DNA of 64,000 nucleotides from Dehalococcoidia bacterium (lineage in GTDB: Bacteria > Chloroflexota > Dehalococcoidia > Plut-88900): positions 2,944,001 to 3,008,000 of the forward strand of contig OZ240215.1 of the NCBI GenBank assembly GCA_965197585.1, given 5' to 3'. Below the pieces are notes generated by a model, which was not told where the DNA came from, did not search any database, and worked only from the letters and a program-made list of their open reading frames with translations. The translations under genes and the position numbers were made by a program. Numbering within the stretch: position 1 is the first letter of the stretch; each line of letters begins with the position of its first letter. Shown here piece by piece: positions 1-64,000 of the stretch.

Positions 1-142
1 GCAAAGGTCTCATTGAGGGAGAGGGGACAGGACACTCCCCACCCCCATTCCGCTCTTGAGACCCTTCGACCCGGCTCAGGGCGAGCGGATCCCTGCCCCT
101 GGATTCCCGATCGGAGTCGGGAATGACGGAGGTTGGAGTCTA

Positions 143-928
143 CTATTCTAGGCCTTTGCGGAGGTCCTGGAACATGGTCTCGGCGAGGCCGGTGACATCC
201 GGGAGGGAAGAGTGGGCGGTGACGTCGTTCTGGAGGGGAGTGATGGAGATGTAGTCGTTGGAGACGGCCCAGATGTCGGTGCCGGGCTGAATGGTCCAGT
301 TGGGGCGGGAACGGTTGATCCAGTAGTAGAGGCGTCGGGGGTCATTGCCCTCCTCGACGACCTCAGTGTAGGAGCCGTCGGCGAGGCAGGTGACCTTTAC
401 GCCCTTCAACTGGGCCAGGGGCTTGTTGGGGACGTTGACGTTGATGAGGGCTCGGGGCGGGAGCTTGCCGTCCCGGGCCTTGGCGGCGATGAGGTAGGCC
501 ATGCGGGCCGCGACCGAGAAGTGAACGTCGTACAGAGCAGTGACGGAGACTGCGAGGGAGGGGATGCCTCGGAAGAAGCCGTGCAATGCCGCCCCGACGG
601 TGCCTGAAACGAAGACGTCGTTCCCCAGGTTGGAACCCGTGTTGATGCCGGAGACGAGCAGGTCTATCTTCCCTTCGACCAGCTTCTCGGTGGCAAGTAT
701 CACGCTGTCGCCGGGTGTGCCCTCGACAGCGTAGGACTTGATGCCCTCCCGGCTGAACATGGTCGGGGCCATGCGTACGGCGTGGTGCAGGGTCACGGAG
801 CTCCCGACGCCGCTCTGCTGCCTGTCGGGGGCGACGACTACCACCTCGCCTATCTCTTTAAGGCTATCGGCGAGGGCCCAGAGGCCGGGGGAGGATATGC
901 CGTCATCGTTGGTGACCAGTATCTTCAA
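143..928 (-). CDS. surE: 5'/3'-nucleotidase SurE
   Basis: ILVTNDDG, VAPDRQQSG, GTPGDSV and SGINTGSNLG motifs. Start moved to the TTG at 928, which follows a GGAG SD. Confidence 0.95.
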   Translation of the reverse strand: MKILVTNDDGISSPGLWALADSLKEIGEVVVVAPDRQQSGVGSSVTLHHAVRMAPTMFSREGIKSYAVEGTPGDSVILATEKLVEGKIDLLVSGINTGSNLGNDVFVSGTVGAALHGFFRGIPSLAVSVTALYDVHFSVAARMAYLIAAKARDGKLPPRALINVNVPNKPLAQLKGVKVTCLADGSYTEVVEEGNDPRRLYYWINRSRPNWTIQPGTDIWAVSNDYISITPLQNDVTAHSSLPDVTGLAETMFQDLRKGLE

Positions 929-1097
929 GGTCAGGGGTGCTCCGTGTTTGGGGGGTGGGGAATGCGGGGAGATTTTAGCATAGTGGGGGGTGGGGTTTGG
1001 ACGGACGAGACGGATTGGCGGTGCGTGGGCCCCCCGCTCGACCCTTCGACGGGGCTCAGGATGAGCGGCCCATCTGCCCCAGGGACGGCAACCACGA

Positions 1098-1231
1098 GGA
1101 GCTTGTCTCAAAAGTCGCACCACGCCCCACTTCTCGCTTTTTTACGACTTGGATTCGTGCCTACGGCACCCGTCGCACTGGTCAAGAATATCCAATCGGG
1201 CTGTGTTTAATGGCCTTATGAGACAGGCTCC
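1098..1231. repeat. small MITE/REP-like element with 13-bp terminal inverted repeats
   Basis: ggagcttgtctca (1098-1110) and tgagacaggctcc (1219-1231). The left end recurs at 22436-22457. Confidence 0.55.
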
Positions 1232-1269
1232 GAGGGTTTGCCCCTACAGGGGAGGGATGAATAGACAGA

Positions 1270-2106
1270 TCAGATGGAGAGGGGGAGGTTGTCTATGAGG
1301 CGGGTCTTGCCTATTTGGACGGCGAGGAGGGCGAGGGTCCCGTCCTGTACGGTGGTGAGGTCTTCGAGGGTGTCGGGGTGGGCGATGGTTGCGTAGTCGA
1401 GGCGGGCGAGGGGTTCCTGGTTGATGATGCGGGCCATCTCGGCCTTGATGTCGGGGCAGGAGAGAGTGCCCTCGCGGCAGAGGGACTGTGCGGTGTCGAG
1501 GGCCTTCCAGAGGACGGTTGCGGCCCGGCGCTGGTCGGGGTCAAGATAGACGTTTCTGCTGCTGATGGCCAGGCCGTCGGGCTCACGGACGGTCGGGACG
1601 CCGACCACTTCCAGGTCGAAATCGAGGTCTCGGGCCATGCGCTTGATGATGACGAGCTGCTGGGCGTCCTTCTGCCCGAAGTAGGCCCTGTCCGGCTTGA
1701 CGATATGGAATAGCTTGGCCACGACTGTCGCCACCCCGACGAAATGTCCGGGCCTCGAAGCGCCCTCGTGGAGGTTGGCGATAGGGCCGGGGTCAACCTT
1801 GGTCTCGGCGCCCGGCCGGTACATCTCGTCAGGCGTGGGAGTGAAGACCAGGCTGACGCCGGCAGCTTCGAGCATGCTTAGGTCGCGGTCTAGGTCCCGG
1901 GGGTAGGAGGTGAAATCCTCGCCGGCACCGAACTGGGTTGGGTTGACGAAGATGGAGGCGGCTACGATGTCATTCTCGGCGGCGGCGCGCTCGACGAGGG
2001 CCATGTGTCCCCGGTGGAGGTAGCCCATGGTCGGGACGAGGCCGAGGGTGCCGGGGGTTGAGGCCCGGGATGTTCTGAATGCGGTGATGGTGTCCAGGAC
2101 CTGCAT
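1270..2106 (-). CDS. panC: pantoate--beta-alanine ligase
   Basis: VPTMGYLHRGH, SIFVNPTQF, YFGQKDAQQ, GLAISSRN and RLIDN motifs. Confidence 0.97.
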   Translation of the reverse strand: MQVLDTITAFRTSRASTPGTLGLVPTMGYLHRGHMALVERAAAENDIVAASIFVNPTQFGAGEDFTSYPRDLDRDLSMLEAAGVSLVFTPTPDEMYRPGAETKVDPGPIANLHEGASRPGHFVGVATVVAKLFHIVKPDRAYFGQKDAQQLVIIKRMARDLDFDLEVVGVPTVREPDGLAISSRNVYLDPDQRRAATVLWKALDTAQSLCREGTLSCPDIKAEMARIINQEPLARLDYATIAHPDTLEDLTTVQDGTLALLAVQIGKTRLIDNLPLSI

Positions 2107-2118
2107 ATGCGGGGAGGG

Positions 2119-2955
2119 CTAGGCGTACTGCAGGAGCTCGGAGAGAACGCTGGGATCCATGGTGAAGCTCTGCTTCTCGGTAGGGAAGCTAGACCCTCGG
2201 ACGTCGTCCCGGTAGCGGGCTATGGCGTCGGCGGTGGAGCTGCCGACGGACGCGTAAGTGCGTGCGTGCCTGGGCGTGTAGTCGGGGCAGGTGGCGAGGA
2301 TGTCGTTAATTACCTGGACCTGGCCGTCGCAGTAGACACCGGCGCCGATGCCGATGGTCGGGACGGAGACTCGCTCGGTGATGAGTTGGGCCAGGGGTGC
2401 GGGGACGCATTCGAGGACTATGGAAAAGGCACCGGCGTCCTTGAGGGCCTTGGCGTCCCTGAGAAGCTGGGCCGCCTTCTCGGGGGTCTTGCCCTGGCAG
2501 CGGTAGCCACCGAGCTGGTTCACCGACTGGGGCGTGAGCCCGATGTGGCCCATGACCGGGATGCCGTTCTCGACGATGTGGTGGACGGTGTCGGCGACGG
2601 ACTCCCCACCTTCGAGCTTGACGGTCTGGGCTCCGCCCTCCTGGAGAAGTCTCGCGGCGTTCGTAAGGGCTTCCTTCTTCCCCTGCCGGTAGCTCATGAA
2701 GGGCAAGTCGGAGACGATGAGGGAGCGTTTGGCGCCCCGGGCCACGGCCTTGGTGTGGTGGACCATGTCATCCATGGTGACGAAGACCGTGGACTCGTAG
2801 CCGAGGACGACCATACCAAGGCTATCGCCGACGAGGATCATGGGAATGCCAAGCTCGTCAAGCAGCTTTGCGGTCGGGTAGTCGTAGGCGGTGAGCATGG
2901 GGATCTTCTCGCCGTTACGTTTCATCTTGATGATGGATGCCGTGGTAGTCCGCAT
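2119..2955 (-). CDS. panB: 3-methyl-2-oxobutanoate hydroxymethyltransferase
   Basis: MLTAYD, LVGDSLGM, VKLEGG and GHIGLTPQS motifs. Alternative start at 2976. Confidence 0.97.
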   Translation of the reverse strand: MRTTTASIIKMKRNGEKIPMLTAYDYPTAKLLDELGIPMILVGDSLGMVVLGYESTVFVTMDDMVHHTKAVARGAKRSLIVSDLPFMSYRQGKKEALTNAARLLQEGGAQTVKLEGGESVADTVHHIVENGIPVMGHIGLTPQSVNQLGGYRCQGKTPEKAAQLLRDAKALKDAGAFSIVLECVPAPLAQLITERVSVPTIGIGAGVYCDGQVQVINDILATCPDYTPRHARTYASVGSSTADAIARYRDDVRGSSFPTEKQSFTMDPSVLSELLQYA

Positions 2956-2965
2956 TCGATTCTCC

Positions 2966-3273
2966 TTGCCATGCACCTTGCTACCTACGGGCCAGGGTCT
3001 CCTCCCGGAAAGGAAGGGAGAGAGAGTTGTATCTGAGGGACACCCTCAGACTCCCGGCAAAGGGGCTCTGCCCCTCTGCACACGCCGTATTTCGGTAGGC
3101 TGTCAATACTCCAGGAACCCTTGTCATGCACCTTACTACCTACGGGCCAGGGTCTCCTCCCGGAAAGGAAGGGAGAGAGTTATATCTGAGGGACACCCTC
3201 AGACTCCCGGCAAAGGGGTGGGGCCCCTCTGCACACCCTGTATTTCGGTAGGCTATCAATACTCCGTGAACCC
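2966..3273. repeat. tandem ~155-bp duplication upstream of panB
   Basis: 2966-3120 and 3121-3273 are near-identical (…ctacctacgggccagggtctcctcccggaaaggaagggagag…tctgagggacaccctcagactcccggcaaagggg…caatactcc). Confidence 0.9.
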
Positions 3274-3275
3274 GT

Positions 3276-4250
3276 TTAGACGTTAACCTTCAAATCTGAT
3301 ACTGAGGGGACGCCCCCCAGGCCCGAGGCCTTGACGACGGCTTTGACTATGGCGCTGCTGAGGGCTCGGGCGGCGGCGGCGCCGAAGGGGGTGACGTCGG
3401 GGACGGGGGTGGCTTTGCCGGTGGAGAGGGCGAAGACGACGTCGCCGTCATACATGGTGTGGGCGGGGCGTATGGCCATGGCGAGGCCGTCGTGGGCCAT
3501 CTGGGCGACCTTGTTGGCCTGCTCCTTGGTGAGGGGGGCGTCGGTGGCGACGACGGCCAGCGTTGTGTTGCGCAAGGCCGAGGCCTCTGCGGGGGCAGCC
3601 GCGCTCTCCAATAGATCGACGCTGTCCAGGAAGCCGAGGTTGTCCGCGCCTCGGGGGCCGGCGATGAGGTTGCCGGTCTCGGCGTCTACGATACTGCCAA
3701 GTGCGTTGACTGCGACTAGGGCCCCGACGACGTAATCGCCAACCCGTCGGCTGGAGCAGCCGAGGCCGCCCTTCACAGCACGGTCGGGGCCGAGGGCCTT
3801 GCCGACGGTAGCGCCTGTTCCTGCACCCACGGAGCCCTGGGCGGGGGCCGTTGAGTCGGCGGAGACGCAGGCCTGGTAGCCGTTCTCGGGGCGGGGGCGG
3901 ACGGTGGGGTCGCCGATAGCCAGGTCGAAGAGGATGGCCGAGGCGACTATGGGTACGACACCGACGCCCACGGGATAGCCTATGCCACGCTCTTCGAGGT
4001 AGGTCATGACGCCGTCGGCGGCGGCGAGGCCGTAGGCGCTGCCTCCGCTGAGGACGACGGCATGGGCTTGCTGGACGAGGTTAAGGGGTCGAAGAAGGTC
4101 GGTCTCACGGGTGCCGGGTGCGGCGCCGCGAACGTCGACGCCGCCGACCGCGCCGTCGGGGCAGAGGACTACGGTGCAGCCCGTGACGGCTACGGAGTCG
4201 GTGTAGTGACCGACCTGGAGGCCTGGTACGTCGGTAATCGTGTCGTACAA
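3276..4250 (-). CDS. P1/S58 (DmpA-like) peptidase
   Basis: ITDVPG, GVDVRGAAPGTRETDLL, LSGGSAYGL, NTT and HTMYDGD motifs. TTG start at 4250 is inferred. Confidence 0.9.
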   Translation of the reverse strand: MYDTITDVPGLQVGHYTDSVAVTGCTVVLCPDGAVGGVDVRGAAPGTRETDLLRPLNLVQQAHAVVLSGGSAYGLAAADGVMTYLEERGIGYPVGVGVVPIVASAILFDLAIGDPTVRPRPENGYQACVSADSTAPAQGSVGAGTGATVGKALGPDRAVKGGLGCSSRRVGDYVVGALVAVNALGSIVDAETGNLIAGPRGADNLGFLDSVDLLESAAAPAEASALRNTTLAVVATDAPLTKEQANKVAQMAHDGLAMAIRPAHTMYDGDVVFALSTGKATPVPDVTPFGAAAARALSSAIVKAVVKASGLGGVPSVSDLKVNV

Positions 4251-4251
4251 C

Positions 4252-4390
4252 AAAAACCCTCGCAACCCGACCGCGAGGGTTCGCTATACCTGTATTTTCA
4301 ACCCGGTCCGGCTCTATATGGATGCCGGCCATTGGGTCTATGTATGGCTCGGGGCTGTGATGCTTACCGCCGCTCGCGGTCGGCTGCGGG
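4252..4390 (-). ncRNA. candidate ~140-nt structured sRNA or attenuator leader
   Basis: -10-like TACAAT at 4395-4400. The 5' end gcagccgaccgcgag pairs with ctcgcggtcgggttgc. An alternative terminator hairpin aaccctcgc…gcgagggtt is followed by a T-run. Confidence 0.45.
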
Positions 4391-4464
4391 GGCTATTGTA
4401 GCGGGTGGCGGGGTGGGGTTCAAGCCCGTGGACTCGTTCGGTGGGTTAGTGGCTCGCCGGGCTC

Positions 4465-5112
4465 TTATTCAGTCCTCCTGAGGCGGGTCCTCCATAGGCG
4501 GATGTTCCCCGCCTATGACGGACTTGCAGCATATTCGATTGTGGGGGGGTGGGGTTTGCACTCTCTCTATTGGGTTTTGGGTAGGCGATGGAAGGTCCGG
4601 GACTCGGGCGCGGGGGGCGGGATACGAGCCTGGTTCAGCCCCGTGTTTCTGTGGATACGTGGCAGACAAGCGAGAGGGCCTTCGCTTGAGGGCATCTCTA
4701 CCACCAGTTTTGGCTGACCCACTCGGAGGGGTGGGGAGCACGTTTTCTCGCTGCCGTCGCTGGTTGTATGGGGGTCTCCGAAGGGAACGACGGGGGAGAT
4801 GTTTCCAAGGGCGTAAAGGCCCGAGGTGTTTGGCCCGGCGTGAGCGGGGCTCATTTGGGCAGGGCTCCTTTGAGGGGAGCGTGCCGCTTAAAATTGTGGA
4901 CCATCCATCGCCTTGGAGTCAGGGAAGGGGCACGGGACCCGGTGGGATGAGGAGATGGCGCCGTTTTCCGCCTGAGGCGGACGTACCGGCTTGTGCCGCG
5001 GACCTGCGCGAGGGCCGTTGGGATGGGCTGGGGCGTTGAGTCCTCTGTCGGGTCGGGTGGGCTTCCCTAGGTTTTTGGTTCCTCCTTGGTGAGTTAGGGT
5101 GGTGTTCGAACG
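4465..5112 (-). ncRNA. candidate large ncRNA, copy 1
   Basis: Homologous to the elements at 26.1-26.9 kb and 38.4-39.1 kb. Own promoter; helix 4584-4598/4898-4912; no credible ORF. Confidence 0.6.
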
Positions 5113-5118
5113 GTGAGT

Positions 5119-5147
5119 ATAATAGCACTAATGTTCACATGGGTCAA
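5119..5147 (-). promoter_or_regulatory. sigma70-type promoter of ncRNA copy 1 with LexA-like box
   Basis: TTGACC-17-TATTAT, with GAAC-atta-GTGC abutting the -10. Confidence 0.65.
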
Positions 5148-5174
5148 GGGGTTGGTGTCACACTTGGGAGAGGG

Positions 5175-5430
5175 ACACCGCCCCAGATTCCTCGCGGGGC
5201 ATCGGAATGACACGGGGAAAGGGGATCCGCCCCAGCCCCACAGGGGAACCCTCACCCCCTTAATCCCCCTCTCACGCCACAGGCGCACGCCCAGGCGCAT
5301 CTGCGACATCTTCGACCCTTAGAGCCTTCAAGGGAGAGGGCGAGATAAGAACAGAGGCCCACGTGCGTGCAGAGCACGCACGTGGGCCTCTAGTTCAGTA
5401 CTGGGGGGAAAGGGGATGGATTCCCGATCG
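5175..5430. repeat. composite REP/MITE block
   Basis: Collinear with 26917-27140. Contains aggcgcacgcccaggcgcatc…cgacc (also at 8431-8467) and a perfect 18-bp hairpin at 5353-5391. Confidence 0.75.
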
Positions 5431-5548
5431 GGGCGGGAGGGGGGAGAAGAAGGGCGTAATGGCAAAGGATGAGGTGGTATATGGGCAGGCGTTTTAGATC
5501 CCTCGCGGGGCATCGGGATGGGAAGAGGAGTCGGGGGTGAGGGTTCGG

Positions 5549-5577
5549 TTGACACTCCCATAGCGTGGACTTAACAT
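5549..5577 (+). promoter_or_regulatory. promoter of tRNA cluster
   Basis: TTGACA-17-TAACAT just upstream of tRNA-Val. Confidence 0.7.
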
Positions 5578-5615
5578 TTAGGCTGGTTAAAGGTGCGCCT
5601 TAGGCACTCGAGGCC

Positions 5616-5692
5616 GGGCGGTTAGCTCAGTTGGTTAGAGCGCTTGCTTCACACGCAAGAGGTCACTGGTTCGAGTCCAGTATCGCCCACCA
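5616..5692 (+). tRNA. tRNA-Val(CAC)
   Basis: Cloverleaf, anticodon arm cttgc-tt CAC ac-gcaag, TTCGA, CCA end. Confidence 0.97.
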
Positions 5693-5709
5693 TGAGGGTG
5701 CGGTTAAGG

Positions 5710-5796
5710 GCCGAAGTGGCGGAACGGCAGACGCGCTGCGTTCAGGGCGCAGTGTCCCACGAGGACGTGTGGGTTCAAATCCCACCTTCGGCACCA
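5710..5796 (+). tRNA. tRNA-Leu(CAG)
   Basis: ctgcg-tt CAG gg-cgcag, long variable arm, CCA end. Confidence 0.97.
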
Positions 5797-5858
5797 ACGC
5801 TTGGAAGGTCGGCATCGGCAGTTGAAATAGCGGACGGTAAAGTGTCTGCGACGAAGAT

Positions 5859-5935
5859 GCGCTTGTAGCTCAGTTGGATAGAGCGCTGCCCTGCGGAGGC
5901 AGAGGTCGTGGGTTCGAGCCCCGCCAAGCGCACCA
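5859..5935 (+). tRNA. tRNA-Arg(GCG)
   Basis: ctgcc-ct GCG ga-ggcag, acceptor gcgcttg/caagcgc, CCA end. Confidence 0.95.
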
Positions 5936-5950
5936 TTTCACCCGGGAATG

Positions 5951-6027
5951 GGGCGATTAGCTCAGTTGGTGAGAGCGCTTGCCTTACAAGCAAGAGGTCA
6001 CTGGTTCGAGTCCAGTATCGCCCACCA
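5951..6027 (+). tRNA. tRNA-Val(TAC)
   Basis: cttgc-ct TAC aa-gcaag, CCA end. Confidence 0.97.
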
Positions 6028-6099
6028 GGCCGAACCAGACCTTCTAGGTATAGTATATACACCCCTAAAACCCTATTGTTGAACCGCGAACGGGCAGAA

Positions 6100-6750
6100 A
6101 TGGGATTGCAGATGAGCAAACTGTATTGGACGAAAGGTCCGGCATATGTAAGTGTTTACTGGGCATCACCGCCATCTAAAGACATTGCACTAGAAGTGAT
6201 ACGTATCTTGGAAGAGTTTCGGTCTCAATGTCAGAGACTCTGGTTTGCGTTCGACGGTATGATGAATGGCCGCCCCCTAGCTGTTCAGCGCTTCAAAGAA
6301 ATGAATGGAAAGAGGGACAACAGGCTTTCTGTTGGGAACCAATTTCCTGATCAAGAACAGAGCATTGGGAATTCGACCATCGCCCAGATCAAATTCGGAG
6401 AGCTAGTTGACGCCATGGCTGAGGGCGGTGAGTTCGAACAATTAAATGCAAAGGCATATCTTGTGTTTATCGATGCCATTTGGGAGGACTCAGTGCGTAC
6501 AAGGATTGCGCAAATCCTCGAAGTTGAAGAGCGGGATGTCAAGTGTGATCTCTTGGCTGACCTACGACGTTTGCGAAACCTAGTACTTCACCGCAGTGAG
6601 AAAGCTAAGCAAGATTACTTGGAGAAGGCCACATTGCTGCCTCAGATTTGGGATGTGAATCCCGATGATGTGGTCATTACTACTTCTATGTTACATGCCT
6701 TGGTTGAGCAATTGAATGCAGTGCAAATTCATGTAGGTAAGGCGACTTGA
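6100..6750 (+). CDS. hypothetical protein with HEPN-like RxxxxH motif
   Basis: Low-GC ORF. Contains LRRLRNLVLH. The ORF-track extension over the tRNAs was trimmed. Confidence 0.6.
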   Translation: MGLQMSKLYWTKGPAYVSVYWASPPSKDIALEVIRILEEFRSQCQRLWFAFDGMMNGRPLAVQRFKEMNGKRDNRLSVGNQFPDQEQSIGNSTIAQIKFGELVDAMAEGGEFEQLNAKAYLVFIDAIWEDSVRTRIAQILEVEERDVKCDLLADLRRLRNLVLHRSEKAKQDYLEKATLLPQIWDVNPDDVVITTSMLHALVEQLNAVQIHVGKAT

Positions 6751-6905
6751 AGGCTGCCCGCCGTGTGCCGCCGAGATGGATCACATTTGTCCGAACTGCT
6801 GCGGGGAGACCTCGGAGGGGGTGAGGGGTGGGCATGAAGAGGTCCGATATCTTTTGATAGGCGATTGACTATCCCTTACACGAGTAAATAGAAGAGGATA
6901 TAGCC

Positions 6906-7835
6906 ATGACATGGCATAGAGCTATACCCGACGTCGACTCCTGGCAGCCTGCGGAGGGTAAGGACGACACACTTCGGAATTCGTTAATGGTCACGTGTCA
7001 ACTCGTACAGGCACGTATCGCTGCGCGGGCTGACGCTGAGATTAGGTTCAATATACGGAACTTTGATTCTGGCTCTGCATTGGAAGATATCGTACGCGAA
7101 GAATTGACCGACCTTCTTCCAAATCGCTATGAGGTCTCTGCGGGGGTAATCAACGATCGCATGGGACGCACGGCTGGCGACTGTGATTTGATTGTACGAG
7201 ACCCCAATTGGTCTCCTGTGATCAAAACTGGTGCAACCGGTCAGTCCCGACGGTTTCATTTCCCAATCGAAGGGGTGTATGCAGTAACGGAGATTAAACA
7301 AACTCTCGGGCGCAAAGAATTAGATGCAGCCATGAAAAAGTTAGTTATGGTTGCTAGGCTCGTGCGGCCAGAAAATCCCTACGGACATATAACCGAAAAT
7401 CAACACATTACTGATTTCGATAGGCCAGGTGCTACACTTAATCCCCTCCATACGACAATTTTCGCCACCAGACTTCCAAACCGTACCAAATTCGATGATG
7501 TTGTTAATCGCTTTGCAGAAATCAATGCTAAGCTGAGCCGAAAGGATATGGTGAAGATGCTTTGCGTGTTAGGGCATGGCACAGCTTGGTATTCAGTCGA
7601 GAGTGGTGATCCGTACAATGCGACGTACATGGCTGATGGAAACAGGCAATTAATAATGCAAATTAACCACAAAGAGCCTAAGAACTCTTTCTATCGCTAT
7701 TACGTGGAGATCTTGGGACACCTAACGCGCTCAGTGCTAAGGCTCCACGAAATATCGAACATTTATGGTGAGCCACCACCGCCTAGGGACACTCGATCCT
7801 TCCCAAAAGCTGCATTTAATGCAAACGGAGCATAA
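6906..7835 (+). CDS. DUF6602/NucC-like PD-(D/E)xK endonuclease
   Basis: G.ALEDIVREEL..LLPNRY…DCDLIV.D…PIEGVYAVTEIKQTL pattern, GAGGA SD, low GC. Confidence 0.7.
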   Translation: MTWHRAIPDVDSWQPAEGKDDTLRNSLMVTCQLVQARIAARADAEIRFNIRNFDSGSALEDIVREELTDLLPNRYEVSAGVINDRMGRTAGDCDLIVRDPNWSPVIKTGATGQSRRFHFPIEGVYAVTEIKQTLGRKELDAAMKKLVMVARLVRPENPYGHITENQHITDFDRPGATLNPLHTTIFATRLPNRTKFDDVVNRFAEINAKLSRKDMVKMLCVLGHGTAWYSVESGDPYNATYMADGNRQLIMQINHKEPKNSFYRYYVEILGHLTRSVLRLHEISNIYGEPPPPRDTRSFPKAAFNANGA

Positions 7836-8032
7836 TTGGAGGTGAAGAGTGCTAGGGCCTGTCGCTTTGTGGGGCCAAGAAAAGTTGCTTGATGGGCAGG
7901 CGTTTGAGATTCCTCGCGGAGCCTCGGAATGGGGGGGAACCTTGGGATGATGGGGAAGGGGGGCTTTCGGATGACAGGTGTCGGGGAGGGTGCTATAAAG
8001 GCGGGCGGGGCGCTTAGATAAGGGGAGGGCCA

Positions 8033-8431
8033 ATGGGTGAAGGGAAGATTTTCGACTGGGATGGGGTGGAACCGTTGCCTCCCGACGAGCGGTATCCGGG
8101 GGTAAGGGCAAGGGTGGTGGATGGGAAGAATATGCAGCTGATCTGGGCGGAGTTCCAGCCCGGCAGCTCCTATCCGCTCCACTCCCATGAGCGAGAGCAG
8201 TTCAGCTTCATGCTGAGCGGGCGGATGCGGCTAACGGTGGGGGACCAGGTATCGGAAATCGGGGCGGGGGATATGTGGTATGCGCCGAGCAACGTGGAGC
8301 ACGGGGGCGAAATTTTGGGTGACGAGCCGGTGGTATTTGTCGACGCGTACTCTCCTCCCCGCCCAAAAGCTCAAAGAGGGTGGAGAGCAGATGTCGGGGC
8401 AGTTGGGAATCGGGATAACCCTTCTGCCTGA
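8033..8431 (+). CDS. cupin domain protein
   Basis: PLHSHEREQ…GDMWYAPSNVEHG motifs. Confidence 0.9.
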   Translation: MGEGKIFDWDGVEPLPPDERYPGVRARVVDGKNMQLIWAEFQPGSSYPLHSHEREQFSFMLSGRMRLTVGDQVSEIGAGDMWYAPSNVEHGGEILGDEPVVFVDAYSPPRPKAQRGWRADVGAVGNRDNPSA

Positions 8432-8550
8432 GGCGCACGCCCAGGCGCATCTTCGACATCTCCGACCTTCCGCCTTAGGCGGACTGTAAGCGCGGGGCCT
8501 CGGGATGACAGTAAGTTGAGTCTTGGAATGATAAGTAAAGGGAGTCGGGT

Positions 8551-8937
8551 TTGTTGATTGTGTGGGTTGGGGCGGGGGGTGTGGTGGGGGCTGTGGCGCG
8601 CTACCTGGTGGTGGTTTGGCTCAATGGTGGGATGGGCGGGGTAGGGTTTCCGTATGGGACGCTGGCTGTGAACGGGGTGGGGTGTTTTCTTATCGGGCTG
8701 GTTGTGGGGTTTGCGGAGGCGCATAGGCCGCTGAGCCCCGAGGTCCAGGCATTCCTTGTCATAGGCGTTCTCGGGGGGTTTACGACGTTCTCGGCGTTCG
8801 GGATGGATACGATCAGGTTGTTCAGGGACCACGCCTACCTCGCAGGCTCGGCTAACGTGTTGCTGCAGGTGGCGGTGGGGCTGGGGGCGGTGGTGGTCGG
8901 GCTTCGGGTCGGGCAGGCGCTCAAGGCCGTGTGGTAG
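8551..8937 (+). CDS. crcB: fluoride channel CrcB/FluC
   Basis: GGVVGAVARY, FPYGTLAVN and GVLGGFTTFSAF motifs. Confidence 0.95.
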   Translation: MLIVWVGAGGVVGAVARYLVVVWLNGGMGGVGFPYGTLAVNGVGCFLIGLVVGFAEAHRPLSPEVQAFLVIGVLGGFTTFSAFGMDTIRLFRDHAYLAGSANVLLQVAVGLGAVVVGLRVGQALKAVW

Positions 8938-9101
8938 CCGAGGGTAAGGCGCCCACGAGTGACGCCCTTACGGGGGAAAGGAACAGGCCCCTCTCCAGAT
9001 TCCTCGCGGGGCCTCGGGCATGTTCGTTTGGGGAGCCTTGCCACGGACTGGGCCCTGGGCTAGAGTCGGGCTATGCATCCCTTGCGAGGAGGACTTTGGT
9101 G

Positions 9102-10325
9102 ATGATTGATGGTCGAGCGTTGGCGGAGGGGGAGGGGTGGGGGCCGGCTTTTTCTGCCGAGGAGTATGGGGATCGGGTCGAGAAGGTGCGTCGGGAGATG
9201 GGGTGCCGGGGAATCGACCTTCTGCTGGTCTCGTCGCCGCCCAACATCACATACCTGACGGGCTACGACATGATCTGGTACTACCTGACCAGCCCCGTGA
9301 GCGTAGCCGTTCACGCCGAATCCGGGCAGACACTATTCTTCGAGGTGCCTTATCATCAGCCGACCGTCGAGTGGCACGCGGTGGTCGACGATGCGGAGTA
9401 TTTCCGGGATGGGCTGTCTCCTGCCGAGTCGATAATCAGTGCGCTGAAGGGGCGGGGGTGGGTTAAGGGGAACGTGGGTGTCGAAGAGTGGAGCCGGGCG
9501 CCGAGCGGGGTGGTAATCAACGAGATAAAGCAGGGCCTGGCCGGTGCGGGCGCGAATGTCGTGGACGGATCGTGGGTCGTGGACCGGGTCAGGCTTATCA
9601 AGTCGGCGGCGGAGGTAGAGGTGATGCGGAAGGCGGCGTCCATAGCGGACAGGGCCATGGAGACGGTGCGCGGACACATTCGGCCGGGAGTAACGGAAAT
9701 CGAACTGGCAGGTGTCGTGCTGCAGGCAATGATGAAGGAGGGCGGCGGAGACCCAGCGATCCGCGCTGCGGTGAGGTCAGGGCCGAGGTTCGGGGCACGG
9801 CACTCGGCGCCCAGCCACCGGAAGCTGCAGCAAGGCAACCTGGTGTGGATCAACCACTGCGGGTCATATCATCGATACCACGCGGACCTGGGTCGGCTAT
9901 TCTCGCTGGGTGAGCCTTCGCGGAACTGGAGGTGGTTGATGGACAAGACGTGCGGGAGCGTCGATCACGTGATTTCGAAGGTGCGGCCGGGGGACCCCAC
10001 GGGAGTGGCTCAGAAAGCCATGGACGAGTACGTAGACTCGATGGGGCTGCGGCCCTATGTGGCCTACGTGAGCGGGTATAACATGGGGATTGCGATACCG
10101 CCGGATTGGGTCGGGCACACGTTTATCGACCCGGACACGGGCTTCGAGACAGCGAGCTACGATCCGGGCATGATCACGAACTATGAAAACCTGTTCACGG
10201 TTCTCGATTCCGACCCCGGCTGGAAGGGTGGCACGGGCGGCGGCTTCATCGAGACGATTCTGATGACCGACACGGGCCTCGAGACACTCTCAGGGTTGGG
10301 CAGGAACGTGACGGTTATCGAGTAG
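9102..10325 (+). CDS. M24 family (Xaa-Pro peptidase/creatinase-like) hydrolase
   Basis: Creatinase N domain (NITYLTGY), RLIKSAAE and RPGVTEIE motifs. GAGGAGG SD at ~9087. Confidence 0.85.
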   Translation: MIDGRALAEGEGWGPAFSAEEYGDRVEKVRREMGCRGIDLLLVSSPPNITYLTGYDMIWYYLTSPVSVAVHAESGQTLFFEVPYHQPTVEWHAVVDDAEYFRDGLSPAESIISALKGRGWVKGNVGVEEWSRAPSGVVINEIKQGLAGAGANVVDGSWVVDRVRLIKSAAEVEVMRKAASIADRAMETVRGHIRPGVTEIELAGVVLQAMMKEGGGDPAIRAAVRSGPRFGARHSAPSHRKLQQGNLVWINHCGSYHRYHADLGRLFSLGEPSRNWRWLMDKTCGSVDHVISKVRPGDPTGVAQKAMDEYVDSMGLRPYVAYVSGYNMGIAIPPDWVGHTFIDPDTGFETASYDPGMITNYENLFTVLDSDPGWKGGTGGGFIETILMTDTGLETLSGLGRNVTVIE

Positions 10326-10465
10326 GGTGGGGGGTAGGCCCAGCCCCAGATCCCTCCCGCCTCGGCGGACTTTCAGCACGGGGCCTCGGGATGACACGGT
10401 TGGGGGTGGGGGGATTCCCTGTACTATCGAGTGCAGGTAGAACAAGGCGGGATGGAAGGTGACCC

Positions 10466-12193
10466 ATGGTGGGTGTGATTGCAACGCTGGTGGCCCTTGC
10501 GGCCATTGGTCTGTTGTTCGTGCTGGACCCCGGCGGGGCTATCGCCGAGAGTGGCTTTCCCGATTTCCGGGAGATGGACTGGAAGCAGCTGACAGCCTGG
10601 GGCTTCCGGACGATTGGCGTGGGCGTCGGGGCGCTGCTCTCGCTGTTGCTGTGGCTCAAGTTTCGGTCCTGGAAGGAGATCAAGTACCCGGGCTCATCGG
10701 AGCCGGTAACCCGGCAGCCGAGCGAACTGTCGGCGGCGGCGGTGTCGGTGCTGGAAGGCCGGACGGTCAGCGACCGAACGCTGCTGGCGGCGATAGTCGA
10801 GATGTGCCAGCGCGGCACGCTGCAATTGGAGTGTGTCGGAGCAGAGGGAGGTTACCGGTACCGGCTATCGAAGAAGGGGTCCGCGCAGTTTGACTGGGAG
10901 CAGTTGATTTGCAACAGATTGCCAGCGCGCCCCACAACGATTCAAGAGCTGCACGACGTGATAAACGAGCGGGAGGATGTCATCGGCGACCAGTTGGGGA
11001 AGCACCTCCAGGGCCGGGGCCTCTTCGATGACAACGCGATGCGGGTAATGAGGGAACATGGAGGTGATGGGTTCGAACTGGAGTTATTGGCCGGGATTTT
11101 GCTCGGCGTTGGCGGCGGGTTTTGGACGGCTTTATGGCTGTTCCAATGGTGGGCGAACTCCCTGATCGGCGCGGCGATCGGCTTCATATATTTGTTGGTT
11201 GCGATGTCGACGAACGTGGGTAAGCTGCGGCCAACGGACGCCGGGGCATATGAGATAGGTCAGTGGCTTAGTTTGAAAGAATCCCTGCCCAGACCTGACC
11301 GTCCTCCCGGTCGGGACGAACCCGACTCCATGTTGGCCTATGCTATCGCACTGGATGCGGCAAAGCCCTGGCTGGATGTCTCGGTCCCGGCCCCATCATG
11401 GTTCGGCTCAGGTGAGGCAGCCTCCCTGGGGGCCCACGACCTGGGCTTGGCCTATCACGGCTTTATGTCCGCACCGGCGTGGGGTCTCGCCGGACGGTCC
11501 TCAGGCGCGGCAGAAGCGGCAGCGGGGCCGGGCAGCGAGGCAGAGCAGGAACTGATGCGGTACATCGGGGAGGCTGAAAGGACGGCGAATAGCGAGGTCG
11601 GTGGGGGAACGGTGTATGAGAGACCACTAGCTGAGGGCGTCACGCGTGAGTCGGAGGCGCGAGGGGAAACAATGACAGATCCATCGAGTTCGCCGCTGGA
11701 CTATCGGAAGTACCGGGTTGCGGGGCAGGTAGAGGAGCCGCCGAAGGGTGGAGGGGGGTGCGGCAGGTGCTGCAAGTGGGTGTTCCGTCTGCTCGGCGTG
11801 GGGGTGCTGGTCGCGGCGGCCGTGATTGGCTACAACCTGGTCTCACCGGCTGTCGAACCGTGTCCGGAGAACTCTCCGACTATCCCGCCACCCGGGCCGT
11901 TACTTGCGGTGCTTGACGTGTACGTGGACGAGTGCGTGAGCGTTGACGGGGAGGTGGTGTCGCAGGGTGTCGGCGAGCTGGTGGTGGAGATGGACCGGGG
12001 AGATTTCGTGCAGTGGGTGCTAGTCCGTGGACCGGAGGAAGTCTTTGAGGGGGTTTTCGTAGGCGAGAGTGTTCACGTGACCGGACGGATCGGGGAGGAT
12101 GAGGAAGCGGGATACGTGGTCCATTACGGAGTGGACCGCGGGTGGTGGGGGAATCTCCGGGAGAATCTGCCGGGGGACGTTTTCTCGCCGTAG
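10466..12193 (+). CDS. DUF2207-like membrane protein with C-terminal extension
   Basis: ELSAAAVSVL…LLAAIVEMCQRG and MLAYAIALD…W motifs; several TM segments. Confidence 0.6.
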   Translation: MVGVIATLVALAAIGLLFVLDPGGAIAESGFPDFREMDWKQLTAWGFRTIGVGVGALLSLLLWLKFRSWKEIKYPGSSEPVTRQPSELSAAAVSVLEGRTVSDRTLLAAIVEMCQRGTLQLECVGAEGGYRYRLSKKGSAQFDWEQLICNRLPARPTTIQELHDVINEREDVIGDQLGKHLQGRGLFDDNAMRVMREHGGDGFELELLAGILLGVGGGFWTALWLFQWWANSLIGAAIGFIYLLVAMSTNVGKLRPTDAGAYEIGQWLSLKESLPRPDRPPGRDEPDSMLAYAIALDAAKPWLDVSVPAPSWFGSGEAASLGAHDLGLAYHGFMSAPAWGLAGRSSGAAEAAAGPGSEAEQELMRYIGEAERTANSEVGGGTVYERPLAEGVTRESEARGETMTDPSSSPLDYRKYRVAGQVEEPPKGGGGCGRCCKWVFRLLGVGVLVAAAVIGYNLVSPAVEPCPENSPTIPPPGPLLAVLDVYVDECVSVDGEVVSQGVGELVVEMDRGDFVQWVLVRGPEEVFEGVFVGESVHVTGRIGEDEEAGYVVHYGVDRGWWGNLRENLPGDVFSP

Positions 12194-12486
12194 GGTTGGG
12201 GGAATCCTCGCGAGGGAGGGGGTGGGGGGCTGGTAGAGCCAACCAAGCTGGACAAAAGCGAGAACTTTTTCGCGCAGATTTGTTTTGGGTCTATATTCAA
12301 GCCTTTATCCCACCTTATCGGGCAAAGTGATCAACGAAGACAGAACTGGCATGTCGGTAACAGCTGCGGGCAACCAGATTGACAATGGGCAGCATTGGCC
12401 GGTACTGTTTCGATGGTAAGGCGGGCATTTTGTGCTCCGTATACGCCAATGTTACCAGGCCAACGAGGAAGGGGTGTGACCGCGAG

Positions 12487-14862
12487 GTGATTGGTAAAAC
12501 CATAACTGAGTCGGCTGGCGTCTGGCGGTCGCTTGGAATTCCAATACTGCTCTCCCTGCTGATCGCCCTGGCTGCCTTGGCCTGCATCGACCCGGAGCCG
12601 GTTGGGGTAGCCCCAACGCAGCCACCTGAGCGGCCTGCGGCGACGACTTCACCCGCACTGACGGAGGCCCAGGGGGCTGCGACCGCTGCCGCACCCACTC
12701 CCGAACCCACTCCAGCGCCACTCGAAGAGATCAACTTCGCGGGTGTGGTCACGAGAACCAACCTGCCAAGCCAGGTGCAAATCGTCTTTTCCCTCAGGGA
12801 CCAGAACGGGCACGCAATAGTTTTACCGGCGGAGGATGTGCAGAGAGCCACCAAGATATATGAGTGCGAGTCGAGGACAGAGGAAGGATGCAGACAGGGG
12901 ACGGAGGACTGGGAGGAGATCGACTATACGGAGACCAGCTTCTTCGTTCACACAGCGGAGAACTTCGACCTTGAGGTTGTGTTCGTGCTGGACTTCACCA
13001 ACAGCATGGCCCAGGCGAGGCTTCCTGACGGACGAAGCGGCATTGCGGCCATGTTGGAGGCCTTCGGCGGGGGACTGGGTGTACTGCCGGACGCCCACAG
13101 GATCGGTGTCGTCGAGTTCCACGACAGGAACGCAGAGCCGGGAGTCCTATCAGCCCTCACAACGAATCGCCAAGCCATTCGCGACAGCACCTCTCAGTTC
13201 TCTCAAAGCGGCTTCGATCCCGGCTCGTCGAGGGTCTGGGACAGTGTGGTCTCCGGGGCAAACCTCTTCTCCACCTTCGCGCAGAACCCGCGCGCCATCA
13301 GGGCACTGGTGTTCCTCTCCGACGGGAGGGACACGAGCAGCGTCAATACGCGCGATGATGCTCGAATCCACGCACAGGCCCTCGATGTCCAGCTCTATGC
13401 CTTGGGCGTCGGCGAGGTCTTTCAGGAGGAAGAGTTGAGGGAGATGGCCGGTTCGACCAGAGGCGGATACTACCCGGTGCACGATGTATCGCTGCTTCAG
13501 GAGCAGCTTCAACTCCTGGTCAACGACCTGCGCGGACAGTATCAGCTTAGCTACATCACATTGAGAAGAACTGGCGAATACAGTACCCGAGTAGAGGTCG
13601 AATTGGACGGCGTTATAGGTAGCCTGCAGACCGCTCCCCTCCATGCAGCCACCTTCTTCGGCCCCGACAACCAGGGGGCCATCCAGTTCGATCCGCCTTC
13701 CATTGACCGCAACGAAGGCAAGGCTACGATCTTCGTTCGCGCACTCCACATGCCGAGGAACATCGATCGGGTCCGTTTCAAGGTCGACACATTCAAGCCG
13801 GTCCAAGTGGACTTGGTGGCGGGGCAAGATGGTGGGCTGCTGGACGGTTGGAACCTGTCAGGACCTGACACAGAGGGCTTTTATGAGGTCTCCTCGCCTG
13901 TTCCCGTCGAGTTCGGCAACTTCGGACTACTGTTCCGGCTGACGATATCCGATGTTATCGAGGAAAGCTTGGAGATACCGGTCGAGTTCGACAACACGAT
14001 ATACACCGCAGGAAAGAGTCTGGAGCGTACGACATTCATCGCCATAGGTCAGACGCGGATAGCGTTTACTAACGATCGAGACGGGAATTGGGACATATAT
14101 GCCATGAACTCCGATGGATCGGGCGAGACAAGACTGACGGAGCAGTCCGGGTATGATTGGGGCCCGGTTTGGTCTCCCGACGGTCAGCTTATAGCGTTTG
14201 CTTCCGAGCGAAACGGAGACTGGAATATATTCGTGATGAATGCCGACGGGTCGGGCGTGACACAACTGACGAACCATCCTGGATATGATGTGGAACCCGC
14301 CTGGTCCGCCAGTGGGGAACAAATAGCGTTTTCCTCTACCGGTGACGAAGGCCCAGATATATACGTGATGAACGCCGACGGGTCGGGCGTGACACAACTG
14401 ACGAACCATCCCGGATATGATGTGGAACCTGCCTGGTCTCCCGATGGTCGGCTTATAGCGTTTGCTTCAGATCGTGACGGGAATGTGGACACAGTGGAGA
14501 CTGGGGACATATTCGTCATGAACTCCGACGGATCGGACGTGAGGCGATTGACTGACAATCCCTTGCAGGATAGGTCTCCAGCCTGGTCGCCCAGTGGGCA
14601 GCAAATAGCGTTTTCCTCTAGCCGGGACGGAGACTCGGAAATATATGTCATGAACGCCGACGGGTCCGACGTGAGGCGGTTGACAGACAATCCCGGGTGG
14701 GATGGGTCTCCAGCCTGGTCACCCGGTGGGAGGCAAATAGCGTTTTCCTCTGAACGGGACGGAGACTGGAATATATACGTCATGAACGCCGACGGGTCGG
14801 GGTTGAGGCAGTTGACAGACAATCCCGGGAGGGATGTGGATTTAGACTGGTCACCTCAATAG
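12487..14862 (+). CDS. lipoprotein with VWA domain and TolB/PD40 beta-propeller repeats
   Basis: Lipobox ALAC, VLDFTNSM MIDAS-like motif, FLSDG, and ~6 PAWSPDG…IAF…IYVMNADGS repeats. Confidence 0.85.
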   Translation: MIGKTITESAGVWRSLGIPILLSLLIALAALACIDPEPVGVAPTQPPERPAATTSPALTEAQGAATAAAPTPEPTPAPLEEINFAGVVTRTNLPSQVQIVFSLRDQNGHAIVLPAEDVQRATKIYECESRTEEGCRQGTEDWEEIDYTETSFFVHTAENFDLEVVFVLDFTNSMAQARLPDGRSGIAAMLEAFGGGLGVLPDAHRIGVVEFHDRNAEPGVLSALTTNRQAIRDSTSQFSQSGFDPGSSRVWDSVVSGANLFSTFAQNPRAIRALVFLSDGRDTSSVNTRDDARIHAQALDVQLYALGVGEVFQEEELREMAGSTRGGYYPVHDVSLLQEQLQLLVNDLRGQYQLSYITLRRTGEYSTRVEVELDGVIGSLQTAPLHAATFFGPDNQGAIQFDPPSIDRNEGKATIFVRALHMPRNIDRVRFKVDTFKPVQVDLVAGQDGGLLDGWNLSGPDTEGFYEVSSPVPVEFGNFGLLFRLTISDVIEESLEIPVEFDNTIYTAGKSLERTTFIAIGQTRIAFTNDRDGNWDIYAMNSDGSGETRLTEQSGYDWGPVWSPDGQLIAFASERNGDWNIFVMNADGSGVTQLTNHPGYDVEPAWSASGEQIAFSSTGDEGPDIYVMNADGSGVTQLTNHPGYDVEPAWSPDGRLIAFASDRDGNVDTVETGDIFVMNSDGSDVRRLTDNPLQDRSPAWSPSGQQIAFSSSRDGDSEIYVMNADGSDVRRLTDNPGWDGSPAWSPGGRQIAFSSERDGDWNIYVMNADGSGLRQLTDNPGRDVDLDWSPQ

Positions 14863-15338
14863 CTTGGAGCTAAGCGCACAGCTATGATGAGGACAAATGA
14901 ACGAATTTTGTGGTCGACAGGATATTGACCGTTTTTGACTATGGCTGTCGCGGCATGCGGGGATAGGTGACCAATCGTGGCGACTCAGGGGCAGTGGTTC
15001 TGAGAGTGGTTGCTACGGCTTCGCCTGATACGTTAGAGACTGAAGCAGCAGATGGGACTGCGTCGGCAGCGCTCTTCAAGGACAGGGAGCGCTCTACTGC
15101 GCCGAAGTGACTTTCGACATCGAGGCCCACGATACGCACTGCTTCTCTAATCGGGCCATCGAACATGCAGCCCCATCCTACCCCCGGTGCTACCATCGGC
15201 TACAAGCGCTACTCCACCCCGTAAACCCTGTCCGTTGGTGCAGCTACTGGGCCATATTGCCGCCGTCGGGGGTCATGGTGTGGCCAGTGACGAATTAGGC
15301 AGCCTCGGAGCGTAGCCTCGCACCTGCCCCGCCAAGGG

Positions 15339-16919
15339 TCAGGTAGACGCCCGGCCGCGGCGGAGGGAGCGGCCGGGGAGGGTTCCGGTGTGGTTGCCGT
15401 TGTCTACTACGAATCGGCCGTTTACCAGGACGTGCTCGATGCCTGTGGGGTATTGCTTTGGCTGGTGGCGCGTGGCGGGAGACTTCACGGTGGCCGGGTC
15501 GAAGATGACGATGTCGGCTTTCATGTTGTCGAGGAGCAGGCCCCGGTCGGGTATGCCCAGGCGCAGGGCCGCGAAAGACGTCATCTTCCTGACCGCCTCC
15601 TCCAGGGTGATGGCGCCCTCGTCCCGGACGTAGTGGGAGAGGATGGTGGGGAAGGTGCCGTAGGTCCTCGGGCTGGGATAGTCGCCCAGGAGGAGGGCGT
15701 CGGTGCCGACCATGGTGAGAGGATGGGTCATGAAGTCGGGCAAGGTGGACAGGTTCGGGCCGGGTGAGACGTAGGAGGTCTGAAGGTCTTCGTCGAGGAG
15801 GATGTCGCACAGGGCGTCTACCTCGCTCTTGCCCATCATCTCCGCAATCTCGGCGACGGATCGGCCCTCGAACCTCTGGTTGTGGGGCCGCTTGAAATAG
15901 GTCAGCCAGATGTCGTGCCACGAGCCGGTGCCCCGGGCACGGACCTCGTCCCTCAGGCGCTCCCGGCCCTCGTCGGAACGGAGGACTTCCTTGAGCTTTC
16001 TCGGGCCTCCGTTGTGGGCCCACTGGGGGAACAGGATCAGCGCCCGGGTGCTGCTGTACTCGTAGGGATAGCAGTCCATGGTCACGTCCTGCCCGGCGTC
16101 GGCGGACCCCTCCACCAGGTCCAGGAGCTGACGGGCACTCCCCGGATGGGTGATTCGCTGATAAAAGTGGGTGAGATGGCAAGGGAGGCCCCCTCTTTGG
16201 CCGATCTCCAGCGCCTCTTTAACCGGATCCAGAAACCGATCGCCGAGGGTGTTGCGCAGGTGGGTGTGATAGATGCCCCCCAGCCGGGCGGCTTCCTCGG
16301 AGAGACTGACGAGCTCATCGGTGTTGGCGTAGCTGCCTGGGGGATAGTCGAGACCCGTGGATATGCCGAACGCCCCCTCCTCAAGCCCCTCGCGCATCAT
16401 GGCCCTCATGTTGGCGAGATCGGCGTCGGTGGCGGGCTTGTCGTCCCAGCCCATGGCGCAGATCCGGATGGGGGAGTTGCCGATGACGTAGGCGATGTTC
16501 ACGGCGACCTTGTTGTCGAACATGGACAGGTACTCGGCGACGGTAGACCAGCGGCCGGGGAGGGGTGGCGACCCGTCCAGGCCCGAGTTCAACTCGACGA
16601 AGTCCAGGAAGTCCTCGTGAGACGTGAAGGGAGCGTAGGAGTTGCCGTCGACACCCACGAGCTCGGTGGTGATGCCCTGACGGACCTTGGGATGGTGCTC
16701 GGGCTCGGCGAGGATGACGAGACCCGTGTGGGCGTGCATGTCGATGAACCCGGGACAGACAACCTTGCCGGTGGCGTCGATGGTCCGGAGGGCCTCGATA
16801 TGCGAGTAGTCGCCCCGGAATATGACGACGTTCTCACCCTGAACGCCCACTCCGGCGTAGAAGCCGGGGTTACCCGTACCATCGACCACCAGTCCGTTCT
16901 TGATCAAGATGTCCAACAA
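15339..16919 (-). CDS. N-acyl-D-amino-acid deacylase (amidohydrolase)
   Basis: NGLVVDGTG, PGFIDMHAH, STGLDYPPG and PRTYGTFP motifs; GGAGG SD. Confidence 0.92.
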   Translation of the reverse strand: MLDILIKNGLVVDGTGNPGFYAGVGVQGENVVIFRGDYSHIEALRTIDATGKVVCPGFIDMHAHTGLVILAEPEHHPKVRQGITTELVGVDGNSYAPFTSHEDFLDFVELNSGLDGSPPLPGRWSTVAEYLSMFDNKVAVNIAYVIGNSPIRICAMGWDDKPATDADLANMRAMMREGLEEGAFGISTGLDYPPGSYANTDELVSLSEEAARLGGIYHTHLRNTLGDRFLDPVKEALEIGQRGGLPCHLTHFYQRITHPGSARQLLDLVEGSADAGQDVTMDCYPYEYSSTRALILFPQWAHNGGPRKLKEVLRSDEGRERLRDEVRARGTGSWHDIWLTYFKRPHNQRFEGRSVAEIAEMMGKSEVDALCDILLDEDLQTSYVSPGPNLSTLPDFMTHPLTMVGTDALLLGDYPSPRTYGTFPTILSHYVRDEGAITLEEAVRKMTSFAALRLGIPDRGLLLDNMKADIVIFDPATVKSPATRHQPKQYPTGIEHVLVNGRFVVDNGNHTGTLPGRSLRRGRAST

Positions 16920-17042
16920 GGGCGCACCTCCTGTCACAGGTGAAAAGGGTCGGAGGGAAGTTAGCACCTGGGGTGTCGGGAAGGCAAGAATGGGTGTGTA
17001 GGGAGGACTTGGGCGGTGATGGATGGGCGAGCTTTGGGGCAG

Positions 17043-17804
17043 CTACTGGGCCATGTAGCCGCCGTCGAGGGTCATGGTGTGGCCGGTGACGAATGAAGCG
17101 GCGTCCGAGCATAACCAGACAACGGCCTCGGCGATCTCCTCGGGTCTGCCCATTCTGCCCATGGGGGTCTGGGAGACCATCCTTCGCTCCAAATCGGGGT
17201 TGGCCTGGATTCTGGGGATGGTCATGGGTGTGAGGATGTAGCCGGGGCATACGGCGTTGATCCGTATGCCGGCGGTTGCGTATTCCAATGCGGCGGTCCT
17301 GGTTATGCCGACGACCCCGTGCTTGGCGGCGTTGTAGGCGATGTACCCGCCGTGGCCTGCCAGCCCGTAGATGGAGGCCGTGTTGACTATGGCTCCACCG
17401 CCCTGCCTCTCCATGACGGGAATCTCGTACTTCATGCAGAGCCAGACGCCCTTCAGGTTGACGTCGATTATGCGGTCCCACTCTTCCTCTCGGTAGTCAG
17501 CGGTCTTGGCGACCTCACCCCCGACACCTGCGTTGTTGAAGGCGCAGTCTAATCTTCCGTAGGTCTGCACTATTCTGTCGATGACCGAGGCTACGTTGTC
17601 TGCCTTGGTGACGTCCAGCTCGAACACTGTGGCGCTGCCTCCAATGTCTTCTATCATGCAGGCTGTCTCTGCGGCACCGGTAGGCTCCCGGTCTGCAATC
17701 GCTACCCTAGCCCCTTGGCGGGCGAAAGCGAGGCTCGTGGCTCGGCCGATACCGGAGGCGCCACCTGTAACCAGAGCTACTTTATCCCTAAAGATATCCA
17801 TCAT
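17043..17804 (-). CDS. short-chain dehydrogenase/reductase
   Basis: TGGASGIG, NNAG and YNAAK motifs. Confidence 0.95.
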   Translation of the reverse strand: MMDIFRDKVALVTGGASGIGRATSLAFARQGARVAIADREPTGAAETACMIEDIGGSATVFELDVTKADNVASVIDRIVQTYGRLDCAFNNAGVGGEVAKTADYREEEWDRIIDVNLKGVWLCMKYEIPVMERQGGGAIVNTASIYGLAGHGGYIAYNAAKHGVVGITRTAALEYATAGIRINAVCPGYILTPMTIPRIQANPDLERRMVSQTPMGRMGRPEEIAEAVVWLCSDAASFVTGHTMTLDGGYMAQ

Positions 17805-18155
17805 TTGCAAGCTCCTTGTTCCAGGTGGGCAATGGCACGGGGGTCGTTGGTGTGGTGCATGTCTTTGGTGGGGACAGGAGGACTATCGATGGTCGGCTCA
17901 TGGACGACAGAATAAGACTGGGATGTTGAGAAGACAACAGGGAGGGGGGCGGGGGGATGGTATTACAGGCGGGATCCCAAGGGTACGGCGACACTTGGTG
18001 GTGGTTGTTTCAGCGTCCACGGCTGTCTTCGGGCATAATGATGATGTAGAGGCGATGGTGTATTGCGGGGAGCAACGACTAATCCCAGCGCGAACAAATT
18101 GCCATGGGTCTCGAGACTCCGCCCAGCGCCCGAGCAAGAGCTTACCGGAGGTTTT

Positions 18156-19409
18156 ATGACTGTCACAACTAAACATCGCAGCGCCCAGAAAGACGTAATG
18201 CTCCACTTCGAGACTGCGGCGGCGCGGCTCGGGTTGGACTCGGGGACATGCCAAATGCTGCGCGAACCGTGGCGCGACCTGAGGGTATCGCTGCCGGTGC
18301 GGATGGACGACGGGCGCATTGAAGTTTTCCACGGATATCGTGTGCAGCACAACGGGGCTCGGGGGCCGTACAAAGGAGGCGTGCGATACCACCCACGGGC
18401 CGACGAGGACGAGGTGCGGGCCCTGGCATCCTTGATGACCTGGAAGACCGCACTGCTGGACCTGCCCTTCGGCGGGGCCAAAGGTGGCATTCAGCTTGAC
18501 CCACACGCTCTGAGCGAGCGGGAACTCAATGCAGTCACCCGACGCTACACTCAGAATATCGAACACCTTCTTGGACCCTACAGGGACATTCCCGCTCCCG
18601 ACCTCGGCACCAACGCCAACACCATGGCCTGGATTATGGACGAATATAGCCAGACCCACGGCTACACGCTGCCGGTTGTGACCGGCAAGCCGGTGGAGGT
18701 CGGCGGGTCGGTGGGTAGGGAACAGGCCACGGGGCGCGGGGCCCTGTACGTGCTGCAGGAAGCTGCCAAGGACATGTCGCTGGACTTGGCCAAGGCGCGG
18801 ATAACCGTCCAGGGTTTCGGGAACGTGGGGTCGTGGTTCTGCCGACTGGCCCATCAGGCGGGCTCGCAAATCGTGGCAGTGGCCGACGTTCGGGGTGCGG
18901 TACACAACAGCGCCGGATTGAATATTCCCGAGCTGGTCGAGTTTGTGTCCGGCAATGGCTCGGTGGAGGGGTTCCCGGGGGGCGAGCGGTGTGCGCCGGG
19001 CGACATCCTGGAAATGGATGCCGACGTATTCGTTCCCGCCGCTATAGAAAACGTGATTGGAGAGGAAGAGGCGCGTCGGCTCCCGGTGCGATTAGTCCTG
19101 GAGGCTGCCAACCATCCCACCACTCCCGAAGGAGACACGATATTGCAGGAAAGGGGTGTGCAGGTACTTCCCGACCTCCTGGTAAACGCCGGCGGCGTTA
19201 CGGTTTCCTACTTCGAGTGGACGCAAAACATCCAGCAGTTCGACTGGAGCGAGGAACGGGTCAACGAAGAGCTGTACAAGCGGATCGTGCCAGCCTACCA
19301 CGGCGTAGCCGAAAGGGCCCGAGAAAGCGGGCTGTCGCTGAGGCAGGCAGCCTTCGATATCGGGGTGGAGCGGGTGGCCCGCACGGTACAGCTGAGGGGT
19401 TTCGTTTAA
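18156..19409 (+). CDS. Glu/Leu/Phe/Val dehydrogenase (glutamate dehydrogenase-like)
   Basis: GPYKGGVRYHP, GGAKGG, DIPAPD and QGFGNVG motifs; GGAGG SD. Confidence 0.93.
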   Translation: MTVTTKHRSAQKDVMLHFETAAARLGLDSGTCQMLREPWRDLRVSLPVRMDDGRIEVFHGYRVQHNGARGPYKGGVRYHPRADEDEVRALASLMTWKTALLDLPFGGAKGGIQLDPHALSERELNAVTRRYTQNIEHLLGPYRDIPAPDLGTNANTMAWIMDEYSQTHGYTLPVVTGKPVEVGGSVGREQATGRGALYVLQEAAKDMSLDLAKARITVQGFGNVGSWFCRLAHQAGSQIVAVADVRGAVHNSAGLNIPELVEFVSGNGSVEGFPGGERCAPGDILEMDADVFVPAAIENVIGEEEARRLPVRLVLEAANHPTTPEGDTILQERGVQVLPDLLVNAGGVTVSYFEWTQNIQQFDWSEERVNEELYKRIVPAYHGVAERARESGLSLRQAAFDIGVERVARTVQLRGFV

Positions 19410-19533
19410 GCGGGGCTCGGGAGGGCGAGAGGCGTTTTTCTTCCAGGGGGAGCCCGTTCTGCCCGTGCGCCATCAAGGGACGTGACGGTCCTCTCTTGAC
19501 ACGTTTGGGCCTCAAGGCCCTACCGTACAATTG

Positions 19534-20034
19534 CTAGTTGCTGTCGCCGTTGCCTGAAGCCCGCATCCACATGCTCTGGCCGACGATCACCAGCCACGAT
19601 ACGCCAACGGAGGCGAAGTAGGCCGTGTGCGAGAAAAGGACATCCGGGCCGGTCGCCGTAACGACGTTCGAGAAGGCGAATACTGTGAATATGATGGCGC
19701 TGATGAAGAGCCCCAGCAGTATCCACGGCTGACGCGCTGCCGAACCGGTTCGCATGAAGAACTGTATCAAGGCCCATAAGAAGATGACCCCGACGAGCAG
19801 TTCAAAGGCCGCCGTGAAGTAGAAGGCAAACTCGCCGAGACTCGTGCCCCAGCCCATCTTGTCCAGGGTGACGGTGAAGAAGTTTGTGTCGCCCTTCTCG
19901 GCGAATTTCACGCCGATGTGGACGCCGGGAATCACCTTGGCTAATCCGTTGGCGAGCCAGAAAAGCATCCAGAAGATGACTATCCCGAGCTCTAAAGAAC
20001 CCACTCGGACTACATAACTCTTCAAAGCACCCAT
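19534..20034 (-). CDS. 4-TM membrane protein
   Basis: Hydrophobic helices; AAGGAGG SD. Confidence 0.75.
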   Translation of the reverse strand: MGALKSYVVRVGSLELGIVIFWMLFWLANGLAKVIPGVHIGVKFAEKGDTNFFTVTLDKMGWGTSLGEFAFYFTAAFELLVGVIFLWALIQFFMRTGSAARQPWILLGLFISAIIFTVFAFSNVVTATGPDVLFSHTAYFASVGVSWLVIVGQSMWMRASGNGDSN

Positions 20035-20142
20035 CGCACGACCTCCTTGAGCTACTGCAGCGTCAGGATCCCGATGGCCGGATTATGAAGGATTTGTGGA
20101 TGAGGGGGCAAGGGGGGTGGGGTGGGGAGGTGCGGTATAGGT

Positions 20143-21000
20143 TTATGTGAGTGCGCTGGTTCCGGTGGTCTGGTCTTTGTTCAGTTTGCCGACTGCCGCC
20201 TTTATGGTCTCGGTTATGGCGTCATGAGGGACAACGACGCCGAGGCCGGAGTTCTCTTCGAAGATCATTCTCGGGCGGTCGGTCTGGGTGCTGACTGCGA
20301 TTTCCTGATAAGGGATATAGGCGGAGACCATGCCGATCAGCCCAGACCTGCAGTTAGGTTTTGTTCCTTCAATAGTGAGGGTCTCGGGCTTGAGGACGAC
20401 CGGGCCTCCACTGTTGCCGGGATAGATGGAAGCGTCTATCAGAAATGTTTGAGCATTGCCCTTGATCCAGTCCTGGGCCCGGGCGAAGATTCCCTGGCGC
20501 ACGATCGCGTAGTTCCGTTCATCGCCTGCTTCCCCCAGGGGAAAGCCCAAGACAAAGACCCCATCGCCTTCGCTCACATCGATTGCACGCAGTTCATCAC
20601 GGGTGTAAGTGTGCTCACCGGCGGCGAAGAAAAAGAACTCGATGCCGTCTGCCCGCAGCCGGTCGGCATTGACGGGCAGGACCGCCACGTCGGCTTCCTG
20701 GTGAATTGTCCAGGACGTAGAACCGTCGGGCTCTTTCAATAGTATCGGGTAAGTATGGGAAACGGCGCCCATGGGCCTGTTGAAGCGCGCATGCATCGTC
20801 GTGCCACGGTCACGCGCCTTGGTGAATACGTGCCGATTGGTTACAAGAAAAGTCCAGTATGTGGGCATACCGTTCTGGTCTTTCGCCTGGGTAGGATACC
20901 CGTACATGAACCCGGTCCCCATAAATCGAACTTGTTTGTCCTGGGCCTGCATTCCCAAGGCAACAACCGAGTTCATAAAGGAAGGAGGGATTAAGGCCAT
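20143..21000 (-). CDS. trypsin-like serine protease
   Basis: GTGF, LVTNRHV, DVAVL and PGNSGGPV triad motifs. Confidence 0.9.
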   Translation of the reverse strand: MALIPPSFMNSVVALGMQAQDKQVRFMGTGFMYGYPTQAKDQNGMPTYWTFLVTNRHVFTKARDRGTTMHARFNRPMGAVSHTYPILLKEPDGSTSWTIHQEADVAVLPVNADRLRADGIEFFFFAAGEHTYTRDELRAIDVSEGDGVFVLGFPLGEAGDERNYAIVRQGIFARAQDWIKGNAQTFLIDASIYPGNSGGPVVLKPETLTIEGTKPNCRSGLIGMVSAYIPYQEIAVSTQTDRPRMIFEENSGLGVVVPHDAITETIKAAVGKLNKDQTTGTSALT

Positions 21001-21286
21001 TGTGTCACCTGCTTTTTACTTAGCTACAAATCTTTGGCCTTCAAATGCCCCCATCGAGCGAGTTAGACAGGTCAGATTTTCTGGATAGTTCTCTATTTTC
21101 AATTAGATTATACCGGTGAATGCGGGCGGCCAATTTGTCGGGTGGGGGGAAGGTCGGGATGAACGGTAGGTTGCAGCGATTAACGATTTACCGGGCCTGT
21201 GATAACCTACGGCACGTTGAAGGGAGCCGGGGGTGATTCCGGACCTAGGGTTCGGGATGTAACTATCGGCAATTCGGATCACGGAG

Positions 21287-22366
21287 ATGGTACAGATGCG
21301 TCTTCTAATAACAGCGATATTACTTATAGCTCTTGTACTGACGGCTGTGGCGTGCCAGGGGGATGTCGGGCCTGAGGGGGAACAGGGGCGCGCCGGGCCT
21401 CCGGGTCCTGCGGGGCCGCCCGGACCTGCAGGACCGACGGGCCTCGCGGGCTCGCCCGGACCCCAAGGCCCCGCCGGGCCTCCGGGGCCCCAGGTAGAAG
21501 CTGTCCCCATGGATATTGATGAGGATGCCCTCATGGGCTTCTTTGATCTGTTCGGGGCGGGCCTTGCTGAGGGCTTGGGGGAGGCCGTGCCGGAGCCCGC
21601 GCCTGCGAAGTACGAAGTCGAGGAGTACACCCAGTGGTTCGTAAAGCAAGCAATCGAGAAATACAAGGCTGAAGGGTTGGAAGCGACCGTTGACTACTAC
21701 AACACGCTTGAGAGCGTGGACGGGCAGTGGTACATGTTCATAAGCGACCAGAGCGATACGATGATTGCTCACGGCGGCAATCCCGACCTGATTGACCGTC
21801 CCGTGTCGGCGGCTGTCGGGCCGAACAACTACCCTGCAGGTGATGCGGTAGTAGCGGTTGCCGACGAGGACGGCGAGTGGTTCAGCTACACGTTCCCGAA
21901 TCCCGCTGCGGGCGGGGTCGAGACGAAGCATTCCTGGATGGTGGAGTACGACGGGTTGACCTTTGGATCGGGGTGGTATGAGGCGGGGCCAATGAAGTCC
22001 GACAACCCGGCGTACACGCAGTCCTTCGTGCAGTCGGCGATAAGACTCTACGATGCCTTGGGGCGTCAGGCAACCGTCGCCTACTACAACACCGTCGAGA
22101 GCGTGGACGGTCAGTGGTACGTGTTCATTGTGAACGAGGAGGGCTACACGATAGGCCACCACAATCCGATGTTCAGGAACCGGGACCCGGCGGCCCGCGT
22201 GGACTCCACGGGGTACTTCTACGGCGGTGACTTGTTGTCTGCCACAGAGGCCGGGCGGTGGGTGGACTATGTACTGCTCAACCCGGAGACCGGGGACGAG
22301 CGTCAGAAACATACGTGGGCGGTGCTGCACGACGGGCTGATATTCGCCTCGGGGTGGTACGAGTAG
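21287..22366 (+). CDS. lipoprotein with collagen-like repeat and two tandem Cache-like domains
   Basis: Lipobox AVAC, 15 Gly-X-Y triplets, duplicated [14 protein letters not shown]…KH.W…DGL.F.SGWYE. Confidence 0.8.
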
Positions 22367-22627
22367 AGGGCAAGCGGAATCGACAAAGGCCACTTGTCCT
22401 TTGGTAAACCTGACGCGGCTCGGGGGGGGGGCGCCCACGAGGAGCCTGTCTCAAAAGGGAGGGGTGGGGCACCGTGGATGGAGGTGGACGGTACTGCAGG
22501 CTGGACCGTTGAACTTAGTGAGGGCGAGTAAACGCTAGCGGTCCAAGACTGCCCACCAATGAGTTTGCGATGCTGTACACTTGGCCTGCCTCGCTAGCAT
22601 AGTAGTGCGAACTCTCAGGCGGCCGGG

Positions 22628-24379
22628 GTGCAATTGGCCTCAGTAATTCGCGAAAACGAAAACGTACTTTACGAACCGGATGAAAAGCCCCCTCACCTGG
22701 TAGCGCTGGGGGCGGGGATCCAGGCTTCTGCGATCATGGTGACGCGTGTGGTGGTGACAGTGGTGATAGTGGCGCGGATAGCTGATCAACCAGAGAGCTA
22801 CGTCTCTTGGGCCGTGTTTGCGGCCTTGGCGGTGAGCGGGGTCATCACAGCGCTGCAGGCCGTCAAGATCGGGCGTGTAGGGGCGGGGCATGTACTAATT
22901 ATGGGCACGTCCGGGGCGTACATAGCCGTCTGCGCAGACGCGCTGAGCGAGGCGGGCCCCGCAACCATGGCGAGCCTCATCCTGGTCTCATCCCTGTTTC
23001 AGATTCTGCTGGCTTCCCGGCTATCGCTGCTTAGGCGGATATTCACGCCGGTCGTATCGGGCACGGTAATCATGCTGATAGCTGTTACGATCATGCCGGT
23101 GATGTTCGACATCCTGAATGAGGTCCCGGAAGGCGTTTCCAAAGGGGCCGCTCCCATTTCGGTGGGTGTGACCATTCTGGTGGTGGCGGGGCTCGTGCTG
23201 AGGGGGCCCCCGGCCTGGCGGTTGTGGTCACCGATAATCGGAATAGCGGTGGGCTCCTTAGCGGGTGCACCCTTCGGCCTATACGACGTGGGACAGATAC
23301 TGGACGCTCCGTGGGTTGGAGTACCGATGGGATCGTGGCCGGGGCTCGACGTAACCCCGGGCACGGAGTTCTGGGCACTGCTTCCTGCTTTCGTATTGTT
23401 CACTGCAGTCAGTTCCATAGAAACAATCGGGAATTCGGTGGCTATCCAGAGGGTGTCCCAGCGCAGGCCACGGGCGACGGATTACCGGGTGGTGCAGGGG
23501 GCGCTGAACGCCGACGGAGTGGGGAAATTTCTATCGGGCTTCGCGGGGACGCTGCCCAGCACGCCCTACGGAACAAGCGTAGCCATGGCGGAGGTGACGG
23601 GAGTCTCGGCCCGGCGGGTGGGGGTCATCATCGGAGCGATCTTCGTGGCAGTGGCATTCTTTCCAAAGTTTACGGCCGTGTTGATCGCGATCCCGGCCCC
23701 CGTGGCTGCCGGCTTCTTGACGGTCCTCATCGGGTTGCTGTTCGTGCAGGGAATGAGAGTCATAATTCAGGACGGGGTCGATCACCGAAAGGCCGTCCTT
23801 GTAGGGATGTCTTTCTGGCTGGGAACGGGGTTCCAGAACGGATGGATATTCCCTGAACTGCTGGGAGAAGGCTTCCTGGGCATTCTGCTGGGCAACGGGA
23901 TGACTGCGGGGGCGATGATTGCGGTAATAATGATGGTGTTTCTGGAGTTGACAAGCCCCCGACGAAAACGCTTGAGGGTTGCCCTGGATATTGAATCCCT
24001 GCCAAAGTTGAATGATTTCCTTGAGGAGTTTGCAACGAAGGCCGGATGGGACTCCGAGTCGATGCAGCGGCTGAGATTGGTCGGGGAGGAGACGTTGACC
24101 AGCCTGCTTTCCGCAGAAGGCGACGACGTAGACAGAGACAAACCACATAGTTTAAGTGTGAGCGCGCGGGCGACAGGGGAAGGGGCGGAACTGGAGTTTG
24201 TATCGACGGTAGGGGAGGAAAACCTGGAGGACAGGCTGGCATACGTGGGAGAATCAGTGGAAATCGCCGACACTCGTGAAATATCCTTCCGGCTGCTGCG
24301 TCATTATGCGTCGTCGTTACGCCACCAGAAGTACCACGGCATGGACATTGTCACGGTACACGTGGACAAGACTCGATAG
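22628..24379 (+). CDS. NCS2 (xanthine/uracil) permease with C-terminal RsbW/HATPase-like extension
   Basis: YEPDEKPP, SSIETIG, ALNADG and TGVSARRVG motifs; ~140-aa soluble tail. Confidence 0.8.
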   Translation: MQLASVIRENENVLYEPDEKPPHLVALGAGIQASAIMVTRVVVTVVIVARIADQPESYVSWAVFAALAVSGVITALQAVKIGRVGAGHVLIMGTSGAYIAVCADALSEAGPATMASLILVSSLFQILLASRLSLLRRIFTPVVSGTVIMLIAVTIMPVMFDILNEVPEGVSKGAAPISVGVTILVVAGLVLRGPPAWRLWSPIIGIAVGSLAGAPFGLYDVGQILDAPWVGVPMGSWPGLDVTPGTEFWALLPAFVLFTAVSSIETIGNSVAIQRVSQRRPRATDYRVVQGALNADGVGKFLSGFAGTLPSTPYGTSVAMAEVTGVSARRVGVIIGAIFVAVAFFPKFTAVLIAIPAPVAAGFLTVLIGLLFVQGMRVIIQDGVDHRKAVLVGMSFWLGTGFQNGWIFPELLGEGFLGILLGNGMTAGAMIAVIMMVFLELTSPRRKRLRVALDIESLPKLNDFLEEFATKAGWDSESMQRLRLVGEETLTSLLSAEGDDVDRDKPHSLSVSARATGEGAELEFVSTVGEENLEDRLAYVGESVEIADTREISFRLLRHYASSLRHQKYHGMDIVTVHVDKTR

Positions 24380-24398
24380 GGGTCCGGTTACCTGGACC

Positions 24399-26090
24399 CT
24401 ACTTCCTGCGGGGGGTGCCGCCCTTGCTGATCTTCCCCCAGGTGTCCCTGAGCGAGACCGTGCGGTTGAACACCGGCGATCCAGTCTCGGAGTCCGGGTC
24501 CACGGCGAAGTAGCCAAGCCGCTCGAACTGGAACCTTTCGCCCGGGAGGGCATCGGAGAGGCTTGGCTCGACCTTGGCGTCGGCGACGACTTCCAGCGAA
24601 TCGGGGTTCAGGGTCGAGAGGAAGTCTGCTTCCTCGTCGGGGCGCTCCGACGTGAAGAGGTGCTCGTACAGCCGGATCTCTGCCTCTACGGCGTGTCTAG
24701 CCGAGACCCAATGGATCGTGCCCTTCACCTTCCGGCCGTCGGGCGACTGTCCGCCGCGGGTCTTGGGGTCGTATGTGCAGCGCAGCTCGACGATCTCACC
24801 GGCGTCGTCCTTGACCACGTCGGTGCAGGTGATGAAGTAGCCGTAGCGCAGCCGGACCTCGCGCCCGGGGGCGAGGCGGAAGAATTTTTTCGGCGGGTCC
24901 TCCATGAAGTCGTTCCGCTCGATGTACAGCTCCCGGGAGAAGGGCACCTTGCGAGATCCCGCGCCGGGGTCTTCGGGGTTGTTAACGGCGTCAAGGTGCT
25001 CGACCTGCCCATCGGGGTAGTTTTCGATAACCACTTTGAGGGGCCTCAGGACGGCCAGCACTCGAGCCGCCCGCGTGTTCAGGTCGTCGCGGATGGCGTG
25101 TTCCAGCAGGGCGATTTCAATGACGTTCTGCCTCTTGGCAACCCCGACCAGATCGCAGAACCGGCGTATGGACTCCGGCGTATAGCCGCGCCTGCGAAGG
25201 CCGGCAAGGGTCGGCATCCGGGGGTCGTCCCAGCCGCTCACATGCCCCTCGTTGACGAGCTGGGCCAGTTTGCGCTTGCTCATCACGGTATGGCTCATAT
25301 TCAGCCGTGCGAACTCGATTTGCTGCGGGTGGTAGATGTCCAGGGCGTCGAGGATCCAGTCGTAGAGGGGCCGATGGTCCTCATACTCCATTGTGCAGAT
25401 CGAGTGGGTGACACCCTCCACGGAGTCGGATTGCCCGTGGGCGAAGTCGTACATGGGGTAGACCACCCACTTATCACCCGTGCGGTGATGCGGCGTCTTC
25501 AGGACCCGGTACAGAACGGGGTCCCGCATGTTGATGTTGCCGGAGGACATGTCGATTCTGGCCCGCAGGACTCGCTGCCCTTCGTTAACCTCGCCGTTCT
25601 TCATGCCTTCGAATAGGGCCAGGTTTTCCTCGACGGAGCGGTTCCTGTAGGGGCTCTCGACACCCGGCTCCGTGAGGGTGCCGCGGTATTTGCGAATCTG
25701 CTCCTGGTCCAGGTCGTCGACGTAGGCCTTGCCCTTGTTGATGAGGTCGATTGCGAAGTCGTAGAGCTTGTCGAAGTGGTCGGAGGCGAAGTAGAGGTGC
25801 TCGCCCCAGTCCCAGCCGAGCCAGCGGACATCCTCCAGGATGCCGTCGACGAACTCCTCCTCCTCTTTGGCGGGGTTGGTGTCGTCGAAGCGCATGTGGC
25901 AGCGGCCACCGTACTCCTGGGCCAGCCCGAAATTGAGGCACATGGACTTGGCGTGGCCGATGTGGAGGTAGCCGTTGGGCTCAGGCGGGAAGCGGGTGAT
26001 GACCTGTCCGCCGAACCGCCCGGAGGCGTTGTCGGCCTCGACGGCGGAGCGCACGAAGTCCAGGGAGGGTTTGGTTTCGGTTTCAGTCAT
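24399..26090 (-). CDS. glnS: glutamine--tRNA ligase
   Basis: [29 protein letters not shown] and FQFERLGYF motifs; TATAAT at ~26120-26125. Confidence 0.97.
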
Positions 26091-26146
26091 GGTGTTGGTC
26101 GGCGATTTGATGCCGACACATTATAGTCGGGTGGAAGGGGGAGGGG

Positions 26147-26856
26147 GATTCAGTCCTCCTGAGGCGGATCTTCGATTGTGGGGGTTTTGATTGTTTTGTT
26201 GGTAGGGGGTTGGCGATGGAAGACGTCCGTTGAGCCTGTCAGCCTCTACGCTCGTGCGGTGTTCCGGCTGTCGGGGGCCTAGAGGGTCCGCTCCGCGGGT
26301 GAGGAGGAGGGACTTGCAGCCGGCCGCACCCTAGCGCTCGATGGAGGGCTCCGACTGCCCGGGCAGACAGTCAGGCCTTGACCCCGCCTCTGAATGCCCG
26401 CAGGCATGATGGGGGCCAGTGATCGGGCAGTAGCCCCCTCAGATATCCTATGTTACGTGGGCCACCCGAGGGTCTAGGCGGCCCATCAGCCCCCTGCTTG
26501 ATATGGCGTAAGCTCGCAAGGCGGGCCAACCTCCGAGAGGTAGTCTCGGCCGGGGATAGCCGGTCCGCTACCCCATGCTTGATATAGCGTAAGCTCGCTG
26601 CTAACCGACCACCGAGACGGCGTCTCGGCGGGGTATGGCCGGTCCGCTATGGCTCTGTCCAGGGCGTCTTTCCATCGCCTGGGTAGGGAAGGGGCACGGA
26701 ACCCGATGGGATGAGGAGATGGCGATTGTCGCTTGAGCCGCGGGCCCCGTGTATGGGCCGTTGGGATGGGCTTGGGCGTTGAGTCCTCGGGTGGGTCGGG
26801 TGGGCTTCCCTGGGTTTTTGGTTCCTCCTTGAGATAGTTAGGGTGGTGTTCGAACG
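26147..26856 (-). ncRNA. candidate large ncRNA, copy 2
   Basis: Same leader and 3' tail (cacaatcgaa…ccgcctcaggaggactgaat) as copy 1; helix 26212-26228/26662-26679. Confidence 0.6.
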
Positions 26857-26862
26857 GTGGGG

Positions 26863-26892
26863 ATAATAGCACGGGTGTGCGAGTCGAGTCAA
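26863..26892 (-). promoter_or_regulatory. promoter of ncRNA copy 2
   Basis: TTGACT-18-TATTAT, with GCAC-accc-GTGC abutting the -10. Confidence 0.6.
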
Positions 26893-26916
26893 GGGGCTGA
26901 TTGCACACTTGGGGGG

Positions 26917-27140
26917 ACACCGCCCCAGCCCCACCGGGGAACCTTCACCCCCTTGATCCCCCTCTCACGCCACAGGCGCACGCCCAGGCGCATCTTCGAC
27001 ATCTTCGACCCTTAGGGCCTATAAGGGAGAGGGGGAGGGAAGAACAGAGGCAGATGTTGGCGCTTCTGCGCCAACGTCTGCCTCTAGTTCAGTACTGGAG
27101 AGAGGAGGGATGGATTCACGAAAGGGGTCGGGAATGACGG
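26917..27140. repeat. composite REP/MITE block
   Basis: Collinear with 5175-5430; hairpin at 27046-27085. Confidence 0.75.
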
Positions 27141-27287
27141 GGGGGGTCGGAGGGGGTGGGGGGGTGAGCCCGACGGATGGTCGCTCAGCATTGGCAAGGG
27201 GCGTTGTCATAAAGTAGATGTCGACCTGGTTAGGTAGTGAGTGTGCCGCAGATTAGAGCCTCCTAACGACGTGAATTGTATACAGTG

Positions 27288-29213
27288 TCATGCACTGCTC
27301 GGGCTACTGAAATCAACACCTATGGATTTTTCTTTACGTTTCAATAGTTTTCTTAGGATCCAGTCTCGTACCTGTTTGCGAATGCCTTTTAGCGTAAGAC
27401 CGAACCAACGATTTAGTAACGTTAGCGCTCCTACCATGACAATAAATGGGACGGCTATTATTCCGGCTATGGAAGATACGGTCAAAGAAACAATTACACT
27501 AGCTGCAATGTCCCCAACCATAAGGAGTCCAATCAGGACAGCTAGAATGTTCGCATATATCTCTGCCCGTCTGCTACACTGCCAATACACATTCTTCTTA
27601 AGCTTGCTATAGCGATTATAGGATATCGTTAATTCTTCACGTGTCCTTTGGTGCTCCTTTTGCTCCGCAGCGAGTTTATTAGCTTCCTCTTTTTTTATCT
27701 CATTAGACACACGCTCTAAGGTCTCAGTGACGGTCTCCTCAGTCAGAGCACTGTCATCGCCAAGTGTCAGATGCATTAGCTCACGGTGTACCAGAGGACT
27801 GGATCTGAGCAGTTCATGATCTCGCACTGTTATGGATCCACGCTGTTGAAGCCTTTCGATTTCCTTCAGGTACTTGCCTAATAGTTCCTTTGAAGGCTCT
27901 AAAGCAGCATAGGAGAACGCCAACAACTGAGTCATCGGTATAGAAGGTGCCCCCATGGGAGCTTTCAACCATGCAATGTTTGCCAAGGTGAATTCATGAA
28001 TCACGCTTGATACATTTCTCGACGACATATGCTGTTGGCCGAAATCCCAAGCGGCCCTTGCAAAGCCGCGGTTGCTTGTTACCAGAACGGCGTGGGAATC
28101 CTCGAGGTTAGAAACTGGTGCATCTGCTCTTAGTGCGTAAATGCTTCTTACAGAATTGATATCGTACTCCCTAGCACGAGGATTGTGATACTGCACTTCT
28201 TCATCAAGAACATATTCGAACATAGTTTCATCTATCTGGAATTTTTCAATGTACTTGGGTGTTATAGCTATTTCTATTCCACTCTTAGCAAGTTCCTCGT
28301 TGAGAGACTCAGCGAGTAACAGAATGTCTGACTTTGTCAGACTACGCTTTCTGGCTTCATAAACTATGACTCCACGAGGATCCAGATCATACAGGTGGCT
28401 AGCAGCACTGTAGAGGACACTCCGTAGTTCATCGCGGGAATGCGAAAAAGCAGCGACTCTGCCTTTGAGGTTAGTAACTAGGCCAATTAGTTCCTTGACT
28501 GCGGCTTGCTTCGCTTCGCCGTGGCTTCCAAGGCTACTCACGAGTAGGGGTGTATCGAGGTAAAAGGTGACATTCCGGTAATTGCTGTTGGAGCTCTGGA
28601 GGTCAGGACACATCAATGCGTTAGCGAGCATGTGCCCCTGCACTAATATAAGGAAACTGTCGAAACGTTCTGGACTTGTTGCTTGTAAATGTTGAACGTA
28701 GTGACTAACTAATACGATTCTGGAAGGATGTGTACCATTAAGGTCGGGGATAGCTGTACCTCGTAAGTAGGAGCGCAAGCACTGGATATTGAAGTTAGAC
28801 AAGAATGTACATATCGCCTCTACGGCCGCTTCCTCGTTGCAAAGTGGCTTTGCAGTTTCCTTAGAGAATGCTAGCAATTCATTCACTACTGCTTGAATAT
28901 GACGTCGCGCTTCCGCTTGTTTGGACTCGATCTGAGGATCCGGCACATTACCGGATTTGCGGTATATTCCACTGTCTCTTTTAATGAAATTCCGCTTTGC
29001 GATACGTCTCAAGACAATACCAACAATGTGTTCGGGAATCTCTAGGCCGAAGTCGTCTCTAATTGATTGGCAGACTCCTTTACTTGTGATAGGCCCATCG
29101 TTGTGATGAAACAAAACCTGGAGAACGAAAGGCTTGAGGTACTCGAAGTAATCTCTCCCTTGATCAATATTTACTTTCAGTATTGCTAAGCTAGTAAGTG
29201 TGTTAGTGGTCAT
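27288..29213 (-). CDS. low-GC protein with PIN-like domain and C-terminal TM pair
   Basis: FYLDTPLL…YDINSV…VLVTSN resembles the PIN fold; coiled coil, then two hydrophobic helices. Confidence 0.6.
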   Translation of the reverse strand: MTTNTLTSLAILKVNIDQGRDYFEYLKPFVLQVLFHHNDGPITSKGVCQSIRDDFGLEIPEHIVGIVLRRIAKRNFIKRDSGIYRKSGNVPDPQIESKQAEARRHIQAVVNELLAFSKETAKPLCNEEAAVEAICTFLSNFNIQCLRSYLRGTAIPDLNGTHPSRIVLVSHYVQHLQATSPERFDSFLILVQGHMLANALMCPDLQSSNSNYRNVTFYLDTPLLVSSLGSHGEAKQAAVKELIGLVTNLKGRVAAFSHSRDELRSVLYSAASHLYDLDPRGVIVYEARKRSLTKSDILLLAESLNEELAKSGIEIAITPKYIEKFQIDETMFEYVLDEEVQYHNPRAREYDINSVRSIYALRADAPVSNLEDSHAVLVTSNRGFARAAWDFGQQHMSSRNVSSVIHEFTLANIAWLKAPMGAPSIPMTQLLAFSYAALEPSKELLGKYLKEIERLQQRGSITVRDHELLRSSPLVHRELMHLTLGDDSALTEETVTETLERVSNEIKKEEANKLAAEQKEHQRTREELTISYNRYSKLKKNVYWQCSRRAEIYANILAVLIGLLMVGDIAASVIVSLTVSSIAGIIAVPFIVMVGALTLLNRWFGLTLKGIRKQVRDWILRKLLKRKEKSIGVDFSSPSSA

Positions 29214-29583
29214 CAAATCTTCCTGAGACTGCGGAACTTGACTCTGCCCCTATCCCTGAATCTAATCTATGCCTGTGATGGCGAGGGAACTGGGCTAGTA
29301 TGAGGATTCTAAGAGGCCACAATTATGGATCTGATTATACCCTTCCTCTCTACATATCTACATGGGCCGAACCATGGCTTTACCGCTCAGTGGGAGCCTG
29401 ACATCATATGGGGTTCCCCTCTTCTACAGCAAAGAACTTTTGGCCAAAGATCCCGTTAGAATAAACGTATGCCTTCGTGTTCCGACGGGAGGAAGCCCAA
29501 CAACCGAGACCCGATGAATTCACCCACCCCAAAACACCCCCCCACTCGTAACCCCACCCCTATCTCCACGTTAAAGTATATGC

Positions 29584-30990
29584 ATGAACTCTTTTAACCG
29601 CGTCCCTAGACTTGTCTTATTCGTCCTAGCCGCCCTCGTGGCCCTCGCCCTCGTGGTGGCCTGTGGTGGTAGTGAGCCGACGGCGATGCCGACTTCGACG
29701 GCTGTGCCCACCACCCCGCCCACGGCGACCCTCGCTCCGACTCAGGAATCCACGGAAGCTCCCACGCCGACTCCGGACCCCCTTGCGCAGAGGGTGTGGG
29801 ATACGGCGGTGATGCTGGCGGAGGAGTTGAGCCCCAGGGAGAGTGCAACGGAGGAGGAGCTTAGGGCGGCGAAGTATTTGGCGGGTCGGTTCTCGGGGTG
29901 GGGGTATGAGGTGGGGTTGCAGGACTTTGAGGCGGTGGAGATTAGTAGGGCGACCCGGCTGGTGGTCACGGGGCCGGGGGATGCCGTGGAGGGGTTGGCG
30001 CGTCTCGGGTTCAGGGACGGCGAGGGTGTATGGATGTTTGCCTTTCCGGCGGACCCGTCATCCCTGGCCGAGGAGGGGTACAGGCTGGAGGGAGACCTGG
30101 CGTACGCGGGCCGGGGCACGGGGGAGGACTTCTCGGGGGTCGACCTTAGGGGCAAGATCGCGCTGATAGAGGGGGGTGGGGGGGTGTCTTTGAGGGAGAA
30201 GGTGGAGGGCGCTGCGGAAGCCGGTGCCAAGGCAGCGGTGATATTTAATGAGGAGACCAATGCTGGGGCGTCCTGGGAGAGATTGTACGAAGAAACGATG
30301 ATTCCGGCCATCGGGATCGGGAATCGGGAGGGGCGGGGGTTGTTGCGGGCTTTGGAAACGGGGGGCACCGTGGAGGTAAGGGTCTCCAAATCGCCGTTGG
30401 CGCAACAGCCGTCCCGGAACGTCGTCGCAGAGCTGGAGAATGACATAGAGAACGACGAGACGCTGATAATCGGGGCGCACTACGATACGACGCCCGATTC
30501 TCCCGGCGCCAATGACAACGGCAGCGGCGTGGCGGCGGCCCTGGTCGTTGCGGAAGAGCTATCGGACGACGAGCTTCCCTTCGACCTGAGGTTCGTGCTT
30601 TTCGGGTCGGAGGAGATAGGGCTTAACGGCAGCTTTGCGTATGTCGGGGGGCTGGGGGAGGGGGGGTCGGAGAACATATTGGCGATGATTAACCTGGACG
30701 TGGTGGGGACGGGGAAGCTGACGGGGATTGGGTCGGACAGCATGGTCGAGTTGTCGGTGGAGACGGCGTCGGATATCGGTTTCGAACTGGGCACTGTGGA
30801 CCTTGGTGCGGGCTACGGCTCCGACCACATAGCCTTCATGCTGGCCGGCATCGACGTTATCTTCCTGTTCGCCGACGACGTGACCTACATCAACTCGCCC
30901 CTGGACACGCTGGAGCACCTGCAACCCGAGCCTCTGGCGCAGAGTGTCGAGTTGACGCTGGAGATAGTCGAGCGGCTGGCGGAGCAATAG
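29584..30990 (+). CDS. M28 aminopeptidase with PA domain (lipoprotein)
   Basis: VVAC lipobox, GAHYDT, GANDNGSG, GSEEIGL and SDH motifs. Confidence 0.92.
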   Translation: MNSFNRVPRLVLFVLAALVALALVVACGGSEPTAMPTSTAVPTTPPTATLAPTQESTEAPTPTPDPLAQRVWDTAVMLAEELSPRESATEEELRAAKYLAGRFSGWGYEVGLQDFEAVEISRATRLVVTGPGDAVEGLARLGFRDGEGVWMFAFPADPSSLAEEGYRLEGDLAYAGRGTGEDFSGVDLRGKIALIEGGGGVSLREKVEGAAEAGAKAAVIFNEETNAGASWERLYEETMIPAIGIGNREGRGLLRALETGGTVEVRVSKSPLAQQPSRNVVAELENDIENDETLIIGAHYDTTPDSPGANDNGSGVAAALVVAEELSDDELPFDLRFVLFGSEEIGLNGSFAYVGGLGEGGSENILAMINLDVVGTGKLTGIGSDSMVELSVETASDIGFELGTVDLGAGYGSDHIAFMLAGIDVIFLFADDVTYINSPLDTLEHLQPEPLAQSVELTLEIVERLAEQ

Positions 30991-31084
30991 GGAAATTGGA
31001 GTGGGTCGGGGGTTATCAGAATGGCTGAGGGTGGGATAGAATTGTCACAAATCGCTCGGTTCCTCGGAGGGAGAGAACAGTACA

Positions 31085-31735
31085 ATGCTTAGATTTGCTG
31101 AAGAGATCATCCTGATCCTGCTGGACGACGAGGATGGCAAGTTCGTGCGCGTGCCCAGATGGTCGCTCAACTACGCCCTGGCCGGGGGTGTGCTGATGGA
31201 CCTGGCGATGGAGAACCGCATCGACACGGACATCGAGAATCTGATGCTGATCGACTCCACGTTTGTCGGGGACAGCCTGCTTGACCCGGTGCTGGCCGAG
31301 ATAGCGGAGGAGGAGCAGAAGGACATCCGTTACTGGCTCGAACACATCGCTGAGAAGGCTTCCGAGATCCGGGAGGAGGCGCTTAGCCGGCTGGTGGCGG
31401 GCGGCATCCTGGAACGGCAGGACGACCGTTTTATGTGGATGTTCAGGTCTAGGCGCTATCCCATGATCGATGGCGAGGCGGAGCGGGAGGTGAAGCTGCG
31501 AATCATGGAGGTCCTGTTCAGTGACGAAATCCCCGACCCCCGGGACATTATGATCATCTGCCTGGTGGATGCGTGCGGCATCTTCAAGGAGCTGCTGTCT
31601 CGGCGGCAGTTGGGACAGGTCGCGCCGCGTATCGAGCAGGTGCGGAAGCTGGACCTCATCGGCCAGGCGATGTCACAGGCGATCCGGGATATCGAACTGA
31701 CGGTGATATCGTCGATGCAGCCGCATCTTTACTAG
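31085..31735 (+). CDS. GOLPH3/Vps74 (GPP34) family protein
   Basis: AEEIILILLDD..G…ALAGGVLMDLA…RI and L..L...GIL patterns. Confidence 0.85.
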   Translation: MLRFAEEIILILLDDEDGKFVRVPRWSLNYALAGGVLMDLAMENRIDTDIENLMLIDSTFVGDSLLDPVLAEIAEEEQKDIRYWLEHIAEKASEIREEALSRLVAGGILERQDDRFMWMFRSRRYPMIDGEAEREVKLRIMEVLFSDEIPDPRDIMIICLVDACGIFKELLSRRQLGQVAPRIEQVRKLDLIGQAMSQAIRDIELTVISSMQPHLY

Positions 31736-31759
31736 GACGTATTACAAGGGATAAAGAGG

Positions 31760-31792
31760 AGCGCCGCTCGGCTTAGCCGGGCGGCGCTTTTT
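31760..31792 (+). terminator. intrinsic terminator
   Basis: agcgccgctcggc-tta-gccgggcggcgct followed by TTTT. Confidence 0.8.
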
Positions 31793-31910
31793 GTATGGGG
31801 GGGAATCACCCTCACCCTAGCCCTCTCCCATCGAGGGAGAGGGGACTGGACCTCCCCTCCGCCGCCAGGGATAAGGTTTATGCAGAGGACTCATCGAGTT
31901 AGAGAGATTA

Positions 31911-32246
31911 CTAGTTGAAGGAGCTGATGGCGTCTTCCTGGGAGTCGCTGATCTGGATAATCTGATCGAAGCCGCTGACCGAGAAAAGCTCCCTGACCTG
32001 TCCCTGGAGAGAGCAGATTGCAAAGTTTGCGCCACTGTTCTGCAGGTCCTTGGCGACGAGCAGGAGCACCCGCAGTCCGGCGCTGCTGATGTAGGACAGA
32101 CTCGCGAAGTCCAAGACCATCGACTTATCGCCATCCTGGACTGCGCCCTGCAAGGAAGCCTGGAACTCGGCGGCGTTATTGCCGTCGACGGACCCTTCAA
32201 TTAAGGCTATCAGATTGCCGTCTTGTCTCTGGACTTCTACATTCAT
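31911..32246 (-). CDS. STAS-domain anti-sigma-factor antagonist
   Basis: LDFASLSYISSAGLRVLL motif. Confidence 0.93.
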   Translation of the reverse strand: MNVEVQRQDGNLIALIEGSVDGNNAAEFQASLQGAVQDGDKSMVLDFASLSYISSAGLRVLLLVAKDLQNSGANFAICSLQGQVRELFSVSGFDQIIQISDSQEDAISSFN

Positions 32247-32433
32247 GGTCGGCCTCCCGAAAGTCTAGTGAACGCTCTTTTTCTTAGTAAAGCGCCTGCT
32301 CCGGCATTTGCCCGGGAGTGATGTGGCCTCCCAAGCTCTTTGCAGTATCCGAATTGGAGGAAGGCGTGCAATGTTTCCTCACTACTCCTGTCCGTAGGTG
32401 ATAGAGGATAGTAGGACAAAGGGAATTGGTCAA

Positions 32434-34155
32434 TCAGCGACGCCACTCGGCGATGTTCCAAAGCTCGCTGTCCCAGCCGTTGATATGCACTCCTTTTAGG
32501 GTGTCGGAGTGGGCGGAGACTATGCCTCGGTTCACCATGGGAATCTCGTAGTAGGCCTGGACCTGGATGTTGTTCATGCTCTTTATCAGGGCGGTGCGGT
32601 CGGGGCCGATGGGAGTGTGAGCAAGCTCTTCGACCAACTCGTCGAACTCCGGGTTGCAGGCCCGCGTGACGTTGCCACCGCCCCAGTTGTTGTCCCGGTC
32701 CGGGATTTCCTCGCAGGTAAGGCCTACGAGGTACTGCTGAGGGTCGATATCCGGGCCGGAGGCGTACATCTGGACGTCGGCGAAGAAGCGGCTGTAGAGG
32801 GCGTCCTTGTCGGCTACGGGATCGCCGCCGAAGTAGACGGCGGCGTCGTGGTGGAGTATTTCGGTCTCGATGCCGATCTGACTCCACCAGTCCTGGACCA
32901 GGAACTGGGTTTCTTGACGGATGTCATTGGTCGAGGTCTGGAAGGTGATTTTCAGGGGAACGCCATTGTATTCGCGGACGCCGTCTCCGTCGGAGTCGAT
33001 CACGCTGTTGTCGTCGAGGAGTTGGTTTGCAGCGCCGATGTCCTGGGTGAGGCAGCCGTCGTTTGCTGTAGAGACGTAGCTCGGGGGGCTGACGATGAGG
33101 TTGCAAGTAGGCTCGCCTGCGAAGCCGTAGAGCCGCTCGGATATCAAGCCTCGGTCGATGGCGAGGGACATGGCCTGGGGGATGGGAGCGAAGGCAAAGA
33201 AAAGATGGGGATTTGTGCCGTCCAGGTACTCGGAGCGGTCTTCTCCGAGGGTGGGGTCGGGGTTGGTCTGGTTGAGGACGATGCGCTCCACGAGGCTCGA
33301 GAATGCGGAGATGACCTTGCCATTGCCAGCGGCCTCCAATGTGGCGAGGGTCTCGGGGTCTATCTGGAGGTTCCAGGCGTAGTCGGCCTCGCCGTCTTCG
33401 AGGACAGATTTGGCCGCAGCAAGGGCCTCGCCGCCGCCCTTGAGAATGATGCGGTCGAAAAAGGGCTTGTCTCCATAGTAGTGGGGGTTGCGTTCGTAGA
33501 CGGCCAGTTCGTCAGGGGTGAACTCGACGATGCGGTAGGGGCCCGGGCCTAAGGGGGCGAAGTTCTCATCATCGCAGCCCGCGGCCGCGGCGCCGAAACA
33601 ATCGGCGAACTGGGCTTGACTGAGGACCGGGACCCCGGCCCCGACGAAGGGGACGTAGGGGTAGGGGGTGGGGGCGTGGAAGGTTATCTTGACGGTCGAG
33701 TCGTCCAGGGCCTCCACGGAAGTTATGTCAGCGAATGAACTGCTGGCGGTGCAACCTGTAGCTTCGTCGGTACAGTACCGCCAGGTGAAGACCACGTCAT
33801 GGGCGGTGAGGTCGCTGCCGTCGGACCACTTGAGGTCGTCCTTTAGGTTCCAGGTGATCGAGGTTAGGTCCTGGGAGATGCCGCTGTTCTGGAGGGTGGG
33901 TATGTCCTCGGCGAGGGCCGGGACAAGGGCGCCGTCGGGGTCGTAGTAAGCCAAGGGCTGGAGGGTGATGGCACCGGCGTCTCTGTCCTTGAACCCGCCC
34001 GAAAGGTAGGGGTTGGGGGTGGAGGGGGCCTGCCAATAGAGGATGGTGAGGGTCTCTTCCCCGCCGCATCTGAAACTCAGCAAGAGCACAAGGGCGACGA
34101 CTATCCCTACACCGCCAAGAACAACGCGTCTGCGTTTAAGAACATTTTCTACCAA
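32434..34155 (-). CDS. peptide ABC transporter substrate-binding protein (family 5)
   Basis: LKWSDGSDLTAHDVVFTW, GPGPYRIVEF and WNIAEW motifs. TTG start is inferred. Confidence 0.9.
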   Translation of the reverse strand: MVENVLKRRRVVLGGVGIVVALVLLLSFRCGGEETLTILYWQAPSTPNPYLSGGFKDRDAGAITLQPLAYYDPDGALVPALAEDIPTLQNSGISQDLTSITWNLKDDLKWSDGSDLTAHDVVFTWRYCTDEATGCTASSSFADITSVEALDDSTVKITFHAPTPYPYVPFVGAGVPVLSQAQFADCFGAAAAGCDDENFAPLGPGPYRIVEFTPDELAVYERNPHYYGDKPFFDRIILKGGGEALAAAKSVLEDGEADYAWNLQIDPETLATLEAAGNGKVISAFSSLVERIVLNQTNPDPTLGEDRSEYLDGTNPHLFFAFAPIPQAMSLAIDRGLISERLYGFAGEPTCNLIVSPPSYVSTANDGCLTQDIGAANQLLDDNSVIDSDGDGVREYNGVPLKITFQTSTNDIRQETQFLVQDWWSQIGIETEILHHDAAVYFGGDPVADKDALYSRFFADVQMYASGPDIDPQQYLVGLTCEEIPDRDNNWGGGNVTRACNPEFDELVEELAHTPIGPDRTALIKSMNNIQVQAYYEIPMVNRGIVSAHSDTLKGVHINGWDSELWNIAEWRR

Positions 34156-34174
34156 TGGCTTAAAACTCCGGTGA

Positions 34175-34618
34175 TTATTGTTTGGGACTGCAGTCGAAGG
34201 CCGGGTCCCGGCGCAGGAGCCGGATGCCGGTCGAGCCAAGGAGGAGGGGGAAGGTGGTGTCTATGAAAATCCATAACAGACCTATGTCGCCGGCGGGTTC
34301 CACCCACTGCGATGAAATCCAGTTCCAGAGGAGGGCGAGAAGCAGGAAGGCAGAGAAGTAGAAGGTAACGTTGGCCTCCAGGTATTCTCGGTCAATAGCC
34401 TTGTTGGAAGAACCTGAGTCTCGACGCAGCTTCGCGGAAGCGGCCAAGAGCAGTACTATGACCACGCCGGCAACCATTAGAGGGTTGAGCACATCCCAGG
34501 CTGTGGATGCCACGCCTTCCGATTTCGGGTCGTAGAAGAGAGTGGCGATGGAATTGACGGCCACGGCCGCGGCCACGAGGAGCATGTAGACGGCGGACAG
34601 AAGTTTTATAGCGCTCAT
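34175..34618 (-). CDS. 4-TM membrane protein, paralog of 60046-60507
   Basis: REYLEANVTFY…LWNW motif; GGAGG SD. Confidence 0.75.
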   Translation of the reverse strand: MSAIKLLSAVYMLLVAAAVAVNSIATLFYDPKSEGVASTAWDVLNPLMVAGVVIVLLLAASAKLRRDSGSSNKAIDREYLEANVTFYFSAFLLLALLWNWISSQWVEPAGDIGLLWIFIDTTFPLLLGSTGIRLLRRDPAFDCSPKQ

Positions 34619-34648
34619 AGATATTCCTCCTGTTAGCTAGCCGATATG

Positions 34649-34867
34649 TCAGGGCTTGAAGGCCAGGCACTCTCCGAAAGCCACTGCGCCCGAGGCTGCA
34701 GGGTTTGACTTCCACTCATCAAGGTCGGCGCGCCACTGGTCGAATTGTTCCTGGGTGGCGAGGCCGAACTTGATGGCTGCGCCAATGACCTGTGGCGAAA
34801 GAAACCAGCCAGTAGCGATGCCGTAGAAGAAGGCGATGTCCTTGGAGGTGTCGTCAGGCATTGTCAT
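34649..34867 (-). pseudogene. probable C-terminal remnant of a SAM-methyltransferase-type protein
   Basis: 72 aa ending GLATQEQFDQW…W…PAA…GECLAFKP; no SAM-binding motif. Confidence 0.4.
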
Positions 34868-34997
34868 TCGCTCCTAACGGGTGACTATGGCCAGAGCATA
34901 TTTTAGAACAGGGGGGTGGGGGGAGGCTATTGGGGGGTATGGTGTAGAATCGGATACTAGGCCACTTTTGACTCGGAGCCGAATGCGATTTGGGAAG

Positions 34998-36017
34998 ATG
35001 GTGATGAAAGAAAGACTAGCAACTGCGATAAAGGGCATCCGGTCCGATAAGAAAATCTCGACTTTGGATGAAAAGAGTACCAGGGCCGAAGTAATTGACC
35101 CAGTGTTGGAACGCCTAGGATGGGACAAATTTGGCGAAGACTTCGTGATTGAATATTCCGTGCCAGGCGGGGCGGTCGACTACGCTTTGCATGTCCGGAA
35201 TATGCCCAAGGTCTTCATAGAAGCAAAAAACCCAAGAGAAGATTTGCGTCGCCACGTAGACCAACTTGTCACCTACTGTGCAAAGCACGGAGTGCCATTG
35301 GCTGCACTTACGAACGGACTCAACTGGTGGTTCTACCTTCCACTGAAGGAAGGTACAGTCGAAGCGCGGCAATTCTGTCGACTGGACATATCAGTGCAGG
35401 ACATTTCAGAGATTTGTAATCGCCTAATCGAGTTCCTTGCCCGGGAGAACGTCTATTCGGGAGTTGCAGTCGAGAATGCCGAAGCCCACCTGCAACGGTT
35501 ACACGAGGCCAGGAATGTGGACAAGGCTCTGCCCCAAGCTTGGCAAGACCTCATTGCTGGACCGGATGACATGCTTGTAGAGTTGATCAACGAGAAGGTG
35601 GAATATCTGTGTGGCGTTAAAGCTGGAGCGAACCACATCAAAGAATTCTTGGTGGGCCTGAGCAGGCCGGCGCGTACGGTGAAACAGTCACCTAAATTTG
35701 AGAAGAAGGAACCGGCATACGTCGGCAGAACTGTGCGGATATCACCGCACCTGTCAGACCTTGCTTTGTCAAAACTGGACAATATCGAGGACAAGGAATT
35801 ACTGCACGCAAGACTCTCCAACATCGTTGAGCATTACGTCGACCCCAAATACGTCCGCGATCATGGCATCCGCGCCACCGTCAGGCAGCATATGACCAAT
35901 CGCGGATTCATTGAGTTTGAGATCCTGGCCGAATGGGGCGGAATCAAGTCAGACCACACCCGATTCTGCAAGATTGATATCTGCAATGCCAAACACGCAA
36001 ACAACCGACGGAAATAG
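34998..36017 (+). CDS. HsdR N-terminal-like restriction endonuclease domain protein
   Basis: E..TRAEVIDPVL..LGWD…EY…VDYAL…IEAK…QL..Y…LTNG..W.FY pattern. Confidence 0.85.
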   Translation: MVMKERLATAIKGIRSDKKISTLDEKSTRAEVIDPVLERLGWDKFGEDFVIEYSVPGGAVDYALHVRNMPKVFIEAKNPREDLRRHVDQLVTYCAKHGVPLAALTNGLNWWFYLPLKEGTVEARQFCRLDISVQDISEICNRLIEFLARENVYSGVAVENAEAHLQRLHEARNVDKALPQAWQDLIAGPDDMLVELINEKVEYLCGVKAGANHIKEFLVGLSRPARTVKQSPKFEKKEPAYVGRTVRISPHLSDLALSKLDNIEDKELLHARLSNIVEHYVDPKYVRDHGIRATVRQHMTNRGFIEFEILAEWGGIKSDHTRFCKIDICNAKHANNRRK

Positions 36018-36051
36018 TCTGCCTGCTCATACCACTACAAGGTACGGAACT

Positions 36052-36234
36052 ATGGCTAATTTCCAATACCAACGCTTAGTCTCGGATGAAAGCTCTGACG
36101 AATTTCCATTGCGCCCGGGGAGTATCGACACATCGATGCTCGGGGGATTAAAGGACAAGATTCCACCCGACCATCCGCCGTTCGACATCGACAGGTTTCG
36201 GGAGGAGGGGTATGACTCAGCGCTTCGGGATTGA
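36052..36234 (+). CDS. small antitoxin-like protein
   Basis: 60 aa; its end overlaps the start of the next gene. Confidence 0.4.
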   Translation: MANFQYQRLVSDESSDEFPLRPGSIDTSMLGGLKDKIPPDHPPFDIDRFREEGYDSALRD

Positions 36235-36796
36235 GGGCTCTGTCCTCACCTATGAGGACTACCGGAATACCACTGACGAGCAACGGTACGAATTGCTTGA
36301 TGGTGAGTTGGTTGTTCTCCCGACACCCAACATCGCCCATCAAGTGACTCTCGGTGACATATTCTGTGAACTCTATGACTTCCTGAAGGAGAAAAAGACG
36401 GGAGAGGCGTTTATGCGGGTGGCAGTAGTCCTCTCCGATACGAACGTAGTGGAACCCGACATCACCTTCGTATCGGCAAGCCGCATGGATATCGTAGAAA
36501 CCGATGACATCCGCGGCGCTCCCGACCTGGTCGTCGAGGTTATCTCGCCCTCCAATCCCGAGAGAGATTTGGTCAGGAAGCGGGACATTTACGCGCGGTA
36601 TGGAGTCGGAGAATATTGGATTGTGGACCCCGACGCCTGTTCGATCAGAGTGATGACGCTGGAAGGCAGCACATATAGCACAATCGGAGAGTATGAAGCC
36701 GGAGACCAATTGACCTCTCCTACTTTGAAAGGACTAGCGCTGGAGGTGGAAGACGTGTTCGCTGTGCCGGGTCGCCCTTCCGGGCAAGGGGCCTAG
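36212..36796 (+). CDS. Uma2 family endonuclease
   Basis: RYELLDG, EPDI, PDLVVEVISPS and YARYGVGEYWIVDP motifs. Confidence 0.93.
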   Translation: MTQRFGIEGSVLTYEDYRNTTDEQRYELLDGELVVLPTPNIAHQVTLGDIFCELYDFLKEKKTGEAFMRVAVVLSDTNVVEPDITFVSASRMDIVETDDIRGAPDLVVEVISPSNPERDLVRKRDIYARYGVGEYWIVDPDACSIRVMTLEGSTYSTIGEYEAGDQLTSPTLKGLALEVEDVFAVPGRPSGQGA

Positions 36797-36876
36797 GACG
36801 CTCGGGTGGCGGGGAGGGGCGGCGGGTGTATAATTCCCCCTATTGTTACGGGGACGGACAGTTAAGGAGGACTTAA

Positions 36877-38205
36877 ATGGCGAAGTCAAACGGGAAAACT
36901 TACGCAGGTGAGGATTTTGGCGACCTGAAGCAGGCGGCGATGGACCACCTGTGGATGCCCTTCAGCCAGTACAACGACCTGCTGAGCAAGGGCGGCCCGA
37001 AGATTATCGTCGAGGGCGACGGCATTCGGATGACGGACAGTGACGGGAACAGCTACATCGACGCGATCGGGGGGTTGTTCCTGGTCAACGTCGGGCACGG
37101 ACGTACGGAGATTGCGGAGGCAGTGGCCGACCAGCTTGGCGCTGTTCACTACGCCAACACCTTCGCATACCCCGCAGTCCCAACGATCAAGCTGTCGAAA
37201 AAACTGGCCGAGCTGGCCCCCGGGGACCTGGACAGGGTGTTCCTGGCCAGCGGTGGCTCTGAGGCGGTGGACACGGCGCTGAAGATTATCCGGCAGTACC
37301 ACGTGAACAACGGCGAGCCCCGACGGACCAAGTTCATCGCCCGCAGAGGCTCGTACCACGGGGTCAGCGTGGGCGCCCTGAGCATGAACAGCGCGGCCAA
37401 TGTGCGCCGGGACATCTGGGACCCGATGCTTATCGACACGAAGTTTGTTGGGGAGACGGCGGAGGACGTGGAGGAGATGATCAAGTTCGAGGGCCCCGAG
37501 ACCGTCGCCGGTTTCATCACCGAGCCGATCTCCGTGCCCAAGGGCATGAAGGTCCCCGATGACGACTACTGGCCCAAGGTCCGGGAGATCTGCGACCGGT
37601 ACGGCGTCCTGATGGTAGCCGACGAGGTGATCACGGGCTTCGGTCGGACGGGCAAGATGTTCGCCATGGAGCACTGGAACGTCACCGCCGACCTGATGAC
37701 CTTCGCCAAGGGCGTCACCAGCGGCTACCAGCCTGTCGGCGGCGTGATGGTGACCAACAAGGTCTACGACGCCTTCAAGGGTGACGCCGACAAGACGTTC
37801 ACCCACGGGTACACGTACTCGGGGCACCCGGCGGGGGCCGCAGCGGCCCTGGTCAACCTAGCGATCATCGAGGAAGAGGAACTGGTGCGGAACTCGGCGG
37901 AGACGGGGGCCTACCTGAAGGGCCAGCTGGAAACCCTTAAAGAGCACTCGATGGTGAGCGAGGTCCACGGGACCGGTCTGCTCCTGGGCATTGAGCTGCT
38001 GGAGGACAAGGCCACGGGCAAGCAGTTCGAAAAGGGCGCGCCGAAACTGAAGCAGCTGGTGCAGGAGCTGGAGGACCGGGGCATGCTGACCCGGACGGAG
38101 CCGTTCCTCTACATCGCCCCGCCCCTCACCCTGACCCGGGAAGAGGCGGACGAGATCGTGTCCATCATCGACGAGTCGTTGACGGTGGTTGAAAAAGAAG
38201 CCTAG
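36877..38205 (+). CDS. class III PLP aminotransferase
   Basis: SGGSEAVD, SYHG, DEVITGFGRTG and FAKGVTSGY motifs; GGAGG SD. Confidence 0.95.
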   Translation: MAKSNGKTYAGEDFGDLKQAAMDHLWMPFSQYNDLLSKGGPKIIVEGDGIRMTDSDGNSYIDAIGGLFLVNVGHGRTEIAEAVADQLGAVHYANTFAYPAVPTIKLSKKLAELAPGDLDRVFLASGGSEAVDTALKIIRQYHVNNGEPRRTKFIARRGSYHGVSVGALSMNSAANVRRDIWDPMLIDTKFVGETAEDVEEMIKFEGPETVAGFITEPISVPKGMKVPDDDYWPKVREICDRYGVLMVADEVITGFGRTGKMFAMEHWNVTADLMTFAKGVTSGYQPVGGVMVTNKVYDAFKGDADKTFTHGYTYSGHPAGAAAALVNLAIIEEEELVRNSAETGAYLKGQLETLKEHSMVSEVHGTGLLLGIELLEDKATGKQFEKGAPKLKQLVQELEDRGMLTRTEPFLYIAPPLTLTREEADEIVSIIDESLTVVEKEA

Positions 38206-38232
38206 CCGCCAGATTACATAGACCAAGCGCAG

Positions 38233-38275
38233 AGGGGCCGGTCCTCCTGAATGGGGGGGCGGCCCCTTGTTTTTT
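38233..38275 (+). terminator. intrinsic terminator
   Basis: aggggccg…cggcccct followed by a T-run. Confidence 0.7.
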
Positions 38276-38430
38276 GGGGCCCTCGCTGGACGTCATAGCG
38301 GGTGTTTTTGATTGACTCAATCAAAAGTTCGTGCCTGTATGATTGATCTGGGGAAGAAACCGGCGGTGTCGACCGGATTGAAGAGTGCGAAAGGGTGGGG
38401 GTGGGGATTCCGGCTCGGTGGAGAGGGTGT

Positions 38431-39072
38431 TTATTCAGTTGGGGTTTGGGGTTTTGGTTTGGTTTGGTTTGTTGGGAGGGACTGGCGATGGAAGGTCCGG
38501 GAGTGTTGGGCAGGGAGGCGGTTAGGCCTGTGCCGGTGCCTGTGGGCGTCGACTGCCTGCACAGGACAGCCCCTAGCTTCTGAGAGGATGTGGAGGGGAC
38601 CCGAGGGATTCTCGGTGTGGGGCGTCCCGACCACCAGAAGTGCTCGATCATGCGGAGGAATGGGAGCGTGACTCGAAGCCGCCGAGGGGTGCGCGTGCCT
38701 CTCCGAAGGAGTCGGCCTAGGGCACGATGGCCCCTAGCACAGCCCTGCAATAGGGCGGGATTTTTACATTTCGCTGGGATATGCGCATAGCGTTGACTCG
38801 AACGCGCCGGGTGAGTGATGCGTTGAATCGGGCTGGTCTCGCAAGCCTACATGCTGCTTAGAGTCGATGGACCTTCCATCGCGTGGTTGGTGGGGGAAGG
38901 GTGAGCCGGGGCCTTTGGTATGAGGAGGTGGCGGCTTTTGCTTGAGCCGAGGGGCGGCGTCTGGGCCGCCCTTTGGGATGGGCTTGGACGTTGAGTCCTC
39001 GGGGGCCGGGGATGTGGTTCCCCCTGGGTTGTGGTTCCTCCTTGGGTTTAGGGTGTGTGACGGGCCAGTCGA
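38431..39072 (-). ncRNA. candidate large ncRNA, copy 3
   Basis: Same leader motifs; perfect 14-bp helix 38485-38498/38869-38882; cUUCGg loop; convergent with the aminotransferase gene. Confidence 0.6.
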
Positions 39073-39077
39073 GGGTG

Positions 39078-39107
39078 AATATAGTACATGCGTTTTGATT
39101 TGGTCAA
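39078..39107 (-). promoter_or_regulatory. promoter of ncRNA copy 3
   Basis: TTGACC-18-TATATT, with AAAC-gcat-GTAC abutting the -10. Confidence 0.6.
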
Positions 39108-39163
39108 GGGGTTCGTGTCACATTTGGCCAAGTGGGATCACCCTCACCCTAGCCCTCTCCCAT

Positions 39164-40453
39164 TGTATAGACCGGGGACATAGGTAACACATGTTCGGAG
39201 ACATGGGTTACACCATAAGGCATGGTAAATCTGATTCAGGAGGGTTTTCATGCCATGGAAGGTTGCAAGTGCCATGTCTCAACGCGAAGAGTTTATCGCC
39301 CTGGCGCAGTCCGAGGATGTGAATATGAGCGAGCTGTGTCTGCGCAGTGGGATCAGCCGCAAGACCGGCTACAAGTGGCTGAGACGATATCTCGAAGGCG
39401 GAGAGCAGAGTCTGGATGATCTCCCGAAGCGTCCCCGTCACTCCCCGAACCGCACGGGTGCCGAGATGGAGCAGCTCGTCGTAGACCTTCGTAGGGAGCA
39501 CCCTACCAAGGGAGGACACGTACTGGCCAGGATACTCAAGGATAGTGGTCACAACGGCGTGCCGTCCAAGAGCACGGTCACGGCCATCCTCAGGCGACAT
39601 CGGCTTATAGAGCCGGCGGACAGCCTCAAGCACAAGCCGTACAGGCGCTTCGAGCACCAACGGCCCAACGACCTTTGGCAAATGGACTTCAAGGGGCATA
39701 TCCCGGTAGGCAGTGGTGGACGGTGCCACCCACTGACGGTACTGGACGACCATTCGAGGTTCTCCCTGGGCGTGAGGGCTTGTGCAGACGAGAAGACTCA
39801 GACCGTCCATGACCATCTCACGTCCATCTTCCGCAGCTACGGCATGCCCAACACGATACTGGTAGACAATGGCTCCCCCTGGGGCAGCGACTTCTACCAC
39901 CCCTTCACCCCGCTCACCGTCTGGCTGGTTCAACTGGGAGTCAGGGTGGTACACAGCAGGCCATACCATCCCCAGACCCTCGGCAAGCTCGAGCGCTTCC
40001 ACAGGTCCCTCAAGACGGAACTGCTCCAGGGAAGTAAATACACCGACCTGTCCCACTGCCAGAGCAGCTTCGACAGGTGGAGAGACTTCTACAACCTCAA
40101 GCGGCCTCACCACGCCCTGGACCTCGATACCCCTGCCAGCAGATACGCCATCAGCCCTCGGCCTTTCCCGGAGGCCCTTCCAGCCGTCGAGTACGATGCC
40201 GATGACCATGTACGTTCCGTCGATGTCAACGGCCGAATATCCTTTCTGGGCAGATCACTTCCCATAGGTAAAGCCTTCAGAAACAGGCGGGTCGCTCTGA
40301 GGCCCACGGCCAACGATGGCACATGGAAGGTCTTTTTCTCTGTACAGCCCATCGCTACCATAGATATAAGTCGATAGAATGTGTTACCTATCTCCCCGAA
40401 CAACTGTTACCCATGTCCTCGGTCTAACTGTTACCCATGTCCCTGGTCGTACA
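39164..40453 (+). mobile_element. IS481-family insertion sequence
   Basis: TGT…ACA ends; imperfect IRs (tgtatagaccggggacataggtaaca / tgtacgaccaggggacatgggtaaca); subterminal repeats. Confidence 0.93.
39250..40377 (+). CDS. IS481 DDE transposase
   Basis: MPWK…ISRKTGYKW HTH, WQMDFKG, DDHSR, DNG and GKLERFHR motifs. Confidence 0.96.
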   Translation: MPWKVASAMSQREEFIALAQSEDVNMSELCLRSGISRKTGYKWLRRYLEGGEQSLDDLPKRPRHSPNRTGAEMEQLVVDLRREHPTKGGHVLARILKDSGHNGVPSKSTVTAILRRHRLIEPADSLKHKPYRRFEHQRPNDLWQMDFKGHIPVGSGGRCHPLTVLDDHSRFSLGVRACADEKTQTVHDHLTSIFRSYGMPNTILVDNGSPWGSDFYHPFTPLTVWLVQLGVRVVHSRPYHPQTLGKLERFHRSLKTELLQGSKYTDLSHCQSSFDRWRDFYNLKRPHHALDLDTPASRYAISPRPFPEALPAVEYDADDHVRSVDVNGRISFLGRSLPIGKAFRNRRVALRPTANDGTWKVFFSVQPIATIDISR

Positions 40454-40480
40454 GTGAGGGTGATCCCACTCCTACATAGC

Positions 40481-40620
40481 CGTCATTCCCGTGAAAACGG
40501 GAATCCAGGGTTGGACATTCCGCTCGCCCTGAGCCGAGTCGAAGGGTCTCAAGAGCGGCAGTGGTGTGGGGCCGCCTTATCCCCTCTCCCTCGATGGGAG
40601 AGGGCTAGAGTGAGGGTGAT
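40481..40620. repeat. cluster of REP-like palindromes in reversed orientation
   Basis: gtcattccc…gggaatcc, ccgctcgccctgagc…gtcgaaggg and cccctctccc…gggagaggg are reverse complements of the families at 64-127, 1043-1068 and 31808-31845. Confidence 0.75.
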
Positions 40621-40644
40621 CTTCCCAAATGTGACACGACCCGA

Positions 40645-40673
40645 TTGACGGGCTGGTGCGCAGGTGCTAGATT
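40645..40673 (+). promoter_or_regulatory. tRNA-Met promoter
   Basis: TTGACG-17-TAGATT. Confidence 0.6.
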
Positions 40674-40703
40674 ATTTTCCGCCCTGCCCCGACGGTAATT
40701 CTC

Positions 40704-40779
40704 GGCAACGTAGCTCAGCGGTTAGAGCGGGGTCTTCATAAGGCCTAGGTCGCTGGTTCGAACCCAGCCGTTGCCACCA
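40704..40779 (+). tRNA. tRNA-Met(CAT), probably elongator
   Basis: gggtc-tt CAT aa-ggcct, paired G1-C72, CCA end. Ile2 is not fully excluded. Confidence 0.9.
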
Positions 40780-40882
40780 ATTCTCCTTCCAAAACAGTTA
40801 AGGCTACTATCTCGCAAGTGCACAAATGTGCTACAATTGGTCCAAACCAGAGGGAGCGATATTAGGTGCTCTAGATGTAACT

Positions 40883-42055
40883 ATGGAAATCACAACATGC
40901 TTTCGGTGTCGAAGGCCCATCACAACTGCCAACAACTCTGAGGAACACATAATCCCCAATGCCATCGGAGGGCGAAAAAAGGTGGGGGGGTTCATCTGTA
41001 GAGGCTGCAACAGTACCGTCGGTTCCAAGTGGGATGCCGCACTAACTCGTAAACTGAATCCACTTGCACTACTTCTTGGCATCACTCGGCAACGGGGAAG
41101 TATTCGCCCAGAGATTTTTGACACTCTAGACGGCAATGCCGTTCGCATGAATGCAGACGGGAAGATGTCTCTCGCAAAGCCCACATTTGATAAAAAAACG
41201 GATGGGGCTACCACCAGAATACAAATCAAGGCTGGGACAAAAGAGGAGGCTTTGCATATTCTCAAGGGGGTACGCGAAAAGTATCCTCAACTAAGACATC
41301 GTAAAGTAGACGAAATATACTCGGCGTTTCAGGAGAAGTCCCACTACGACCCCAGCCCGCTACGCATCGAGCTTGACTTTGGGGGTGTAGACTGCGGTAG
41401 GTCGATAGTAAAGTCTGCTGTGGCATTAGTTTTCGAGGCCGGCATCCGCCCTGAACAGTGCAACATTGCTCTCAGTTACTTATTGAGCGATGGCGAGGAG
41501 CCTTGTTTTGGTTATTACTACACTAAGGACAAGGACATTATCCTTAATCGACCACCCCAAACACCTATCCATTGCGTGTATGTAGAAGGTCGTTCGGAAG
41601 AATCGTCCATCGTTGGTTACATTGAGCTCTTCAGTCTATGGCGAATCGTGTTTTGTCTATCTGATACATACAAAGGTAGTGACTTCACGCATGCATATGC
41701 TGTGGACCCAATCAAGGGCGAAGAGTTAGATGTATCGGTCAATCTTGATCTCTCCCTGTCCGAGATTCACGAGGCTTACGAATATGAACATCTTGACTAT
41801 GAAGTTTACAAAGATGTGATCTGCCAAGTGCTCGATAAAATTCAAACACTTGACTTCAATCGCGCCATGAGGCAAGCGATCGAAAATGCGATCGACGCCG
41901 CCTGCATTAAGTCTGGAATCAAAGAAGGAGACGTTCTGTCCGAGGACCAGATTGGCGTTCTTGCAAAAGACGTGGCAGAGGGAATGGTGCCCTTTATCAC
42001 TCACAACATTAGTCCTAGACCTAGTCTTGAAGAGCTTGTTCACCAAGATTGTTAG
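40883..42055 (+). CDS. HNH endonuclease-domain protein
   Basis: CxxC…SEEHIIPNAIGG…ICRGCN motif; low GC. Confidence 0.85.
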   Translation: MEITTCFRCRRPITTANNSEEHIIPNAIGGRKKVGGFICRGCNSTVGSKWDAALTRKLNPLALLLGITRQRGSIRPEIFDTLDGNAVRMNADGKMSLAKPTFDKKTDGATTRIQIKAGTKEEALHILKGVREKYPQLRHRKVDEIYSAFQEKSHYDPSPLRIELDFGGVDCGRSIVKSAVALVFEAGIRPEQCNIALSYLLSDGEEPCFGYYYTKDKDIILNRPPQTPIHCVYVEGRSEESSIVGYIELFSLWRIVFCLSDTYKGSDFTHAYAVDPIKGEELDVSVNLDLSLSEIHEAYEYEHLDYEVYKDVICQVLDKIQTLDFNRAMRQAIENAIDAACIKSGIKEGDVLSEDQIGVLAKDVAEGMVPFITHNISPRPSLEELVHQDC

Positions 42056-42127
42056 GCTTGGCAACCAAAGGTCTTCGTATACCCCCAGGAAAGAATTTCC
42101 ACTGAAACAATCAAAATTCGTGCCTGG

Positions 42128-42298
42128 ATGATCGCATCAATCAAAAATCTCCCCACCTTGATCCTCCCGGCCCGCCTCGCCCTGCTGGTCATCGCCTGTG
42201 GAGATGAACCCGGCCCCTACCGCATAGGTGCCGAGGAGGACGGCGTGGTCCTGTTCTCGGGGCTGGCCAGCAACCCCGACATCGCCAATGCCTTATAG
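42128..42298 (+). pseudogene. internally deleted remnant of an ABC substrate-binding lipoprotein
   Basis: 56-aa ORF: LVIAC lipobox, YRIG, then AEEDGVVLFSGLASNPDIANA. Confidence 0.45.
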
Positions 42299-42309
42299 TC
42301 CTCAGTGAA

Positions 42310-43083
42310 TTGAAGAAGCTGCCAAGCAATAAGAGAAATCACAGAAGGCTCCCCACGCGTGGTCAAGACCGAGTCCACTTCAACGGCACGATCATCGACT
42401 ACGAAATCCGCCGCAGCCCGCGGCGCAAGAAGACCGTTGAGATCAGGCTGACCCCCCAGGGAGTCCTCGTGGCCGCTCCAGCCAGGGCCTCCGACGACGC
42501 GATTCGGGACATCGTGCTCGACCGTGCCCCGTGGATCGTCAAAAGGATGTCCGAGCTTCCGGAAGAGCCGCTTCCCAGGCGCTTCGTCACCGGCGAGACC
42601 CTCCCCTATCTCGGCCGCAACGTCGAGATGATCGTCGAAGACGGAGCGACTTCTTCGACCCAAGTCAGCCTCCACCAAGGTAAGTTTCAGGTCTCCGTCC
42701 GCCCCACTCTCGATAGAGGCGTGCGCCAAGAGAGCATCCTGCAAGCCTTCGCCGCGTGGTACCGGGCCCGCGCCGAGGAACACATTGCTGAGGGAGTAGA
42801 TCTCTGGTGGCCCCGACTCGGCGTGGGAGAGAGGTCACGTGTGCTCATAGGGAGCCAACGCAGCCGCTGGGGAAGCTGTGCCCCCGACGGCACCCTCCGA
42901 TTCAGCTGGCGCACCATGATGCTCCCGCCCGAGGTCATCGAGTACATCATCGTCCACGAACTGGCTCACCTGACCGTAAAGGCCCACTCCACCGAGTTCT
43001 GGGACTTCGTGTCCCGCGCCCTCCCCGACGTCAAGCATAGGCGCAAGCTTCTCCGGGAGGTGGGTCCGGCCCTCCCCCTGTAG
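42310..43083 (+). CDS. YgjP/DUF45 (M48-like) metallohydrolase
   Basis: RWGSC…LRFSW…YIIVHELAHL…HS..FW motifs. Confidence 0.92.
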   Translation: MKKLPSNKRNHRRLPTRGQDRVHFNGTIIDYEIRRSPRRKKTVEIRLTPQGVLVAAPARASDDAIRDIVLDRAPWIVKRMSELPEEPLPRRFVTGETLPYLGRNVEMIVEDGATSSTQVSLHQGKFQVSVRPTLDRGVRQESILQAFAAWYRARAEEHIAEGVDLWWPRLGVGERSRVLIGSQRSRWGSCAPDGTLRFSWRTMMLPPEVIEYIIVHELAHLTVKAHSTEFWDFVSRALPDVKHRRKLLREVGPALPL

Positions 43084-43136
43084 CCACCACATCGGCGCGC
43101 TATAGCCGGGTTATCTGTGGCATAATTTACGTAGCT

Positions 43137-44315
43137 ATGCTCCTCCTACGCCCGGCAACCGCCATCCTATTCCTGTTCGCGACCGTCCTCTTAAGCACCC
43201 TTTTCGTCGCATGTGGCGGAGCATCTACCGACTCTCCATCCCCGACTCCCGCTCCAATTCCCACCCCCACACCGGCTTCAACCGCGCTTCCACCCCCTTC
43301 GCCTAGCCCACCCCCCGAACCTATCCCCACGCCCATATACGAACGGGCTATGCAGCTCCCCCACGATGAGGGCGTCCATGCCTCTCCCCTCGAGTGGTGG
43401 TACTTCAACGGTCACGTTGCCACGGAGGGCGGACGGGTATTTAGCTATCACTTCGTGACATTCCAGTCAGTCTTGGCGGACGGATTCACTCCTCGGTTGG
43501 CACAACTCAGCTGGGCCGACCATGACATGGGTCTCCACCTGACCGCGGAGCAGCCCGACCTCCCCGTCCTGGAGACCTCCTCAGGTGAATTTGACCTTTC
43601 TATAGCAGACTGGCGCATGAGCGGAGACAGCCAGACATATCATCTCTCGTTCCAAATCGGGGACTACAGCGTGGAGTTCGAGGCCGATTCCCGGAAGCCC
43701 GCAGTGCTCCATCACGACACCGGTCTGGTAGACCTGGGCATAGCAGGCAAGACCTACTACTACTCCCGCACCGACCTGGAGACCTCGGGCACAGTGTCGG
43801 TATCCGGGGCCTCCCTTCCCGTGACCGGGGTTTCCTGGTTTGACCACCAGTGGGGAGACTTCTCCACGGCGCAGATCGGGTGGGACTGGCTCAGCCTCAA
43901 CCTGGACGACGGCTCCGACATCATGGTCTCGATAGTCTGGGAGCAGGCTGACCGAAAGCACATCGCCACCTATGGCACCTACGTCCCGGCTGACTCCCCC
44001 CCGATACATCTGCCGGCCGCCGACATCTCCCTGGAACCCACCGGGACCTGGACCAGCCCCGATACCCAAGGCGTCTACCCCGTGGGCTGGAACCTCCTCG
44101 TCGACTCCCTGGACATGGACCTCATTCTGACCCCTGCGATAGAAGAGGCGGAATTTGCCATCAGCACTTTCATACCCGTGATCTACTGGGAGGGAGGAGT
44201 GACAGCAACGGGGAGTAAGGGTGGGATCGATGTATCGGGCAGGGGGTTCGTCGAAATGGTGGGCTACGTGCCATCGGCGCCCATCGCGCCGCCAACCCCA
44301 CCGGCCCAACCCTGA
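43137..44315 (+). CDS. AttH/CrtC-like lipocalin-fold lipoprotein
   Basis: FVAC lipobox, EWWYFNG, YYYS, WFDHQWG, WDW, YWEG and GFVEMVGY motifs. Confidence 0.85.
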   Translation: MLLLRPATAILFLFATVLLSTLFVACGGASTDSPSPTPAPIPTPTPASTALPPPSPSPPPEPIPTPIYERAMQLPHDEGVHASPLEWWYFNGHVATEGGRVFSYHFVTFQSVLADGFTPRLAQLSWADHDMGLHLTAEQPDLPVLETSSGEFDLSIADWRMSGDSQTYHLSFQIGDYSVEFEADSRKPAVLHHDTGLVDLGIAGKTYYYSRTDLETSGTVSVSGASLPVTGVSWFDHQWGDFSTAQIGWDWLSLNLDDGSDIMVSIVWEQADRKHIATYGTYVPADSPPIHLPAADISLEPTGTWTSPDTQGVYPVGWNLLVDSLDMDLILTPAIEEAEFAISTFIPVIYWEGGVTATGSKGGIDVSGRGFVEMVGYVPSAPIAPPTPPAQP

Positions 44316-44414
44316 CCATCGCCTCCTCGACAGCACCAACAAATTCGATGGCGCGAACCGGATAGAATCGGCCTTAGGCTTCGGTTAACCTTGGTGTGAA
44401 TCCAGGAGACGCCG

Positions 44415-45521
44415 ATGACGACAATGCAGAGACCCTTGGAAAAGACCCGACCCGACCTCTTGTGGCAAGCCGTCCAGCAACGAGACCCGACATACGACGG
44501 CTCCTTCATCTACGCCGTAAGTTCCACCGGCATTTACTGTCGCCCCATTTGCCCCAGCCGCCGACCCTACCGAGCCAACGTTAGATTCTTTGCAGATTCC
44601 AAAGAGGCCCGGTCGGCGGGCTACCGGGCCTGCCTGCGCTGCCTCCCCGACAGGCCACGGCAAGAAAATCGCAATAGCAGCCTCGTGAAACGTGTCTGCG
44701 ATCAGATCGACTCTCACCTCAATGAGCATCCCGATGGCCTGCCTTCCCTTGCCCAGTTGAGCCAAGCCGCCGAAGTCAGCGCTTCCCACCTGCAGCGTGT
44801 ATTCAAGAAGGAAACGGGCCTGACGCCACGGCAGTACGCACACTCCAATAGACTGGAGCGCTTCAAGTCCCTCATCCGGGACGGTAGCCCAGTCTCTGCA
44901 GCGATGTTCGACTCCGGGTTCAGCTCTTCCAGCCGACTCTACGAAGACTCCGACGGCCAATTCGGCATGACCCCCGGCCGGTACAGGAGTGGTGGTGCAG
45001 GCACGACCATCGGATACCTGGTTGCGGAATCGCCACTCGGCTCTCTGCTGGTTGCGGCAACCGGCAAGGGGATCTGCTCCGTGAAGCTAGGGGACGACGC
45101 CTCAGTTCTGCTGAATGACCTGCGGGCAGAGTTCCCGGCAGCCGACTTCCAGGAGGGCGACGAGACCCTGCGAGGTTGGCTGGTATCAGTGCTGGAATAC
45201 CTGGAAGGAGAGCGTCTCGGCCTCGATTTGCCCCTCGATATTCAGGCCACGGCCTTTCAACGCCGAGTCTGGCGTATGCTGCAGTCCATCCCCTACGGCG
45301 AGACCCGGTCCTACCAGCAGATGGCCGTCGACGTGGGCCTAACCGGCAATGCCGGCCGGGCCGTCGGCAACGCTTGCGCCTCGAATCCTGTGGCGCTTGT
45401 CATCCCTTGTCATCGTGCGGTGCGAAAGGACGGCTCTCTCGGAGGCTACAGGTGGGGGCTCCATCGTAAAAAGGCCCTTCTTGCGATGGAAGATCGTAAG
45501 AGTTCCGAAGACCCCAAGTGA
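44415..45521 (+). CDS. ada: bifunctional regulator/O6-methylguanine-DNA methyltransferase Ada
   Basis: YCRPICP…ACLRC Zn site, AraC HTH, PCHR active site. Confidence 0.95.
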   Translation: MTTMQRPLEKTRPDLLWQAVQQRDPTYDGSFIYAVSSTGIYCRPICPSRRPYRANVRFFADSKEARSAGYRACLRCLPDRPRQENRNSSLVKRVCDQIDSHLNEHPDGLPSLAQLSQAAEVSASHLQRVFKKETGLTPRQYAHSNRLERFKSLIRDGSPVSAAMFDSGFSSSSRLYEDSDGQFGMTPGRYRSGGAGTTIGYLVAESPLGSLLVAATGKGICSVKLGDDASVLLNDLRAEFPAADFQEGDETLRGWLVSVLEYLEGERLGLDLPLDIQATAFQRRVWRMLQSIPYGETRSYQQMAVDVGLTGNAGRAVGNACASNPVALVIPCHRAVRKDGSLGGYRWGLHRKKALLAMEDRKSSEDPK

Positions 45522-45563
45522 GCGGCCTCCCCTGTCGATTTTCTGATTCGACTGGTCGGCAGC

Positions 45564-46274
45564 CTATGGTGTTGGGGGCTGGGCCGCTCCCACCTGACGC
45601 AGCCACAGCGCCACAACCATCGCCAAAAGCGCCATCACCGCCACCCCGATGCTCACAACCGGCCACGGCGACTGTCCCAGCGTTCCCCCAAACTGCGACA
45701 CTCCCATCCCGACCATCAGCAGCGCTCCCGTTATACCCAGGCTTCCCCCGGCCACCGCCCCTAGTACCAGCCCCTCGTTTCTCACTACCACGCCCTGCTC
45801 CCTGCTCTCAAGCCGCAGTTCCGCCAACTTCCCCTTCAGCCGCCTAAGGTCTGCAGTCCTGTGCAATGCGGTCAGCAGAAGCAGCGACACCAGTAGCAGC
45901 AGTGCCACCAGGTACTGAGGTATCTCCGTCGTGAACATCGGGTACTTCCAGAACGACAGCCAGTCCACCTGGTTGTACGAAAGGGCCGCAGGCATCTGCG
46001 GAGCAAGAGCCGCGAGGCACACCAGCCAGAACGACACTCGGCGCATTCCTCGGGCCTGAAACACCCAGTACAGCCCTATCGGTATTCCGAAGATTGCGGC
46101 CAGGATCAGCGAGAACACCGTCGAGCCCCAGTCCTCCCACTCCCGGATCGCCAGTAGCCATTCCCATCCCTTCTCCACGTCCACCGCCGCGCCTCCGGTC
46201 TGCCAGATCATCCACCCCGCCACCCCTATCAGATAACCCAACAGCGCCGTCTCCAAAATCCAGAATCTCACCAT
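45564..46274 (-). CDS. membrane protein (MoxR operon)
   Basis: ~6 TM segments; tightly coupled to the DUF58 gene. Confidence 0.75.
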   Translation of the reverse strand: MVRFWILETALLGYLIGVAGWMIWQTGGAAVDVEKGWEWLLAIREWEDWGSTVFSLILAAIFGIPIGLYWVFQARGMRRVSFWLVCLAALAPQMPAALSYNQVDWLSFWKYPMFTTEIPQYLVALLLLVSLLLLTALHRTADLRRLKGKLAELRLESREQGVVVRNEGLVLGAVAGGSLGITGALLMVGMGVSQFGGTLGQSPWPVVSIGVAVMALLAMVVALWLRQVGAAQPPTP

Positions 46275-46278
46275 CGTC

Positions 46279-47613
46279 TCACGCTCCCAGGTAGATGTGT
46301 TGCATGAGCGTAGTCGTGAAGTCCTGCTCAGCCTGGTCCCAGGAAACCACCGAAGCCCCTACCTCCCGGATCGGCTTGTACAACTGCCGGGCTTCCCATC
46401 TCATCAGGTCTTGCGTGCGTGCTTCCATAGCCGCTTCCCCCTGCCTGACTCCCGCCGCTTCCACGTGCACCACTCTGACCGGGTTCAATCTGCGCGTCCG
46501 AGACCTTAGCGCCACAAGGCGTTTTATCCCCGCGACGAACCCGTCGATGGACTGGGACTGATTCCCGTCACGAGGATAGTGAACATCCAACCGGGTAATG
46601 GCATAGACCTCCGGCTGAAGCCGGTACAGAAAGCTCTTGCACCACTCCACCGCCGCCGACAGGTCTTGCCTCGCGGGTCCCGGCTGAAGGGTGGTCAGCA
46701 TATCCGTGAGACGTTTGAACTGTTTGCGGCCCAGGTCCGGTGTCAGAATGTCGTTCGGGGTGTTGTAGATGTACGCCCCCAGCGTGTACCCCTGGGACAG
46801 ATAGTACTGGGCTATGCTGCCCGCGGCCTCCACCGCATGGTCTATCAATGATGACAGCGTCGTACCCACTTCCATGTACTCAGCCCCGTCCAGGAAGATC
46901 CAGATCGCCTTACGTCCCTCAGCCTCGTACTGATTTACCAGCAGGGGATTGGCGCTGTAGGAGTTTCGCGCACTCGCCTTCCAGTTAACTATCCGCATAG
47001 GGTCGCCTGGGGAGTAGGGCCTCAGGTCCTTGAAATCGGTTGTGGAGGGACCCAGCGTAGCCACGTCCGTCCTGAAAAAGCGGGTGTACGCCCTCGCCCG
47101 GACCTCCTTGACCCGACGCACCGCCTGAATGCGGGGCACCACTGAAAACTCCTGCGTTTCGCCCGCCGTGCCGCGGTTCCGGCGTTGAAGCCCCAGAGCG
47201 CCCTCCGTGTCCCACGACGTCTCTCCCAGTTCGTACAGTCCTCTCTTCGGGCAAAGGAACTCATAGGAAAGGTCGTAGGTCTTGGGCCCGGGCCACTTCC
47301 ACACCGCCCGGAAGTTGTTGCCCTCTACTACCTCCATTTCCGCGGGAAGCTCATCATGCACGTACAGAGTTCCGAGCCCCGATCTCACGTGCACCCTGCG
47401 CCTCACCTCCAGCCTGTCCCCCGCCCAGCACACCAAGCGCGTCATTTCTCGCTCTACCTCAATCCCCCCCGGGGGTGTCAGCAGAGTGCCCAGGAGGACT
47501 ATGAGAAGCAGGAATACCGAGCCCGCCAGCAGGATAGGGTTCCCGAACACCAGGGCCAGGGCCAGCAGAAGAAAGGCCAGCGCCAGCCACCGGGCTGGCA
47601 GCGCAGAGAGCAT
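46279..47613 (-). CDS. DUF58 domain protein
   Basis: KRGLYELG and DLRPYSPGDPMRIVNWKASAR…LLVNQYE motifs. Confidence 0.9.
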   Translation of the reverse strand: MLSALPARWLALAFLLLALALVFGNPILLAGSVFLLLIVLLGTLLTPPGGIEVEREMTRLVCWAGDRLEVRRRVHVRSGLGTLYVHDELPAEMEVVEGNNFRAVWKWPGPKTYDLSYEFLCPKRGLYELGETSWDTEGALGLQRRNRGTAGETQEFSVVPRIQAVRRVKEVRARAYTRFFRTDVATLGPSTTDFKDLRPYSPGDPMRIVNWKASARNSYSANPLLVNQYEAEGRKAIWIFLDGAEYMEVGTTLSSLIDHAVEAAGSIAQYYLSQGYTLGAYIYNTPNDILTPDLGRKQFKRLTDMLTTLQPGPARQDLSAAVEWCKSFLYRLQPEVYAITRLDVHYPRDGNQSQSIDGFVAGIKRLVALRSRTRRLNPVRVVHVEAAGVRQGEAAMEARTQDLMRWEARQLYKPIREVGASVVSWDQAEQDFTTTLMQHIYLGA

Positions 47614-48614
47614 TAGGCGCCGTCCCTGCGGCCCAGCTCGGTCGGGACCGGGACCTGCGCGACGACTTCGTCTATCACCGCCTCGGGCCTCATTCCCTGC
47701 AACGTCGCCTCGATGTTTAGTATTACGCGGTGTCCTAGAGCCTCCGAAGCCACCATTTTCACGTCGTCCGGTATGACGAAGTCTCTTCCGTGGATCAGCG
47801 CCATACTCCGGGACACCTTCAGCAGGGCAAGGCCCCCCCGAGGACTTACTCCCAGGGACACGTGGGGATGCTCCCGCGTCAACCGCACGACCTGTGTGAT
47901 GTAGTCGATCATCACCTGGTCCACATACACGTTTGTCTCTACGATCCGCTGCAACCCGACGAAGCTATTCGCATCAAGCACGGGTTCCACATCCTCGGTC
48001 GGGTCATCCTTCTGCCACTGGATGCGTCGTTGCAGAATGCTGCTTTCCTGTTCCTGGTTGGTCGGATATCCCGTCCCGAGCCGGAACAGGAATCTGTCCA
48101 GTTGTGCCTCGGGGAGAGGATATGTCCCCTCCTGTTCAATCGGGTTTTGCGTGGCGATGACCAGGAAGGGCGGCTGCAGGGGCAGAGTATCTCCATCGAT
48201 GGTGACCTGCCGCTCTTCCATCGCTTCCAGCAGCGCGGCCTGTGTCTTGGGAGGAGCGCGGTTGATTTCGTCAGCCAGCAGCACGTTGGTGAACACCGGT
48301 CCCTGGATCAGTTCGAAAGACCCCGTGTTCTGGCGCCACACCTTCGCTCCCAGAATGTCCGCAGGGAGCAGGTCGGGCGTGAACTGCACCCTCTTCGTAT
48401 TACTGCCAATTGCCTTGGTGAACACCTTCGCTAACAGCGTCTTCCCCAGCCCCGGGTAGTCTTCGAAAAGCACGTGGCCGTTGGCCAGTGCCGCAGCCAG
48501 CAGCTTCCTCAACAGCAGCCGGTTCCCGACAAAGACCTCCGATACCCTGTCTATGATCCTGTCGCATACCGGCCCCGCCTCTTCTACCTCTATCTGACTC
48601 TTGCTCTTGTCCAT
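47613..48614 (-). CDS. MoxR family AAA+ ATPase
   Basis: PGLGKT, RVQFTPDLLPAD, DEINRAPPKTQ and ATQNPIEQEGTYPLPEAQLDRF motifs. Confidence 0.96.
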   Translation of the reverse strand: MDKSKSQIEVEEAGPVCDRIIDRVSEVFVGNRLLLRKLLAAALANGHVLFEDYPGLGKTLLAKVFTKAIGSNTKRVQFTPDLLPADILGAKVWRQNTGSFELIQGPVFTNVLLADEINRAPPKTQAALLEAMEERQVTIDGDTLPLQPPFLVIATQNPIEQEGTYPLPEAQLDRFLFRLGTGYPTNQEQESSILQRRIQWQKDDPTEDVEPVLDANSFVGLQRIVETNVYVDQVMIDYITQVVRLTREHPHVSLGVSPRGGLALLKVSRSMALIHGRDFVIPDDVKMVASEALGHRVILNIEATLQGMRPEAVIDEVVAQVPVPTELGRRDGA

Positions 48615-48629
48615 TTTGTATCTCCGGCC

Positions 48630-50777
48630 CTAATCTCCCGGCAGAATGCGCCGTCGCGCGACCCCCGCCGGAGTTGTACAAATCTGCTGGTCATCCCCCA
48701 CTCTCACCCTCCACCGAGTTCCCTCCTCCGACAACACCTCTATTGCCTCTCCTTGTGGAATATTCGACGCGAAATAACGCCCCAAGCGATCGTAGACTGA
48801 CACTGGTGCGGCCAGAACGGCTAGAGGCAACTCGCCGGCTTTTCCATCTCCAAACAGGTGAGACAGTGCTGCATCGATTATCCGAGCCCGCCGCTCCTTC
48901 TGCCTCTGGTCCACGCCTTCCCTCGACCGCAGCATGGAGAGCGGACCACCCCGACCTCCATCCGTTATTGTGAGCATTGGGAACCAAAGCGCTACAGCCA
49001 GATCAAGGGGTGCGCCCTTCTGCCAATAGGCCGCGGCAAGGGTCACGGCCAGTGTCTCGGGCTGCGAGCCGTCCTCGACAAAAGACCTGCTTATTTCCCT
49101 AACTCGCTCTTCTTCTATCTCCGGCAGGGGCTCGGGGCTCCGCTTGAGGGTAGCGTCCATGCGGCTCAACGATTCAGCTAGCGCCGAGGCCCGCCTCCGC
49201 ATGGCTCGGACCCGCTTTCGAGGCCACGGGTCCCACGCAGTTGAGGTCGCGAGGTTGCGTCTCATCGGCTCGAACACGGCTGGAATCTCTTCCAGGGGCG
49301 TCCGATTGCGAAGGAGCAACCCCAACATGTACCTCCAGAGATAGCCCCACCTTCCCGTCTCGACGTATCGCTTCTGCAGGTCAACCAGCCCTTCGAGGCG
49401 CAGGTCTCGCCGCTCCTCCACTGTCTGCACGTGCCGGGACCAGTGCGGCCACTCCGCTGGAGGCCCTCCCTCGGGGAGCACCTGCTGTCTCGCGTGGCTT
49501 CTCATCCGATTTATCGCAATTGCAGCAAAGAGCACCACCGCCATCCATTCATATATCGGAGCGAACCACATCACGTCGTAGACCAATGGACGTATCAGCA
49601 AGCCGTAGAGCGCCAGAAAGGCCCCCAGGAACGCGGTCCTGTATACGGACTTCGCCAGCAGCCGGGCCGCGGCGCTCACAGCCCACATCGCGTTGGAAGT
49701 GTAGTATCGGGCCATGAAAGATAGTCCCGCCGCGAAAAAGCCGCAGGCCACCGCCGCTCCCAGCAACGGGAACCCATGTCCCAACTCTGCTATCTCCGCA
49801 CCTATGAGCCAGACCACCGCCCCGACTGTGCTGTATCCCACTGCCTTGGACAAAGGCATATAGTCCGTCCCGCCCGAGTCCCGCGCCCCCGCTGGTAGCT
49901 TAAACACGAAGTACAAGGCCGTAATGAACAGCCCAGCCAGGTGCCGCGCCTCGTAGAACTGCCCGAAATGGGGCTGTGTCGCGTATCCAATTAGAAGATG
50001 CGGCCACCTGTTTAGAAAGAGAGCGGTCACGTTTGGCAGGGAGTTGAGAGCTCCCCAAACGACCAGCCCTCCGCTCACCCCTGCTAGCAGGGCCCCTGCC
50101 CCTTTGACTACCACAGGAGACGGGGTCCACCATCTCCTCTTGTTAGACTGCGTCATCATCTTCACCGTACCGCCGAGCCTTCCGCCCGCATAGCTGGCTG
50201 CCAGGGCCACCCATAGGGCAACTTGCAGGTCTCGGTTGGGGAAGCCGTGCTCGGTCAGCCAGCCGGCGTGAAGTATCACGTAGACTATTACAAACGCTAT
50301 GAGCCGGACCCAGGGGACAGGGAAGATTTGGCTGGCAACCGGGAATTGGACACTCGAGGCCCGTACCACCGCCACAAACATGAATATCCCTGTCAACCCA
50401 CCGATCAAATTGTAGTAGGTTCCCGGGTCGGGCCGAGTACCAGCTAGGGATAGACCTGCACTCATCAGGATCGCCATCCAGGCCCCGGCCCTAAGCAAAC
50501 GTACCGCTATCCTAAGCGCCAGCCCTGTCCTTGCCCTGAATTCTTCCGGGAGTCTCAGGGTCTGCCTCAGTCTATCTTTGGGCTGTATCCAAGGCAGCAG
50601 ACTCACCACCATAGATATAAAGGCAGCGGCCAGCACGGGCCCCAGCAGCACTTGAAAGGCGAATCCCGTTTCAGGCAGTCGCAGCACTTCGAATATCCAA
50701 AGTGCCGATGCCGCAGCCACGATGGCCGCCGTGTGCAGCGCCGAGACTCTAAGCCGGGCGTCTATCTTCATCCCCAC
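48630..50777 (-). CDS. large polytopic membrane protein
   Basis: ~13 TM segments plus a soluble C-terminus; abuts both neighbouring genes. Confidence 0.75.
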   Translation of the reverse strand: MGMKIDARLRVSALHTAAIVAAASALWIFEVLRLPETGFAFQVLLGPVLAAAFISMVVSLLPWIQPKDRLRQTLRLPEEFRARTGLALRIAVRLLRAGAWMAILMSAGLSLAGTRPDPGTYYNLIGGLTGIFMFVAVVRASSVQFPVASQIFPVPWVRLIAFVIVYVILHAGWLTEHGFPNRDLQVALWVALAASYAGGRLGGTVKMMTQSNKRRWWTPSPVVVKGAGALLAGVSGGLVVWGALNSLPNVTALFLNRWPHLLIGYATQPHFGQFYEARHLAGLFITALYFVFKLPAGARDSGGTDYMPLSKAVGYSTVGAVVWLIGAEIAELGHGFPLLGAAVACGFFAAGLSFMARYYTSNAMWAVSAAARLLAKSVYRTAFLGAFLALYGLLIRPLVYDVMWFAPIYEWMAVVLFAAIAINRMRSHARQQVLPEGGPPAEWPHWSRHVQTVEERRDLRLEGLVDLQKRYVETGRWGYLWRYMLGLLLRNRTPLEEIPAVFEPMRRNLATSTAWDPWPRKRVRAMRRRASALAESLSRMDATLKRSPEPLPEIEEERVREISRSFVEDGSQPETLAVTLAAAYWQKGAPLDLAVALWFPMLTITDGGRGGPLSMLRSREGVDQRQKERRARIIDAALSHLFGDGKAGELPLAVLAAPVSVYDRLGRYFASNIPQGEAIEVLSEEGTRWRVRVGDDQQICTTPAGVARRRILPGD

Positions 50778-53700
50778 CTATTCCTCCCCCAACCGACGCC
50801 AAGCGCGGTATGCCGCCTCGAACTGCCGCCTGCCTATGTCATGTTCACTGTAGTCCGCCTCTTCGAAACGGGCTATCAGTTCCTCCAGGGCTCTCTGGTC
50901 CAGGGTAAGTCCGCTCGCAACCACTACCGACTCCACCTCCCGAGGGGTGGCCTTACCGGATATTCCTGACACCTTCTGCCGCATTCCCGCCAGGAACAAG
51001 TTGTACCGCTTGACTATGTCATCCCTGAACTCGACCACCTCGAACCGACCACGGCCCTCCGATGGCAGATGTCCTTCGTCTCCTGCGAATTCTGCCTCTA
51101 CCTGATAGACTCCCAGGTCCTCCCCTCTCCAGACCGACTCACAGCGACCATCATCGTCCGTGATCAGCTCTTCCATTTCACCCGTGTCACCGATTAGTAC
51201 TCGAATTGACCGTCCTTGCAGCCCCCGCCCCACATCATCCAACAGTGCTAAAGTGACCTTCACTTCCTCCTCGACACTCCATATCTCCGGCAGGTCTTCC
51301 GCCGGTTTGACGAAGGAGACCTCCAGGCGAGTCGGCATCAACAGTCTCAGTTCGAATTCTTCAAATGTTTCCGCTGACGAGAACCGTTCTGTGCCCGCAA
51401 ACTCTGCCGTGACCCGGTACATTCCCGGCTCATCCCCCGCCCACGACGCCGAGCATTGGCCCTTCCGGTCCGTCACCAGCTCCATCTGCGCTTCCTCGTC
51501 ACCCCACACCACCCGGATCTCCGCCTCCGCTATCCCTCTCCCAGAGTCATCGGGCAACCTGCACCACACCTCTACTTCCTCCCCCACTTGCCACGCGTTC
51601 TTCGCATCCGGGGACGGGTCCAAAAAACCCATCTCCAGCCGCGCCGACTGCACAACCACTTCTACCGTGAGTGGTGGGCCCGAGGCAACGGCGGCAGCAC
51701 CCGAAGGCCGGGCGGATGCCAATACCGTGCGTCTACCAAAGCGTCGGCTTCCGAAAAAGCCGCCCCCGGCGCCTAGAACCAGCAGAACCGGCAGAAGCGC
51801 CCAAACCAGCCACCCCAGCCCCCCGCTCCTGACTTGCAGGCTCGCCAGATAGGAGACCGGGAGGTTTGTACCGTCTCCCTCGTAGCTGACTCTCAGCGGT
51901 ACGATTGTCAGTCCTTCTTCGTCCGGGACGTCAACCATCAACAGCGCCACGCCAAGCTCATCCGTCACTGCGGACCCATATCCCGCGTAGTGGACCGCAG
52001 CGCCCGGAATCCCGACTCCATGGTCGTCCAGAAGCCTCGCTTCCACCTGCACCAACCGTCCGGCCCTCGCTTCTTCCACGGGTGTCACCAGCAGGCTCGT
52101 CATCGCCATTACCCTCACCGAGACCTTTGTCTCAGCCTCAAGCTCCACCGCCGATACTTCCAACTCCATCTCCCCCAGCTCCGCATCTGACTGGACGGGC
52201 ATCCGCACCACGAAAGCCCCCACCGCATTCGTGCGCGCCAACTCTTGTCCGTTCACCTCAATTCTCGTGTCCGGCACAGTTTGGCCGCTTATCAGCGTCA
52301 CACCCCTAATCGTGACGCTATCGCCCCGGGCCACTGGTTCAGGTTCCTTTACCACGATCTCCGCCCTCCCCACCGTCACCGACAGAGTGGCCTGGATGAG
52401 TGCAAGCTCGTCCGTACCGGCAAATTTCACCTTGAGATCTGTTTCCGCTATCTCTTCGAACGTCGTTTCCCAAAGGAATGACCCCAGGAGACTGGTAACC
52501 ACTTCCACCGGCTCCCCCTGCCTCGCGCTCACCATCAGGGTATGACCTTCCAGTCCTTCACCATCCGTCCTGGCTAGCGTTCCCTCAAGTCGGTAAGGTG
52601 CACCCATCCGTACTACCCTGTCGCCGCTCAGGTCCAGGAGAACGAGCTCTACAACACTAAGCGTATATCCGCTCCTGCCCGGCTCCAGAAGGTCGTCTCC
52701 CGTGAAGGTCGCCTCAATTGCATACCTTCCCGGCTGGTCCGTTACACCCTTCATCTCGAACTCGCCCAGCTCATCGGTCAGTACTGAGGTCACGGCCTCC
52801 TCGGGCAGTGTGATGTCGACTTCCCGTTGAGACAACGGCGCCCCTCGGCTATCTGCCAGCGACCCCCTGATTATGTACTCCTCCCCAACCTGCACCTCTC
52901 TATCTCCACTCAATTTCAGGAAGACGGGCTCGGTCACGCTCAGGGTATATCCTGCCTTGCTCGGCTCAAGGACATCCTCACCAGAAAACGCCACTTCAAT
53001 GCCGTATCTACCTGGCCGCTCCGCTACGGCATTCCTTCGGAATTCGCCCTGTTCGTCGGTCAGGGCCGATGCCTTGACCTCTCCAGGCAAGGTGATCTCG
53101 ATCTGCTTCAATGGCAAGGGGGCTCCGTTGGAGTCCATCAACGTGCCATTGATCACGTATTCGTCCCCGACCTGTACCTCTCTGTCACCACTTAGTTCAA
53201 GGAACACCGGTTCGAATACGCTGAGTGTATATCCGCTCTTTCTGGGCTCAAGAATGTCATCCCCCGCAAAAGAGGCCTGGATGCCATAGACCCCTCGCCG
53301 CTCCGTCGACCCTCTTACTGTGAACTCACCCCGCTCCCGGGTCTGGACCGAGGCCACCTCCCCATCCGGCAGGGTAACTTCGATCGACTGCCTGGCTAAC
53401 ACCCCTCCGCGAATGTTCCTCAACGTGCCGGTTATGACGAAATCCTCCCCGACACGCACGTTGTCCACAGCGTCGATAGTCAGCACACTCGGCATCGTGA
53501 CCATCACATCTAAACTGGCCTCGTTCCCCAGCATGTACCCTTCCTGCTCAAACGTCACCGCCACCGACCGCTGCCCCGTCCGACCAAACGTCCTTGTGAA
53601 ACTGAAGGCGCCTCGGTCATCCGTCGTCACTTGGAACGGGGCTAGTCCCTGTATGTTCACGCGAATCGTACGACTGCCCACCGGGTCTCCCGCTTCCTCC

Positions 53701-56700
53701 GTCAATCTCCCCCGGAAAGTCCCCTCCGCGTCTATCGAAATCTCCGATGGCCCGCTAAACTCCATCTCCGTCCCGGCATACACTCCTATTTCCGGGTCGC
53801 TCCAGGATCCCCGGTAGTCATCGTTCCCTATAGCATGGGCAATGAGTTGGTAGCTTCCCTCTTCGAAGCTATCCGGCACCAGGACCTCTATCTCGAACCG
53901 GCCGTTTTCCGTCTCCGTAGTTCCCAGCCTCCAGCCACCTTGTTCCTTCGTTTCGTTAATGAATATCTCCACCTCCATCCCATCCACCGGAGCGCCGGAT
54001 AACGTATTCACTTTCCCCCCTATATCGAACGGTAGCCCTTTCCGCGTCTCCCTGGGCCATTGGTCGATCTCGATTACAGTCCCGCGCTTTATCGGATCAC
54101 CCTGTGAATGGACTAGATCGCCTCTGGCTTGGATCACTCGGGAAGGTGCACCCCCTGATCCCGTCGGTTCGAAGGTCACCCATCCAATCCCCTCAAACGC
54201 CACTTCCGCCCACTGGTGCCCCTGGTCCGAATACACTGTTTGGCCGCCGGGGGCCTTCACTATCATCCAGCCCGACACAACCCGCGCAGGTATCCCCACC
54301 GACCTTGCCATTACCACGAATGCACTGCTGTACACCCCACATGTCCCCTCCCGATGATCGAACAGGAACCAGTCAACCGGGTCCCGGCCCTCAGGGGGTG
54401 CGTCGTCAGACGAATCGGCGAACGCATAAGGGTAAGCGGTGCTCAGATATCGCTCCAGCGCCTTAGCCTTCAGGTAGGGACTGCTGTATCCACTTGTAAC
54501 CTCCTTCGCCTTCAGGCGGACTCTGTCCGGGACGCTGGAGGGTAATTGGGTGTAGGTTGGGTCCGACGATACGGAAGCCTGCCTGAGCTGTGCCTCGGAG
54601 TAGACGGGAATCTTCGCTGTCCACGTGTACTCGGACACTGATTCTGCGGAGTAATGCGTTGCATTGTAGGCCCATAAGAAACTCCCGGTATCGATGCTAT
54701 TGACTTGGAGGGAGGTTGCCAGTGGACCTTTGGGGAACTTCTCCAGCGAGCCAATGGGAGTCATGCGAATGACGTCCGTATACGTTGCAAAGGGTGTTGT
54801 CTGAAAGCCGGCCAGCAATGAGATATCAAGCCGTTCGGGAGGAAGTCGAGAAAACTCGCTGTCCGGATTTTCCATTTCCCTCAACACTGCCTCCGGCACG
54901 TTCTCATTTGGAGTGACCCAGAACCCGACCGGGTGCAATTGATGCCATCGGCCATTCTGGTACAAGTCTCCCACTGCAGTCCGCAGACGGTCTGTATGAC
55001 CCGCGCCGTCTACTTGGAATATAGGATTATGGGCAAGCCCAGCAGATTGAGCCGTAGTGGTGCCGGGTACCCAATATCCCAGATTCTCATACACAACCAG
55101 GGAAGCGCCGTTCTCCAGGGTAGTGATCGACGCCCCTCTCTTTTCCAGAATCTCCAGTGCCGCTTCTTCATATCCCGGCCTCGTGTCACCCAGGATCCGT
55201 TCCAGGTTGAACAGTCCTACACCACTGTCTTCGTCCAGGATATCCAGGTTCTCATCTATCTTCTCAGTAATCGCCTGTATGTCCGACTCCGGTACTGCCG
55301 ATTCATCGTCTCCTGCTGTGCCCTCGCCACTTCCTTCGACCTCTTCCCCATCCCCCGCACCGACTTCATCAACATAGAAGCCTGGCGTCCGGGACGGCGG
55401 CCCCGACGCAGTAGGCTCGAAAGAAACCCACCCGATTTCATCCAACGCCACCTCCGCCCACTGGTGCGCCTGGTCCAGGTACACCGTCTGCGTTTCGCCG
55501 GTCTGCCCAATCGCCCAGCCCGACACCACCCGGGCAGGTATCCCCACCGACCTTGCCAAGACCACGAAGGCACTGCTGAACTGGCCGCATGTGCCTTCCC
55601 TGCTTTCAAATAGGAACCAGTCCACCGGGTCTCGGCCTGCCGGAGGCTCGGCAACTCCCGATTCTGCAAACGCATACGCGTAAGTCTCTCTCAGGTACTG
55701 CTCAATAGCCTTTGCCTGGGCGTACGTCCCGGTATAGCCCTCCGTGATCTCCCTCGCCAGTTCGCCTACCCGTCCCGGCACGGTTTCCGGCAACTGCGTG
55801 TATACAGCGTCCTCATACGCCCCCGCCGCTCTCAACACCTCGTCCTCGAATTCCACTGCACGCGCCGACCACACGACCCGCTCAGCCTCGTTTTCGATGC
55901 GGACCGTGCTGCTATACGGGAAGTACACCCCCGGCTCTAATACGAACCGCATGTCCAGCGACGCGGGTATTACACCCGCCGCTATAACTGCCCCATCATT
56001 TGCTGGCGAAACTATGACTGACAAATTGACAGTCTGGCCAGTCAGATAGCGAGAGGTGGAAGATCCGGGCGGCCCAGGTCGGCTGGTCCCGCTCTGCGCA
56101 TTCAGCACCACTTCCTGCAGCTGTTCTATCCCTTCGTATGGCGCTTCCACCGGGTCCGATTGCGTCCACCGCCCGTTTTCGTACACATCCCCTGTTGCCG
56201 TGCGCAGATAGTTGAGCTTCTCAGCGCCACTCACCTCGAACACCGGCAAGTGCGGTGGCTTTCCCGCCTGCATCGTGGTTGTGCCCGCACCTAAAGCCAA
56301 CACCTCATCATCCACTAACCCCACAAGTCCCCCATTCTCTAGCCGGGTGATATCGGCCCCAAGCCTCTCACGTGCTGCCTCCGCCGCCGCCCTCACCTCC
56401 GGGCTGGGGTCTGAAAGAGCCTCCATAAGTGGCCCTATTGCCTTCGAGTCTCCCAGACTCGCCAAGCCGCCAATTGACAACTCTCTAACGAGTGCGGATT
56501 CATCCTCCTTCAGCGCCTTTATTAGCGCGTCGACCGCTTTCTCGCCCTTCAATGTTGCCAGGGCTTTTGCAGCCTCGGCCCGCACCTCTTCCGCCTCATC
56601 CTCATGCAGTGCGGATATCAGGGGATCTACAGCGTTCCGGTATCCTTCATCTCCCAGGGTCTCGGCGGCTTTGGCCCGGACCTCGGCCGCCTCGTCGCTG

Positions 56701-58889
56701 CCCAACGCATCAATTAGCGGATCGCTCACGTCCGTTAATGTTTCGGGTGCGATCTCGGAATACTCCAGCAGTTCATCAATCGTGCCCAAGCGCTCGTCGA
56801 GATCGGGATTGGAGAGCAGCTTATCGCCCAGCCGGTCCAGTTCGTCCACCCATGCCTCCATCACCGTGGCCCGGAAGGGCGCTCCGTTAGATGGTGTCGG
56901 TTCGAACCTTCTCCAGCCTATGCCCTCGAAAGCCACCTCTGCCCATTGGTGGGCCTGGTCCGCGTAAACCGTTTGCTGCTCCACTCCTTCGCTTATCACC
57001 CACCCCGATACCACGCGCGCCGGTATACCCACCGACCTTGCCAACACCACGAACGCACTGCTGAACTGGCCGCATGTGCCTTTCCTCGTCTCAAAGAGGA
57101 ACCAGTCCACTGCGTCTCGGCCCTCGGGCAGGGCTTCGTCGTCCTCTGTAGCGAACGCGTATTCGTAGTTATCTCGCAGGTGCCACGCCAAGGCCCTCGC
57201 CTTCTCATACACCGACTCGTGTTCTTCAGTGATCTCTTCGGCCAGCAGACGCACTCTCTCAGGTACGTTTTCCGGCAGCCCAAGTGCCGTTGAGTCCGAA
57301 TACGCCTGCGCCGCCAGCATCTCTTCTTCCGAGAACCGATGCACACCGGACATCCACCCATACTCGTCGACTTCTATGTCCGTCGAGAAAGTCCCGCTGA
57401 AAGGCCTGTAAAGCCCGTCCGTGTCAAAGAATTCCGCACCTATAGTGGTAGGCAGCGCTCCCGCCGGCACTTTACGCCCCGGTTCATGGGCCGAAACGGT
57501 TATTCGCTGCCGGCTCGTTTCTTCTGCCGGGCTCTCCGGCCAGAGCAGCAGGGATGCTCCTGCGTCTTCCCACGGCAGGATGTCTACGTTTCCGTCCTCT
57601 ATTAGCACCGCATATACAAGTTGGCGGGTCGGTGTTCGTGCCGCGTAAGCCAGTTCCACAGGGTCGGTCCTGGTCCATCCTTGCCCCGTGTACTCGTCTC
57701 CTGCGTCTGTGCGCAGATATCCTGTTGCGCTTGCGCCGCTCACCTCGAATACAGGCCTGTCGTCCGGTGTTGACACCCGGCTTGCGCTCGTCCCTGGCGC
57801 CCAGAAGACTTGGTCGCCTATATAGACCAATGCCGCGCCGCTCTCCAGCGGTGTCATCGAGGCGCCTATGTCACTCAGGATCCACTCCGCTGCGTTCTTC
57901 ACCCCAATATCAGGACCTCCCAACGCCTCAACCAACGCCGTCTCCGCCGCAGCACTCACTTCCGGGTCATCCCCTCCCAATGCCTCAACCAGAGCCGACT
58001 CCGCCGCCGTCCTAACGTCCTCGTTACTGTCCCCCAACGCCTCAACCAGCGCCGCGACTACTGCCGGGTCAGCCATGCCCGCGAGCTCGGACACAGCCTC
58101 GACCTTCTCATCCGGGCTCCCGTGTATCAGCAAGTTGAAGTAGTCCACTTCACTCGATGCTTGGTCTTGCTGGGTCGTCGGGCCTGGCTGGCCCGACAGG
58201 CCCGGCACCCCTTCTCCCTCCGTGGTCCCGGTTGCCGGCCGCCAGTAGACGTTCACGGCGCCGGTGTAATCGGGTGTCGTCTCCACCACCGAGTGGTGTT
58301 TGAAGAGGTTGACCCCGTATATGGCGTCGGAGCCGAACATGCCGAATACCAGGGCTGCTGTCAGCCACGCTAGAAGAGGTATGGGCAAAAGCTTGGGCTT
58401 TGCCACCTCAACCAGGCCAACGGTCACCACGAATGCGGCCAGCAGCGTTAACCCCAACGGCGCCACACCCTCGGTCTTGACCGGGTGTTCTCCGTAGTCC
58501 ACCCCGCCGAAGGGCAACCCCTCACCGAATACCGAGGAAGCGACTAGGTAAACACCCGTCCCCAGCAACCCCACCGCGACTACTTCACCCGGCAGCAAGG
58601 CCGTCCACCCACGTCCCTTGCTATCTTTAAATCGACGCTTAAGCAGAAGGAGTGCCGCGAGTCCCAGCAGGATGCTCATGGCCGGCGCCACCACGGCAAT
58701 CAGACCTGCGCCGCTCGGTATTTCTGACGCGGCTGAGTCAGCCGCGTCCTTGGTAGTTAGCAGGTCCCTGGGTCCGTCGCTGGTGAGCCCGCCAAAAAGC
58801 TCGAAGAGAAAAAACAGTCCACCAAGAGCCACCGCCAAAACCAGGAGCAGACCGAGATGGGACCTAACCTCCCTGAACAACCCCATCAT
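50778..58889 (-). CDS. giant protein with 3 transglutaminase-like domains, HEAT repeats, Ig-like repeats and DUF4129-like tail
   Basis: Three GTC…SSAF…GIPARVVSGW…HQWAEV…FEPT blocks; AL.D….VR..AA..L repeats; FEEADYS near the C-terminus. Confidence 0.85.
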   Translation of the reverse strand: MMGLFREVRSHLGLLLVLAVALGGLFFLFELFGGLTSDGPRDLLTTKDAADSAASEIPSGAGLIAVVAPAMSILLGLAALLLLKRRFKDSKGRGWTALLPGEVVAVGLLGTGVYLVASSVFGEGLPFGGVDYGEHPVKTEGVAPLGLTLLAAFVVTVGLVEVAKPKLLPIPLLAWLTAALVFGMFGSDAIYGVNLFKHHSVVETTPDYTGAVNVYWRPATGTTEGEGVPGLSGQPGPTTQQDQASSEVDYFNLLIHGSPDEKVEAVSELAGMADPAVVAALVEALGDSNEDVRTAAESALVEALGGDDPEVSAAAETALVEALGGPDIGVKNAAEWILSDIGASMTPLESGAALVYIGDQVFWAPGTSASRVSTPDDRPVFEVSGASATGYLRTDAGDEYTGQGWTRTDPVELAYAARTPTRQLVYAVLIEDGNVDILPWEDAGASLLLWPESPAEETSRQRITVSAHEPGRKVPAGALPTTIGAEFFDTDGLYRPFSGTFSTDIEVDEYGWMSGVHRFSEEEMLAAQAYSDSTALGLPENVPERVRLLAEEITEEHESVYEKARALAWHLRDNYEYAFATEDDEALPEGRDAVDWFLFETRKGTCGQFSSAFVVLARSVGIPARVVSGWVISEGVEQQTVYADQAHQWAEVAFEGIGWRRFEPTPSNGAPFRATVMEAWVDELDRLGDKLLSNPDLDERLGTIDELLEYSEIAPETLTDVSDPLIDALGSDEAAEVRAKAAETLGDEGYRNAVDPLISALHEDEAEEVRAEAAKALATLKGEKAVDALIKALKEDESALVRELSIGGLASLGDSKAIGPLMEALSDPSPEVRAAAEAARERLGADITRLENGGLVGLVDDEVLALGAGTTTMQAGKPPHLPVFEVSGAEKLNYLRTATGDVYENGRWTQSDPVEAPYEGIEQLQEVVLNAQSGTSRPGPPGSSTSRYLTGQTVNLSVIVSPANDGAVIAAGVIPASLDMRFVLEPGVYFPYSSTVRIENEAERVVWSARAVEFEDEVLRAAGAYEDAVYTQLPETVPGRVGELAREITEGYTGTYAQAKAIEQYLRETYAYAFAESGVAEPPAGRDPVDWFLFESREGTCGQFSSAFVVLARSVGIPARVVSGWAIGQTGETQTVYLDQAHQWAEVALDEIGWVSFEPTASGPPSRTPGFYVDEVGAGDGEEVEGSGEGTAGDDESAVPESDIQAITEKIDENLDILDEDSGVGLFNLERILGDTRPGYEEAALEILEKRGASITTLENGASLVVYENLGYWVPGTTTAQSAGLAHNPIFQVDGAGHTDRLRTAVGDLYQNGRWHQLHPVGFWVTPNENVPEAVLREMENPDSEFSRLPPERLDISLLAGFQTTPFATYTDVIRMTPIGSLEKFPKGPLATSLQVNSIDTGSFLWAYNATHYSAESVSEYTWTAKIPVYSEAQLRQASVSSDPTYTQLPSSVPDRVRLKAKEVTSGYSSPYLKAKALERYLSTAYPYAFADSSDDAPPEGRDPVDWFLFDHREGTCGVYSSAFVVMARSVGIPARVVSGWMIVKAPGGQTVYSDQGHQWAEVAFEGIGWVTFEPTGSGGAPSRVIQARGDLVHSQGDPIKRGTVIEIDQWPRETRKGLPFDIGGKVNTLSGAPVDGMEVEIFINETKEQGGWRLGTTETENGRFEIEVLVPDSFEEGSYQLIAHAIGNDDYRGSWSDPEIGVYAGTEMEFSGPSEISIDAEGTFRGRLTEEAGDPVGSRTIRVNIQGLAPFQVTTDDRGAFSFTRTFGRTGQRSVAVTFEQEGYMLGNEASLDVMVTMPSVLTIDAVDNVRVGEDFVITGTLRNIRGGVLARQSIEVTLPDGEVASVQTRERGEFTVRGSTERRGVYGIQASFAGDDILEPRKSGYTLSVFEPVFLELSGDREVQVGDEYVINGTLMDSNGAPLPLKQIEITLPGEVKASALTDEQGEFRRNAVAERPGRYGIEVAFSGEDVLEPSKAGYTLSVTEPVFLKLSGDREVQVGEEYIIRGSLADSRGAPLSQREVDITLPEEAVTSVLTDELGEFEMKGVTDQPGRYAIEATFTGDDLLEPGRSGYTLSVVELVLLDLSGDRVVRMGAPYRLEGTLARTDGEGLEGHTLMVSARQGEPVEVVTSLLGSFLWETTFEEIAETDLKVKFAGTDELALIQATLSVTVGRAEIVVKEPEPVARGDSVTIRGVTLISGQTVPDTRIEVNGQELARTNAVGAFVVRMPVQSDAELGEMELEVSAVELEAETKVSVRVMAMTSLLVTPVEEARAGRLVQVEARLLDDHGVGIPGAAVHYAGYGSAVTDELGVALLMVDVPDEEGLTIVPLRVSYEGDGTNLPVSYLASLQVRSGGLGWLVWALLPVLLVLGAGGGFFGSRRFGRRTVLASARPSGAAAVASGPPLTVEVVVQSARLEMGFLDPSPDAKNAWQVGEEVEVWCRLPDDSGRGIAEAEIRVVWGDEEAQMELVTDRKGQCSASWAGDEPGMYRVTAEFAGTERFSSAETFEEFELRLLMPTRLEVSFVKPAEDLPEIWSVEEEVKVTLALLDDVGRGLQGRSIRVLIGDTGEMEELITDDDGRCESVWRGEDLGVYQVEAEFAGDEGHLPSEGRGRFEVVEFRDDIVKRYNLFLAGMRQKVSGISGKATPREVESVVVASGLTLDQRALEELIARFEEADYSEHDIGRRQFEAAYRAWRRLGEE

Positions 58890-59013
58890 CTGCCCATTAA
58901 ACGCACCTTTGTTCAGATCACATCCTTGACACTTACCTGTCATCCAGAAACAAAAGACGCTAAGCGTATCGTTCAGCGCTTCTTACTTATTCCCCGCTCC
59001 CCGCGGAAAAATA

Positions 59014-59044
59014 AACTGCCGACTGGTTACACCAGTCGGCAGTT
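59014..59044 (-). terminator. terminator of the peroxiredoxin gene
   Basis: aactgccgactgg/ccagtcggcagtt hairpin followed by TATTTTT on the minus strand. Confidence 0.75.
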
Positions 59045-59069
59045 AATGCAAATGCTATGGATGGGGAGG

Positions 59070-59732
59070 CTATGCGCTCGGGTCTTTCACCTTTCGCAGA
59101 TAGGGCTTCACCGTCTCCCAGCCGTCCGGGAACAGGTCTTTAGCCGCATCGTTGTTCACTGCCGGAACTATGATGACGTCCTCGCCCTTAGTCCAGTTGG
59201 CGGGGGTTGCCACCTTGTGGTTCGCAGTCAGTTGGCAGGAGTCGATCACCCGGAGCAGCTCGTCGAAGTTGCGGCCCGTGCTCATCGGGTAGGTCAGGCT
59301 CATCTTGATCTTCTTATCCGGCCCGATAAGGAACACCGACCGTACTGTGGCGTTATTCGCCGCCGTCCTCCCCTCGGAGGAATCTCCCTCCGATGCGGGC
59401 AGCATGTCGTACATTTTGGCCACGTTCAGGTCATCGTCGGCGATGATGGGGAAATTAAGCGGAGTCCCGGCCAGGTCCTCGATGTCCGAAGCCCAACGCT
59501 CGTGGTCTTCCACTTTGTCGACGCTCAGGCCTATTACCTTGCAGCCTCGCTTCTCAAACTCGCCTTTGACGCTTGCCACGTGTCCTAGCTCGGTCGCACA
59601 GACCGGCGTAAAATCCTTTGGATGCGAAAATAGCATCGCCCATCCGTCTCCGATCCACTCGTGAAAGTTGACCGATCCGGAGCTGGTGTTCGCCGTGAAA
59701 TCCGGGGCCGTATCGTTAATGCGAAGTGCCAT
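59070..59732 (-). CDS. 1-Cys peroxiredoxin (Prx6)
   Basis: FSHPKDFTPVC, YPMSTGRNFDE and TPANW motifs. Confidence 0.95.
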   Translation of the reverse strand: MALRINDTAPDFTANTSSGSVNFHEWIGDGWAMLFSHPKDFTPVCATELGHVASVKGEFEKRGCKVIGLSVDKVEDHERWASDIEDLAGTPLNFPIIADDDLNVAKMYDMLPASEGDSSEGRTAANNATVRSVFLIGPDKKIKMSLTYPMSTGRNFDELLRVIDSCQLTANHKVATPANWTKGEDVIIVPAVNNDAAKDLFPDGWETVKPYLRKVKDPSA

Positions 59733-60045
59733 ATTTCCCCCTCTCTTCTAAAGTAGGTCGTCGACGCTCTCGCGCCGAAACCTGTCTGGGTCAGCTATGT
59801 GTCTCGCTCAGGAAACTTTAACAGAACATCCACATTGGGGGTAGGCCTGTTCTCAATACGCCCACCTCGCCTCGCAAAGTACGTGCCCGTCCCACATTAC
59901 CAGAATGCCATAACGGCAGCCTATATAACACGGGCCCCTGCGCGTATAAGGGACTGACTCTCACCTGCATGGTCCAGATGACGGCATCACCCGGCATGGC
60001 CGAGCCAGCAGCCATCTCGTCCGCCTATAGTGGGAATTTTGACAA

Positions 60046-60507
60046 TTAGGCCTTCGACTTGGAAGAGGACGAATCGCACCACATGTGGCAGCCCGTTACT
60101 CCCAGGGTTATGGGCATCATCACGTCCACAACCGCCCAGATTATCCACCTCTGGTGGTTCCCGCTCGCGTCGGGGCCGCCCAGGTTGTCGGAGCCCAATC
60201 CCAGAAGTGCAAACCAGTTGTGCAGGAAAAGGATCGTGATGCCCGCGGTGAGGTAGAACAGCAGGTTGACTTCCAGGTATTTGCGGGTCACCGGCTCTCC
60301 AGCGTCTCGGCCACCCTCCCTGCGCTTCCGATCGTAGTTGAAGAGGAGCGCCACTCCCAGGGCGACGACTATGAGGATGTTCAAAATCCTCCAGACGCTC
60401 AGTGCATCGAAGGATTCGGGGAGGAGCGGATTGATGATGAAGTAGACGGCCACCACCACCGCGATCCCGACCATGTTAGCCCCGCCTATTTTCTTTAGTG
60501 CTTCCAT
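60046..60507 (-). CDS. 4-TM membrane protein, paralog of 34175-34618
   Basis: RKYLEVNLLFY…LHNW motif; AGGAGGAG SD. Confidence 0.75.
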   Translation of the reverse strand: MEALKKIGGANMVGIAVVVAVYFIINPLLPESFDALSVWRILNILIVVALGVALLFNYDRKRREGGRDAGEPVTRKYLEVNLLFYLTAGITILFLHNWFALLGLGSDNLGGPDASGNHQRWIIWAVVDVMMPITLGVTGCHMWCDSSSSKSKA

Positions 60508-60740
60508 AACTCCTCCTTTACAGCTCGTTCACCGGGCCCCGTTACCTGTTCGGCATCAGGGGCACGATCTGCCTAAACTACGGAAGATACGCTACGTTAA
60601 CCCTCGTTTTGCGAGCATAGCATATTCAATATACAGGCTGCCGAACATCCCGTTTTATGATGCCGGAATAAGCGATTTAGTCTAAGTGCTATACTGCATG
60701 ACACGAGAGTGTCTTTTGTGACAGTCCGGAGGATGTAGGA

Positions 60741-63017
60741 TTGACTGAATTCTTGGCCCGCTTTAGCGCGCGCAAGCCTTTCTTGATCATTGCTATCTGG
60801 GCTGTGATAGGGCTGGTTGCAGGCGGGTTTGCTGTTGATGCCCAAATCGCCCCTTGGCCTCCACCTCTTACCGACTTCCTCGACAGGGCCACCACCACGG
60901 AGTTTAAGCTCAGTAGCAGCGCAGGGTCCGAACGCGCCGACCGCCTCCTGGAAGACCGGCTCCGCGGCCCCAAACCTGTAACCGAACTGATAATCTTTCA
61001 GTCGGACTCCGTCACCGTAGATGACCCCTCATTCCTGCCCAAAGTCCAGGAAGTGGCCACCGACATTCTGGCTCTCGGGCCCGACATCGTAGCCCTTCCT
61101 CCCGACTTCAATCCCGCCGCCCCTCCCCCCATCTCCGAAGACCGCAGCACCACGTTTTTCGCCGTGATCATGACCGGCTCCTTCGAAGACGCCGTGGACA
61201 ACGTCCCCGACGTCCTCCACGTAGTCGAGGAGGCAGACAGAAAGGACGGCCTCCGCGTTTTCATGGTCGGAGACGCCAGCACCGCCCACGACAACAACGA
61301 GCTGTCCGAAAACGACCTGAGGCGGGGGGAACGCGTCGGCCTTCCCATCGCCCTCATTATTCTCATCGTCCTCTTCGGTACAATCGCCGCAGCCCTAATG
61401 CCCGTCGGACTGTCCATTGCCGCCATCATGGTTGCCCTCGGCATCACGGCCCTCGTAGGACAGGTCTTCGATCTGACCATCTTCGTCACCCTCATGATCA
61501 TCATGATCGGGTTGGCCGTCGGGATCGACTATTCCCTCGTCATAATCTCCCGCTACCGGGATGAGCTTGCCCGCGGCCTCGACACCAAACCCGCCATCGA
61601 GCGCGCCGGTGCAACCGCTGGCCGCACCGTCCTGTTCAGCGGCATCACAGTCGTCATCGCCCTATGTGGCATCCTGATCGTTCCCTTCTCCTTCTTCCAG
61701 TCCCTGGCTATCGGGGCAATTCTGGTAGTACTGGTCGCTTTGGCGGCCACCCTCACCCTTCTGCCTGCCAACCTTGCCATCATGGGCCCAAGAATCAACC
61801 ACCTGCCCATACCCTTCTTCGGCAAGTCGAGAATCGCGCCCTCCGAGTCCTCCGGCCGGGGCTTCTGGGAGCTTATAACCCGCGTTGTTACCAAGTCTCC
61901 GGTCATCAGCTTCCTTATCGTAGCCGCACCAATGGCCGCCGCTACCTATTTCTATTTCGATATCGAAACAGGCCTCAACGGCGTCGACGCCTTCCCCGAA
62001 GGTACCCAGACCCGAGAAGCCTTCTTCGTGATGGAAGAGCACTTCTCCTTCGGCCTCGTCAACCCGACCGAAATAGTCATCGACGGCGATATTGACAGCC
62101 CAGCGGTCAGGCAGGCCATAGGCGAGCTTCAGGCCTCTCTGGCGGCCCACCAGGGCCTGCAAGTCGTTCCCGGTGAGACCGTCAACGATCCCCGAGACCT
62201 CGCCCTGTTTACCGTTCTCATTCCCGGCGAACCCCGCACCCAGGAAGCCGTCGACGTCGTCAATACCATCCGGGACCAGTACATCCCCGCCGCCTTCGAC
62301 GGGGTAGACGCTGAGGTCTTTGTCGGCGGCATTAGCGCGGAAGCGACAGACGTGTACTCCATAGTCCAACGATACACGCCCATCGTATTCGCCTTCGTAC
62401 TCGGCTTCAGCTTCCTTGTGCTAATGCTGGTTTTCCGCTCGATAGTCATTCCCATCAAAGCCGTATTCATGAACCTCCTATCCGTCGGCACCGCCTACGG
62501 GCTCATGGTCCTGGTCTTCCAGAAGGGAGGCGCCGACTTTTTCGGGTTCCAGCACGCGGAGGTCATCGACGTCTGGATTCCCCTCTTCCTCTTCTCAATC
62601 CTCTTCGGCCTCTCCATGGACTACCACGTCTTCCTCCTGAGCCGCATCCGTGAGCGCTACGATCAGACTGGGGACAACGCCGAGGCCGTGGCCTACGGTC
62701 TCCGCTCCACCGCCGGATTGATCACCGGAGCCGCCCTTATAATGGTCGCCGTCTTCGGCGCTTTCGCCAGCGGCAAGACCATCATCAACCAGCAAGTAGG
62801 GTTTGGGCTTTCCGTAGCCGTGCTCCTGGACGCCACCCTCGTGCGCTCTGTCCTCGTCCCGGCCAGCATGGATATGCTTGGCAAACGCAACTGGTACCTC
62901 CCATCCTGGCTGAACTGGCTGCCGGACCTGCGAATAGAAGCGGAAGAAATTCCAACTCTTAATGTTCAAGGTCAAGCCTTACAAGGAGGTGCTGCCGCCA
63001 ATGACAATCCCGACTGA
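60741..63017 (+). CDS. MMPL (RND) family transporter
   Basis: GLAVGIDYSL…RYRDE, TAGRTVLFSG, FGLSMDYHVFLLSRIRE and ITGAALIM motifs. Confidence 0.95.
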   Translation: MTEFLARFSARKPFLIIAIWAVIGLVAGGFAVDAQIAPWPPPLTDFLDRATTTEFKLSSSAGSERADRLLEDRLRGPKPVTELIIFQSDSVTVDDPSFLPKVQEVATDILALGPDIVALPPDFNPAAPPPISEDRSTTFFAVIMTGSFEDAVDNVPDVLHVVEEADRKDGLRVFMVGDASTAHDNNELSENDLRRGERVGLPIALIILIVLFGTIAAALMPVGLSIAAIMVALGITALVGQVFDLTIFVTLMIIMIGLAVGIDYSLVIISRYRDELARGLDTKPAIERAGATAGRTVLFSGITVVIALCGILIVPFSFFQSLAIGAILVVLVALAATLTLLPANLAIMGPRINHLPIPFFGKSRIAPSESSGRGFWELITRVVTKSPVISFLIVAAPMAAATYFYFDIETGLNGVDAFPEGTQTREAFFVMEEHFSFGLVNPTEIVIDGDIDSPAVRQAIGELQASLAAHQGLQVVPGETVNDPRDLALFTVLIPGEPRTQEAVDVVNTIRDQYIPAAFDGVDAEVFVGGISAEATDVYSIVQRYTPIVFAFVLGFSFLVLMLVFRSIVIPIKAVFMNLLSVGTAYGLMVLVFQKGGADFFGFQHAEVIDVWIPLFLFSILFGLSMDYHVFLLSRIRERYDQTGDNAEAVAYGLRSTAGLITGAALIMVAVFGAFASGKTIINQQVGFGLSVAVLLDATLVRSVLVPASMDMLGKRNWYLPSWLNWLPDLRIEAEEIPTLNVQGQALQGGAAANDNPD

Positions 63018-64000
63018 CTACACAATTGGTTACGAAAAAGCCCGAGCCATCGCGCCCGATATCGCAGACAAATACGTCGCACACACCCTTATTGGAGACC
63101 CCCTGGGCGAAGAGATGGCGGCAGACCTTGAGGCGTTCAGCGCATCTGAATCAGAGAGGCTCATTCAAGCGGCCATGAATGAGGAAGGTGAGGAGGCCCT
63201 GAGAGACGCCCCGGACTCCCTGCGAAGATTTTTCAAAGAAGCGGAAACCACCCCGGACTGGCTCGACTATTCTGCATTCGCTCCGAGTGTCCGCATGTTT
63301 TACAGAAACTCGCAGATAGTCCTGGCCGCATTCGTTGCAGGAGTTCTCATAGAAGGCTTTACAACCAACATCGCAAAGTCCTTCTTCATCACCGGGCGGG
63401 TGCGTGACCAGGGCATCCGGCGTCTGGGGCAGAACAACCGTCACATGATGGAGATATTCCTCCCCGGCGGCATGTACAGGCATGGGGACGGTTGGAAGCT
63501 TTCCCTCCGCATCAGGATAGTTCACTCACGCCTTAGACGCCTCCTCAACGATTCCGAAGACTGGGATAAGGAGGCTTGGGGAGAGCCCATCAGCGCCGCT
63601 CACTTGGGCTACGCCATTTCCGCCTTCTCGGCAAGGCTGCTCAAGCACATGAAGACCCTCGGCGCCACTTACAATAAGGAGGAGTACGATAGCTTCATGG
63701 CCGTTTGGCGCTACAGCGGTCACATAATGGGCATCCCTGAAACCATTCTGTTCCAGGATGCCGATGAAGCTCTGAAGCTGTGGAAAATCGCCCTCACGTG
63801 CGAGCCCGATTCCCCAATTGAATCAATCGTGATGGCCCACGCGCTGGTCAACTCTGCCCCGTTGATCGCCGGCGCCACCGAGCCGCAGGCCCGCCGCAGC
63901 CTGGCCAAGTATGTATACCGCTTGTCTCGCGGACTTATCGGAAAAGAGTTCGCCGATTCGCTGATGTATCCACCCATCTCCCCCTTTGGAGCGGTATGGT
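63001..64000 (+). CDS. MpaB/DUF2236-like oxygenase family protein (runs off the window)
   Basis: Missing from the ORF track because it has no stop. ATG at 63001 after AAGGAGG; PPDWLD, RIRIVHS, WG.PIS and WRYSGHIMGIPE motifs. Confidence 0.8.
   Translation, partial: MTIPTDYTIGYEKARAIAPDIADKYVAHTLIGDPLGEEMAADLEAFSASESERLIQAAMNEEGEEALRDAPDSLRRFFKEAETTPDWLDYSAFAPSVRMFYRNSQIVLAAFVAGVLIEGFTTNIAKSFFITGRVRDQGIRRLGQNNRHMMEIFLPGGMYRHGDGWKLSLRIRIVHSRLRRLLNDSEDWDKEAWGEPISAAHLGYAISAFSARLLKHMKTLGATYNKEEYDSFMAVWRYSGHIMGIPETILFQDADEALKLWKIALTCEPDSPIESIVMAHALVNSAPLIAGATEPQARRSLAKYVYRLSRGLIGKEFADSLMYPPISPFGAVW

Follow-up and report, generated by a model that had tools for sequence, protein, structure and literature searches.

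A genus-restricted, apparently new family of promoter-bearing, noncoding intergenic cassettes in uncultured Dehalococcoidia that may spread by recombination and act locally

Results

Three cassettes in the window

The window, the whole 64,000-nucleotide stretch of a Dehalococcoidia contig (OZ240215.1) that was analyzed, carries three copies of an intergenic cassette on its minus strand, at the places that a preliminary description, made from the sequence alone, had given for them. The features of each copy are as follows.

Copy 1
5155..5163, minus strand: GTGTGACAC box, immediately before the -35 hexamer, at the 5' edge of family conservation
5119..5147, minus strand: promoter P1 (TTGACC, 17-nt spacer, TGc-TATTAT; 10/12 consensus positions, TG present)
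4901..5088, minus strand: leader, covariance-model match of 166.1 bits, with an AAGGAGG box and helices P1 to P5
4584..4911, minus strand: long-range stem, arms 4911-4898 and 4598-4584, around a 299-nt core of type T7
4465..4583, minus strand: A/C-rich tail with inserted hairpins, ending ACTGAAT (4473-4467)
4395..4464, minus strand: diverged 3' module, GGCGAGCCACTAACCCACCGAACGAGTCCAC, that continues into a second promoter-like site

Copy 2
26863..26908, minus strand: upstream box GTGTGCAAT (26908-26900) and promoter P1
26668..26831, minus strand: leader, covariance-model match of 169.3 bits
26212..26679, minus strand: long-range stem, arms 26679-26663 and 26228-26212, with an AGACG/CGTCT inner part and a bulged A
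26148..26211, minus strand: A/C-rich tail ending ACTGAAT (26154-26148), followed by glnS (24399-26090)

Copy 3
39078..39122, minus strand: upstream box TGTGACAC (39122-39115) and promoter P1
38872..39044, minus strand: leader, covariance-model match of 124.1 bits, of a subtype with a longer P4 hairpin
38484..38882, minus strand: long-range stem, arms 38882-38869 and 38498-38484, around a 370-nt core of type T5
38431..38483, minus strand: A/C-rich tail ending ACTGAAT (38439-38433)

The order from promoter to ACTGAAT is the one described previously, but conservation begins upstream of the -35 hexamer and often extends past ACTGAAT. In copy 1 the second promoter-like site (TTGAAC-17-TACAAT, 4423-4395) lies ahead of an S58 peptidase gene (3276-4265), and P5 of the leader holds an additional inserted hairpin; the leader also contains the invariant loop GAGGACTCAACG.CC.AGCCCATCCCAA. 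The core of copy 2 is of type T4, with an internal tandem duplication of ~80 nt, and measures 434 nt rather than the 433 nt reported, whereas the lengths given for the other two cores were correct. For glnS, said to possess its own TATAAT, a conserved TATAAT-containing hairpin is indeed present, but a scan found no -35/-10 promoter there. Copy 3 faces a convergent aminotransferase gene (36877-38205, plus strand), as had been stated, and a terminator-like hairpin follows its tail at 38376-38360.

A dispersed family within one genus

The three copies had been presented as a set of three paralogues; they are instead members of a dispersed family, for which nhmmer recovered 61 leader matches in the 3.43-Mb genome, 57 of them above 100 bits. 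A tail match accompanied 46 of the 61 leaders (45 of the 57 strong ones), and these pairs give cassette lengths of 566 to 858 nt. The covariance model found 58 matches in this genome (G000) and 39, 42, 71, 41, 43, 52, 23, and 54 in eight congeners, with none in three sister genera of the same family; of 151 genomes sampled from the class, only six, all of this genus, were matched, and the other 145 contained none. Searches of viral contigs, phages, and plasmids returned no matches, and five short contigs in a metagenome collection matched the family. An Rfam search yielded no family, riboswitches and leaders included, in agreement with the earlier failure to place the cassettes. The family appears to be new and is confined to one genus of uncultured Dehalococcoidia. 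Paralogues sharing a core type are only ~72 to 89% identical, with no recent burst of copies.

Promoter and AAGGAGG box

The promoters previously proposed were all identified on the minus strand (TTGACC-17-TATTAT at 5147-5119; TTGACT-18-TATTAT, with TGc ahead of TATTAT, at 26892-26863; TTGACC-18-TATATT at 39107-39078); each has 10/12 consensus positions, and 0.2 to 0.3 such sites are expected from shuffles. Across the family, at least 9/12 consensus positions and a spacer of 17 to 18 nt were each found in 56/57 copies, and 55/57 have TTGAC[C/T/A] as their -35 hexamer. In the 57-copy consensus, conservation sets in ~15 nt before this hexamer, at the GTGTGACAC box, which is present with two or fewer mismatches in 50/57 copies. 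Every copy (57/57) carries an AAGGAGG box 29 to 40 nt after the -10 hexamer, or ~22 to 33 nt into the predicted transcript; this box is perfectly complementary to the 3' end of the 16S rRNA of this genome, which ends in ...GGATCACCTCCTT.

Coding potential

No ATG, GTG, or TTG occurs 4 to 13 nt after the AAGGAGG box in any of 95 leaders, and, as previously claimed, no reading frame is conserved among them: the spacings between anchor motifs differ by 1 to 2 nt, lengths that are not multiples of three, and the anchored frames are open in only 38, 51, and 42 of the 95 leaders, with none open in most copies. Some fully open frame exists in 89% of leaders because stop codons are scarce in the A/C-rich sense strand. 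Open reading frames of at least 90 amino acids with gene-like codon usage overlap none of the 57 copies, and the longest frames that do overlap them have no Pfam match. The cassettes are noncoding.

Structure and covariation

The leader, conserved as had been described, adopts a closed five-helix fold (P1 to P5) with an unpaired stretch of 27 nt that is invariant in 48/48 diverse leaders. Among 105 leaders, in an alignment that had been fitted to the covariance model, 94.1% of cells were paired, compared with 87.8% after shuffling and no more than 59% with slid partners; 147 double-change cells were counted against 34.2 in shuffles, a value reached by none of 500 shuffles, although such controls overstate significance because the sequences of one family are related. 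Compensatory changes were seen at 13 leader pairs. When 48 leaders were aligned independently with MAFFT, 93.4% of cells were paired and double-change cells numbered 46 versus 10.3. Covariation resides mostly in P4, P1, and P2, with P3 and P5 hardly varying, and the GGGGGAA/TTCCCCC pairing noted previously in copy 3 was located in P1. G:U cells (40) are rarer than A:C cells (74) in the leader helices, and the G:U test therefore carries no strand signal for a sense RNA. The folding excess over dinucleotide shuffles was larger on the sense (promoter) strand in 24/28 elements (mean, -20.9 versus -14.0 kcal/mol for antisense; sign test, p = 1.8e-4).

The long-range helix, GCGATGGA.../...TCCATCGC, was present in all three window copies, where the starts of its two arms are separated by 319, 458, and 390 nt, and its inner part varies in concert as reported (copies 1 and 3 have GGTCC/GGACC, and copy 2 has AGACG/CGTCT with a 1-nt bulge). 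In the family this stem comprises 15 to 25 bp, and in 100/120 elements the pairing of its inner arms with each other is better than the average obtained with partners from ten other copies (mean duplex energy, -16.9 versus -12.8 kcal/mol); both leader and stem covary above controls. Inside the stem lies a core of one of about seven interchangeable types: the 57 cores cluster into types of 12, 10, 7, 6, 6, 6, and 6 members plus four singletons, and all seven recur at loci of other genomes. The T7 core of copy 1 belongs to a six-copy type, with members at 1452109, 1598310, 2526806, 3162536, and 3412324. A consensus fold of nine T4 cores from several genomes has 121 predicted pairs, and compensatory changes occur in 11 of them. 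Part of the T5 core of copy 3 also occurs at ~10 loci that have no leader-A match.

Tail and 3' module

The tail ends in ACTGAAT in all three window copies, as described, and its first 60 nt average 39% C and 12% G; a Rho gene is present in this genome. A general intrinsic terminator was not found among the cassettes, nor was one seen after the tails of copies 1 and 2. In at least 25/57 copies, about half, the conserved unit extends ~45 nt beyond ACTGAAT into a 3' module, of which 24 of 25 genome-wide matches lie behind a cassette; its end is an outward-facing TTGAC, and TTGNN occurs 4 to 13 nt after the module in 14 cases. Copies with this module have GTGACAC at the 5' edge and the inverted motif GTGTCAC within the module; the termini of the 32/57 copies that have no 3' module form no good inverted repeats.

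Genomic position and turnover

All 57 cassettes are intergenic, and 45/57 precede a co-oriented gene (binomial p = 1.3e-5). The other 12 face convergent genes and therefore cannot be 5' untranslated regions; at the 45 co-oriented copies, a cis role as 5' leader or promoter donor is possible, given their position and the want of a general terminator. The downstream proteins are functionally unrelated, with 82 Pfam families among 45 and the largest, Amidohydro_2, in eight. A sigma-70-like site lies between tail and gene in 23/45 co-oriented copies, and at two loci the gene-proximal region is retained where the cassette is absent; with their own promoter-like sites at about half of the genes and this region kept, the genes do not depend on it.

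Whole cassettes are gained, lost, and replaced between close relatives. For 54 of 84 elements in other genomes, the orthologous downstream gene of G000 also has an element, whereas for 30 it has none; where the locus is shared, the G000 leader that matches best is the orthologous one in only 6/54 cases. The core was unalignable in four of six locus pairs compared, in three of which both flanks were ~97 to 100% identical; the breakpoints of replaced cassettes fall directly after the GTGACA box and at CTGAA. The core type at glnS differs between species, with an internal deletion in the leader of one congener (G007), and some genes that have a cassette in other genomes have none in G000. We found no recombinase, transposase, or reverse transcriptase linked to the cassettes and no autonomous copy, and inverted-repeat pairs more than 700 nt apart showed no peak. 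There was no clear target-site duplication: the longest k-mer shared by cognate flanks averaged 3.96, against 3.37 +/- 0.20 after permutation of the flanks, with no fixed length.

Discussion

The preliminary description regarded the cassettes as independently transcribed structured RNAs. Their noncoding nature, own promoter, covariation, and sense-strand folding bias sustain part of that view, but not as a set of three RNA genes. In its extended form, each cassette would be an independent gene for a large trans-acting RNA, the leader being a scaffold for a common partner (a protein, or the 30S subunit via the AAGGAGG box), the seven core types representing seven functional specificities, and transcripts being ended by Rho at the tail. 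The near-consensus promoter, the invariant stretch, the covarying leader and long stem, the strand asymmetry in folding, the maintenance of seven core types across species, the C-rich, G-poor tail in a genome with Rho, the 12 copies that are no 5' untranslated region, and the promoter-like sites of 23 downstream genes are all consistent with such RNAs. We nonetheless consider this possible rather than probable: it is hard to explain why a genome should hold 6 to 12 copies per core type, the co-orientation bias suggests that the role, or a constraint, is local, individual loci lose their cassette or have it replaced with no visible effect, a search for complementary targets of the invariant loop found none of at least 11 nt beyond chance-level matches, and the cores match no coding gene (of 32 external loci, 25 are intergenic and seven fall in crude open reading frame calls). 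Less likely again is a nonautonomous, MITE-like selfish repeat, whose inverted repeats and hairpins would function at the DNA level, in transposition or recombination, and whose promoter-like sequence would be either incidental or the sort of outward promoter that many insertion sequences carry. High copy number in a single genus, strictly intergenic sites, interspecies gain and loss, discrete subfamilies, a core flanked by a 15-bp inverted repeat, the GTGACAC/GTGTCAC motif, and a G:U frequency no higher than that of A:C in the leader helices agree with this explanation, but DNA transposition requires neither the sigma-70 geometry nor the Shine-Dalgarno-like box kept at a fixed distance in 57/57 copies, the folding asymmetry favors an RNA read from the promoter strand, the paralogues are old, and clear target-site duplications, good terminal inverted repeats in the 32 copies that have no 3' module, and an autonomous partner sharing the inverted repeats were not found.

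A common cis-regulatory leader, akin to a riboswitch or T-box, or a processive antitermination RNA might respond to a single global signal or alter RNA polymerase, and in this way govern whether transcription continues through the C-rich region into a regulon of ~45 genes. The co-oriented genes lie mostly at roughly 20 to 250 nt, copies 1 and 2 lack an intrinsic terminator after the tail, alternative folds pair one UCCUC with either of two competing GAGGA boxes, and the invariant loop could serve as a binding pocket. We think this improbable, however, as the downstream genes share no function, convergent genes are faced by 12 copies, the cassette varies by species at glnS and is missing before other genes in G000, no expression platform adjoins the start codons (the tail ends 70 to 260 nt before most genes), many of these genes have their own promoter-like site, and Rfam offered no related leader. 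Hidden peptide genes, with AAGGAGG as a real ribosome-binding site for a small reading frame with an unusual start codon, seem highly implausible: the perfect Shine-Dalgarno complementarity of all copies and the frequency of open frames count in their favor, but the missing start codons, the shifting anchor spacings, the anchored frames that are not open in most copies, and the lack of Pfam matches and of frames of at least 90 amino acids with gene-like codon usage speak against them.

The replacement behavior is at least as compatible with an intergenic cassette that recombines or moves as with independently selected trans-acting RNAs, and we give about an even chance to a recombining, promoter-bearing cassette, transcribed into a structured RNA and acting mainly locally in cis, a reading drawn from sequence comparison. 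Some observations sit awkwardly with it. A promoter donor needs far less than 0.6 to 0.8 kb of structured RNA, the replacements could result from simple homologous gene conversion among the old copies, and the downstream genes do not depend on the cassette; nor is there a linked mobility enzyme, autonomous copy, or clear target-site duplication, and G:U pairs are outnumbered by A:C, with covariation concentrated in three helices. Under the recombining-cassette reading, the cassette's own promoter would drive transcription of a structured, C-rich RNA, in which the AAGGAGG box may act as a 5' ribosome-binding stabilizer, the long stem as a site for double-strand-specific processing, and the tail as a loading site for Rho. 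Such a "mobile promoter/leader" would spread by being exchanged among gene-upstream sites through recombination via its conserved ends, and the family would consist of local cassettes rather than 57 separate trans-acting RNA genes. The effect on the host would likewise be local, either strong transcription toward the downstream gene or a donated -35 hexamer for that gene's promoter.

RESULTS

A high-copy cassette family in one genus

The three minus-strand stretches of the window that a preliminary description had reported as paralogous noncoding cassettes are present as described, and each contains the conserved leader, the long-range helix GCGATGGA.../...TCCATCGC, and an A/C-rich tail ending in ACTGAAT. 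Their promoters match the consensus at 10 of 12 positions, a score for which the expectation in shuffled sequence is 0.2 to 0.3 sites. Core lengths are in the coordinates of this analysis.

Cassette copies in the window
4465-5147, minus strand: copy 1; sigma-70-type promoter TTGACC-17-TATTAT at 5147-5119 (-); core of 299 nt
26147-26892, minus strand: copy 2; promoter TTGACT-18-TATTAT at 26892-26863 (-); core of 434 nt
38431-39107, minus strand: copy 3; promoter TTGACC-18-TATATT at 39107-39078 (-); core of 370 nt

The number of paralogues had been greatly underestimated: a leader HMM built from these three copies returned 61 matches in the source genome (G000; a single contig of 3,429,519 bp), 57 of them above 100 bits, and 45 of the 57 strong leaders could be paired with a tail match to give elements of 566 to 858 nt. 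A leader covariance model (R1) found 58 matches in G000; among eight congeneric genomes, seven had 39 to 71 matches and one had 23. The model found none in the three sister genera searched, and in a 151-genome sample of the class its matches were confined to the 6 genomes of this genus. When one genome per species was scanned for an exact pattern, the records among the matches listed were all named "MAG: Dehalococcoidia bacterium"; a metagenome collection yielded matches in 5 short contigs, and the viral-contig, phage, and plasmid collections searched contained no cassette match. Restriction to the genus is a statement about the genomes searched, and absence elsewhere is not thereby proved. 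A limited full-text literature search returned no description of such elements for Dehalococcoidia, which is a thin basis for calling them absent from print.

The superfamily exceeds these model counts, because core modules of the cassettes also occur at about 12 other loci, which match leader-A, the modelled leader of the main family, weakly or not at all; a divergent element of another genome of the genus (G004), designated family B, is included.

Loci with core modules and a weak or absent leader-A match
G000, 63435, 505143, 1118366, 1446132, 1578348, and 2280503: core-module loci
G000, 3022441, 3034674, 3062585, 3315803, and 3386320: further core-module loci
G004, extracted locus L118, 3650-4500: divergent family B element upstream of glnS

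In the family B element, a promoter-like site of its own is accompanied by a CATCCCAACG-like motif and by a stem, GAATGGAAGGTCC.../...GGACCTTCCAC.

In G000, 39 cassettes lie on the plus strand and 18 on the minus strand, the latter clustering at 2.68 to 2.98 Mb, where the window lies. The minimum of cumulative GC skew is near 2.65 Mb and the maximum near 1.06 Mb; a replication-strand bias was considered and rejected, as cassette orientations bear no simple relation to the replichores or the skew extremes.

Promoter, leader, and stem

In the consensus of the 57 copies, the conserved region has a sharp 5' edge at a GTGTGACAC box, about 15 nt before the -35 hexamer. A promoter scoring at least 9 of 12 is present in 56 of the 57 copies, the spacer is 17 or 18 nt in 56 of 57, and AAGGAGG occurs in every copy, 29 to 40 nt after the -10 hexamer. 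From minimum-free-energy folds of all three window copies and an alignment of 48 sequences, the leader is predicted to have a single-stranded 5' region that carries CAAGGAGGAACCAAAA and is followed by a closed domain.

Predicted elements of the leader
Helix P1: AGGGAAG/CUUCCCU, or GGGGGAA/UUCCCCC in the copy 3 subtype
Helix P2: CAC...GACCC/GGGUC...GUG
Helix P3: GAGGA/UCCUC
Invariant unpaired stretch: GGACUCAACG.CC.AGCCCAUCCCAA
Helix P4: variable hairpin GGCC/GGCC, also GGUC/GACC, ACCU/AGGU, and longer variants
Helix P5: GGC/GCC, tolerating inserted hairpins of 22 to 45 nt

The covariation signal is clear in P1, P2, and P4, whereas P3 and P5 barely vary. In the MAFFT alignment of leaders, 93.4% of helix cells are paired and 46 double-change cells stand against 10.3 in shuffles; in 105 model-aligned leaders, 94.1% are paired (87.8% in shuffles and at most 59% with partners slid), with 147 double-change cells against 34.2 shuffled (reached by 0 of 500 shuffles) and compensatory changes at 13 of 27 pairs, figures that overstate significance because the sequences are related and the second alignment was fitted to the model. 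RNAalifold also proposes a structure in which the UCCUC of P3 pairs instead with the AAGGAGG box, and the sequence variation does not favour either fold.

Past an invariant 9 bp, the long-range stem is mainly either GGUCC/GGACC or, with a bulged A, AGACG/CGUCU. For 100 of 120 distinct elements, pairing between the two inner arms of one copy is stronger than the average pairing with partner arms from ten other copies, the mean duplex energy being -16.9 kcal/mol for own partners and -12.8 kcal/mol for those of other copies. Nine cores of the copy 2 type (T4), drawn from several genomes, gave a consensus fold of 121 predicted pairs, 11 of which show compensatory changes. Covariation of the kind that marks structured noncoding RNA was found in the leader, the long stem, and the T4 core.

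The strand from which an RNA would be read was assessed in two ways. G:U cells in leader helices number 29 against 43 A:C cells in the MAFFT alignment and 40 against 74 in the model alignment; since G:U does not exceed A:C, no strand is indicated by this classical test, an outcome owed in part to register shifts and to the C-rich makeup of the promoter-sense strand (C, 37.4%; G, 24.6%; A, 21.7%; T, 16.3%). When 28 random elements were folded on both strands with eight dinucleotide shuffles each, the mean folding excess over shuffles was 20.9 kcal/mol for the sense strand and 14.0 kcal/mol for the antisense strand, and the sense excess was the larger in 24 of 28 elements (sign test, p = 1.8e-4), which lends moderate support to an RNA read from the promoter strand.

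Genomic context and 3' end

With genes predicted by a crude self-trained call, every one of the 57 copies is intergenic; 45 have a co-oriented downstream gene (p = 1.3e-5) and 12 face convergent genes. The 45 downstream proteins represent 82 Pfam families, of which Amidohydro_2 is the commonest (8 proteins), while GlnRS, LeuRS, transporters, oxidoreductases, and others occur one to three times each. Two G000 cassettes, at 1530652 and 2399680, lie directly upstream of tRNA genes. Within the window, a four-tRNA cluster (5616-6024, plus strand) is divergent from copy 1, and a single tRNA gene (40704-40776, plus strand) lies near copy 3. An IS481-type transposase ORF (rve, HTH_32, and LZ_Tnp_IS481; 39250-40377, plus strand) points away from copy 3, starting about 140 nt upstream of its promoter, with an apparent left end about 35 nt from the -35 hexamer; the ORF has its own ends and no general association with cassettes.

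On average, C accounts for 39% and G for 12% of the first 60 nt of the tail, and the genome has a Rho gene. A scan of copies 1 and 2 detected no intrinsic terminator after the tail; in copy 3, a hairpin with a T-run lies 55 nt past it. The distance from tail end to gene is 70 to 260 nt for most genes. In at least 25 of the 57 copies the tail is followed by a conserved 3' module, GGTGTGTCACTAAYCTACCGAACGAGTACA, and of its 25 matches genome wide, 24 lie behind a cassette and the last behind a degenerate one. TTGNN occurs 4 to 13 nt after the module in 14 of 25 cases, and in several copies a TTGAC there forms the -35 box of a second promoter before the gene (for example, TTGACA-17-TATAAT at 671189). 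A promoter-like site scoring at least 9 of 12 lies between tail and gene in 23 of the 45 co-oriented copies.

Turnover and exchange between loci

Upstream of glnS, the cassette is present in G000 and in three other genomes of the genus (G005, G001, and G008), has an internal leader deletion in G007, and is replaced in G004 by the much more divergent relative; the core type varies among species at this locus, and the gene-proximal 50 nt, with its TATAAT hairpin, is conserved. Of 84 elements from other genomes that could be placed in G000 by their downstream flanks, 54 have a G000 cassette at the same gene and 30 do not; in two of these 30 that were inspected, the whole mosaic intergenic block looks replaced or absent, which does not resemble a clean insertion. 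The orthologous G000 leader was the best match among all G000 leaders at only 6 of the 54 shared loci. Among six locus pairs that were profiled, three have flanks about 97 to 100% identical on both sides and a fourth (L072) has only the downstream flank conserved; the core is unalignable in all four, and at least three also show a partly changed leader. The best example loses similarity directly after the GTGACA box and regains it at CTGAA, which makes the cassette itself the unit of exchange.

The 57 cores fall into seven clusters (12, 10, 7, 6, 6, 6, and 6 members) and four singletons, and all seven types recur at loci of other genomes. Paralogues within a type are about 72 to 89% identical, and the copies are therefore old. 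The copy 2 core contains an internal tandem duplication of about 80 nt (about 26490-26650 of the window, minus strand; AGCGGACCGGC...CGAGCTTACGC.ATATCAAGCA), which is common to its G005 orthologue and to other T4 cores.

DISCUSSION

Alternative readings

What these results establish is a family of structured, noncoding cassettes that is new, restricted to one genus, high in copy number, and promoter-bearing. Open frames, on which a hidden-peptide reading could draw, are common in them because the A/C-rich strand is poor in stop codons. The preliminary description had nonetheless stated that no ORF is conserved, and this is borne out: spacing between invariant leader anchors varies by 1 to 2 nt, and anchored frames are open in only 38, 51, and 42 of 95 leaders. 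None of the 95 leaders has a start codon 4 to 13 nt after AAGGAGG, no ORF of at least 90 amino acids with gene-like codon usage overlaps a cassette in the 57 copies, and a Pfam search with the longest ORFs over the three window copies gave no match. A conserved ORF with a start codon, the mark of a protein-coding element, was not found in the cassettes, and hidden peptides are unlikely. The frequency of co-oriented downstream genes would suit a riboswitch-like regulon, which we likewise regard as unlikely. The idea of a regulon was rejected in view of downstream genes that are functionally scattered and without a common theme, and the cassettes lack the coherent gene set and the gene-adjacent expression platform (a terminator or SD sequestration) of riboswitch or T-box-type leaders: the genes are unrelated, 12 of 57 copies are convergent, copies 1 and 2 are not followed by a terminator, and the tails end 70 to 260 nt short of most genes.

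A trans-acting family of large RNAs, the reading first proposed, is in our view doubtful. Like OLE, GOLLD, ROOL, HEARO, and raiA, the cassettes are several hundred nucleotides long, noncoding, and multihelical, with invariant loops, and come from an uncultured or environmental lineage. RNAs of that type typically occur in one or a few copies per genome, whereas the R1 model gives 23 to 71 matches per genome, the cores are interchangeable, and there is no sequence or structure match to any model. The cassettes match no Rfam family: with all 4,227 models of Rfam 15, only 5 tRNAs were found in the whole window at gathering thresholds, no credible match emerged when the three copy regions were scanned by E value (the best inside an element being Twister-sister, E 7.4, and sR60, E 7.7), and copy 3 had no match at E up to 1. 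Genome-wide complements of at least 11 nt to the invariant loop are scattered, chance-level matches, and the cores were rejected as antisense guides: they match 32 outside loci, 25 of them intergenic and the rest in crude ORF calls that overlap other repeats, and no bona fide gene is matched at E up to 1e-6. A selfish repeat acting at the DNA level appears less probable still. The cassettes resemble MITEs in being noncoding, shorter than 1 kb, intergenic, and present in many copies that form subfamilies, with internal inverted repeats and strong predicted hairpins; they differ in that 32 of 57 lack clear terminal inverted repeats, in the lack of a detected target-site duplication or parent transposon, and in their age and largely syntenic placement between species. 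Of the inverted repeats, the strong one of 15 bp is internal, flanking the core, and so not terminal; a 7- to 8-nt inverted motif (GTGACAC at the 5' edge and GTGTCAC in the 3' module) occurs only in the 25 of 57 copies with the 3' module. The longest k-mer common to cognate flanks of 50 copies averages 3.96 against 3.37 +/- 0.20 in permutations, with imperfect detection of the 3' edge; its length is not fixed (3 to 7), and there is no clear target-site duplication signal. A search for an autonomous parent found none, inverted-repeat pairs spaced 700 to 6,000 nt showing no peak and the longest cassette measuring 858 nt; no related transposase-encoding element and no linked recombinase were found.

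The reading we favour is a recombining "mobile promoter/leader" cassette, from which an RNA is made whose fold matters and which acts locally; we would give it about an even chance of being correct.

Relation to known elements

Putative mobile promoters are promoter-bearing dispersed repeats, among which Correia elements, ERICs, and REPINs have been named (Nijveen, Matus-Garcia, van Passel 2012, PMC3575422), and they are the closest described category. As in mobile promoters, highly similar promoter-containing intergenic sequence is reused before unrelated genes, and the elements are multicopy, noncoding, and gained or lost between relatives: of the 57 copies, 56 have a site of at least 9 of 12, and the 45 co-oriented copies precede genes for proteins of 82 Pfam families. 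The cassettes depart from this category in having a covarying multihelix leader and a stem-enclosed core of seven types, and in a promoter that points into the element itself and not solely outwards. Repeats of the Correia, ERIC, and REPIN kind measure roughly 30 to 150 bp, unlike the cassettes at 0.6 to 0.8 kb.

In rRNA operons, a promoter and leader are followed by a long-range RNase III processing stalk around the RNA body and then by a spacer. The cassettes have the same order of parts, a strong sigma-70 promoter leading to a leader, a long-range helix around a body, and a spacer, but the enclosed body is a variable core of 300 to 500 nt in place of rRNA, and the processing stem is putative. 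Cassettes and 16S flanks have no significant similarity, the sole common feature being the 11-mer ACAACTGAATA (blastn-short E 0.7 to 2.7), a sharing that may be due to chance at such E values. An origin from an rRNA leader was rejected as unsupported: beyond the 11-mer there is only a weak leader match at 684507, which precedes a 462-amino-acid ORF and not 16S directly. The 11-mer stands at the tail end and also contributes to the 5' side of the stem predicted for 16S processing (G000, 681808; extracted locus L175, about 2300-2320, minus strand), and 8 of its 11 occurrences in the genome are in cassette tails.

The STAB-SD, a 5' mRNA stabilizer, is known from Bacillus cryIIIA. The cassettes similarly have a perfect Shine-Dalgarno-like sequence near the 5' end of the predicted transcript with no start codon after it, which could bind the 16S 3' end without translation, but the organism is unrelated and the likeness is one of sequence and position only.

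A possible mode of action

In the local-action reading, the AAGGAGG box may serve as a ribosome-binding 5' stabilizer, by complementarity to a 16S 3' end that reads ...CCUCCUU; by analogy with known systems, the long stem might be a site of double-strand-specific processing and the tail a loading site for Rho. A bolder proposal, which we advance tentatively and think more apt to fail than to stand, is that the cassettes constitute a new class of bacterial RNA element, a "cassette system" in which a promoter-driven RNA of about 0.7 kb combines a universal scaffold with a swappable core and is shuffled between loci. The scaffold would comprise the AAGGAGG box, the five-helix leader with its invariant 27-nt loop, and the closing stem; the plug-in domain would be one of about seven types that make up a small conserved repertoire. 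RNAs of this design would be present at 23 to 71 model matches per genome. The scaffold might recruit a common partner, either the ribosome or a genus-specific protein, and the core would set the action at each locus. To our knowledge, no described bacterial noncoding RNA or repeat family is organized as a scaffold with a swappable core.

If the cassettes are transcribed as predicted, about 1% of each genome of the genus would encode one large structured RNA family driven by some 40 to 70 of the genome's strongest-looking promoters; it would be among the most copy-rich large RNA families known in bacteria and a natural example of exchangeable structured domains borne on a conserved RNA scaffold. 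Under the soberer reading as a recombining promoter/leader cassette, the intergenic regions of uncultured Dehalococcoidia would be rebuilt from modules, with promoters and outward -35 boxes passing to new positions among tRNA genes and other, unrelated genes. Given the covariance model and the anatomy, the question can be tested directly.

Other repeat modules

The intergenic DNA of the genus resembles a mosaic built of several repeat modules. Many cassettes are immediately preceded by G-rich REP-like hairpin repeats, CCCCCTCTCCC...GGGAGAGGGGGATCAAGGGGGTGAGGGTTCCCC (for example, at 26905-27050 and 5165-5300 of the window, minus strand), of which exact copies of 26 to 31 nt occur at dozens of genome sites. 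A mini-hairpin module of about 22 nt, GGAAC(A/G)TCCGCCTnnGGnGGA, is inserted in helix P5 of copy 1 (about 4955-4985 of the window) and occurs as one or two insertions in the tails of many copies (for example, G000 671189 and 1190546); it behaves like a tiny repeat that moves independently.
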